From contig NW_026889805.1 in the NCBI RefSeq assembly GCF_033153115.1, positions 8,246,001 through 8,310,000 on the forward strand: DNA of 64,000 nt, written 5' to 3'. The translations under genes were made by a program, and so were the position numbers. The DNA is from Saccostrea echinata. Its lineage: Eukaryota. Below, piece by piece: positions 1 to 64,000 of the stretch; position 1 is the stretch's first letter, and every line of letters begins with the position of its first letter. The notes beneath the pieces were generated by a model, which searched no databases, had not been told where the DNA came from, and saw nothing but the letters and a program-made list of their open reading frames with translations.

Positions 1-1763
1 CACCATAGGCCATCCTTGTTAGAAAAATTGGTATATTTATTATAATAATCTCAAGGTCAAATGCCAAGGTCAAGGTCAACTCCAGTTTGAGTAATTGACA
101 TTTCACATTAATTCATTTATGTATATATAAAGTTGGGATATGACTGGTCATTCTTAGATGGGATAAAAAAAATTATCAAGGTCAAAGGTCAAGGCAAAGG
201 TCAATTATGGTAGTTTATCCTCAAAAAGGAACTTGAGTGTATATGTGGCATTAATGCCAAAACCATATATTAAGATAAGACAAGATTTTTAAAGCATCAT
301 TGGCAGATGAAGGTGGACTCTCTATTATCTGCCCTCATCCTTCATCAAACAGGTGATGCTGCAGTGAGTCTTCTCCATTTTTCAACAAAGTTTTATTGCT
401 ATGTATTTTAATATTGCAGAATTAAACATTTGTCCAATAATCCCTACAGCCTTGATAAGTGCTGTATCCTACATTTAAATGATAAATTCTCATGAAGCCA
501 GAGTAAGTATAAAGTTGTGTAGATTTTTTATACCAAATTGTTCCCTCTACTATGACATGATGCATGAACCTCTTTTCAAATTCTTATTTGGAAATGTTCA
601 CCTGAATGCATTAACAAACAAATTGTGTTTACTTCTTGGTGACAACACTCAAACTGATCTTTTTTCAACACCTCTTTTTTTTTTATCTAAGATTAAGTTC
701 TGAATTATCATATTCATAATGGTTTATTGTGAAGAAGTAGTTAAATGGGTGGTTTGGGTTGATTTCTTTCTTTGTGGTTGCTCTAATTGAGTTTGCTGTG
801 AAAGACCTCTCTCTCTCTCCCTCTCTCTCTCTCTCTAATCAGTATCCAGGGTCCTTTTTGGAGTTTGTCAATTATGAGGTTTTATTGATTTTAGCTGAGA
901 AATCGTGTAAATATATGTGACAGCCAAAAGAGAGAGGAAATGACTAATGAGCTATGTCACCAGAACCCTGTCAGGGCCAGATCGGCACTATGGAGAACAA
1001 ACTATAGTCTTAGAAATTCTCTTGGAGTCCAGGACACTGTGATTGTTAGACTGGCATTTATATATCCAGATTTCTTAAGTAGCTCACTTACATAATAATG
1101 CCAGTATCTAGGTTTTTGTGAAGTTTTCTTTTCAACACATTGTATATGTTTCTTAAATTTCTGCTACCTTGACTGTTTTTTTGTTGAAGTTTTAATGTAC
1201 TTGAGTTGGATTTTGATGTTACCAAGTTCTAAATTACAGATTAAGAGGAATATACCCAGTAGGGGCTGTCTTACTGAGACAAATCCTCAAATTTGGAAAT
1301 AATGCATTAAATAGCATTTATAGAATAATTTTTTTTTTTCATGAGATTTTATAGATGAGTGATCTAATATTTACCGGTATACTTATAGAGAAAATGCCAT
1401 CAATGTTTCAATTGTTTTAATTTACATGAAATAGGATTGATTTGATTCCATTCCTAGTTTAAATATTAGGTGATTTTATTTATCATTTCATAACATAATA
1501 TTATCATTAGGAAAGAAGGGTGTATTTTTCTGTTTGTCTATGAGTGTTTGTATGTGCTGTAATAGGTGTATTAGTGAGATATTCATTAAAAAAATTAAGG
1601 AGAGGATTTTGAAAAGAAATTATCCATTTTGAACCCCTTCCCCATGTAATACATATACATGTATTTTGAGTGGACAGTGAACTCACCCAACAGTGGGAGC
1701 TCTATTTGCTCTGTATCACACTATCAACTACTTCAACTGAAAACAAAGTAGATATACAAGAGG

Positions 1764-1966
1764 CTATAGGTTGATCCTAAAGTAAAAAGGTCAAGTTTGT
1801 CTCTAGGAAATAATCTCTTACTACAGGTTGATCATAGAGGGTCAAGGTTGTCTCTGTGAAATAAAGTATAGGTTGATCCTGAGGGTAAAGGTCAAGGTTG
1901 TCTCTATGAAATAATCTCATTTTACAGGTTGATCTTGAGGGTAAAAGTCAAGGTTGTCTCTACGAA
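1764..1966 (+). repeat. Four imperfect tandem copies (spacing 57/45/56 bp) of the acceptor plus first ~13 codons of the PDZ exon
   Basis: The unit ta(t/c)agGTTGATC..GAGGGTAAA.GTCAAGGTTGTCTCT..GAA recurs, with post-AG starts at 1770, 1827, 1872 and 1928. Confidence 0.85.
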
Positions 1967-2070
1967 GGGGACTGTATCCTGGCTGTGAATGGCGTGGCCC
2001 CAGAGTCCCTGTATGAAGGAGAACAGCTGATTAAGGATACCTTCAGGACCCTAACACTAACTGTATGGAG
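1928..2070 (+). CDS. shroom: Shroom exon: C-terminal half of PDZ domain (VDLEGKSQGCLYEGDCILAVNGVAPESLYEGEQLIKDTFRTLTLTVWR)
   Basis: tttacag acceptor and AG|gtaagc donor (phase 2). The GD-x-I-x-x-VNG ... L-x-L-x-V-x-R PDZ signature resembles the second PDZ exon of vertebrate Shroom2/3/4. Confidence 0.85.
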
Positions 2071-5000
2071 GTAAGCTCAGTCAGTGTCTCATACTGGACA
2101 CAGCATTCATTCATTAGAAAAATACTTCAGAGCAGATGACACTTGAGGATCACTCAATCCAGCATCTGCCTGTTTCTCTGTCTGTCCATCTATCACACCT
2201 TATTTCTTGAAAACTGTAAGAGGTATGGATTTGATATTGTTGTCATGTATTGCTAGGCACCATGAATTTTAAAATACCATGGCTTCCAACCCCATGACCT
2301 TTCAACTTGACCTTTGTCTTATTTTTTAAAATAGTTCATAATTTTGATATATAGTATATTTTGGACAATTTAGAGGTAAGTGTTTATCATGAGACAATAT
2401 AAAAATACCAAGGTTACAGTCCACTTGACCTTGACCTTCTTTTCCAAAATACTCCAAACAGTTTATTTATTTGATGTCTTTTTGGAAACACAGGGCTTAG
2501 ATAACTTACATGTACATATCTATTACATGTTTATGATCTTATAACACTGTACTTTTAAACTGCATGATATAAAGTTACCACACAAACTGAACTTTTAAAT
2601 ACTCTGAAAATACATGGGAATCGGTTTACCACAATAGATCGTAAGTTGCATATTTACAATTGCAGTAAATACAGACTATAATCTCTTTCTAGTTACAATA
2701 ATTGAATGAAAAACATGTGAATAAAATACATAAAACAATTATTTCTGATAATTTCTATTTCATTATTCATTTTAGCTTTAACTTGATCTGTTTAATATTC
2801 ATTTTTATAGTATATTTTATATGTTTAATCTTTCTACATCCAACCTTCCTTTCCCCTGAATTTTCTTTGTCAAATGAATTACTTAGTGTTTCAGTGAATT
2901 TTTTGTATTTCCATCAAATTCATGTAGGGTAACCTTCTCCCACAACTGACAGGAATAAAAAAAGTCCCCCTTTATGTCTACAGTGACAGACCATACCGGT
3001 ACATGTATTGTCCACCTCAGTAGGTCCACAGTTCAAGCCAGTGGGAAAAATTTTAAAATTACCTTTGACCTATATTGTCATGACAAACCTCCTGAAGGTT
3101 CAAAGGTCAAATTTTTGAGTGAATGAGGAGTGTTTTTTTTCACTTTTTCCTTATGCCAAGAATTATTTCAGAGCTTTCCTCTCAAAATCCCTCTGTGCTC
3201 TAGCTCTCTCCATCAACCTGTGGTATTCTCTTCATGTCAATTCACACTAAGTTTTCTATGTATATCCATTGTTCACCATCTTCATTGGAAGATACTGCAA
3301 AAACTTAGTATACCTGTTCTGACCAGCAAGTTGTAATTCTGTGGTTATCTGATAGGTATGTGATGATCCATTTGACAATTAAACCATTAAATCAATGATT
3401 TGATTTAGAAATATCGATTATATTTGATTTCCTCAAAGAAAAAAAGATGCAATAAAAATATACCGGTACATAAAGAATAATACCTATAACATATTTATTC
3501 TACATTAAAATATATTAATTATAAAACCATGCATAATAACAATATTGCAGATCCAAAGGGGGATAACTCTGTTACCTTTCTTTCAGGAGAACAAGCTATG
3601 ATGGAAGAGGTTAATTTTTACCTGTTTGACTATAAAAGCCTGAATTAACAATGGTTACTGTTTAATTGACTGCATGTTTATAAAAATAAACTCCCACTCT
3701 TATTCATAGAAAGAAACCACAGCATGAATTTCAATTACTGGAATGTCAAAGTTATGATGTTAGGGAAAATGACTTTTTATCTGTTTGATTTTTAAAATTC
3801 TGTTCTTGAAATGAACTGTCTGGTTTGTAGATTATTTAATAGCTTTATTGCATAGAGAGGCCTTGGAACTGAAGGAGTTTCAATAGAATTTAATCATAAT
3901 AGTTTCTTTTTTAGTTGTTGAGTTGTCTGATATAAGCACGCATGTTATAATGTGGAACATTTACCAAGTTCAAAAATGGAAATAGTTGATAGGCTTTTGT
4001 AAGTAAATCTTTTTATTCCATAGTTACACTTTATTTTTAAAGCATATTGATGGATAACACTGTTTATTATATTAGAATACATTTCCAGTAGTCCTGGAGC
4101 AAAATCTTAGATACTTGAAAACCAACAAAGAAAAGGAAATGGAATGTAGAATGTCCGTCGCATGAGAAAAAAGTCTTACTTTGTGCATGTTTTAAAACTT
4201 AGTATGCATAATTGACAAAGTCACAAATATGTTTTGAAGCATTTTCATTTTTCTCATGTTTGCACCGATTGACTAGAGGGCAAAGGTTATGCCCCAATAT
4301 ACTCTTTAATAATTTGTCAAATAATTACAAAATATTTCCAGAGGAATGTGTTTGCCAGCTTTATTGAATTTTCGCCCATTTCTGAATTGTGGCAGTAATT
4401 CAGAAAGGAATTTATTGAATTCAAGTGAAAATTACTGAAATAAAACTCTTTGTCTGCGTCTAATTTCCCTGGGTGAAAGTTCTGGGATTCCTTTGTAGCA
4501 GGTAGCTCGTTTGAGTGCTAATAACATAGAGGATGATGGAAACCTAATTCTGTCATGTATACCTAGAAATAAATTAAGATATAAAGAGTAAGAGGTTTTG
4601 TGTAGGAGATCTACTTATTAAAGTACATATTGTCACATTCCTGTAAGATTACAATATATCAATTTCAGGTGTGACAGTTGAATTGCTATTGATTTTGTAA
4701 GGTAGGCATGTAGCAGGGAGAGAGCCATAGCATGATTTAGCTTATGTTTGAATGTAAGAAAATATCTGTGTGAATGTAGGATTTATTTCTGATGGATAAA
4801 GATTACAATGTAAAGAGGTGGGTACTAATGATGTGAATTCATTCCAGAGGTTTGCATGTTTTAATTCTTTTTTTTTAATTTATTTTTTATTTTCATGATC
4901 ATCAAAACGTGTGTCAAGAAAATTAGGTAGCAGCTAGATGTTAATAGATTGTATCCTCTCAATAATTCATTCTAGAATTTTAAAGAAATAAAATCATTTA

Positions 5001-8000
5001 ATTATGCTATTTACATGTATATATTCAAATATTTCATTGTCTTTAAATGAGTTCTTCAGTACTTCTTTTGGCATATATAAATAACTAGAAGTCATAAGTG
5101 TGTGTTTATGGGGTTTTTTTAAAGGTTGTAAGCTCTTATGGAAAATGTTTTTTTTTTTTGTTTATTTGTTTAATGTCCCTTCGAGAATTTTTCACTCATA
5201 TTGAAATGCCCCCACTTGCCAGTGGAGAGCTGCAAATTTATACCTGTATTTGGCACTTACGGCCTTTGAGCAGTGAGGGATTTTTTTCATGCCAGAACCT
5301 ACTGTGACATGGGACTTTGGTTTATACGGTCTCATCCGAAGGACCGGTCTCCACGTATCACAGTGGATTCCTACCCCCAACTAGGAATCAACTCTAGAGC
5401 AAACACTCTAACCACTGCATCATATGGGTGACTTTATGGAAAGAATATGGTTTAAACATATGCATTATTTAACTTGGTCTACTTTCAGTCAACAAGTTGC
5501 ATAAGACTGGAAATTTGTTAATATGGATGTGTCCAAAATCATAGTAGCTAAGTACATGTATCTCTTCATAGAGCTACAGTCTTGAACCGTATGAGCTGCT
5601 ACACAAAGATAACAAGCATTAATTCATAAAGAGTATTCATGTAGCTTAGCAGCTAGTCTATCTGCTACAAACTTGTACACAGCCATGGTTTTGACTCGTG
5701 TGTGTAGCAGCCATATATATTCAAATTTAGATTTAGAAAAATAGCATTAATCTGCCAGCTGTGTTAAAGACCTTTGTTATTTACAACTTAGTCCTTAATA
5801 CGGTCAGTGGAAGGCTGATATTCAAAACTGTTTAGCTTCAGAGAAAAGAGACATGTATTTTAGATAGAACTGCTGTTTTCTTGCCCTACCTTCCTTTCAG
5901 TTTCTCTTTTCATTAAGTCTGGAGATTTTATTGTGTTAGGATCCGTTACTCTAACTGCTTCAGAGCGTCTTTTTAAATGACTGTATGTAGTATGCTCAAA
6001 GTTTCACAACATGGGGCCTATAGAATAATCCTATTTTCTTCACTAATTGTTTCAGGACAATAGATCTACTTTGTCCTAATAAGCTTATCAGTTAAAAAAG
6101 TGCAGGGCCATTGTATGTCTTCATTCAGACTGGGTACACATGTGTCTGTTTGAATGAAAATGAACCGTTGTGTATTGTGTATTTTGTATTTCTTGTAATA
6201 TTAATTCATGCAGTTAGGTGAGACACTTAGGATTATCCAGTTGTTTAGTCCAAAGGAAATATAATTAGATTTTAATTTACAAAACTTGTCATGGATGGTT
6301 ATGGATGGAATTGTTTCCAAAACCTAAACTAATTTTATATTGTAATTTTATTCAACTATGATATGAGGAACATCTGTTTGTTGTCCTATGGAATATACAA
6401 GGAAGTTGATCGCAAAATGCAGGATAAGATTTTTAGCAGTTGGAATACTGATTTGCTCTGCAGTTTATTTCTAAATTTGTAAAATGGAGAGAGGTGCAAA
6501 ACCAGCTCGCATCTTGCTGAGCCCACCCCCTCTAAAGGTTAATTATGATCAGCTTCCAGTGAGTCCTCGAACACGGGCAAGCTGGTCAGGAAAGGCAGAC
6601 AGGTAAGTGTAGTGTTGTTACAATAGTCCCTGACTATCGAAAACTCATCACCGAAGGCAGTGCGTTAGTAACAATTGAAAATCTTAACATCTGGTAAAAT
6701 TGTGGATATTGCATTTTTATAAAAAAAAAAAAAATAATGCACGCATTAAGCTGAAATTTTAAGCAAATGTTTGTTATGCCCCGCCATGAATATGGCCGGG
6801 CATATAGAGTTTGTCATGTCCATCTTCTGTCTGTCCTTCTGTCGCTCTTTGCTTTTAGCTCAGTTCAAAGCTCAGTTTCAAAGAAACTATTCATATGCTG
6901 ATACATACTGATCAGTGCTATTCAACTGCGTCAACATTTTTTGTCCATGACCTTTCATTTGACCTTGACATCACTTTTCTTAAATTAGTGTTTAGCTCAG
7001 TTTTAAATAAACCATTCAGGATAGTGTTATCAAACTTCATACGTTGATACATTCTGATGTTAGCTTTTCAACTGCATCAACATTTTTTTACCTTGACCTT
7101 TCCTTTGATCTTGACCTCATTTTTCTTAAATTCATGTTTAGCTTAGTTTTGAATAAAGCATTCAGTATAGTGTTATCAAATGTCATATGCTGATACATAC
7201 TGATGTAAGCTTTTCAACTGCTTTAACATTTTTTGACCTTGACCTTTCCTTTGACCTTAACATCACTTTTCTTAAATTAGTGATTATCTCAGTTTTAAAT
7301 AAATAATTCAGGATATTTTTTTTATTAAACTTCATACGCTGATACATACTGATGAGAGCTATCAACTGCATCAAAAATGTTTGACCTTGCACTTTCCTGT
7401 GACCTGTATCTCACTTTTCTTTAATTTGCATTTTGCTTAGTTTTAAAGAAACCATTTAAGATGTTTTTATATAAGTTTATGCACTAATATACATAATTTG
7501 GTGAGAATTTGTCATCTATATCCATTTTTTTAGATTTCAATTTTAAAGAAACTTTTCAAGATATTCTCATCAAACTTTATACACTAATACAAAATTTTCA
7601 TGTTGCATTACTATAAATATACACTTGGCATTCAGGTCCTATGGACATATTTGTAGTTTTTTGTATTTAAGTACATTTTCCATAACTTACTAATACAAGT
7701 CTTTAGAAGTTCCCATGAGTGTGTGAGATTGGTTCCTTGACTGTTCATGGAGGAATAAAGGGGAAGTTGAGTGTGTGCATCAGTGAAGTTCTCAGAATAT
7801 TTAAATGGGACTTATCCAACATTTTAAATCAAAGATGAAACATGATGTTGCTTTAGATATTTGAGTGTTTTCATCCAAGGTGATACATATCACCATAATA
7901 TTATTTATTTGAGCATATATCCATTTGAAATTTGCTATATGTATATTGATGAACAATGTACTAAAGGTACTAAGGAGTAGGGGGAAATATTAGGAAATAG

Positions 8001-11000
8001 TGTTGATTATTTTTCACTCTAGACAACTTGTCCACAATTTTACTGGACAACCCTCAAAGAGTTGCTAATTTAATCTGAAAACATTTTTTCCCCCCAGAAT
8101 TGGTTTATCTTTTAACATTTTCATACAATATTATTCAATTTCTCATGCAAACAGCAGACGAACTTTCCAACTAAGCATGTTTTGAACTTGGTTTTGCAGA
8201 TTATGATTGAAATTTGTTTTTTTTAAATGGTTAACTTTATTCAATGTTACTTTTAATGAATGATCAATCTATCAATTATATAGTGGATTGTACCAATTCA
8301 ATTTGATAATCGATAGTAACTTTGATCCAATTTTGCAACACTAGGTAAGTGAAAATGAATGCATAAACATTGTAAGGTTGTCATAGGTTTTGGAATATGG
8401 TTGAACCTTTTTTTGTGTATGGTTTTGAAGTACACTGATTTGTGATATACCAGGATTTGCAGATCAGTGCTCCATTACAACATAGCAACCGCAGCACAAG
8501 GTTGCTGAGAAATCAGTTACCTGTTGTCCATATCTGATACTAATGGATGTCTAGATAAGCACCACCATGTAAAGAAGCCACTTTACAGTGAACATTGTAC
8601 TGATTAACATGCAAGAGAAAATCAGAAAGATTCAAGAAAAAAACTAGGCTAGTCTTAATGCTCTTTTTGAGCTAAGTTGTAGTACAGTTTGAAAAGAGGG
8701 AAAATCGATCTCTTTAAAGAAAGGTGCATTTCAGTGATATGTAAATCAGTTATGATTTCATGATTACCTGTAAATATAATTGAATGTTTAAAGGTGATTT
8801 AAATCAGGATCTTCAATCAGTATGTAGACATTAATATGGCACATGTCAATTCATGTCTCATTATTTTAGAATTTTTAAGGGAATAACTTAATGCTTCTTT
8901 TAAAACTGAAAATGGTTGAATTGTTTCCTTGAGCATCACAGGGCAGTTATCAATGCCAATTGTGGTTACCAAGCAATTTGTCTTTCTACCAAGCAATTTG
9001 TCTTTCTATGGCTAAAATTCTTGAATGACAAAACAAAACTTGCAAAAGTTATGCAATAAATCAATCAAGCAGAAATTCCTAAGTTATTGAGCAATTCTCT
9101 GAATCATTGATGTCTGTTAATGATATATTTTTCTTGAGGAGAACCTTTACAGTTTACTGATGGCTATTGATGTTCTATCAAGGTTCCTTAGCTTATCCTA
9201 AAGTAGTGATGAAGGAAAAGTGTTGCTCAAAGGTGAAGTGCATTTCATTAGTCAGATGTAACACAGTTTTTTTTTTATGGAGCTAGAACTTCTGAATTCT
9301 TCTAGAAAGAAGAAGGTACGGTTTTAGCTTTATTGTGCCCTAAAAATTTAATGTTTTCAAAAAGTTTTGAAACTGGCTTAAATATTAGTTGCGTATATGA
9401 CTGTGATAAATCAGAAAAGAATATGGCATGAAGAAGTACCATTCTGGAAATATGATGTCATTAATTTGATGCATTTCTCTATTTTAAACATAAAGGCCTC
9501 AAAATGACCCATCTTAAGGGTTATTTTCCTTAAGAAAATCACTGTCCACAGCCGTCGCCCACTTTAATTTTCGGATATGTTGTGTAAAATTCTTTGAAAA
9601 ACCACATATCGTAAAATCTTTGTGGGTGATGCCAGTGGACAATATTATCTGAAAGAAAATTCCATTGAGATTTGGTGTCTTCTGCAACTTTTTAAGAAAA
9701 TGCGGGAAAATGCACAACATTATGACATCACAATTAGCATTTAGAAGGTCATGTGAGAGAAATGATTCGTACGATCTTTCTGCATGGAATTTAAATGATT
9801 CAGAAATCATGAGTTTTAATTTTTTACATCACTTTCATTTTTAAGAAAAACACAGGGCAAGATTTGTATTGAAAGTCTGTACCTTGTTCTCATCAATTTC
9901 TCAAGTAAGGAGAGCACAGGCACTTGTTTCTGTAATAAATTTTAGCGACAAAGCCCACAGTTTAATAATAACCAAGGTATCTAACTCCTAATTACATGGA
10001 GTACCCACCTTCCCAGAATGGCAGTCATTTACACTTTCAGAGAAGTGCACTGGCAAACTGTTTATTACCATTGTCCTCTACGATTATTTATCTATACAAC
10101 CATATATGACACGCTTGTCTTCATTTTCTTTTAAATTCATAAACAGCATCAAAACTCTGCTCGCTGACGGGAAATTCATCTCACACCATGAAGTGGTATG
10201 TTCTAATCTCAGTGGAATATGTTCTTAGATTTTGATTGGCTAAAAATGCATTTCTAAAATTACAACAGAAAAATATCATAATGTTTTATGGAAAATAAAA
10301 TGTAAACAAATTTTATTTATTCACTGCAATATTTGCTCATTTTTAGCTCACTTCAACGAAGTTGCGGTAGGTTATGTAATACCGTCGGCGTCAGCGTCCC
10401 AGGTTAAAGTTTTTGGAGCAGTTTCCTTATCAAGTACTTCTATGCCCTATATTAATCAGAGATGCATGGAGGATGCTTCTAGTCCGGTTAAAGTTTTTGG
10501 AGCAGATCTCATTTCAAAGTAACTATAAGCTCTATGTTGACCAAACTTGCATGGATGATACATCTAAGGATGCACACTACTGGACTTGCTTGGGATGCTG
10601 GATCTGACCTACATTTTCCGGATTAGTGACCATGTTAAAGTTTTTGGAACAGATCTCATTTCCAAGTGTCACCCGCATGGCGCAGTGGTTAGAGCGTCTG
10701 CTCTAGAGTCGCGGCGTAAGGAGTTGATCCTTATGTCGCGGGTTCGAATCCCACTGTGGGACATGGAGACCAGTCCTTCGGATGAGACTGTATAAACCAA
10801 GGTCCTGTGTCGCAGTAGGTGCTGGCACGGAAAAGATCCCTCACTGCTCAATGGCCATAAGTGCCGAGTAGAGGACAAAATTTGCAGCTCTCCACCGGCA
10901 AGTGGTGGTGTCTCCATATGAGTGAAAAATTCTCGAGAGGGACGTTAAACAACATACAAACATTTCCAAGTAAATGTAAGTCCTGTTTTGACCAAACTTG

Positions 11001-14000
11001 CAATGATGATACATCTAATGATGGACACTACTGGATTTGCTTCGGATGCTGGATCTGACCTTCATTTTCTGGATGAGTGACCAGGTTAAAGTTTTTGGAG
11101 CAGGTCCAATGCCAAGGAATTGTAAGGCCTAACTGTACCAAACCTGCAAGGATGATGCATCAAGGGATGAACACTCTCAAACTTTCTTCAGATGCTGGAT
11201 TTGACTTACATTTTCTGGATGAGTGACTAGTTTAAAGTTTATAGATAAGTCCATTCCCAAGTAACTGAAGCCTTATCAGACCAAAATTGCATAAATGATG
11301 CACACTACTAGATTATTAGTTGGACTTTGCCTTACTTAAAGACAACAATCGTTGAGGTGAGCTCTGTAATCTCTGAAAACCTATGTTTAAATTTGCTCTC
11401 TCCTCAAGATTAGTACATACCTTTTCATGGTGTGAGTCAAATTTTCCAGGGAGGGCAGTACTCCATGTAATTTGGAGTTAGATACCTTGTGTTATTATTA
11501 TACTATGGGTTAAGAAATTTATTACAGAAACAAGTGCCTGTGAAAGGGATCCTGAATCCAAAGATGACTTTCATGTTCATGAAAATTATCTCCCTTTGTC
11601 AGCATATCAATACAGTAAACTTCTTTTATAACGTACTCGGTTATAAAGTATCTCCGGATGTAAAGTAGCCATTCCGTAGTCCCGGCAACATGTCTATATA
11701 TTTCATTGGAAAAAACACCGCTTACAACGTATTTGTATATAACGTAGTATCGCTTATAAAGTATATAACGTATTCTGACACATGGTTTCACACCTTTTCA
11801 GAGCAATGACTGTGGATTAGTCACGGTTTGTTGACTTTATAGCTTCTCCGTATGGGTGTTTTTCTAACGAGGTTTCTTTGTTGTTTCAGGTAGATGTATA
11901 AATTTATAATAAATTGTTTGAATAAAGTTCATCGAGTAGATGTACTCAAAATTGTTTGAATAAAAATTCATCTTTGAGTAAGTAAATAGCAATATAACCG
12001 AAAATGATTTAATTAAACTTGTGAAAGAAAAATACATTGATTCAATATCAGTAAACAGCGAGGACGACGAGGTCATGCCTGACACGTGCATACTATCTAC
12101 CCAGACGATCAAAGGGCATAAGTCCGAAGTTTTCACGACTCTGGCAACTCTGGAGACTTTTGTAAATAAATGTCATCAGGCCAAACAGACAAACATTACA
12201 GACTTTTTATGTGATCTGACGATCATCAAGATTGTACAGCACTTAATTATACCTGTAAATCATTTATTTACATACTATACATACTTTAAAATATGAATAA
12301 GACACTAGCGGTTTGGAAAGTGCTTATGGTAAAGGTGTACTGTGTACTTCCGGTCTCCGTTTATAACGTACACCGGTTATAACATAGGATTTATCACAGT
12401 CCCCTGAGATACGTTATAAAAGATGTTTACTGTATATCCTTTGTATTTTCTTTTTGTAATTTTTTTTAACACTCTAAAGCACTAGGACAATTTTGTTCCA
12501 TTCCTATATTGGAATAGTATGAGGCAACAAAGAAAATATGAATATACATGCAGATTTCATTTGTCAGACATTGCCTCCTAAAGTTGGTAATACAGTACCT
12601 CAGTGAAGCCAATTGACCCCATATTGACCCCACAAAGAAAAATAACTCTTGTAAATGTGAAAATCTAGCTTCAGCCCGCTTATTTTGTCAATGTTCCATA
12701 GGCTTTGTTTTAATAGTCCTCTAATCATGGTGTCAACATGAGAGGCTTTCTTGAGTTTGGCACGGCATTGAAAAAATCTTAAGAGTTCCCAGAATCTGTT
12801 CGTTTCAATTCTCACAAATTTTAAAAATTTATCATTGCCCAATGCAAACTCTTTGTTCTGTGATTTGCATGGTAGTGTTCCGGACGTCCCCTATACATAT
12901 TGAGTTTAGAAGTATTATAACTCAAGTCTTTTTATGTTGTTACCCTCCTACCCCCTTCAAATCACACAGACACACTAGCTCTCCCATTTTCTCAGATTTA
13001 TAAGTAAAAGAAATGTATTTTCAAATCACATACAGCTGAGAAAGCAATCACTAACATTAATACCTGCATGATAACACCTTATTTTACCAGTCTACTGTCT
13101 TAGTGTCAGTGTAATGGTTTGGGCCATGAATATCAACGTGATTAGCTCAGTCGGTAGAGCACCTGACTATATAGTGATGCAAGTGTCCCAGGTTTGATTC
13201 CCCGGTCCACCCTTACAATTTCTCCTTCTCCTGTTACATAATTTGGTGCCATTGACCACCCCTGGACTTGCAGGTGAAGATAATTTAGATTGTAAGAAGA
13301 ATGTAATGGTTTGGGCTGTGGATATCGGCCTGGGTAGCCTACTCGGTAGAGCATCTGATTAGTGATGCAGGGGTCCCCGATTCCTGGTCCAGCCACTTAT
13401 TTTCTCCTTTCCTGTTACAGCAATACTTCATCAGTCAGCTGCATTCTTACAAGTCCCTGATAATAAATTTTGGTTAATATGTTTTGTTCATCAGAAATAC
13501 TTTTTATTAAATAATAATAGAAACAAAGATATTGCCATACAAAAAGAAAAAGAACTGTAAAAACTGACAGAATTGTATTTTTAAGAACATGCAGACATTG
13601 GAGTTATTTCCCTTTGAACACATTATGGCTAAATACTTAGCTATGTAATAGGAAGATGGTTATCTCTGCATAAAACCTTTGATGTTTATGAGTTGTAGGT
13701 GACATCAATCGTGTCATTTTCTCATATATTTCAGAAAGGGTACAAAGAGTTCAGATTTGCATTGGAATTTTAGTGAGGCATTAATGCAGAAGTGTTTTTC
13801 ATAAACATTAATTCTTGTAGCTTATGTAAATATAAGAAAAGGTGTAGTTATATATATATATATAGTTAATCAAAAGAAATGTTTGCATAAATGGGGTGTA
13901 AGAATTCCAAATATTTCTGAGGGAAGTGTTTCAAATAAAAAATCAATATACATGTTGTTCATTTTATAATGTGTAGGGATGATCCGAGTGTACATCTACA

Positions 14001-17000
14001 TGTATTATTAACAAAAATATTTTTTTCATGGGAGAACCTTGTAAATACAACAAAAATTAAGGCAAAACTGCATACAACAGCTGTAAACCAACTACAATAC
14101 ATGTTTGATTTCTTTGTCCCTACAAAGGTTTAATATTGGGGCATGATGGAACGTTGGCCTATTGAAAGCTATGTACCGAGGTCTTGAAAAATGAGGGGCG
14201 TATAGTGATGGAGTATCTGTCTATACATCCTTCCATCTGTCCATTACACTGGGAGATAGCCACCCCTTATCTGCAACTCCTTTTACATCACTTATTAAAA
14301 TTTAATAAGACTATCACAGAATCTTTATTGCATAGTACCATTACGAACCTCCTATTTTACATTTCAATCAGACACATGTTTGGGGTGTCCAATAGCAAAA
14401 CATTCTTTCTATAATATTGCGGATACCCATCTCTTATCTGCAACTCCTCCTATACCACTGAATAAATTTAATGAGACTTTCACAGAATATTACTTACATG
14501 GGAGTTGAGAATATCATTTTGTTAGCTCATTACTCGACACAGACTACCTCTAGTTTTATTAATTTTTTTCTACAGAATTAAATTAAGTATAACATGCGAT
14601 TACTTTGCTTAATCCATTGAATGAGACAGAATAAAAACATAACTTTCCACTATCGTATAAATTCAGATGTTTCAAGTGATTGTTACCAGGGCTTAAACCA
14701 ACTTCTATCATATTGGGATTAAAAGTTTCACAAATTAAGAAGATACATGTATTTGAAAAATATTTCAGTAAAGTCTTCTTGAAAATGTATACAACTGATG
14801 AACAAGAGAGGAAAATATTACAATATAGGTCAGACAAATTCCTGCACAGTTCACTTGCAGATTGAAGTGCATAAAAAAAACATGGCCACTTGAGCCAAAG
14901 GGCAACTGTAAGTAGGGATCCACATTTTTGCAAGAGCTTATATCTTTGAAAAACATCACATTTTTAAAAAAATGTCTACAGTTCTATGCAGTGTATATTC
15001 ATATTTTTATTCATATGTAGCCCTCAGGCAATAAAAGTTCATCTTAGTTTACAAGTAAAGATCTGACATTAAAATTCACCAAAACCTTCCTCTTTTTTGA
15101 AGAGTAAAAAGTTGTGGTTAAATGAATATGAAGCACTGTCAACCTTTGTCCTGGAGATCAGCAAGGTTCTGTGATTCTTGTCTTACTTATATTTTACATC
15201 AAAAGGAGACAGATGTTAATTACATTGATTTTTCTCATACTATAAGGTGATTAAAGTTAGTATTTTGATCTCTGAGCCTATTGTTAGCTCGCTCAAAATT
15301 TCATGTAACATTTTCACTTTTTTTTTTACTTCTTCAGAACTACAGTGCACTGTACCAGGTCAATTCAACCAAACTTGTCCTAAAGCATTTTCTCAAGGAG
15401 AATAAGGCTATCAAAATGACCAAAATGACAAGATGTAATAACTTAAAGGTAGACTTCAGTTTCTCCATATATCTTAGCTCTTTGGACCAAGTGGAGATAT
15501 GTTGGGGCTTTCTACAAGTTTTACAGATGAGTAGAAAACCTAATGTGGCTCAGTCTTCTGACACTCAGGTGACTGTTAACTCCCATGGGCCTCTTGTTCA
15601 GGACAATACATGAATGGAAATGGGAATGGTTATATGTAGCTCTGCTTCAGGGTCACTTCAGAAAAGACATATTCAAGTTTTCTTGAAGTTACGTATATAT
15701 GCTTGATATAACTTTAAGGGACTGGTAAGTTAACAAGAGGCCCATGGGCCACAATGCTCACCTGAGTCACATTGGTCCTGCTTATTTTGAGAAGAAGATT
15801 CATGAAACGTGATATGACTAATCATGACCCAGTAGATCTTGACAAAAAAGTTTCTTAAGATTTTTTTATTATTGTGTAAACTCAAATTCAAATCTGATTC
15901 AAATCTCTTGATCTGTACTTTCTGAGGCTTTCTATTATTAAAATATGATCAATACCCTTCTGTTGTTGAGAAGAAGAATTTTATAGAGTTTTTATGCCCC
16001 GCCATGAATATGGCCGGGGCATATAGTGTTTGTCATGTCCGTCCTTCCATCTGTCCTTTCTTCACACTTTGCGTTTAGCTCTGTTCAAAGCTCAGTTTTA
16101 ATGAAACCATTCAAGATATCTTTAACAAACTTCATATGCTGATAGATATTGATGAGAGCTTTGCAACTGCATCAACATTTTTTGACCTTGATGTTTCCTT
16201 TGACCTTGACCTCACTTTTCTTAAATTAGTGTTTAGCTCAGTTTTAAAGATACCATTCAAGATAGTGTAATCAAACTTCATATGTTGATACATGCTGATG
16301 AGAGCTATTCAACTGCATCAATATTTTTGACCTTGACCTTTCCTTTGACCTTGACCTCACTTTTCTTAAATAAGTTTTTAGCTCCGTTTTAAAGATACCA
16401 TTCAAGATAGTGTAATCAAACTTCATATGTTGATACATACTGATGTAAGTTATTAAACTGCATCAACATTTTTTGACCTTGACCTTTCTTTTGACCTTGA
16501 CCTCACTTTTCTTAAATTAGTGTTGAGTTCAGTTTTAATGAAACCATTCAAGATATTTTTAACAAACTTCATATGCTGATACATACTGATAAAGATACCA
16601 TTCAAGATAGTGTAATCAAACTTCATATGTTGATACATACTGATGTAAGTTATTCAACTGCATCAATATTTTTGACCTTGCCCTTTCCTTTGACCTTGAC
16701 CTCACTTTTCTTAAATAAGTTTTTAGCTCAGTTTTAAAGATACCATTCAAGGTAGTGTTATCAAACTTCATATGTTGATACATACTGATGAGAGCTATTC
16801 AACTGCATCAACATTTTTTTTAAACCTTGACCTTTCCTTTGACCTTGACCTCACTTTTCTTAAATTAGTGTCAAATTTTATATGCTGATGCATACTGATG
16901 AGAGCTATTCAACTGCATCAATATTTTTTTACTTTGACCTTTCCTTTGACCTTGACCTCACTTTTCTTTGATTAGTGTTTAGCTCAGTTTTAAAACCATT

Positions 17001-20000
17001 CATGATATTTTTATCAAACTTCATTTGCTAATACATACTGTTGTAACCTTTTCAACTGCATAAACAAAATTTGACCTTGACCTTTCGTTTGACCTTGACC
17101 TCACTTTTCTTAAATTTGTGTCAAACTTCATATGCTTATACATTCTAGTGTATGCTATTCAACTGCATCAATATTTTTTCACCTTGACCTTTCCTTTGAC
17201 CTTGACCTCACTTTTCTCAATTTGTGTTAAAATGTTGCATTACTAATTTACCCTCGGCGGGGCATTCATGTCTTATGGACATATTTCTAGTTCTTTATAT
17301 ATTCCTATGTAAAACTTTAATCCTAATTGTGGCCCTACCCTCGCTCCAGGGGTCGTTATTTGAATAAATTTGATTCTGCACTACCTGAAGATGTTTGCAT
17401 ACATGTATATCTATCATTAATCATGCTTGTGCTGTTCTTGAGAAAAAGATTTTTAAAATGTTTTATTATACAATCCCAGGTGGAAATGTGTATCCCTTTT
17501 TGTGGTCCCACCCTACCCCTGGGGTCATGTTTTGAGCAAATTTGATTCTGCATTACCTGATGAAGCATGCATAATTCATGTGACATCAGTAATCATGGCC
17601 AAGCTGTCCTTAGATTTTTCCTTTATTTTCCAATGTAAACTTTGATCCCCAATTGTGGCCCCAAAAATTCCTACCAACAGGGGCCATGGTTTGAACTAAT
17701 CTGAATATGCACTACTTGAGGATGCTTGCATATTAATAGGATTCATTATGGCCCATCTGGACTTGAGAAAAAGATTTTCAAAGATTTTTTTTTGCCAATT
17801 CCATCCTATCTCCCAAGGGCCATGATTTGAACAAATTTGATTCTGCACTACCTGAGGATGTTCTCATATTAATAGGACTTATCATGGTCTTGATATTCTT
17901 TAGAAGATTTTTGAAGATTTTTCCTATTTATTCCCACATAAAACTTTGATCCACTGTTGTAATTACACCCTATCCCCAGGGGCCGTGATTTGAACAAATT
18001 TGAATCTACACTATGACACAAAGCTTTCCTTTATAGTTTCATTTTGTTTAGCCCAGTGGTTCTTGAGAAAATATTTTTCAAAGATGCCACCAAATTTTTG
18101 CAAATTCTCAATTATCTCCCCTTAAAAGAGGGCATGGTTCTTCATTTGAATAAACTAGAATTTGGTTCACTCAAGGATGCTTTGTGGCAAGTTTGATGGA
18201 AATTGGAACAGTGGTTCTAGAGAAGTTGAAGATTTAAAAAGTGTACAGTCAACACACAACAAATGACAGACAGACATATGGACGCCATACACTTTTTGAT
18301 GAGAAAAGTTCACTTGAGCTTTCAACTCAGGTGAGCTTAAAGTATGTACTAGGGGGTACGTTCAGTTGATTGAAGGTAGTTGATCATCCTGTAAAATTGA
18401 GAGAGACTTGAACCTTTAACCTCCTCATTCTGACCTTTGAAGATGTCACCCTAGAAAACTTAAAAGCTGATGCAGTATCAAGATCAATGACTAGCAACAG
18501 CTGTAAGGTCTTTGTGGGACTCTGGTTGACAAGTCCAGCTTCCCTCTGATGTGTCTAGAGGGAGGCACAGTCTGTACATTAAACCATGCAATAACACAGC
18601 ACATCAAGGAAGGCCACCACAGGTAAGGGGGATGTCAGGGCAGGTGGAAATCACAAAGTTTTATGGTTGGTAGATTTTCTTCATGTGTACTGTGTAAATA
18701 CTCATTTTTTCGTGACATCTATTGAGTAAGAAAATTCTCTGACAGACATGTCCTGGTCTGATCTGGGATCTCTCCACCTCTAGATTCTAATTAGAGGATT
18801 CTGTACAATGTTCTAAAGTACACCTGCATGCCTCATGTACCATGGGATATGTTTAATTAAATTGAACTATCTGCTAAATTTATCTTGCCTGTTTTTCTAA
18901 CTCAGGGTTGGCAGGTAATGACAGCTATACTGATCAATCCATTTTGGTGCACACCATACATTTCTTTGTTCCACTACATTGAATAGAAACGTTACATCTG
19001 TAAATCTCTCTAAATTTGAATATAAGAAGGCTGAAAGCTGAAGGCTGTTGAAAAATATCCAGTGATATAAATTAAAAGTAAGTCACTTTTCCTTGCTATC
19101 ACTTACATTAGGTAAAAAGAATTTCCCTAAGGCAGCAAATCTATTTTTGTTTGTGATGCAAATATATCATGTATTCATACTACATATAAATGCAATGTAA
19201 AGTTTGTTCAAATTGACAATGCAATGTGATATTGCAACACTTGAAAATATTAAGAATTTTCTAATTTGATGGCATGTTTAGAAATTTTTGTTTTATCACA
19301 TCAAGCTTCTATAATCTTTTTTTTCTCTATTAAATCATTTGATTTTGCATGCTGTGCAAGTTTGATGTTGATTAACAAACAATGTCATCAAGAATTTTTA
19401 CTGAGGTTAAATTTTTACATGAGATTAAGACTTTTGGAGACTGTTTCGGTAAAGGCAATGGCATAGAGTAACCAAATATAAAGGTATTGATTTAAGGAAA
19501 AAAATGTTAAATAGAGGCAATTTAAAAATATAAGGTAGTCTTCTTGTAGAATTTGGAACCAGTGTTCTATGGGGTTTGGTTTTGAGCTAATTTGACCATG
19601 TGGTTTTCTGGCTTTCATTCTGTAACATTTCTGGGTTAAGGTATGCTCAAATCAATTAATTTGCTGAGGTGAAAAAGCTTTAGAACACAGTTTATTTCTT
19701 GTAAATAATTTTTTGTTGATTGAAGAAACCAGTATTATCTATCTTTAAAATATATAAACCATTTGTAGAAGTCTGAATCAATATGTGTTTTTCATTGAAT
19801 ACATGTTGAAAGCACAGTGCTCAAACCTGCAAAGTTTGCATTATTGAAGATAGTTCTTAAAATTGATCCATGTTAGAAATTTGAGTATGTTATCCCTATT
19901 GCATAACCTCTTACCTAAAGCATGGATTTTTAATTATGCAATAAATGAAATAAAGAAATTGTACTTGGAGATGAAAGGCACAAAGATTGAATTCTTAATG

Positions 20001-23000
20001 ATATTGGTATAGAATCAATATTTAAATGGGTACAGACATTCTTATGCTTGGTAATTTTGCATGGTATGATTTTTCTTTGCATATTAATGTGGCAACTGTT
20101 GATGATAACCTTGAAGTGCATTACTCAGGTTGAATCAGAATAAAATCATTCCTCTTACTATATATCATTCATTTTGTAACTCTGACTTTGACCATGTTAA
20201 GCTAGAAAGGGCTGACGAACCGGACAAGATTCCTTTGCCTTGTCTTCTTGTCATGACAGCGATTAAATGCGTCAACCATAGCATGCGCAGTGTTGTTAGA
20301 AATGCACATTGTATGGAAGACTTTGTGTGACCAATGTTTGCAGGAAATGTCAGATTCTTGATACAAGAATTTTTTTTAAAATCTACAGACTTGTCAAAAC
20401 CTGGAGTCAAATTCCAATTAGATTAATTGTGATGAAATGTGAAAAGAAACCTGAGGTAAATTTATTTCCTAATGGTTATTCATCCATGAGAGAGATGTAA
20501 TTAACCTTTTGCAAGGAACATAAGAAGAGATTTTCAATCATTGATAATAGTAACATGTATGATGTGGTTATACTTCATACTGAAGACATGCTGACCAGTG
20601 GTCAACTTGCTGACTGACTAATAGAAATCTTCTGTCACCTTCTTGCAGACTTGCTTCTTGTTAACTAACTTGCATTCATCCATCACTGGTCTGAGAGTTT
20701 GTATGTTCATTTCTTTCACATAGAGTTTTGGTCTGTTACTACAATAAATGGTAACAGATCTGAACATTAAATTTTAGACATTGTATTTTCATATAGTAAA
20801 GATATTGATGAGCCTAAATATTTTCCAATAACAGAAAAAATAGATTACTGTATGTATTGTTATTAAGTTATGGGAAAAATCACTAGAAATGGGTGTTTAA
20901 AGAGGATTTATCAAATTAAACTTAAGTTTGTTGGAAGAAAATATGAGTTGTGCATCCTATCAAGGTTTAACTTAATCCGATTAACTTCTTTGCCATAAAC
21001 CAGTCTTGTTTTACATACTGGTTTATAATGATATACTTTGTCTGTCCCAGTGCAGGTATAATTCTGTTGTTTTAGCATGTCAGATTTGGTAAGTAAGGAA
21101 TGGAACAAAATGTCTCTGTAACCAGGTCTTTTAAGTGTTTGTTTGTCATTTAAAGGATACAGTTTCTCAAAGAATTAGATAATGGATTTCAGAGTAAACA
21201 TTTTATAGGTTTGGTCCATTTGTTAAAGACAAGGTGTTTTTTTACCTTTATTTTTGGGTTCAGGTGTTTAATCGTTAGATCAGAGGTAGATGGTGATACC
21301 GATCAGAGATTGCAATAGTCCTGTGTTTGGTTTGATGCTCCTACAATTGCCATTGTCATCAGTAGACATTTACTAACAGATGGGCTACCTTTAATCATTT
21401 TTTGCTGCACATTAGATATCTGTCTGTTCACTCCAATGCAGATTTTGATGTATGATTTTCTTTCTTGTTTGGCCTTGTATGTTGCAAGGATCAAGCTAGT
21501 CTAGACAATTCTTGTAAAGGATTAATTTAAAGCAGTGACCAAATGGTGTGCTTTTTGTTACAGTAAAAATGGAAAATGACCTTTTGATGGCAAAGGTATG
21601 GGAAAAAATTCAAAATTCGGTCCTTTTTTTCTTCTGAAGTTGAGGTACCAGTATATCCTTGGGGGTAATTGTAACAAAAGCTTACAAGAAGAGACTTGGC
21701 CAATTAGGTTACTTTCAAGTGATCAAATGATCAGAGGTTTATAATCGGCACTTGACAACAACAAATTTCATCTGATAATGAGCAAATATTTGTTAAAGAA
21801 CACTTCTGAAAGTAAAAATTGTTTTCTTATGTACTATTTCAAAGCTTCTTAAATTGGATATATGATACATGTTGAAAGGTTAAGTGCATTAAAATAAAGC
21901 TGGATATTGAATTCATGTTCAATATTTAGTTAGCCTGTAAAATTATTTAAGGGCATTCACCCTGGCATACATTTTTTTAAGTGATTTGACCCTCTCATTT
22001 TATGTTATTCTAGGAATCTGTAAAGATACAGTTTATAATTGTAGGAAGATTTGTATTGTTTGTAAGTATATATATCTTCTAGCCTCTTTCTTTCATTTTT
22101 TTTTTTAAAATAAAAATCAAATTTTGTCTGTACATAAAAGTGTTTTCGTGTTCAACATCTTGGATCATTAGTTCATAGACATGAAATGCACCTGAGTAAT
22201 TAAAGTGAGGTATGTTAAATTTCAAATTCTTTCTATTGATTTAAACATTTTATGTGTATTTTGGAATTGTGTATCTGCAACCTTGAAAAAACATAACAAT
22301 AGGAAAATAAATGAAAAAGAATTTGTGAAGTAAAAAATGAAAATTGAGGAAGAAAACCTTCTCTATAATAAGTGCCCTTTTCTATACAACACTTGAAATT
22401 TTATGAAATATTTGCTTTAATATCATCGTGCAGGTGCAGTAAATAATTCCCTCTCCACAATCTGTAATTTTGCCAGATCCCTTTGTAACTTAATGATTAC
22501 ATGGATATGATGAATGTAAAATTCGGTCCACCCCTCCTCAAATGTATGTACTACAGCTATCATATAGAGTTAATAGCTGTATTTACTGTGTTTTATTTCA
22601 CTGAAATCAAAAATCACTCTTACTGTGGTATATAAAATTCCTGATAATTTTTAAAGCTGAAGAATATACCAGTAATTGAAAGTGTTAATAGGCAGTTGTA
22701 AATCTTGAATGTTGGTGATAAAATTTAATGCTTGTGTGTCAAACGAAGAAATTCTTTTAAAGATTTGAAATACTGCTTGATTTTATCAAATATTGGTCAG
22801 ATCCATTTTGTCATCTACTTTGAAACATATCATTGCAAAGGGAAAGAGTTCTTCTTAGGGACACTATAATTCTTTCTTGTCTTAAATACTGTAAAAGTTG
22901 CATATTGTTGTATGGAAATTTGAGTGATTCTGAGAGATTTATTAGGGATTAGTTCTTTAGCAGGAGTTGACCTAAGCTGGCCCCTCTGTATTTCTTAGCC

Positions 23001-26000
23001 CTTGTCTGATGCAGCTGTACTTTAACCACAAAGAGAAAAATACCCATAGATTTTTAAGATTCATTAATCAAAATACCAGTGTTATTATTTATTTCATTAT
23101 GGATATGCTCTTTCAGATTTTCCTTAATTGCAAGAATTTCAGTAAGTGATTCAATGTCATTCATATTTCCATTATTTTGTACCTTAGAGGGTCAACAAAC
23201 TTCATCACTTAATTAAGTACATTGTAAGTGTATCTTATATTTGCTCAAATTAATGCCAAGGGATAAAGAAATTAAAAAAAGATAGCAGCACTTGATTACT
23301 AAGTTTTCCTTTGCATTTACTTTGAGGGGGAAATATATTGGGAAAAATGGGGGGGGGGGGGTCAGCATTCATTATGCTCCTTCTTTGAAAAAGTCTGCAT
23401 CTTTGCCTGTACAGTATCTTTATTTTCCAGTAAGATAATTAAAATAGAGATGAAATATTTATTTAAGCTTAACTGAGTATCATCAAGTAGGGAATGTCAA
23501 ATACACCTCAGATAAGATCTGTGCATAAGTGCCTTTTGGATACCACTGAGTAGGGCCTTTTGACTACCACTTGGTGGTGCCTATTTGGTACCATTGAATG
23601 AGGCCTGTCTGATCTCACTCAGTAGGGTCTGCCTGGTACTACTCAGTAGGGCTGTTGAAGAGGGTAAATCCTATGGGACCAACCATTTTTGCATCTGAGT
23701 GTATTGGATTAGTATTGGGGACCGAGGACATGTTGTGTCATACTTTGACACCTGAGCTCCAAACAAAGCTATCTAGATTTGGAGCAATGAAGGACAACAG
23801 CTATATACAGTAGCGTGACATGTAAATGGGTGGCAGGACAATATAAAATTACTCTTGTTAAATAGCTACATCCAAACAACAACAACAAAATACAGAGGAA
23901 AGCGACTTTTATGGTACATTAAATGTAGGAATTAAGGGATATAGTGGGGTCTTCTATTTAGTTTTTAACATTGGTGTGGGATATACTGTTACAGTTTCTT
24001 GTAATTGATACATTTCTGACAAAACTAGGACAAAACTAGGACAACTGACATTGTAATAGCGGGAAGTTTGGGTAGTGAAAGATGAAAGAGTTAGGGTAAA
24101 CCTTGTACAATAATACAATCCAACATGCTAAGCTTGTGAAGGGATGAATAGTTCTTTAAAACAAAATCTGATAAAATCGCATATATTAGGATTTTGCCAA
24201 AGTTTAAGACAGCATTTGTCACTAGGAATATATATATATATTACCACTGATTTGATTTTTAGCAAATGGATTTAAGACTGTTACTTCAATGTTTTGCTGA
24301 CATGACAATGGCAAGAGACATTTGCAGAGAAACTTAAAATTTTAAAGAACTTTGGAGATATTGTAAAACTTGAGATTTATTCCTTGTAAAATGAAGAGGC
24401 AATCCAGTCTGAACTATGTGGATTATATGAAACTTGTCAGGTGAATTGTTATATTTGTTTCGAAAGTTTTTATAATTGCTTTTTCTTCAGAGAAATACAC
24501 AATATAAGTGTAAAAATGTTTCTTTTTGCCTTATTGGGAAAGTTGTCTACCAGACTTTGTTTCTGCCTTATTGAGAAAGTTGTCTATCACACTTAGTGTC
24601 TGCCTTATTGAGAAAGTTGTCTACCACACTTAGTTTCTGCCTTATTGAGAAAGTTGTCTACCACACTTAGTTTCTGCCTTATTGAGAAAGTTGTCTACCA
24701 CACTTAGTTTCTGCCTGATTGAGAAAGTTGTCAACAAGACTTAGTTTCTGCCTTATTGAGAAAGTTGTCTACCAGACTTAGTGGACTGATGTTTCTTTAA
24801 TTTTTAAACAATATTTTATTCACAGATCTAAAAGTGAATAGGATTGTGCAGCAGGCTCAGTCTATTTTAGCCCTCTTCCTAATGATGTTTCCTAACTGAT
24901 GTTTCTTTCTGTCATTTTTGTAAAAGTTGTCTATCAGATTTAGAAGACCGATTTTTTTTCTGTCTTATTGAGAAAGTTGTCTACCAGACTTAGTGGACTG
25001 ATGCAAACTTCAACTGACCAGGGATGGCAAACCAAGAAGAGATTTGGAATACATGGAAAATACTTAAACTTATAAGGAGCTAAAATAAAACTCTTTCTTT
25101 TTCTTTGATTTATCTTTAATAAGAATTCATTCAATTTAGTTACTGGTTAATTTCTCTCTCTGTAATTATGGGACTGTCCATTAAAACATGTCTTTAAAGA
25201 AAATGATGCTTGTGAAAGCTGGAGAGATGGTACTTTATTTCTAACTTGTGTTGCCTTATGACTGGCAGTGCAGACACCAAGTTTAATGTGCAGAGGCATG
25301 CGGTGCAATTGCCATTGTCTAGGAAGCAAACATGGTATTAAATGCAAAGAATGGGAAACTTTGAACAAATAAAAAGCTGCGGTCTATCATACGTTGGCAT
25401 TGCTGATCCCCAGTGTGGGTCCGTCATTAGAAGTTTGTGATCCTTGTGGGCTTAGCTCAATAAGAACCTTTTCACCTCCAATCATGCTGTGATATATAGG
25501 CAGAATGATTCTCAATTTTATAGAAAAATCTTTTCATCATGATCTAACAAAAGCTTATCAATACACTCTGTAACAAGATCTGCATGCATTGTGCATGAGT
25601 TTGTTCATAGACTATCTATAACGTGTATTCCTGTAATCACTAACTTGTTAAGAACCTTGATGTTCCTTAGTATTGCTCCTCTTGTATTAAATTGGTGTCA
25701 ATATTGTTTGTATAAAGTTTCATTTTTATCTTTTCCCCCTTTTCAGTAACCTCAAGTGTTTTTGAAAATATTTCGATAACCCTTCAACAACACCTTCATT
25801 AATAATCTGTGGTTTTATTTCCTCAAACAGGGGGACCTCCAAACTTGAGTCAAGTGTGAAGATTCTTAGGTCTTCTTCATTCCTTCATCGATCACGAGAA
25901 GTCCAGGAACGGGAACGGAACCAGTCTGGGAACCAGGATGACAGCACAAGGACAACAGAAGATCCAAGATCTGCAGAGAAAATGAAGCCAAGGCAACGCA

Positions 26001-29000
26001 GGGTCGAGAGCTTCCAGTATGTAAAACTTTTCAATTTTAAAGAAATCAGTAAAATTTCTGTTTAAACCCATACATGTTGCCCAAATTTAAGTTTGACTAA
26101 AATAGTTACTTTAGCTGATTCTAGTTTAATTAAATCTCAAATCGGTTACTAAGTTGTGTAGACTTAATGATAGAATATTTTACATTTAGTTAACGGTATG
26201 TTAATTTTTGTAATTTAGAAATAATTATAAGTAGTTTAAGAGTGTTGTTTGAATTTAAACTGTACTTTAATGTGACGTGCAAAAAATGATTAATGCCAAT
26301 TTGAGTTATTTACATCATATCATACATCACAGACACGTGTTTTGCTCCTCTGGTTGAAACTTTGTGTATTAGTTTAAATTGAAAATCTTTAAAAGGTTTG
26401 TTTGCTCCATTTTTGCAGTTTGTTCAATGTATTAGTAATTGCTGTAAAATAGATGGCATTAGTGCCCATTTTGGCGCCTGTAGCCTCATAAATTGTGGAC
26501 GTACCCGTGCCGCATACACTTGTGGATCTAGTCCCCTTAGTTCTTCCACAAAGCATTCTTTTTGAGACATTGATAGCCTTTTAACCTTGAATTCTAATTT
26601 ACCCATAATAGCTTGTTATTATATTAGTCAAATATTTTTATGGATGAAAAACTGACAAAAAGATTTAATCAAGTTCCTGTCATGTGCAGTCAAATGCGAA
26701 AAGCCGGCTTTAAGGAATTTCTAAATAATGAAACAGATTTTGAACATGGCCAAGATTTCTGTCCTTGTTGTCAATTATAATGAATATAATTTCTTAACAA
26801 ATATGTCTCAAATCTCTAGTAAAACTATTCTGCATGGACAGAGAATCTATAAGTTTAAATTTTCCTACTTAAAATATTACTGCTCAATAAAATATTACTG
26901 CCCAATAAAATATTACTGCCCGAACATGCTTTTCTTGTTTAACAGAAATAAACAATTTCTACTCAATACTTCTATGTCACCAGTATTAAAGCAAAGTTGG
27001 TAGTTCTAATTATTACAAGGACTGTGCATACAATAATATTGGCCCCAACATTTGTGGTTAAAGCTTCTGTGAATCAGAGATATCTGTTTGGCCTTGTGGG
27101 ATTGCAATGGTAACCTGAGTGTGTTTGATCTTGGGACAGATGACATGATCTGGTAGATATATCCTCGGATGCATGGCTGACCCCATTATATCAGACTATA
27201 ACTACTAAAGCCCACTGCTGTCTGCGGTCTCTGTCAGTGTTCTACTCAGTTCTAAGTTCTGGCTCAGTCACATATACCGAATTTAAACAGTTAAAGCTTA
27301 ATTCACTTAGTTAATCACTGTCAGGTGATCCTAACATTAAAGAAAAATCAAAACAAAAAAAAGAAAACAAAAACATTCACCTGGTTAATTGTCTTGTAAT
27401 AAAATAATAAGTTTATGCGGTTGCTATTTAAGAAGATGTACTGTAACAAGCAAGATAAAGGAACAGCATTGGTAAATAATGAAGCGTGAGACCCTCTAAT
27501 TGGACTTTACGAAATTCTTAATATAAACCATAAAGAAGGCAGCACAAGTCACAATGCCAAATACATTTTATGGCATTGCACCTCTTTGCATCACTGTCTT
27601 GGATAATATTCAAGGAATTTTTATGATGGGTAGATGTTCTTACTGTAATAACATGTGAAAGAGCTGTGAGGTGTCAGTCTAGCAGAATCACAACTCATTA
27701 ATCCATCACCTAGACTGGAATGGAGACAACTTAATATTCTGACATTGGAAGATGTGCATGGGTATCACCAGCTCTCGATTCCTCACTGTGGCAGGTGACA
27801 GGGTGCACCCAGGGCTTGGAATTCTGCTCATGAGGGTTAAGTTTTACCTACAAACAACATGAGTTTGGTGTCGTCTAACCCAGAGACATTGAATGCCACT
27901 GTCTGGAACACTGGCCATTTTCTCGTTCATTACCTGCCTGGCATAAATACTCTTATGTCACTGAGAGCCATGTTGTTTTATTCTGTGACTCTCTACCAAT
28001 AAAAACAAGGAGGACTTCTGATCTGGAAGAAAGTAAACATTCAAATGATGAGGAAGCTAGTAAAATTCAAATGATAAAGACTTATCTGGAAGATACTAAA
28101 CTTTCAAATGACCAAGATTTCTGATCTGGAAGATATTAAAACATTCATATGATCAAGACTTCTGATTTGGAAGATACTAAACTTTCAAATGTAGTGTTGT
28201 GCTCACTTTGATTAAGAATGGGACTTTCAGCCTCAAAACAAAGTAACACTGAGTGTGTGATAGTGGAGTCATGTTCAGTTTTGGAGGAAGACAAAGATTG
28301 TGGTGTAGAGGATCCCTCAGACTCTTCTCATAATGAGTAAGTTTACACCACTGTATTCTACTCCGATTGAGGCTGATTTAAATCAGAAAGGGTGTACATG
28401 GCCGATTTCAATACATCAATAGTTTATGATGGCATATGGCATTGAACAAGTGTCAAAAAAGCTGCTTTGATTTCAAGTTTGATGACTTTTAAGGACCTTT
28501 TTGTTAGAAATAAGAATTCGGTTACTCTGTTACATGTATATCAAAATATATCCAGCCCACTCTGTCCTTGACTCTTGGCTACCAGGCTGTTTGATGGTTC
28601 AACCCCAATGAAGACCATTGAAAGGCAATGTTATAAATGTTGTATGAAATTATTCCATCAGTATACTTTTTAACTTGAACAAATTGAGCAATTCAATGTC
28701 TCATCAACTTTTTTCCACATTTCATATTGATAATTATCAATATATGATAGAGTTTATAAAATATGAGGAAACCTTTATTAAAAATAATCATTTGACCAAA
28801 AGTTAAGGCCATAATTTAAAGGAATTTTTAATAATGATACATATTTATCTTTCAAATAAATTGGCAAAGCAATCAAATTAAATTTCTGTATCTTTGTTAT
28901 TTCATGAAGTATTTATGAAATTCTGATTTATTATGTGGTAAAATGTATTTTTAATTTCTAGAGGCAGTAGGGGGCACATGATTTAAAGGTAAATTTTGGA

Positions 29001-29409
29001 ATTGGGGGGCCTATAATGAGGCAGCCCACTATTATACACATTCACTACTTTAAGTTTCTGTAAAAGTCAGTGTGTGTTCACTTTCAGAAAATAATGAATA
29101 GCATAATTTAGTGTCGATGTTTCATGATAATTGTTGGGCAGACATGCAGCTGTTTTGAAAGAGTCTTACTAAGGGAGTTAACTCTTGACCCTACTTGCCA
29201 AACCTCATCTTTTTATTCTTTTCAGTTACTGTCAGCTCACTTGTATGGGAAAAAACAAAACATGTCATGGAAGAGAGAACTGTCCCTTACTCATTTATTT
29301 GTACATAATTTTAAATATCTGTAATAATTAATATTTAGAATCCAGGGGAATGGCTCATGTATTGCCTTCAGCCACCCAAGAACTATAATAATGAATAAGT
29401 GTATAAAGT

Positions 29410-29499
<90 letters not shown>

Positions 29500-32273
29500 C
29501 AACTTAATGATATTATGCTGAACTTCCCCAAAGTTCAACAAGAAATAATATGTCATGGGATGGCTTTACTGTGTACATGTGACCTTTAACTTTCTTCCAA
29601 TGAATAAAAGGTGGAGGATAAATTACAAGGTAGAAAATCATTGATCACACCTTAGATCATATTACCAGTATAAGCAGTACTGCCAAAAATAGGGAAAAAA
29701 ATACTAATATAAAGATCGAGATCTCAATTTCCCCTCTGTTAGTCATATATACAGCCATGTCTATAGTCTGTGTTTGGACTAAAGGCCAGAAAAAGATTTA
29801 TTTATAGTACAACAAGAAATATTTCAATCAATGAGAGGTTAAGATTTTAATAATTACTTGCAGATCAGTATTGATGGATTGCGGATCAGATTTGCTTCCC
29901 CTTATCAGCTTATAAATGTTGCAGTCAAGATGGAAAAGAGCTTACTATAGGCTTAAATTAGATAGCAAGGCAAATTATGTGTAGATATGTAGAAATTGAC
30001 AAAATATTTGATCTACACTTCTAATTGGGTCCTGTGTACTTATTGTGTTGATTTAGGATCAGAGATCTTTCAAACACCTGGTTATCTTGAGGGTAGATTT
30101 ATCGTGGGACAAAATTCACTCCCCAAAAAACTATAGCTTTAAAAATATAGTCTCCTATATTCCACCCTTGTACCCACAAGTGAAAATAGCAATGAAATCA
30201 CACCTGTCTGTGTTGAAGCGAATCAACTGTGTGCCTTGTCATCAAATTCAGTCAAGACACGCCTCCTTCTGGTGGCATTTTATTTCCTAATAACTTAGCG
30301 TATACTTACAGGTAGCTAATGTACATCAGTGATGAGCCATTTGTCATAGATTAAAGGTACTTTTCACTATATATTTAGACAGCCGGAAATAGCATAACTC
30401 TATTCTCAAGTTTATAGAGACAAAGAAATCTGAAATTTTCTTGGGACTAGTCATTGAGATCTGGGAGACATATTTGTGTAGGATAATATTGGATCGAAGT
30501 GTGTGTGTACAGTGTGAGGGAGACATTTACCTTTATACAGGTAAGAAACCATACAATAACAAGAATATGGTCATTACTGAGGATTTGATGACAGTCAGTG
30601 AAAAGCAGTTTGACTTTTGTATTTTTGTTCAGATAAATCTATGTAGATACACATTTCTTCACCTAATCAAAGCTAGACATGCAAACGGATGATTTCTTCC
30701 TACCTGTAATAGTGTGACCCCCTTAAGGGAAGGCAGAAATCAGCTGATCATGGATGGTAGAATTGATACTGTTTATATCCATGTGTACCAGTCACCTTGA
30801 ATGACTTCAGTGTAACATCTACTGATGAGAAAAATTGAAGACAAATAATCAAATTATTGATATATTTGGTGACACTCATGTTCAAATGAATCCATTTGTA
30901 AGGATTTGTGACATTCAAACCACTTTTAATTATTGTTATAAAATCAGCATGTCGTAAACAAATTTATAACAGGTACATGAAAACATAGTGTGTTCATGCA
31001 TTTGGTGATAATATTTTTGACAATATATATAAGTATTCTGTCCTTCAGTGGTCAAAACATACAAAGAAATCCCTCTCTCTTTCTCTCAATCTCTCTCAAA
31101 GATCAACTTGATTTTTGAGACAATATACTTATATTTTGCATGTCATGATAACTTTGCTGATTAATCTTTTGTTCTTTATGTTTGAAGTTTAAACTGGGTC
31201 AGGAGCACCAATAAGCTTTGTGCTTTGTCATTGCTGGATGGGTTTTTGGCTTGTTTAATGAAGGCTGACCCTGATAATGGCCTGTAACTACTAGTGGGAT
31301 CCTTCAAATAAGAATATCAATGTTCAAACTTAATGACTTTGTTTGTAGGGAGGTTAAATAAAAAGGCTTTCTGGCTAGGGACAGGTTTCCGGACATTTTG
31401 GTTTTGTCTCTCAGTTGTGGCCCTCATTGCCATGTTGATTTAGGATCTTGTCCGGAATTGGACCAGTACACTAGTTCTTAATCTGCCGAAGTTTGGAATT
31501 TGTGATTTTGTTTTCAGAGTAAGGAACTTGTTTAGAAGTGTTTTGGTAGTTTGGCATACTTACTTTCTATGCGTTTGTTGATTGCTAAGAGGCAAACATT
31601 CTTGTCATTTCTTATGTATTTTGTCAGGGGACATGATGTTCCTCTGGGTGACAATGGCATGCAGGAAATTCTCTGTTTTGTAGTTTCCGCTGTGAAAAAT
31701 CATTTGTCTACTTAAATAATCACGCATGTCTGCAATCAATTACTTTACATCATTGAAAAGTTATTTATATTGATTTGAAATTTCTTTTAACCTGTCAAAC
31801 TGACAATAAATCAACTTGTAGAGGAATTGAAAAATTTATTGGAGCAGAATTCACATTTCTTTTTAAGGTAACATTTTACCTGAGTCTAAGACGTTAGTCA
31901 TTACTACGCCATGCTTTATTGGTGTAATTAATTAAGACAAGATGTTTTTTTGGTCGTATTTTATAATACAGTTAGGGTCAAAGAGAACAGGATAAAAAGA
32001 TTGGCCTCTATCAAAATATCACAGCTTATTTTCCAAATCAATAAATCTCACACACTCCCATTATAATTACAAATTAATTAAATACAAGGTTCATTTAGTG
32101 CAGGTTTTGTGGCATACTTAACAGTTTAATGTTTAAAGATTTTGTTGGTGAAAGTAGCTCAGCATGTTATTTCTTTTTTCGAAAAATTAGTGATTATAAG
32201 TTAGAGATATTGATTCATTTTCTAGTCTGGCTGTTTGATGTGAAAGTACCAATATAAATGTTTGCCTCAAGAG

Positions 32274-32315
<42 letters not shown>

Positions 32316-35300
32316 GAAAAATAGAAGTTAAAATTCAAAGTACAATATGATCTTAAAAAGTTTTAAGTTTTTAATGTTTTTCTTGAATCTCCATAAAAAA
32401 TATTTTCGACAGATTTATTTTTGTTATCTTTTTTTTAACTTTTTTTTTTTGGTGAAACATGAAAAACAATTTAATGTTTAAATTAAATTCACACAGGAAA
32501 TGTTGGTGTACTATTGCTTTATCTTGGAGAGGAGAGATCAGAATCGTTTTTTTACATGTGTACTGAGGGGGATATTGTTCTTTTCCAGTCGTCCATGGTA
32601 CACCTATTGTCAAATAAACCTTCAGTGCACAGAACAACACGACCTTGGTCATTGAAATGTAAACATTATTCGGATAAATACAATAATATCAAATTACATT
32701 TATTTAACTTTTATATGACTTTATGTTACAAACTTAATATTTTTTTCAGATTTAATTTATAATTAGAATAAATTTCAACATTTTTCATTTGCATTAAAAA
32801 AAAGGTTAATTGGAGTAAATATGAAATGTTAAAAATATATGTTAAAAAAAAATCACCTTAATTAGTAGCATGATAAGCTACCGCAACAGGTTTTTTTTTT
32901 TATCTGCTAAATTTGTCAAAATATTTTAACAACCTCCCCAAATCCTATATCTTAGATCCACACCTGACATACATCTTATATTTTTTTAAATAAGTGTCTG
33001 GTATGATTAAGTCACACTATTATCAAGAGACATAAATTACACTATTTACATCTCTGTATTATCAAAGTTTCTCAGATAAAAGTTAGACTTTATGGGAATA
33101 TTTTTGTAACTTTCCATAGATGGGTTTTATAATAATAATTTATTATACATGTATGTTTATTGATGTACAAAACCCATTTTGAAAACAAAAACTAAATTTC
33201 TCTAGAGATTTAGTATTTATCTTATTACTGCTATAAATTTAAATTAGAGGTGACAGCTACTCGTTATTGATGGTATTTCTGATAAAAACACCCAGGGGTC
33301 AACTGCACGAATTTATGTTCGGATATCAATAGTCTGACCGTCTAATCTCTATAATTCTTCTTACGTTGATACTTCCTCCTGCGTTCAGGTGAGATTCCCA
33401 TCTTACCTGTCTGAAGAAAATCAAAATAGTCGAATGATCGTAAGTACGCAAGTGTTTATTCCTTTTGTTTGGATTATTTCAGAGTATTTGAAAGGTGAGG
33501 ATTTTTTGTCTATCAAATATTAACGTGTACAGGATACATAAAGTAAGCCACCTGTGCGAAATCAACACTGATCAATTCGGAACACACCTACCCGCTCTGT
33601 TTACAAGCTTCCTAATCGTGAAGATGAAAATGTACAAATTAAACTGTTTAGTAAGAGAAAATACAAAATATTTATTTCTAATTTTCCAGTTTTATGTGGA
33701 TTATTAAGTCAAAAATGGATAAGGACAGGGAGCAGTATATTAATTGGATAGGCATACCATTTTAAACAGCAGTTCAATTTAGATTTCAGATAACATGAAA
33801 AAAAGAGAAGAATACTGAAATTATAAAAAAAAAAAAAGAAGAATTTCATTTTTATGTATGAAGTAGTATTTAGAAAATGACCAGAAGATGCAATTTTTAA
33901 AATTTGTTCAAAGAGAACAATTAAGTTATGTTGATGAGGATGGTGGGAATATGTAATCTATGATTTTTTTCTGTTTATTGTCAATAAAGTCAGATATACA
34001 TTTTTCATTGAATTCTTAAAGCTTTAGTTGAATTTCCCTCTCCCTCTTATTAAATATAGATCTTAATTTTCTAGCCTATTTTACATGTTGAAACAATGTG
34101 ACCACCTCAAGAGGTGTGAACACTGAGGTCAGTTGATACAAGTATTTACTTTTGAGATTTAAGTCAAAAATCTTAAACATTGGTCTCCTACTGGCAATTT
34201 ATTCTTAAGAAGAGAAACTGTCAACACATTTTAATCAAACTTGGTGGATTCATTGTTTACACAACAAAGATCCTATCAGGATATGTTTGTGCTAGTCCTT
34301 AGTTCTAGCCATTTACCACTTAACTGTGTTGGATAAATAAGTGTAACTTAGAATGAATTTAGTGTATAGAGGGAGAAGTTTCTTGCAGTGAGACGATAAT
34401 AACAAGCAGAAGGGGCCTTTATATTACCCATTTAATATGTTTATTATATCACTGACATTTAAATCTAAGTTTTAAGTCACAGTGGTTATATGTAATTATT
34501 TCACTGACCATAGATAGACCTGGTGTTTGCGTAGCATAGGCATACATGAAGGTTCAAGGTAAAAGCCTGTATATTACTTTTCTTTTTCTTTGTTATTAAA
34601 AATCAAGTAATTCATAAACAGTCAAGTTTTAGACAGACATATAAGTGTCATTTGGAATGACAGTGGTTGTTAGTACAGTTGTTTCAAAAATATAAAATAA
34701 ACTTTCAAATGACTTTTGAACCCAGTGGTTTGGATGGTCTCTATTTTATGCAAATATTAATGCTAAAGAAAATTTTTATGTGAATTTGTTTTGTTTTGTT
34801 TTATTATTATTATTTTTTTGGTGGGAAAAGGGGGGAGGGGGGGGGGTTGTTGTTGTACAGGGTAGACTGGTCATGACTCTTTTAAGTAAATTCACTTTAG
34901 CTGACTTGCTTGTCCCCCCTTCATCTTGACATAAAAGAATATACTATTTTAGTGTTGCAAATTGGGCTATTATTTAAATTATTCATTAAATTTGCCATTT
35001 GCAAACAGAGTTTAATTACCAGCATTCTTGACAGTGAATAAGAAATGTGATGTAATTGCACTGATATCGAATAAAGAACTAGACAACATTATGTGCACAT
35101 TATCAAATATTTAAACTCTTTTGTGGTCTAAAAAAGGTCCACATTCCTGGTGTCAAATTAAAAGATGTGATTGATCTCCAGGGCTGGTTTGTACACAACT
35201 TTTAAATGGATAGGAATATAAAACATATGATGAAATATTAATTTTTTACAAACAGTTTGCTGGCTGTAGTGTTTTTCCAGTCGGAGAACTAGTTACATGT

Positions 35301-38300
35301 TCGGATTAATTCGATTCTTTGATGGTAATTGTACAGTTTATGTTATACAATGCCTCCTAATTAAGGTCTTCTTTGATAGGTTTGCATGTTGTGCTTTAAC
35401 GTTTATATGATATGAGGACTTTCTCCATTATAGGTATTACAATGGTTGGCTGGACAATAAAAAAATTCACATACCTTTTCCAAATCCCCCCTGGCAGAAC
35501 ATAAGTGTGTAGATGTGATATGCAGTGTTTATTTGTCAATTTTTGGATTTAAATTTTATGAAAATTGCTTTTTCTGTTAGGTGTTTGAAAGATTTTTGAA
35601 TCTCAGTTGGTGTGGTCTCTGCAGAGAGAGTTGGGCCAACATTTTTTGGCTAGAGTACAGAGTGAAATTGATTAAATATAGCTTAGAATCTGTTTGTATG
35701 TGATTACTTACCTACATGCATTATTGATATTTTATATTTTATTCTGTGCACTATTGATTGGGCTGTTCTGACTCTTTGTGATGCAAGTTAACGAAGAAGG
35801 GAGACCAGGTTCTCCACTCAGGTGAGGCTGATGATCACTCACAGGTGTATATCGTGTGCTTCACGTCATTTCTCATCATGAAGTAAAACATCCATTGTAG
35901 TGAAGAAGGGAACATATTAAATAGGTATGTCTCCCTGAGACTGCATTTCTAAGCTTTTTCATTCAGACCCTGTAGGGATTGTATTTGTTATTGTGTGTTC
36001 CCCTACTGAGCAATTCAGAATATGTGTCAAGAGAGAGACTAATGAAGTCGAGGAATAGTTACAAAAAGGAGTCATTTCACCCCTGATTTGTCTCTTGTCA
36101 CATTTGTCTGGACATTGCTGAGAAGTAATTTGACCTAGTTCATTGGTTGATATAGATTGACACTATGTATGCTACTAAACATTTTATATCAGGCAGTAAA
36201 GAAATAACATCTCTAAAAGATGAGTACAGTATAATGTAATGAAAATGCATTTATGATCTTCAATTTGATCATGACCTGAGTATAAAATAGATTTAATCCA
36301 TACACAATCTTTTTCTTTTGAAGTTATACATGGTATTGGTGCCAGAACCAAATTCAGTACAGGTTGTTTGTGTTTGTATGTGGTTAGATTGTCATTAAAC
36401 CATAAACGGACTGTTCCTCTCAATCCAATGCACTAATGTCTTCCAAGTCATTGTCCAGGGGTAATTAATGATTAGTAATGCATTGATGATGACCTTATTC
36501 ATGTTATTGTTTTACTGCTATTTAATTAAGGTCTGGTAGTGCACAGTCCAGTGTGCCATAGCCTCTTGACAGATGAACATGCATAGTTCTCCCCAAGATT
36601 AGAAGGGGGGCAAATGACCAGTCCATCATTTGTGATATAGACCAAAACCACTGACCAGTGAGAATTTTATGATTGACGTATAGCTGGTAATTGGCAGTTT
36701 GTATAGGTGCTCTGAATAGGAACAATAAAAGTTTCTCCATAAAAACACTACTTCTTCACAGACCGAGTCAGGCCTATACAGGTATCTGTTTAGGTAGAAA
36801 GGATCACTGCTTTGTGGGGAAAGGTCATTTCCCAACCAATTTAATGGTCTGAATGCATTTAGGGCCCACTGCCCTGTATTTGGGTGTCAGCTTTATTTGT
36901 TTTCATGATTACAACTTAATATTGTCACATGCATTCACTATGCAGACACTATGGTGGACACTGTTTACCTTTTGAAACCACCGAGACACAGATTTTTTAT
37001 ATTTTTCTTGAGACAGCTTTTTTACTGTTGCCAGAATGAAGGATTAGATATTGTCTGGTATAGCTGGTGTCTTCTCAGTGGAGAGATTAAAACATAGGAA
37101 ATTTTCTAATCCTTTTTTTCCTTACACACACAGGTAAGAGGATTTGTGCCAGGCACATAATGTAAGGGCAGCTCTTGGCAGAGTGCAGCTGAAAAGTCAG
37201 CTGGTATTCTTTGGGACTGTTTTCACAGTTGCTAAAAGTCAAGTTTTTCTCCCACTACTTGAACTAGCATTAACGGGGCTGGTGAAGGTTTACTTCCGAG
37301 ATTATTTCTTGAATAGGACATTTCTTACTGGACATGTACGCATTGACCAATGTAGGATTGTCCATCCTGGGAAAGTACCAATTAAAACAATTGTATAGAG
37401 TTTGTCTGGTATCATATGGTGAATAAGTACACTGCTTAAGTGTTGTGTTGACCAGTGACTGTTGTATGTATTTTGAACAGTGAATCAAAGGTTAGATGCT
37501 TCTGTGCAATGTGAGTATAATTTTCTTTAGGACAGTTTTTACCTTTTCTTCTGCTGTTTTAAAATGATTAAGGGAACTAGTGGAAAGGTAGCTTGGTGAA
37601 TTTATTTGGAAGAGTTGTTTCTTCTGAAAGCTCTTGATATTCCATGCTACAATAATATCCTGGACCCACCAAAGCTATGTTAATCCCCCTGATACTGCTC
37701 ATTTGAGTTTGATGTATGAGGTATGTAGTTTTAATGATACAGGTGGGTGACAGGGATTTTTATTGACTTTATCTGTATTTGTATAGTGAATGCACTGTGT
37801 GTGTTATCAGAATGACATAACATTAGTGACAGGCAGACAAACAGGCTGTGTGATACCAGGTCCCCATATCTGCTTCATACAACTGAATACTGTCAGGGTT
37901 TAGGGTAACACAAATGGTGTTATGAAATCTTAATTCAATATTTACCTTGTATATCCCAAAGATTGTGTAACGGTCCAAATATTTGTGCCACTGTTCAAGT
38001 TACAAGATATTTGAATGTTAAACCTTTTAAGAAAATTATTACAAGTGAGAAAAATAATTTTTGAGACCTGCGTGTAGGTCACTTGACATTTGAATTAAGT
38101 ACTAAAAACTGGAACATGATTTCTTGTGTATTAGGCAACAAGGAACTGTTAATTTGCATTTCAAAATGGCATGACAATGTGTTTAAGGTGGCATTAAACT
38201 AAGTACATATATTACTTTCTATTTCATTACATGAATCGTGTTTCAGTTTCCTTCTATTTGTGTTAGATTGATGCGTTTTAGCGTGTAATTGGTGGATTGG

Positions 38301-53300: not shown

Positions 53301-56300
53301 ATACACATAGATTTTTTTGACACCCACAAAAATGTGTGGAGATTTATTAATTTAACATAGCTAATGGTCAGTGAAGTTTTTTTTAACACTATGAAAGGAT
53401 GACTCTAACCCAGTATCATAAGTAAGGCTGTTTCTTTTGGGTTGTTTTTATTTGACATTTTAATCACTGAAGGTTGTAACTGCTGTGTACTGTTGATATC
53501 AACACTGTGTGAGATTCTCTTGTACTATTGGCTTGTACTTGTGATCAGTCATTTGTGGTTTGAGGTGTGATTTTGACTCCCACAGTCTCAGGGAGAGGTA
53601 TTTCCCTTACAGTGTCTCTCACAACAAGCTCATCACTCGAGTTACCTAGGCCCCCAGGCTAGCACTGCTGTAGTAGAATGTGAAATAACTTGTCATCTTT
53701 GATGAGTTTGGTGTTGACATTAAACTGATACACAACTGGCCACTGCTGTAGTACCGTACAGCTTAGCTGGACAATTGTCCCTCGTCATCAGACGGCATTC
53801 AGGGCCCGGCCCCAGGAAATGCCTGATTGACGTGCATAACTTGTTTTTGTGCAAAAAATCATGAAAAATGTTACTGCCCTCAAATGGCTGTTTTCCCGTT
53901 CTTAAAATGTTTGTCAAGTGTCTTAAAGTGTCCTCTCCTATGTGTTTGCCTTTCATTTCTATTGTGCAGTTGTTAACAAATGTTGTGCAACCAACATTTA
54001 GTAAATGTTTACTGTTTATAGGTACAAAATTTGTTGAAATGTGAGAATATTTATTTTATGTTATATATAAAATTACTAAAGCTTTTTTCAATTTTTTTTT
54101 CCAGTTCTGGTGGAATTACTAAAAATTCCTTGTACCAAAATGTTGGGTATCGTCCACCTCCACCAGTGCCCCCTGGTGGGGAGGAGGATCAGCCACCCGC
54201 ACTGCCACCTAGGAATTACAGGAGATTCTCAGCAAGCCAATCAGATTCTCTCTTACATCCCAGACCAATTCCTCAACCTTTGTCTAAAGACAGGACATCC
54301 TTTGGATATGATGGCCATTCCAGCGAGTCTCGAGGGAAATGGGACGATGATAACTATGCTGAACAGCTCCGTAAACAGTCAAGACGTCTTTCAGAACAAC
54401 AGCATATGCCTCAGCCAATGATTTACAAAACCACCAAGACATCCATCCAATTCACACAGTCCTACAAACAACAGCATGTGGAGGCTTTGGAAGCCACCTC
54501 TCCGGGTGGCTCCACTTCTTCATCAGACCATTTCTTCTCATCACGTCGCATGTCTGGAGGACACCAGCCCTCCTCACCTAACAGTGCTCCTAGTGTTCCT
54601 CCATTGCCCTCATCAAAATACATGTCATCCTCATCCAGTCCTCAAATCTCACCAAAAGGTGAGGGCTTGTCTAGGTCAGAGCATTATCCAGAGACCAAAC
54701 CATACCATTCTCCAGAGACTAAGGAGAGGCTCAGGGTCGATATTTCTGCAACCAGTCAGAGCTGGCACAGTCGCTCGTCCCCATACAGCCCTGATCCTCC
54801 TCCCCCACCCACTCCACAGAAAGAGGTCAATGTGGAGATGGAGCTGCCCCCTCCCCCTCCAGAACTAGTGGAGAACTCCACAGAACACAAAGATGATAAA
54901 TTAAGGTGAGTTTTTACACTTATTTAACCAAAGAGTTTACAATGGTGCTTTGGGATTAACCAAGACTGATAAAATAAATTGATTCTGCTATTCAGGAAGT
55001 AAAGAAGTTAGGCTAGGATTTTAGGTCTTTAATGTGATTTCTGTTTTAAATGCTTTAATGATAGGCATTAACAAATAAGTTTGAACCTCTTGATAAAGAG
55101 GAAAAAGGTAAGAATGTTAATATGATGAGAAGACTTAGCATTGTCATGTCAGAGGTGTGTTAAGCTGATGAAGCTATTTTTAATTTCACTTAAAGCCAGG
55201 CGCCAGACAAGGACTACGCAGTACAGTAGGATTCATGATCATGTAAAATTCAGTAGTTATAGGGTACATGCTCTAGTAGTCTGTATGAAGATTTATATGT
55301 ATGAATCAATACGCACATAGGATATGGACTGATATACTCAGTACTTTATATGTGAAGTTAGCAACTGCATCCATACAATTAAGATTTCAAATACAGAGGA
55401 TGAACACATGCTTTTTAAAGAAAATACTATAATAAAAAAGGTCTTTAGGATCCTCTTTATCTTTTGAAAAAAAGGGTTTTTTTTTTAAAAAAAAAAAAAA
55501 GAGAGCAATACCATATGCCTTAAACTCCATCCTGCCACTTATTAGACTCCAATGAAGCATAAGGCATTTGTGTTTTACAGCAATTGTCTTCTGATGATGT
55601 TTATACATGATAATGTGATGCTGGTGCCTAGCCTCGGTTTCTTAATGATACTTTTTTGTATTGCAAAAGTTAATCATGTTCATCCCAAACTCTCCTAAGA
55701 GTACCTGACATAAAAAAGAAAATAACTTTAGATAGATGTTACCCATGTGCCTTGGTCAGAGAGGAAAATTTAATTGCTTTCCCTTAATGTATCAACCGTT
55801 CTAGGTTCCTCTGATAATAACCACAAAACTTAGATGGCAAAATAGATAATGCAGGGCCAGGAGTTTTGTCTGGGAGAGGAGCTATGTCTACAGTTGTTTT
55901 ACAATGCTGAAGTGTCTGAATCTTGTCATATTAGATTGCTACTTTGGACATGATGCAAGGTGAAGAGGGGCCGTGCGGTAGAGTTATACACCGCATGTGC
56001 TGTCGATAAATTTGACAAAGACTTTCTGCATTGAACACAGCTGCCCTTTGTTTTGTTTTTTGGCAAGGATGTAGTTTTTTTTTAGTTGTGATAAAGGACA
56101 GGTGTACGAGCTACATGTTGAGAGAATAAAACATCATGGTTACCACACCAGAAGTAATATATAGACTAGTATTTATAATGTTTCTTGTGTTTGGGGAGCC
56201 TAACTTAGAGAGCGTCTTCTGGTAGTGTTCCTGACATTCCAAAGGACAGAGGGGTATGGCTAATTACCCCTTTTAATTAGGACAGAGTGATCTTCTAAAG

Positions 56301-59300
56301 AATTTTCTTCATAGGAAAGTCATGTAAGCTAATCAGTTTGGATGAAACATTTAACACATGTTCCTAGGGCATCTTACCATACTGTGTGGAAATAAACGAG
56401 TCAACTTCTCTTACATTTATCTGGAACATTTTATGATTCATTCAAAAACTTGCATAAAGCTATTATCAAGAAGTGCTAGCCATCTGCATGACTGGAGAAG
56501 AAGCTATTTCCATGGATTTTACACAGTGAAGTTTTTAAAAGACCTTTGAAGATCATTTAGCAATTAATCGGAGGATGTCAGGTCAATTTCTCCTGGTGAG
56601 AGTGTCGGATCATTAATTCTAGGCTTTTATAAGGAATATATATCTCTTTTTGGCTGTGTGTCTCAAGCATACATTGAGAGGAAGAGTTCATTTATCAAGG
56701 ACAAGTTAGATGTGTGTCAATTTGTCTTTTTCTGTGTGAGTAGCAGTTTTTTTTTTTGTTTTGGTTTTTTTTTTTTTCGATTACTGTGATGTTAGTAAGA
56801 GACCTACAGTAACTGCTGTATTATGCCAAGTTTGGGATGATAGAAACATTAAAAGTCCAGGAAATGTCCACCTTAACTGTGTTAATGTGACTAAAATTAG
56901 TGGCTGTGGTAGAAGTTTGGTATCCATGGGAGATTTTTATGAGCTGTTTATGGACTTGATCACTGAATCATTACTGGATCTCCCCCTGGGTAACTTTGGT
57001 ATGTGTGTTTATGTAGAGGTCACAGGTCACAAACTGACTGTGTTAAACGCACCCCTGGGAAGCCATGTAAAGAAGAATGACCAACAAAATAGTGAGGGAA
57101 TGGAATCTCTTTTAGAATTTCCCATTGCAGAACATATGGATTATTAGGGAGATAAGGGGATTAAAGGAGTTCTATACATGATACTGTGTGTGAATTGCAT
57201 TCACTAATGACAGTGAAGGCTGAGTATTATGCCTGTTGATTTTATATATCGCTGTGTTCTATATGTTGATGATCATTTGAGAGTTAGGTAAAATCCTAGT
57301 TATGTACAGATACCAGCGGTGGGGATTCAAGTAAGTGAAATCCATTATCAGGAGAAATTTCCCATACATTTAAAGCATTTTTGACACTTACATAATTACA
57401 GATGACTGCACAAAGAATTTTTAATGCTGTAAGAAAGTTTGTTTTCTTTTAAATCTCTCTTGGAAATATTTAACTTTTAGGTAGCAGAAACTGTTCATTA
57501 TGTAATTGCATTAAATTTAGCCCTCTAGGCTGTTAAATAAAAAAAAATTAAAAAAAAAAAAAAACAAACAAAAAACAAAAATGTGTAAATGTCATATTTA
57601 CTTTATCTTAGCATCTCTGTTAGGAAACATTTAGATAGCTTCTAGCCAGTGAATGTTAGGATTTTTCACACCTGCCATTAGGTGGTGGATATGGAGTATT
57701 GCACATAACTGTCACTTTTAATACATGCAGTTGCACTAAATCAGACAGTAGACTGCTATTTCTGGTGATTAACCTGGTGAACGTGTATTTGTTTACAACT
57801 GATATAGTGATGGATGATGGGAATTTTGATTCATACTGATATATGTTTATATCAACCTGAATTGAGATCCTATAGTCAGTGACAAATGCATGATGAGCGG
57901 TGAAGCATTACCTAATTGTGTGAATTTATATTCCAGATATGCAGAAGATTCCTTCGCATCATACAAGAGTCGAAATGATCGGCAGCCAGGAGTGTACAAA
58001 AGATCAGCTTCCTCTGGAGATGCTCTAAAACTTTTACATGAAAATAACAACTACAAGCAGCAAGGGGATATTCAAAAACCTCCTAGAAAAAGACTACAAC
58101 CCTGGAAGAGTGAGCAGACGGTCAATCAGGGTGATCAGATTCCGGAGCAGACGGAGGTTCCTTATAAAGACCCTGTCCTATCTGAACGACCACCGAGACC
58201 GTTAGTCTCCTCCCACAGTTCTAGTCATTTACTGGCACCCAAACCTTACACTGCTCCAGAATCGAACAGAAGTAATAGTTTCAATGTGACATCTTCTGAT
58301 CAAGACTCTGTGACTGGTCATCCCTCCGAGAGACAGTCTGTCCAAGATAGAATTTCATCCATTGAAAGGAAACAGAGTCTATCCAGGGAGAGACCTGAAA
58401 TTAGACAAGTAACACCTCAAGGTCCCTCTCACAAGAGGCAGTTGGAAAACCTGTCAAAGTCATTCACATCAACACCTCCTAGGAAGGCATTTGAAACAGA
58501 CAAATTCAGTGCAAGTGTGAGTGAAAATCTGTTGGGACAAAAGTCTAGTGTAAAATCTCCAGATTCTAGTACTCCTAGCAGGAGGACCTACTCTCCGGAC
58601 CAAAGTGCTTCTGTTTCTACCAGTGATGCAGGCCCACCACCAGTGGACAGGAGTCCCGGGAGTGGGTACCCAGGGGGGCGCAAAATGAAAAATAAGGAAT
58701 CTAATGGGCAGAGTGCAAATGACTCCAATAGCTCCAATACCAAAATGTCTTTCAATGATTCCATTAGGCAATCTCCAAGCCAGTCCAATTCAAAAGAAAC
58801 ATCTAGTCCTCCAAAAAAGAACAGTGATAGTGACTTGGTACACCATAGTAGGCAGCGCTCTCAAGAAGAATTAGAGTGTGATGCCAAAGTGAAGGAATTT
58901 GCCCAGATTTATGAAGACAAGGATCCCAAACTGTCCAGCATGCTGAAGAATGACAGTGGTAGAATGCAGTACATGGATGGACTTTTTCAGACTGAGATTG
59001 ATCATGATTTACTTGCTCGGCGATCTCCAAAAACTTCCCCCAAGTCTTCCAGTGTGGGTAAAGATCAAGAGGCACTGAGGAGTGTAACACCTAGCAAGGA
59101 AGAGAAAACAGAAGAGTAAGTTGAATACTTGAGGAAATTTATTTGTAATTTAAATTTGTCTTTTTTTCTTAAACAAATCTAGAAATACACTCTGTAAAGC
59201 ATGCAAGTTCCTGTTTGAAATATAAGTGAAGTATATATACGTTTTCAAAGAAATGAGTTGGCATTTAGTATATGATATAATTGAATAATTTTCAATTGTA

Positions 59301-61157
59301 TAATTACATATTTTTCCTGAACACAACATGTACTAGTATTAGACAAGTTTAGAAAATCGTGTATAATATCACAATTTCCTATTCAAAACTATTTGCTAAT
59401 TTATTGCTATGTACTAGTCCTGAGAATAAACAAGCAAATTTCCGAGTATAATCGATGATGAAGATCAATGAATGGATTGAAATATTATTAGCTATTCGTG
59501 AAATCCTTAATGACTGTGAAGTGTAGGATATTATGTTGTAATAGTCCTGTAAAACCAGGATAATTGGACAGCTCACTCATCTGGCATGTGATAATCCTAA
59601 CACAAGCACTGTAGTTTAAATAGTGGTCATTGTGGCCAGTAACTGTGCTGGTATGGTCAAATAGAAACTCAACATGGAAGCTGAGCAGTTAAGGTACAAA
59701 AGATATAATAATAGGATCAATCTTCAGGTAAATGTTACAGGTTAGAGTCAGGTGCGAGTTCTGATTCATTGTTTTTTTTTTTTTTTTTAGGGAGAAGTCA
59801 CCTTTACCCCCTAACTACTGGGTATCCCCATCCAAAGCCCTCATTGAGATGAATATCCGCCAAAGTGAGGGCATCGGGCGAGACATGACCAAAGACATTG
59901 ATGATTCAGACAAGTTAATCAAAACAAAGGTCAGTTAAATTTATGAATTATATTTATTGTCCATGCAAAAATGAATAGAAAAAAATGAAAATATAACAAA
60001 GTATCTGAGGTATGAGTACATTTTGTGTTTTTCAGGAGGAGCTTGTTGAAAGCATACAGAAGAAGATGGACAAACTTAAAGAAGAAAAGGAAGAAGTAAC
60101 AAAAGAGTTGGAGGAAACAGAATCCCTGGGGAAAGAGGTACTACTCCATTGAAGTTACTGTTTAGGTCCTGAGATAAGGGGTTATTTTTTTACCATAGAA
60201 AGGTTACTTGCATTATATGAGGGTTACACTTGTATATCTGTATACTGGAGTACATTATACAATTATTGACTTGATAATGTCTACTCTTGACTATACAGAC
60301 CTGGTCAGAAATTAGTTTACTAAGGCTGAAAACTGAGAACTCTGATCATTTGATAAACCTCTATGTTGGGGTTACACAATACTTGTATTACGTGAAAGTA
60401 GATTGAGGGATGCATATCTGTAAACAGCCTGGGTCATGTAGCTAGGTTTGAATTATTGGTCTCTTAAGCCTGCTTCCTTCCTTGAAAACTTTATTTAATT
60501 ATTTAATTTTATTTATTAGGAAATTCCCATTCTTTATCTGCAGTTTATAATCATATTGATCTTTTTTAATTGAAATAATTTGAATTGCTATTTTAGGTCC
60601 AGAAAGCTGTTGATAAGAATTGCAAAACACAACACGAGAAGGACAAGTTTAAGACGTACATTGGTGACATGGAGAAAATTATACTCCTTTTGCTGAAAGT
60701 CTCAGGTTTATTGGCACGAGCAGAGAATTCCCTCCAAAGTCTACCCAAGGACACCAATGAACGCCTTAAAGTAAGGGGAATAACTCATAAATTTTCAACA
60801 GTTGTTCTTCATTAAAATCATCATATATTGGAATAGATGAAAGCTTTTAAAGAGTTAAATTGTATGAAAATTTTTTTAAAAATTGTTTCCTTTTAGAAAA
60901 TGGCTGTTGATAAGAGGGACAGAGCAAAGCAGCAACATGAAGATGCCAAGGTTTTAAAGGCTGACATAGAAAAGCGTAGTGAACAAATCGAGGTCTTCCT
61001 TCAGGAGGCACTTAGTGAAGAGGAGTTTGCCGACTACAAGTATTACGTCAAAATGAAATCAAAACTGACAATTGAAAAACAAGAGCTTGTGGATAAAATA
61101 GCTCTCGGTGAGGAACAAATAGCAGCTCTTAAAATGAGCATTCCAGAGAAACACTGA
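1928..61157 (+). CDS. shroom: Shroom family protein (PDZ ... ASD2), multi-exon, 5'-partial. Join 1928-2070, 25831-26016, 42247-42652, 42901-46194, 46723-46775, 54105-54905, 57937-59115, 59791-59929, 60036-60137, 60597-60770, 60897-61157
   Basis: All junctions are GT-AG with matching phases. Summed length is 6738 nt = 2246 codons including the stop. There is a PDZ half-domain at the 5' end, a PPAPPVRD motif, and clear ASD2 sequence (IGDMEKIILLLLKVSGLLARAEN ... HEDAKVLK ... DYKYYVKMKSKLTIEKQELVDKIALGEEQ). Confidence 0.9.
5145..5432 (-). mobile_element. tRNA-derived SINE, Deu/Nin-domain type (diverged copy)
   Basis: Reverse complement of the element at 10668-10960. T-rich tail on the + strand; TSD-like ttatggaaa at 5136-5144 and 5434-5442. 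Confidence 0.85.
6484..6602 (+). CDS. shroom: Candidate alternative first coding exon of shroom (MERGAKPARILLSPPPLKVNYDQLPVSPRTRASWSGKADR)
   Basis: ATG in aaaATGG context, GC-richer coding-like composition, perfect AG|gtaagt donor. Phase 2 matches the acceptor at 25831. Confidence 0.7.
6774..7657 (+). mobile_element. Non-autonomous Helentron-associated (HINE/CvA-like) element with ~146-bp tandem units, family A
   Basis: Starts ttatgccccgcc...ggccgggcat, then a (ctgt/gtcc) microsatellite and tandem units containing tgaccttgacc. Ends ggcattcaggtcctatggacatatttgtagtt. Same family as 15991-17292. Confidence 0.8.
10341..11388 (+). mobile_element. HINE/Helentron-like element with ~147-bp tandem units, family C (nested)
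   Basis: 5' ttttagctcacttcaac matched by 3' subterminal gttgaggtgagct, plus a cgtcggcgtc microsatellite. Unit starts at 10487, 10634, 11085 and 11231 (spacing 147, 147+304, 146). Confidence 0.75.
10668..10960 (+). mobile_element. tRNA-derived SINE, Deu/Nin-domain type, full length with 11-bp TSD
   Basis: A box TGGCGCAGTGG and B box GGTTCGAATCCC. Core CCTTCGGATGAGAC..TAAACC.AGGTCCTGTGT...AAAGATCCC. Tail gggacgttaaacaacatacaaa. TSD catttccaagt at 10657-10667 and 10961-10971. Confidence 0.9.
11613..12432 (+). mobile_element. Internally deleted pogo/Tigger-like (Tc1/mariner superfamily) DNA transposon
   Basis: TA|cagtaaacttcttttataacgta ... tacgttataaaagatgtttactg|TA gives TIRs with a TA TSD. 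The remnant ORF 12021-12296 has an acidic patch and KQTNITDFL, like pogo-family C-termini. Confidence 0.8.
13110..13419 (+). mobile_element. TRIM (miniature LTR retrotransposon) with tRNA-like sequence inside both LTRs
   Basis: LTR1 13110-13238 and LTR2 13302-13419 both read TGTAATGGTTTGGG...CCTGTTACA. PBS-like TGGTGCC at 13244; purine tract AAGAAGAA before LTR2. A-box tagctcagtcggtagagca and B-box-like ggtttgattcc lie within the LTR. Confidence 0.8.
14170..14556 (+). mobile_element. Degenerate HINE-like remnant with two ~167-bp units
   Basis: (catc/ctgt) microsatellite-like head. cttatctgcaactcct...aaatttaat.agact.tcacagaat occurs at ~14266 and ~14433. Confidence 0.45.
15284..15598 (+). mobile_element. 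Truncated CvA/HINE-like element, family B
   Basis: Ends actcaggtga...cccatgggcctcttgtt, the same terminus as the minus-strand copy starting at 15732. Confidence 0.55.
15732..18341 (-). mobile_element. CvA/HINE-like Helentron-derived element, family B, interrupted by a family A copy
   Basis: Termini aacaagaggcccatgggccacaatgctcacctgag and cacttgagctttcaactcaggtgagcttaaa. (gaca)n microsatellite near 18265; internal repeats containing tttgaacaaatttgattctgcactacctgaggatg. Confidence 0.8.
15991..17292 (+). mobile_element. HINE/Helentron-like element family A with ~8 tandem units (mostly 145-146 bp), nested in family B
   Basis: tttatgccccgcc 5' end, 3' subterminal inverse ggcggggcat, and 3' palindrome atgtcttatggacat. 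T-rich insertion site. Confidence 0.85.
18549..18622 (+). CDS. Possible alternative first exon (MCLEGGTVCTLNHAITQHIKEGHHR)
   Basis: Open from ATG to a strong CAG|gtaagg donor in phase 2; no homology evidence. Confidence 0.3.
23531..23653. repeat. Degenerate 24-bp minisatellite, ~5 copies
   Basis: Units resembling gccttttggataccactgagtagg. Confidence 0.65.
24526..24783. repeat. 37-bp minisatellite, ~7 copies, with displaced copies at ~24923-25002
   Basis: gtttctgccttattgagaaagttgtctaccacactta repeated near-perfectly. Confidence 0.95.
25831..26016 (+). CDS. shroom: Shroom internal exon (GTSKLESSVKILRSSSFLHRSREVQERER...RRVESF), phase 2-2
   Basis: ttttatttcctcaaacag acceptor and CA|gtatgt donor. 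186 nt, open and frame-preserving between 2070 and 42247. Confidence 0.75.
28012..28191 (+). repeat. ~40-bp degenerate tandem repeat, 4-5 units
   Basis: Units resembling gacttctgatctggaagatactaaactttcaaatg, directly upstream of the ATG at 28218. Confidence 0.85.
28218..28336 (+). CDS. shroom: Candidate alternative first coding exon with N-myristoylation motif (MGLSASKQSNTECVIVESCSVLEEDKDCGVEDPSDSSHND)
   Basis: agaATGG start with an in-frame stop 9 nt upstream. GA|gtaagt donor in phase 2 matches the acceptor at 42247. M-G-x-x-x-S-K motif. Confidence 0.65.
29414..29496. repeat. (TA)n microsatellite
   Basis: About 40 uninterrupted TA units. Confidence 0.98.
32277..32311. repeat. (TA)n microsatellite
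   Basis: Uninterrupted AT dinucleotide run. Confidence 0.95.
35781..35821 (+). CDS. Possible alternative first exon (MQVNEEGRPGSPLS)
   Basis: gtgATG start and CAG|gtgagg donor in phase 2, compatible with the acceptor at 42247. Confidence 0.4.
38893..40682. mobile_element. Non-autonomous hAT-like DNA transposon
   Basis: 16-bp TIR caggggtgtgcaatta / taattgcacacccctg, with clustered subterminal (ac)tagccc motifs at both ends. The flanks share aataa, not a clean 8-bp TSD. Confidence 0.8.
39311..40353. mobile_element. TIR element nested in the hAT-like element
   Basis: agatagggtgagttaaccatgcatcggacac versus gtgtccgatgcatggtgaattcatcctatct (~31-bp imperfect TIR). Internal copies of tccgatgcatgg; CpG-rich. 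Confidence 0.8.
42247..42652 (+). CDS. shroom: Shroom exon, Ser/His-rich
   Basis: Poly-T cag acceptor (phase 2) and CAG|gtgagc donor (phase 0); lies within ORF 42221-42736. Confidence 0.9.
42901..46194 (+). CDS. shroom: Shroom giant exon (1098 codons), low-complexity S/P/R-rich middle region
   Basis: ttaatttcag acceptor and GAG|gtaggg donor. Contains PPAPPVRDVSS, similar to the PPxPPxRxDS motif of vertebrate Shrooms. Confidence 0.92.
46723..46775 (+). CDS. shroom: Shroom small exon (VRSVPVTDHNEEESTDQS)
   Basis: tttaacag acceptor and AG|gtaggt donor. It supplies the phase 0 to phase 2 change needed between 46194 and 54105. Confidence 0.8.
48982..49058 (+). CDS. Possible alternative first exon (MEYPCYLIRGDHGDLDTVVPRPRVWS)
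   Basis: gttATGG start and AG|gtaggt donor in phase 2, compatible with 54105. Confidence 0.35.
51297..51343 (+). CDS. Possible alternative first exon (MGLFKERRSYSFVHTS)
   Basis: caaATGG start and CAG|gtatgc donor in phase 2, compatible with 54105. Confidence 0.4.
54105..54905 (+). CDS. shroom: Shroom exon, proline-rich (PPPPVPP, PPALPPRNY, ELPPPPPE), phase 2-2
   Basis: Poly-T ccag acceptor and AG|gtgagt donor; 801 nt open. Confidence 0.92.
57302..57330 (+). CDS. Possible alternative first micro-exon (MYRYQRWGFK)
   Basis: ATG to AA|gtaagt donor in phase 2, compatible with the acceptor at 57937. Confidence 0.35.
57937..59115 (+). CDS. shroom: Shroom exon ending in the N-terminal part of ASD2 (SQEELECDAKVKEF...KDPKLSSML...YMDGLF), phase 2-2
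   Basis: ttccag acceptor and GA|gtaagt donor. The motif resembles the Shroom DKSLADIL...MEGLF segment. Confidence 0.92.
59791..59929 (+). CDS. shroom: Shroom ASD2 exon (EKSPLPPNYWVSPSKALIEMNIR...KLIKTK)
   Basis: Poly-T ag acceptor and AAG|gtcagt donor. YWVSPSKAL resembles the Shroom YYxTSAPKAEL motif. Confidence 0.92.
60036..60137 (+). CDS. shroom: Shroom ASD2 exon (EELVESIQKKMDKLKEEKEEVTKELEETESLGKE)
   Basis: tttttcag acceptor and GAG|gtac donor; 102-nt coiled-coil segment. Confidence 0.93.
60597..60770 (+). CDS. shroom: Shroom ASD2 exon (VQKAVDKNCKTQHEKDKFKTYIGDMEKIILLLLKVSGLLARAENSLQSLPKDTNERLK)
   Basis: ttttag acceptor and gtaagg donor. Aligns to the SD2 core [29 protein letters not shown]. 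Confidence 0.95.
60897..61157 (+). CDS. shroom: Shroom last coding exon, ASD2 C-terminus
   Basis: ttccttttag acceptor. HEDAKVLK...DYKYYVKMKSKLTIEKQELVDKIALGEEQIAALKMSI, then TGA. Confidence 0.95.
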   Translation, partial: KMAVDKRDRAKQQHEDAKVLKADIEKRSEQIEVFLQEALSEEEFADYKYYVKMKSKLTIEKQELVDKIALGEEQIAALKMSIPEKH

Positions 61158-62210
61158 TGGAGGTTAGTGTTCCCCATTTGACAAAGTGCTATATTTTTGT
61201 GTGATATATGACTGGCATATGCAGTACCGACAGTGATGGCTGCAGAATCAAAATGTGATTTCGTTGAGGACTGATTCCAGACTTTCGTAATGATAAAGTT
61301 GTGGCACCTTTGGAATCTCCTTAGGCATTGCTGGTCAATGAATTGTACATTGTGTGAATACAAAATTCATACAGCTTATCTGTATGAATTATTATACCTA
61401 GTGTACAGAAATGATCTCGCTGCGAGTTTCTCCATTATTGTAGATGATGCACAGTATGTTGAATAGCAAGTGATTGTAATATTGAACAAAGGTGTATAAC
61501 TGTGCACGTTTCTGTATAAGCTCCATTTGAGATGGATAAATATCTCTCCACATGCCACAAAAGGTACTGCAAAGCATTGTTAAGATGGTGCTGTCAAACA
61601 AAGCTCAAACTATAGAGACATAAACAGTGTAATTACCAGGAGTTTGTGATTGATTTGTTAATGTATAAGCTGTTAAGAACTTTATAGATGAGGGACAGAT
61701 GTGGGAATAAATCGTGATGTCCGAGTCTGTGTGTCTGTGTGAGAGTGTGCTATTTATTACATTTTTAGTTGATCACACATTTAATGTTCAAACTTGAAAT
61801 CATGCAACAATGTCATTTTATAAACTATATTGAAAGATAATGCAACACTTACAACCAAACAAAGATCATATCAATTAAAATCATTCCAAGGGGGACAACT
61901 CTAGGTCATTCCAGGTAAAAACACCCAGCAAAATACGCAAATGCACTACAAATCAGAGACCCGTATTTTTGGTACGTGTAGCAGCTTTTTAAGTGTAGTA
62001 AGTGAGCATTAAGTGTGTAGAGTTGACACAATATTTTGTTATATAAATGCAAGTATTATATATTTTATGATGAATGCAATTTACATCCATACATGCCGTT
62101 AAAATATGTTTCCATAGAAATAAAAATGGTGTGTGAAAAAGATCTATTTGTTATATTTTCAGCATCTTAAAAATTTGGGGTTTATTATATATACATGATT
62201 GTACATATTC

Positions 62211-62216
62211 AATAAA
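62211..62216 (+). terminator. Candidate polyadenylation signal for shroom (3' UTR ~1.05 kb)
   Basis: AATAAA preceded by TGTA motifs and followed by GT-containing sequence. Other AATAAA hexamers occur near 61706 and 62119. Confidence 0.45.
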
Positions 62217-62338
62217 ACGTTCCATGATGTTTGAAGAAGTGATCCACCAAAACAATGGAGCCAAATCCACCTTTGAAAAAAAAAATCTTTAAAAATGAAC
62301 AAGGAAATCTTTAATCAAAATAGAACATCTCAAGTCTT

Positions 62339-62575
62339 TTTATGCCCCCGGATCCAAAGATCCCGGGGGTATATTGTTTTTGTCCTGTCTGTCTGTTTGT
62401 CTGTTTGTCTATTTATCTGTTTGTCTGTTTGTCTGTTTGTCCGTTTGTCTGTCTGTCTGTTGTCAACTTTAACCTTGCCCATAACTTTTGGTTGGTTGGA
62501 GCTATGACTTTCATATTTCACATGTGTATTCCTTGTGACAAGACCTTTCTTTGGGTACCATCATATTTGACCTTT

Positions 62576-62606
<31 letters not shown>

Positions 62607-62731
62607 GCAAAATTTTATGAGACTTTAACCTTGGCCATAACTTCTGAACAGTTGGTGCTTGGGGTTTCAAACTTCACATGTGTATTCTTTGTGACAAGGC
62701 CTTCCTTTGGATACCAACAACTTTGACCTTT

Positions 62732-62762
<31 letters not shown>

Positions 62763-63543
62763 GAAAAACTTTAACCTTGGCCATATCTTTTGAACAGTTG
62801 GTGCTGAGGGTTTCAAACTTCACATGTGTATTCCTTGTGACAAGACCTTCCTCTGGATATCAACCACTTTGACCCTTTGACCTTGACCTAGGAGGTTGAC
62901 CTACTTTTGAAAAACTTTAACCTTGGCCATAACTTTTGAATGGTTGGAGCCAGGGCTTTCATACTTCACATATGTAATCCTTGCGACAAGACCTTCCTTT
63001 GGATATCAACCACCACTTTGACCTTTTGACCTTGACCTAGGAGTTTGACCTACTTTTGAAAAACTTTAACCTTGGCCATAACTTTTGAATGGTTGATGCT
63101 AGAGCTTTCATACTTCACATATGTAATCCTTGTGACAAGTCCTTCCTTTGGGTACCAACCACTTTGACCCTTTGACCTTGACCTAGGAGTTTGACCTACT
63201 TTTGAAAAACTTTAACCTTGGCCATAACTTTTAAATGGTTGGTGCTAGGGCTTTCATACTTCACATATGTAATCCTTGTGACAAGATCTTTTGGATACCA
63301 ACCACTTTGACCTTGACTTGACGTTTGACTTTCATTTAAAAAACTTTAACCTTTGCCATAACTTCTGAACAGTTGTATCTAGGTCTTTCAAATTTCACAG
63401 GTGTATTCCTCGAGACAAGACCTTTCTTTGGGTATCAACATTTCTTATCTTTTGGCCTGGATTTGACTTGCATTTGAAGAAACTTTAACCTTCGCCATAA
63501 GCTGCCATACGGGGGCATCAGTGTTTCACAAACACATCTTGTT
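62339..63543 (+). mobile_element. HINE/Helentron-like element with (gtct/gttt) microsatellite and ~7 units of ~146 bp, family D
   Basis: 5' tttatgcccccg with hairpin cccccggatc..gatcccggggg, 3' subterminal cgggggcat, and 3' hairpin gtgtttcacaaacac. Units contain tgaccttgacc. Confidence 0.88.
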
Positions 63544-64000
63544 TTTAAATTCTTAAGTAATAAATTCAATTTGACTTGGAATTAGAGGGATATTATTGTA
63601 GTGTGTACAACTTTGCCAATGATGGGATGCTAGTTTTGTATAATTAATAATTACATAGACTAACATTGGCCATGCCAAAAAAAAAAACCACTACTTGTAA
63701 AATGTGTCACAATGAAGAGATGACGAGTGACACGTACTATTATTTAAAAAGTAGAAGTGTAAAAGTGCCATTTTAATTGTGTGTCACTTGATGAAATACT
63801 CGGGAAACTTAAAAATACATGTGTCACTACCAAAAAAATTTACTAGATCATGCATCTTTATTTTCCATATTGATCAAAGTTGCTAATATGCACACTGCAA
63901 TGACCACCATGTTATAATATTCATCCCCTTAAAAAACAGTTAAAAGGGTCATAGTGCCTGGTCCTGGAACAATATGCAGAATACCATTTGACCATTTCGT

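What the first reader, a model, noticed from the sequence alone, without database searches (positions are those of the whole stretch)
6484..57330. Battery of phase-2 alternative first exons: a modular N-terminus system for Shroom
Seen: seven intronic segments run open from an ATG to a good GT donor ending in phase 2 (6484-6602, 18549-18622, 28218-28336, 35781-35821, 48982-49058, 51297-51343, 57302-57330). The acceptors downstream of them (25831, 42247, 54105, 57937) are all phase 2. Inference: one gene could yield a ladder of isoforms (PDZ-long, PDZ-less, myristoylated, short ASD2-only) that share the C-terminal kinase-recruiting domain but differ in targeting. Established: Drosophila Shroom has long and short isoforms with different localisation, and vertebrates have several paralogues. 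Caveat: some candidates are expected by chance. Most other strong donors I traced hit a stop before any ATG, but one near a transposon (15699-15724) also passed.
Basis: partly seen in the sequence, partly recalled or inferred. Interest (0 to 1): 0.75.

Follow-up and report, generated by a model that had tools for sequence, protein, structure and literature searches.

The report
Ancient start-exon ladder in oyster Shroom
This oyster's Shroom gene, a cell-shape regulator, holds small start-codon segments in its introns, five of which match the starts of annotated Shroom isoforms in other molluscs, so it likely makes a ladder of long to short proteins that keep the same kinase-binding tail and are predicted to work at different places in the cell.

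Summary
All seven segments and four phase-2 acceptors are at the stated places, in the genome's only ASD2-bearing Shroom gene. Chance gives about six such segments; twelve are present. Four of the seven match N-termini of annotated isoforms in other molluscs, joined to the same downstream exon: 6484 (Ostrea, 90%), 28218 (another Saccostrea), 48982 (mussel, scallop) and 57302 (mussel, unionid clam, snails, Octopus). 18549, 35781 and 51297 have no outside match and remain likely but unproven. The result is four or five tiers, about 2,300 to 630 residues, all keeping ASD2. The shortest tier starts between the same two landmarks as fly ShroomB, so that switch may be as old as protostomes. Promoters, junctions of the seven in this species, myristoylation and targeting are untested. 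Alternative starts in Shroom are known from fly and human; the scan noted a similar case in a sea squirt. Verdict: real, a rich variant of a known kind.

The parts
1928..2070 (+). Second PDZ exon of the full-length form; ends in phase 2. The first PDZ exon lies about 3 kb before the window (L005:6971-7150)
6484..6602 (+). Alternative first coding exon, 39 codons, joins 25831; well supported
   Evidence: 90% identical over 40 aa to the start of Ostrea edulis isoform X2 (P0025); top score 186, next 29, among 1545 peptides; weaker R-x-R-x-S-W match in snail P0102 and clam P0077
18549..18622 (+). Candidate first coding exon, 24 codons, would join 25831; unproven
   Evidence: strong donor, single copy, passes a post hoc GC filter; no leader match; a contig of run X6 covers 18509-18809 and runs through the donor unspliced
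24391..24440 (+).
   Evidence: junction-anchored match to Mytilus californianus isoform X3 (P0060): score 35, 0 of 1544 other peptides as high, next 24
25831..26016 (+). Shared exon E3, 186 nt, phase 2-2; conserved, holds an in-frame Met used as start in several relatives' isoforms
28218..28336 (+). Alternative first coding exon, 39 codons, Gly2/Ser6 myristoylation-type start, joins 42247; well supported as an exon, lipid modification predicted
   Evidence: 72% identical over 43 aa to the start of Saccostrea cucullata isoform X2 (P0022); top score 142, next 28, among 929; a Mytilus isoform (P0063) has a Gly2/Ser6 start at the same junction but no significant sequence match
35781..35821 (+). 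Candidate first coding exon, 13 codons, would join 42247; unproven
   Evidence: strong donor, no in-frame upstream acceptor, passes the post hoc GC filter; no leader match
42247..42652 (+). Shared exon E4 (phase 2 in, phase 0 out)
   Evidence: E3-E4 and E4-E5 joins in run X1
42901..46194 (+). Large shared exon E5, about 1,100 codons, with many short blocks conserved in molluscs
46723..46775 (+). Small shared exon E6 (phase 0 in, phase 2 out)
   Evidence: joins in X1 and X5
48982..49058 (+). Alternative first coding exon, 25 codons, M-E-Y/F-P start and Trp before the junction, joins 54105; supported
   Evidence: top local score to Mytilus P0046 (49, next 31) and Mizuhopecten P0039 (32, next 26) among 473; M-E-Y start also in Potamilus P0089; junction-anchored ungapped score not significant
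51297..51343 (+). Candidate first coding exon, 15 codons, would join 54105; unproven
   Evidence: passes the post hoc GC filter; no leader match
53970..54021 (+).
   Evidence: GT..AG joint in contigs of X2 (36 letters on the short side) and X4 (20 letters, under the tool's 31-letter rule), 2 of 4 runs, one study; sequence
54105..54905 (+). Shared exon E7, 801 nt, phase 2-2; proline-rich motifs, with the only LPPPP (residue 1667 of P0023) near its end
57302..57330 (+). Alternative first coding exon, 9 codons, Y-x-x-Q/K-R-W-G motif, joins 57937; best conserved, counterpart of the fly ShroomB position
   Evidence: junction-anchored scores 39, 39, 36, 28 to Mytilus P0051, Potamilus P0092, Biomphalaria P0099, Octopus P0175; 0 of 205 other peptides as high in each test
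57937..59115 (+). Shared exon E8; begins with an S-Y...G-x-Y-K-R-S motif found in molluscs, a nemertean and insects; ASD2 begins near its end
59791..61157 (+). Last four exons (59791-59929, 60036-60137, 60597-60770, 60897-61157): most of ASD2 and the stop codon

Best explanation
The oyster's single Shroom gene has short ATG-to-donor segments in four phase-2 introns, five of which match annotated isoform starts in other molluscs, so they are likely first coding exons of internal promoters that give a ladder of shorter proteins, all keeping the ASD2 tail and predicted to bring Rho kinase to different places in the cell. Tiers, with lengths computed from P0023: PDZ form 2,304 aa; joined at 25831 about 2,214-2,237 aa (no PDZ); joined at 42247 about 2,150-2,175 aa (no PDZ, no E3; the 28218 leader is predicted to be myristoylated); joined at 54105 about 890-910 aa (no E5, keeps the proline-rich sites); joined at 57937 about 627 aa (loses the LPPPP site, like fly ShroomB). 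Shown here: the segments, frames, domain order, the leader matches, and one new junction in RNA contigs. Inferred: that each leader has its own promoter, that the leaders are used in this species, and that the tiers differ in location. Established in other animals: ASD2/SD2 binds Rho kinase and is enough for apical constriction once localised (PMC3364177, passages).
For: Leader matches at the same junction in relatives' annotated isoforms. The 57302 leader keeps its motif in bivalves, gastropods and Octopus, which a mere start-codon stub would not need. The same ladder is annotated in other lineages: Mytilus species show at least 13 different non-PDZ leaders on the same four exons, and the nemertean Tubulanus three on the exon after PDZ. 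Phase-2 excess of 12 against about 6; with a post hoc filter (donor >=5, length >=40, GC >=0.45) 5 in phase 2, 0 and 0 in the other + phases, 0/1/0 on the - strand. An X1 contig begins exactly at the AG before 25831, as expected where different upstream sequences merge (weak). An extra exon joins 54105 in X2 and X4. In-frame stops lie 2-21 codons before each of the seven ATGs and 6484, 35781 and 57302 have no in-frame upstream acceptor.
Against: The support for the leaders comes from other species' gene models, whose read support I did not see. Three of seven match nothing, and after removing the five matched segments the remaining seven are about what chance gives (5.8). Scores in the 30s are also reached by chance pairs (35 and 38), so the snail and clam matches to 6484 and the scallop match to 48982 are weak alone, and they fail the junction-anchored test. 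Most of the 30 leaders tested have no counterpart in the window, so many leaders turn over. In Mya isoform X1 the 6484-like peptide lies inside the protein after PDZ (P0077), so such an exon can be internal. The only contig seen over 18549 is unspliced. The GC filter was chosen after seeing the candidates.
Confidence: 0.82

Rival explanations
1. The ladder is real, but it serves to control when and where Shroom is transcribed; the leaders are mostly start-codon stubs and the proteins differ only by what they lose downstream.
For: Most leaders are short and differ between lineages. Several relatives' isoforms start at the Met inside E3 or E4 with no coding leader at all. In human SHROOM3 two of three start sites give the same short protein (PMC10722951, passages).
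Against: The 57302, 48982 and 6484 leaders keep specific residues across distant molluscs, and a Gly2/Ser6 start sits at the E4 junction in both oyster and mussel.
Confidence: 0.35
2. Only the four or five matched leaders are exons; 18549, 35781 and 51297 are chance ATG-donor pairs in intron DNA.
For: No match among 30 leaders; residual count of 7 against 5.8 expected.
Against: All three are GC-rich with good donors, a class with at most one member in each of the five control strand-phase classes and a Markov mean of 0.075 (post hoc); relatives carry several lineage-specific leaders per junction.
Confidence: 0.35
3. The segments are not true first exons but second exons behind non-coding first exons, or internal cassette exons.
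For: 6484-like sequence is internal in Mya X1; 53970-54021 has a strong acceptor; strong donors without ATG lie in the same introns.
Against: In-frame stops just upstream rule out in-frame cassette use for 6484, 35781 and 57302; relatives' models start at these ATGs. A non-coding exon in front would not change the proteins.
Confidence: 0.2
4. The whole set is chance or annotation noise.
For: Chance alone gives about six such segments.
Against: Scores of 186 and 142 against next-best 29 and 28, and 0 of 205 for four separate 57302 tests, always on the right strand, phase and junction.
Confidence: 0.03

Closest known systems
Drosophila ShroomA / ShroomB
   Same: One gene, long and short forms sharing SD2. 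ShroomB keeps SD2 and lacks the actin and LPPPP (EVH1) sites (PMC7875558, passages). A primer used against both A and B encodes A-S-Y-L-P-R-Q (PMC3926966, passages), which is the insect form of the motif at the start of oyster E8. So ShroomB and the oyster 57302 form both begin after LPPPP and before this motif.
   Different: The oyster gene has a PDZ exon pair and four internal tiers rather than one. I had no fly ShroomB sequence, so homology of the first exons themselves is untested. Different localisation of A and B is recalled from Bolinger 2010, which was not held.
Human SHROOM3 alternative transcription starts
   Same: Three start sites, a long form with PDZ and a short form without, ASD2 essential (PMC10722951, passages).
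   Different: Human starts remove only PDZ; the oyster tiers remove up to about 73% of the protein and add distinct coding leaders. No ASD1 is detected in the oyster protein, and vertebrates have several paralogues (recalled).
Alternative first exons that create N-terminal proteoforms (general class; plectin-type first-exon sets, recalled)
   Same: Short, unrelated coding first exons spliced onto shared exons, some adding a lipid-anchor signal (review PMC13082882, search listing only).
   Different: Here leaders enter at four successive acceptors of one phase, so they set length as well as the tip of the protein.
Clustered protocadherin and UGT1A variable first-exon arrays (recalled)
   Same: Several first exons share constant 3' exons.
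   Different: Those first exons are large tandem paralogues on one acceptor; these are 5-39 codons, unrelated to each other and use four acceptors.

Membership tests
Shroom family | C-terminal ASD2/SD2 domain | tested here: met
   PF08687 at 2011-2299 of P0023, E 4.5e-54; the only locus in G000, two exon hits over the cut-off
Shroom family | N-terminal PDZ (long forms) | tested here: met
   PF00595 at 34-105 of P0023, 24.2 bits against cut-off 23.2
Shroom family | Central ASD1 (vertebrate Shroom1-3; not universal) | tested here: not met
   No ASD1 hit at E <= 0.05 in 7 of 7 proteins, including the insect-clade P0226; none in four exon translations. This excludes filing it as a vertebrate-type Shroom3, not as a Shroom
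Shroom family | Binds Rho kinase and drives apical constriction | not testable with these tools
   Shown for fly and mouse SD2 (PMC3364177, passages); inferred for the oyster
Alternative first coding exons | ATG, open frame and donor phase matching the next acceptor | tested here: met
   7 of 7, plus 24391 and 54005
Alternative first coding exons | Homologous leader at the same junction in relatives: 6484, 24391, 28218, 48982, 57302 | tested here: met
Alternative first coding exons | Homologous leader at the same junction in relatives: 18549, 35781, 51297 | tested here: not met
   No top-ranked match among 30 leaders; no other oyster genome DNA was available, so lineage-specific exons would also fail
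Alternative first coding exons | Spliced junction in RNA of this species | tested here: inconclusive
   Seen only for 54021-54105; contigs show presence, not absence; 28218 and 57302 lay outside both laid stretches
Alternative first coding exons | Own capped transcription start | not testable with these tools
   Only assembled contigs were offered
ShroomB-type short isoform | Keeps SD2, lacks LPPPP, includes the S-Y...G-x-Y-K motif | tested here: met
   LPPPP at 1667, junction at 1687/1688, motif from about 1692 in P0023; in insect-clade P0254 and P0226 LPPPP at 884-909 and the motif at 1158 and 1081
ShroomB-type short isoform | First exon and splice position homologous to fly ShroomB | not tested
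   No fly ShroomB sequence or gene model was in hand; short arthropod-clade proteins with a distinct start at this motif exist (P0159, P0239) but are unnamed and may be partial
N-myristoylated proteins | Gly at position 2 with Ser at 6 (consensus recalled) | tested here: met
   28218 leader, P0022 and Mytilus P0063; 51297 has Gly2 but Glu at 6
N-myristoylated proteins | The lipid is actually attached | not testable with these tools
   needs labelling or mass spectrometry
Protocadherin/UGT1A-type arrays | Tandem paralogous first exons on one constant acceptor | tested here: not met
   No leader lies in a self-similar interval; four acceptors are used

The most novel reading that the evidence does not exclude
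The short Shroom of flies (ShroomB) and the oyster 57302 form descend from one internal promoter that predates the split of molluscs and insects, and molluscs extended this into a four-tier ladder whose tiny conserved leaders (R-W-G, M-E-Y-P, R-x-R-x-S-W, a myristoyl start) are address tags, letting one gene do the work of several vertebrate paralogues. The nine-residue leader plus the motif behind it would be an undescribed targeting module.
Probability: 0.4. Interest if true: 0.6.

Novelty: new variant of a known kind. Interest (0 to 1): 0.45.

Why it matters
Shroom decides where cells contract, and where it sits depends on its N-terminal part. A map of natural N-termini that molluscs have kept for several hundred million years (dates recalled) names short motifs to test as targeting signals, suggests an age for the fly long/short switch, and adds a likely lipid-anchored Shroom. 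It also corrects the annotation: this genome's public model lists one isoform (P0023). My paper searches for Shroom with mollusc, oyster and myristoylation listed no paper on this, judged from titles and abstract openings; subscription journals are not covered.

Tried and rejected
RNA: no listed holder is on record as RNA, though GT..AG joints across introns show spliced material in X1, X2, X4 and X5. (6300-26299, likeness 85) was swamped by repeats; its tables were cut (777 joints and 22,436 pieces not shown), so it says nothing on joints from 6602, 18622 or 24440; depth near 24391 can come from the repeat at 24519-24791. One search had no contig cover on 35781, 48982 or 51297 in 4 of 4 runs (3 samples, 2 studies); this is no evidence of absence. 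The depth step in X1 at 45513/45515 (15.6 to 182.6) was considered as a start inside E5 and set aside: it looks like a break at a variant, and contig depth is flat. 15699-15724 rejected as likely chance: no leader match, GC 0.35, donor abuts a high-copy repeat. 18263-18330 lies inside a repeat. 4792 and 15543 have no match. Two scans of metagenome contigs found no relative's DNA, so codon-level conservation in other oyster genomes could not be tested. The 'longer' protein search with E8 found nothing. The actin-binding SFM motif (V-x-x-L-x-x-x-F-E; PMC13364712, section 6 and passages) has no exact match in P0023; one loose match lies in E8, and that paper reports no motif-positive orthologues in Mollusca. 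No counterpart of the relatives' small cassette between E6 and E7 was found. Bolinger 2010 was not held. No structure or complex prediction was run. No supplementary files were read.
Full report
Gene. The window is G000:C56:8246001-8310000. A search with ASD2 (PF08687) finds only this locus, as two exon hits. A public protein labelled Saccostrea echinata Shroom3-like (P0023, 2,304 aa) matches the large exons at 98-100% and carries PDZ at 34-105 and ASD2 at 2011-2299, with no ASD1. Its exons are: PDZ exon 1 about 3 kb before the window, PDZ exon 2 at 1928-2070, E3 25831-26016, E4 42247-42652, E5 42901-46194, E6 46723-46775, E7 54105-54905, E8 57937-59115 and four ASD2 exons to the stop at 61157 (several borders that I guessed were one to three bases off and are corrected here from the printed sequence and the joints). 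The introns before E3, E4, E7 and E8 are phase 2.

Observation. All seven segments are as described. To ask what chance gives, I counted ATG-open segments of at least 26 nt before a donor scoring >=4.5 in a rough matrix of my own, or reading GTAAGT, in those four introns: 12 in phase 2, 6 in phase 0, 5 in phase 1; 7, 8 and 4 on the other strand; mean 5.8 and maximum 12 in 100 Markov simulations. At score >=6 the count is 9 against a mean of 3.5. So about half of such segments are chance, and the pattern alone cannot say which.

Relatives. Protein searches and cluster look-ups gave annotated isoforms from oysters, mussels, scallops, clams, snails, Octopus and a nemertean. I cut 30 non-PDZ leaders at the shared exon and scored each against every ATG-to-GT peptide of the matching intron, both strands and all phases (1545, 929, 473 and 206 peptides). 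Top hits on the + strand at a candidate ATG: 6484 with Ostrea X2 (186, next 29), Biomphalaria X2 (37, next 29) and an internal stretch of Mya X1 (33, next 26); 24391 with Mytilus X3 (35, next 25); 28218 with S. cucullata X2 (142, next 28); 48982 with Mytilus (49, next 31) and Mizuhopecten (32, next 26); 57302 with Mytilus, Potamilus and Biomphalaria (40, 39, 36; next 22, 18, 26). Chance pairs reached 35 and 38, so scores in the 30s are weak alone. A junction-anchored ungapped test (13 pairs) was passed outright by 6484 with Ostrea, 24391 with Mytilus (0 of 1544 as high) and 57302 with four leaders including Octopus (0 of 205 each); 28218 with S. cucullata had 2 of 928 as high; the snail and clam pairs for 6484, both pairs for 48982, the Mytilus pair for 28218 and the pair for 51297 failed it. 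18549, 35781, 51297 and 15699 matched nothing. These isoforms are database gene models; I did not see their read support.

The three open cases. A filter chosen after the fact (donor >=5, length >=40, GC >=0.45) keeps 6484, 18549, 35781, 48982 and 51297 and only one segment in the five control classes; the Markov mean is 0.075, but that model ignores regional GC. 18400-18900 is single copy, and a contig of the more distant run X6 covers 18509-18809 with 19 differences and 24 gap letters, unspliced. I put each at roughly 55-65% (judgement).

RNA. Seven runs were listed, all as assembled contigs. One search shows the joins E3-E4, E4-E5, E5-E6, E6-E7 and E7-E8 in at least one run each, and a new GT..AG joint from 54021 to 54105 in X2 (36 letters on the short side) and X4 (20). 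An ATG at 54005 gives a five-residue leader in phase 2 in a poor context, directly after two stops; a strong acceptor at 53970 would instead make a 52-nt internal exon that stops the upstream frame. An X1 contig begins at the AG before E3, which fits a merge of different upstream sequences but does not name them.

How it likely works. Internal promoters (inferred) start transcripts in four introns; each first exon supplies a Met and a short leader and splices in phase 2 to the next shared exon (frame shown; use in this species inferred from relatives). Each tier drops conserved blocks: PDZ; then E3 (44% mean identity to 11 non-oyster molluscs); then the motifs of E5; then the proline-rich motifs of E7 with the only LPPPP. 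All keep ASD2, which in fly and mouse binds Rho kinase and drives constriction once localised (PMC3364177, passages). The 28218 leader has Gly2 and Ser6, and so has a Mytilus leader at the same junction without significant sequence similarity; myristoylation is a prediction from a recalled consensus. The same ladder appears in other lineages: at least 13 non-PDZ leaders on the same four exons across Mytilus species, three in Tubulanus. None of the matched leaders appears on a different acceptor, so the common phase permits mixing but does not show it.

Link to fly ShroomB. E8 opens with an S-Y...G-x-Y-K-R-S motif found in molluscs, Tubulanus, the insect Timema and unnamed proteins that group with it in an ASD2 tree (38 rows chosen by me from the hits). 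Two of those, P0226 and P0254, carry A-S-Y-L-P-R-Q there; P0226 is closest to the solved Shroom SD2 chain 3thf (that it is the fly protein is recalled), and P0254 has the two proline motifs that PMC7875558 gives for fly ShroomA. A primer used to target both fly isoforms encodes A-S-Y-L-P-R-Q (PMC3926966, passages), and ShroomB lacks the LPPPP sites (PMC7875558, passages). ShroomB therefore starts after LPPPP and before or at this motif, as the oyster 57302 form does. The interval in flies is 170-250 residues, so a shared splice position is plausible but not shown.

Known and new. Alternative starts are known for fly Shroom and human SHROOM3 (three start sites, long and PDZ-less forms; PMC10722951, passages), and the relatives' isoforms are already in public annotation. 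An unreviewed note of this scan describes a sea-squirt Shroom with alternative N-termini (e1-9599157; not tested here, not counted as support). Searches for Shroom with mollusc, oyster or myristoylation listed nothing on this ladder (listings only). What is new is the four-tier layout, the depth of conservation of a nine-codon first exon, a likely myristoylated form and the possible homology with ShroomB. Papers seen: PMC7875558, PMC10722951, PMC3926966, PMC3364177 (passages); PMC13364712 (passages and section 6); PMC13082882 (listing); Bolinger 2010 (citation only). No supplements were read; they may hold isoform maps that bear on the ShroomB comparison.

Verdict. Observation confirmed; interpretation right in its core, unproven for three segments and for targeting. 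New variant of a known kind; interest 0.45.

Noticed in passing
window 1765-1966: The acceptor and first 40 nt of the second PDZ exon are tandemly repeated (period about 56 nt). The public model P0023 uses the copy at 1872 and resumes in the next copy, which implies a 56-nt intron or a duplication that differs between haplotypes.
   Followed up: partly
window 25831-26016 and 42247-42652: Isoforms of mussels, clams and snails start at the conserved Met of the M-K-P-R-Q-R-R block in E3 or at a Met in E4, which suggests non-coding first exons. Strong donors without a phase-2 ATG lie at 2375, 8344, 11356, 30540, 33388, 37133 and 49086.
   Followed up: no
window 46830-46893: A good acceptor 55 nt after E6 opens 20 in-frame codons and a stop: a possible alternative last exon that would give an ASD2-less protein. 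No support found.
   Followed up: partly
window 58340-58366: Loose match to the short actin-filament-binding motif (Val at P1, Glu at P9, but Arg at P4 and Ile at P8) inside E8, kept by every tier.
   Followed up: partly
window 38860-40690: A high-copy element of about 1,037 bp (39314-40350, 90-95% identical copies on many contigs) sits inside another repeat; an X2 contig skips it.
   Followed up: partly
window 28010-28191: Short degenerate tandem repeats (about 35-40 nt) end just before the 28218 ATG, in its likely 5' UTR or promoter.
   Followed up: no
P0037, P0033, P0035, P0050, P0064: Scallops and mussels have an optional basic, proline-rich insert of 14-23 residues between E6 and E7; none found in the window.
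   Followed up: partly
window 62336-63546: Tandem repeat array downstream of the last exon.
   Followed up: no
P0068, P0075; P0109, P0280: Dreissena and Babylonia each have Shroom models at two loci, unlike the single locus here.
   Followed up: no

What the first reader, a model, noticed from the sequence alone, without database searches (positions are those of the whole stretch)
28218..28336. Candidate N-myristoylated Shroom isoform (MGLSASK...)
Seen: the first in-frame ATG gives M-G-L-S-A-S-K, with three cysteines downstream, and ends at a perfect gtaagt donor in the phase needed for exon 42247. Established: Gly2/Ser6/Lys7 is the preferred N-myristoyltransferase substrate. Inference: an isoform that replaces the PDZ N-terminus with a lipid anchor would tether the actin/ROCK scaffold directly to membranes. 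I am not aware of a described myristoylated Shroom.
Basis: partly seen in the sequence, partly recalled or inferred. Interest (0 to 1): 0.75.

Follow-up and report, generated by a model that had tools for sequence, protein, structure and literature searches.

The report
Lipid-anchor-type alternative start of oyster Shroom
This short stretch is an alternative first coding exon of an oyster Shroom gene, a cell-shape regulator; it swaps the usual front domain for a start that looks like a fatty-acid attachment signal, but nobody has shown that the fat is attached.

Summary
Window 28218-28336 is an ATG-initiated open frame of 119 nt (MGLSASKQSNTEC...). It has an in-frame TGA 9 nt upstream and a gtaagt donor in phase 2, which fits the acceptor at 42247.

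It is not a chance ORF. A RefSeq model from a sister species, XP_062609161.1 (Shroom3-like isoform X2, Saccostrea cucullata, P0096), begins MGLSASKQSNTES... and runs ...SHN-D-GRSKTRHSSS. That is the same exon and the same junction. Its first 43 residues map to 28218-28337 and nowhere else in the window (E 4.7e-11).

An RNA-type contig of a third, related oyster (X5) covers the exon. No contig of the two runs that are 99% or more alike to the window (X1, X2) covers it.

A Mytilus isoform (P0121) starts MGNNASQ on the same acceptor exon.

MGLSASK fits the strict N-myristoyltransferase motif quoted in PMC9018777.

The leader is acidic (net charge -7) and only Cys19 is conserved, so stable membrane tethering is not supported. 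No searched paper describes a myristoylated Shroom.

Verdict: a real PDZ-less isoform, already predicted in a sister species. Its lipidation is plausible but untested.

The parts
28218..28336 (+). Coding part of the alternative first exon: MGLSASKQSNTECVIVESCSVLEEDKDCGVEDPSDSSHN plus 2 bases (phase 2)
   Evidence: Sequence read. ORF listed. tblastn of P0096 residues 1-43 gives 72% identity, E 4.7e-11. X5 contig covers 28211-28312.
28337..28342 (+). Splice donor GTAAGT
28025..28191 (+). 41-bp tandem repeat just upstream of the ATG. It is probably part of the 5' leader. It carries 6 upstream ATGs, all closed before 28212.
   Evidence: TRF. uATG list. The X5 contig runs through it with 96 extra letters.
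42247..42652 (+). Shared second coding exon (GRSKTRHSSS...KGWNTVQ), the acceptor for all three alternative upstream exons
   Evidence: tblastn at 91-99% identity. Loose ends of X1 and X5 contigs after 26016/26013 read into it.
25832..26016 (+). Constitutive exon of the PDZ isoform (RGTSKLESS...MKPRQRRVESF). Its phase-2 donor is gtatgt. The MG exon lies 2.2 kb downstream, in the 16-kb intron.
   Evidence: 100% identity to P0097. Contigs of X1, X2 and X5.
6484..6602 (+). Another alternative first coding exon (MERGAKPARILL...), also 119 nt and phase 2
   Evidence: 90% identity to the N-terminus of P0088.
1919..2071 (+). Second half of the PDZ domain of the long isoform
   Evidence: tblastn of P0097 residues 57-107 at 94% identity. 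PDZ at residues 34-105 of P0097.
60597..61154 (+). ASD2 (Shroom domain 2) exons, the Rho-kinase-binding end of the protein
   Evidence: PF08687 at 77.9 and 48.4 bits against a cut-off of 26.4..
27383..28022 (-). Exon of a spliced minus-strand transcript. Its intron (28023-30703) contains the MG exon.
   Evidence: Joint 28022>30704 with CT..AC ends in contigs of X1 and X2. No ORF of 50 aa or more.
30704..30821 (-). Upstream exon of the same minus-strand transcript

Best explanation
An internal promoter lies in the 16-kb intron between exon 25832-26016 and exon 42247 of the single Shroom gene of this oyster. It gives a transcript whose first exon contributes 39 codons and then splices to 42247. 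The product is a Shroom of about 2,170 residues that has no PDZ domain and keeps ASD2.

After removal of Met1, Gly2 of GLSASK is a canonical substrate of N-myristoyltransferase, so the isoform is probably myristoylated as it is translated.

The rest of the leader is acidic. I therefore expect the lipid to give only weak or switchable membrane or partner binding. It would bias where ASD2 recruits Rho-kinase and myosin II rather than act as a stand-alone anchor, unless Cys19 is also palmitoylated.

Shown: the exon is real and orthologous, and the junction exists in a sister species' model. Inferred: use in this species, lipidation, and any effect on localisation.
For: - P0096 (XP_062609161.1, S. 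cucullata isoform X2) starts MGLSASKQSNTES and continues ...SHNDGRSKTRHSSS.
- Its residues 1-43 hit 28218-28337 only (E 4.7e-11), and the rest of it maps to the downstream exons at 91-95% identity.
- P0096 has ASD2 and no PDZ. P0097, which is 99-100% identical to the window, has both.
- The frame stays open across an in-frame 3-residue length difference. The first 12 residues are identical, against 72% identity over the whole leader.
- One 296-nt contig of X5 covers 28155-28312. It is the only X5 piece in the intronic part of the 5.5 kb laid, and its loose end reads on in frame.
- The motif M-G-[^DEFRWY]-x-[^DEKR]-[ACGST]-[KR] is quoted in PMC9018777 (passage). MGLSASK fits it fully.
- P0121 (Mytilus californianus isoform X7) starts MGNNASQ and joins the same exon.
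- Of 131 stored models of 1800 aa or more that start with M (89 distinct starts), 2 start with MG, and both carry the motif.
- Drosophila Shroom isoforms differ in subcellular distribution (PMC7875558, passage).
Against: - No contig of X1 or X2 (99% or more alike) or of X3 covers the exon, although X1 and X2 cover the neighbouring Shroom exon and an antisense transcript.
- The only model in the cluster from the species that matches the window at 99-100% is the PDZ form.
- The last ~15 letters of the X5 contig were not shown, so no RNA junction 28336>42247 was seen. That contig has depth 3.7 against 71.6 for the main isoform, so it could be pre-mRNA.
- Six upstream ATGs lie in the probable leader.
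- O. edulis has three annotated isoforms and none starts with MG.
- The window and Mytilus leaders are not demonstrably homologous: 579 of 2000 shuffles reach the alignment score.
- At a proteome base rate of roughly 1-2% MG-motif starts (recalled), 2 of 89 is not an excess.
- Net charge is -7, there is no basic patch, and Cys13 and Cys28 are not conserved.
Confidence: 0.5

Rival explanations
1. The exon is real and spliced, but the MG start is a coincidence. The isoform matters because it lacks the PDZ domain, and the N-terminal glycine is either acetylated or unmodified, or serves as a glycine N-degron (recalled).
For: - PDZ-less isoforms with unrelated short leaders on the same acceptor exon are common in molluscs. 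Examples are MLYVLL.., MVSNLQ.., MLKFPVKSG, MVDIIVGS, MPS, MHLNIFD and MSGYYQ...
- By my own reading of those printouts, there are about 12 distinct leaders, and 2 of them start with MG.
- The two MG leaders are not significantly alike.
- The leader evolves faster (72% identity) than the rest of the protein (91-95%).
Against: - The first 12 residues are identical between the window and P0096, while the rest of the leader diverges.
- The X5 contig shows no listed difference in 28218-28248 but 6 listed differences further on.
- The motif is met at all five constrained positions.
Confidence: 0.25
2. In the window's own species the exon is silent or is transcriptional noise. It would be a relic or cryptic start in an intron that also hosts an antisense non-coding RNA and a minisatellite, and little or no protein would be made from it.
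For: - None of X1, X2 and X3 gave a contig on the exon.
- A single PDZ isoform is annotated for the matching species in the cluster read.
- Upstream ATGs lie in the repeat.
- An antisense spliced transcript spans the exon in its intron.
Against: - The ATG, the frame, the donor and the phase are all intact in the window.
- Only a few small contig sets were examined, and the tool states that a hole proves nothing.
- The sister-species model and the X5 contig show that the exon is used in close relatives.
Confidence: 0.17
3. The leader is myristoylated, but the lipid does not act as a membrane anchor. It would work as an intramolecular or partner-binding switch, in the way the myristoyl group does in c-Abl 1b (recalled).
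For: - The tail is acidic (net charge -7 in the window, -6 in P0096, -4 in P0121).
- There is no basic cluster and no cysteine near Gly2.
Against: There is no evidence for a lipid-binding pocket in Shroom. Nothing was tested here.
Confidence: 0.08

Closest known systems
RefSeq XP_062609161.1, protein Shroom3-like isoform X2 (Saccostrea cucullata), stored as P0096
   Same: Same leader exon: the first 12 residues are identical and the leader is 72% identical overall. Same junction residue Asp followed by GRSKTRHSSS. No PDZ, ASD2 present.
   Different: Its leader is 3 residues longer. Cys13 and Cys28 are replaced by Ser. It is an automatic prediction with no stated lipidation.
RefSeq XP_052077577.1, isoform X7 (Mytilus californianus), stored as P0121
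   Same: It starts MGNNAS, has a short acidic leader with one Cys, joins the equivalent exon (GSRTRRYDK), and has ASD2 only.
   Different: It has Gln, not Lys/Arg, at position 7. Its leader is 27 residues. Overall similarity to the window's leader is not above shuffles (579 of 2000), so common descent is not shown.
Short or PDZ-less Shroom isoforms, e.g. Drosophila ShroomA/ShroomB
   Same: One gene gives isoforms with different N-terminal parts and different subcellular distribution, and ASD2 is kept (PMC7875558, passages, which cite Bolinger et al. 2010).
   Different: No lipid signal is described there. ShroomB also lacks the actin-binding part, whereas the oyster MG isoform keeps everything downstream of exon 42247.
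N-myristoylated proteins with MGxxxS[KR] starts (Src-family kinases, G-alpha subunits)
   Same: The motif M-G-[^DEFRWY]-x-[^DEKR]-[ACGST]-[KR] is met. The c-Yes leader MGCIKSK is used as a membrane tag (PMC5945229, passage).
   Different: Those proteins carry a second signal next to Gly2: a Cys at position 3-6 or a basic cluster. This leader has neither.

Membership tests
Shroom family | C-terminal ASD2 domain (PF08687) | tested here: met
   The window exons score 77.9 and 48.4 bits against a cut-off of 26.4. P0096 scores 184.9 bits and P0097 184.5 bits. These were the only ASD2 matches among the 8 candidates scored in the genome.
Shroom family | N-terminal PDZ domain (Shroom2/3/4 type) | tested here: met
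   For the long isoform, PF00595 scores 24.2 bits against a cut-off of 23.2 in P0097, and half of the domain maps to 1919-2071. The MG isoform lacks it by construction (P0096).
Shroom family | ASD1 actin-binding domain (PF08688) | tested here: not met
   No Pfam hit at E up to 1 in five large exon translations of the window. No hit at E up to 0.001 in P0096, P0097 or P0121. A divergent SD1, as described for Drosophila, cannot be excluded.
Shroom family | Rho-kinase-binding residues of SD2 | tested here: inconclusive
Binding was not testable here.
N-myristoyltransferase substrates | Met1-Gly2 with the motif M-G-[^DEFRWY]-x-[^DEKR]-[ACGST]-[KR] | tested here: met
   MGLSASK fits at every position. 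The motif is as quoted in PMC9018777. It also fits 3 other + strand ATGs of the window by chance.
N-myristoyltransferase substrates | The ATG is the start of a translated mRNA | tested here: inconclusive
   For: the sister-species RefSeq model and the X5 contig. Against: no contig over the exon in X1, X2 or X3, and six upstream ATGs.
N-myristoyltransferase substrates | Myristate attached to Gly2 | not testable with these tools
   This needs metabolic labelling or mass spectrometry.
Stably membrane-anchored myristoylated proteins (two-signal rule, recalled) | A second signal near Gly2: a basic cluster or a palmitoylatable Cys | tested here: not met
   Net charge is -7, and the only basic residues are Lys7 and Lys26. 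Cys residues are at 13, 19 and 28, and only Cys19 is kept in P0096. Cys13 is changed in X5 (28255 G>C).
Alternative first exon of a multi-promoter gene | Own donor in a phase compatible with the shared acceptor, and the junction seen in a transcript | tested here: inconclusive
   The donor and phase are met. The junction is seen only as protein sequence of the sister-species model, not in RNA of this species.

The most novel reading that the evidence does not exclude
Pteriomorph bivalves (oysters and mussels) keep a dedicated lipid-modified Shroom isoform. In it a myristoylated, possibly also palmitoylated, acidic leader replaces the PDZ domain as the module that places the Shroom-Rho-kinase-myosin machine at a membrane. 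This would be a mode of Shroom localisation not described in any animal.
Probability: 0.25. Interest if true: 0.6.

Novelty: new variant of a known kind. Interest (0 to 1): 0.42.

Why it matters
Shroom proteins shape epithelial cells by bringing Rho-kinase and myosin II to a defined cortical site. Where they sit is set by their N-terminal and central parts.

A natural isoform that trades the PDZ domain for a lipidation signal would be a simple, testable alternative way of positioning this machine. It would add Shroom to the cytoskeletal regulators controlled by N-myristoylation.

For genome annotation, it shows that the matching species' single annotated isoform misses at least two alternative first coding exons: 28218-28336 and 6484-6602.

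The scope is limited. The signal was found only in two bivalve lineages, and nothing biochemical is known.

Tried and rejected
- Pfam on five exon translations of the window found nothing. The family was fixed only by the ASD2 search of the genome.
- The bacterial promoter/terminator scan is irrelevant to an animal gene and I ignored it.
- The search for homologous proteins on residues 1-175 of P0096 returned only P0043, its own cluster representative.
- The same tool with a 75-residue N-terminal piece of P0096 gave nothing: 1 candidate, none scored. So no short transcript-derived peptides with this leader are in that collection.
- The search for related loci on metagenome contigs: 315 pattern matches, none confirmed.
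- No Crassostrea/Magallana Shroom appeared in any search, so that genus could not be checked.
- The search of earlier findings by words gave nothing.
- I considered that the exon might be a repeat or a transposon piece. I rejected this because it is single-copy in the genome.
- I considered that the 0.21 share of words in X1 meant the exon is expressed. I rejected this because that share comes from the antisense exon 27383-28022.
- I did not build or search the joined spliced protein of the window. Exons were searched apart, and natural orthologous proteins stood in for the joined model.
- No supplementary files were opened. The myristoylome lists of Castrec et al. 2018 (seen only as a citation) could hold a Shroom entry that I could not see.
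- Papers: for PMC5945229, PMC7875558 and PMC9018777 I saw passages found by term. For all others I saw only search listings. Bolinger 2010, Castrec 2018 and Resh 1999 were seen only as cited references. The two-signal rule, the c-Abl switch, the glycine degron and the proteome base rate are recalled.
Full report
**What is at the coordinates**

- Window 28218-28336 (+ strand) starts with ATG in a strong context: A at -3 and G at +4.
- An in-frame TGA lies 9 nt upstream.
- The frame stays open for 39 codons plus 2 bases. It reads MGLSASKQSNTECVIVESCSVLEEDKDCGVEDPSDSSHN.
- GTAAGT follows at 28337.
- At 42247 a pyrimidine tract and cag precede an exon. Its first base completes GA+T = Asp, and it continues GRSKTRHSSSNAL... 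up to a gtgagc donor after 42652.

**Which gene this is**

- The genome's only ASD2 (PF08687) matches among the 8 candidates scored lie at window 60597-60764 and 60909-61139, at 48.4 and 77.9 bits against a cut-off of 26.4.
- A phmmer search with the 1118-residue exon 42895-46248 against 1.84 billion representatives gave 41 hits. All those I read were mollusc Shroom-like proteins.
- A word-based search with P0003 named them as Shroom2/3-like proteins of bivalves and gastropods.
- tblastn of P0097 (XP_061164131.1, Shroom3-like, Saccostrea echinata) on the window gives 99-100% identity over most exons:
  - 25829-26014
  - 42242-42652
  - 42886-46197
  - 54103-54906
  - 57935-59116
- The remaining matched exons are 1919-2071 and 46720-46773 (94%), 59792-60007 (75%), 60033-60140 (97%) and 60597-61154 (77%, an alignment that runs across an intron).
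- P0097 has a PDZ domain (residues 34-105) and ASD2.
- The candidate exon lies 2.2 kb into the 16-kb intron between 26016 and 42247.

**Is the exon more than chance?**

Taken alone, an ATG-to-GTRAGT frame of 100 nt or more in the right phase is not very rare.
- There are 2 on the + strand of 1..42246 and none in that phase on the whole reverse strand. Other phases have 1 and 2.
- The strict myristoylation motif fits 4 of 1450 + strand ATGs and 0 of 1382 - strand ATGs.

What decides the matter is orthology.
- Listing the members of the 90% clusters of ten hits gave P0096 = XP_062609161.1, 'protein Shroom3-like isoform X2 [Saccostrea cucullata]', 2168 aa.
- P0096 starts MGLSASKQSNTESVIVESCSVLEGDKDSGLGEPSEDIYPSHNDGRSKTRHSSSNAL.
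- Its residues 1-43 hit 28218-28337 (72% identity, E 4.7e-11) and nothing else in the window. Residues 44 onward follow the downstream exons at 91-95% identity.
- So both the exon and its junction onto 42247 exist in an annotated model of a sister species.
- That model lacks the PDZ domain and the RGTSKLESS...RRVESF exon, and it keeps ASD2.
- The two leaders differ by an in-frame 3-residue indel, and their first 12 residues are identical.
- The stretch is single-copy in the genome.

- The contigs are spliced, so they derive from RNA.
  - X1 has a 3207-nt contig that covers 25829-26016 and then reads on as the start of exon 42247.
  - X5 does the same.
  - This confirms the constitutive junction 26016>42247.
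- X1, X2 and X3 have no contig over 28218-28336. X1 and X2 are 99% or more alike to the window. X3 laid nothing on the stretch at all.
- X5, from a relative 90-95% alike, has one 296-nt contig of depth 3.7.
  - It covers 28155-28191 and 28211-28312, with 96 extra letters in the tandem repeat.
  - It then has 48 loose letters. The 30 shown continue the frame as ...PLEDIFRSHN, close to ...PSEDIYPSHN in P0096.
  - No difference is listed in 28218-28248 (codons 1-10). Six are listed further on: T11M (two bases), C13S, V14A and two synonymous changes.
  - It is the only X5 piece in the intronic part of the stretch, which argues against random pre-mRNA.
  - However, the ~15 letters beyond the donor were not shown, so I did not see a spliced junction.
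- The 0.21 word share that brought X1 in comes from something else: a minus-strand spliced transcript.
  - Its exons are 27383-28022 and 30704-30821.
  - Its intron ends read CT..AC on the + strand.
  - It is seen in X1 and X2.
  - That intron contains the MG exon.

**Conservation of Gly2 beyond Saccostrea**

- I read three batches of cluster members, which gave 263 stored proteins.
- Of these, 131 are 1800 aa or longer and start with M. They have 89 distinct first-ten-residue starts, and 2 of them start with MG: P0096 and P0121.
- P0121 = XP_052077577.1, Mytilus californianus isoform X7. It reads MGNNASQTKCKEVNINSNEESQSEDEI and then GSRTRRYDK, the equivalent acceptor exon. It has ASD2 only.
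- Other mollusc isoforms join the same exon with unrelated short leaders, or start at the conserved M[KR]PRQRR[GIV]ESF exon.
- O. edulis has three annotated isoforms and none starts with MG.
- The window and Mytilus leaders are not significantly alike overall: 579 of 2000 shuffles reach the score.
- The recurrence may therefore be common descent with fast divergence, convergence, or coincidence.
- With a recalled base rate of 1-2% MG-motif proteins, 2 of 89 is not an excess. Two of roughly 12 leaders on this particular acceptor (my own reading of the printouts) is mildly suggestive.

**Is it a myristoylation signal?**

- The current substrate motif is quoted in PMC9018777 (passage) from Castrec et al. 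2018. [quoted passage not shown]
- MGLSASK meets every position. MGNNASQ meets all but position 7, which the same passage says may be tolerated.
- So, if translated from this ATG, the protein is a good candidate substrate.

- The leader has net charge -7 (-6 in P0096, -4 in P0121) and no basic cluster.
- Its cysteines are far from Gly2, and only Cys19 is shared with P0096.
- By the two-signal rule (recalled), myristate alone gives weak, reversible binding.
- The probable 5' leader runs through a 41-bp tandem repeat (28025-28191).
  - The repeat holds six upstream ATGs.
  - All six are in weak context, and their frames all close before 28212.
  - This may lower translation from the MG codon.

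**Literature**

- 'Shroom' together with 'myristoyl' occurs in 29 papers. None of the 15 listed has both in title or abstract.
- In the one I opened, the term refers to an engineered tag on another protein.
- Five exact phrases for a myristoylated Shroom gave 0 papers.
- Drosophila Shroom isoforms with different subcellular distributions are described in PMC7875558 (passages).

**Verdict**

- The stretch is a genuine alternative first coding exon giving a PDZ-less Shroom. It is already predicted in RefSeq for a sister species and is absent from the one model of the matching species in the cluster I read.
- The lipidation idea is consistent with the best available motif and with strict conservation of the first 10-12 residues among three close relatives. 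It is untested.
- Use of the exon in this species was not seen, and a stand-alone membrane anchor is unlikely.
- I did not build or search the joined spliced model of the window.

Noticed in passing
window 27383-28022 and 30704-30821, minus strand: A spliced minus-strand transcript is seen in contigs of X1 (depth 21.9) and X2. Its intron (28023-30703, CT..AC on the + strand) contains the MG exon. No ORF of 50 aa or more lies in the 640-nt exon, so it is probably a non-coding antisense RNA.
   Followed up: partly
window 28025-28191: A 41-bp tandem repeat of about 3.6 copies ends 27 bp before the ATG. The related organism of X5 has 96 more letters there. The repeat carries six short upstream reading frames.
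   Followed up: partly
window 6484-6602: A second alternative first coding exon (MERGAKPARILLSPPPLKVNYDQLPV...), also 119 nt and phase 2. It is 90% identical to the N-terminus of O. edulis isoform X2 (P0088). It would join exon 25832.
   Followed up: partly
window 46720-46773: An 18-residue micro-exon matched by P0097 but not by P0096, so it is probably alternatively spliced.
   Followed up: no
The similar form LLLKLSGLLAR is in Pinctada and Mytilus proteins. It therefore looks like a mollusc-wide trait rather than a lesion.
   Followed up: partly
window 42247-42276: The X1 contig's continuation into exon 42247 differs from the window by one letter, which is probably an allele.
   Followed up: no
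window 25983-26016: The peptide M[KR]PRQRR[GIV]ESF at the end of exon 25832-26016 is conserved from bivalves to gastropods. It is used as the annotated start of several mollusc isoforms.
   Followed up: no
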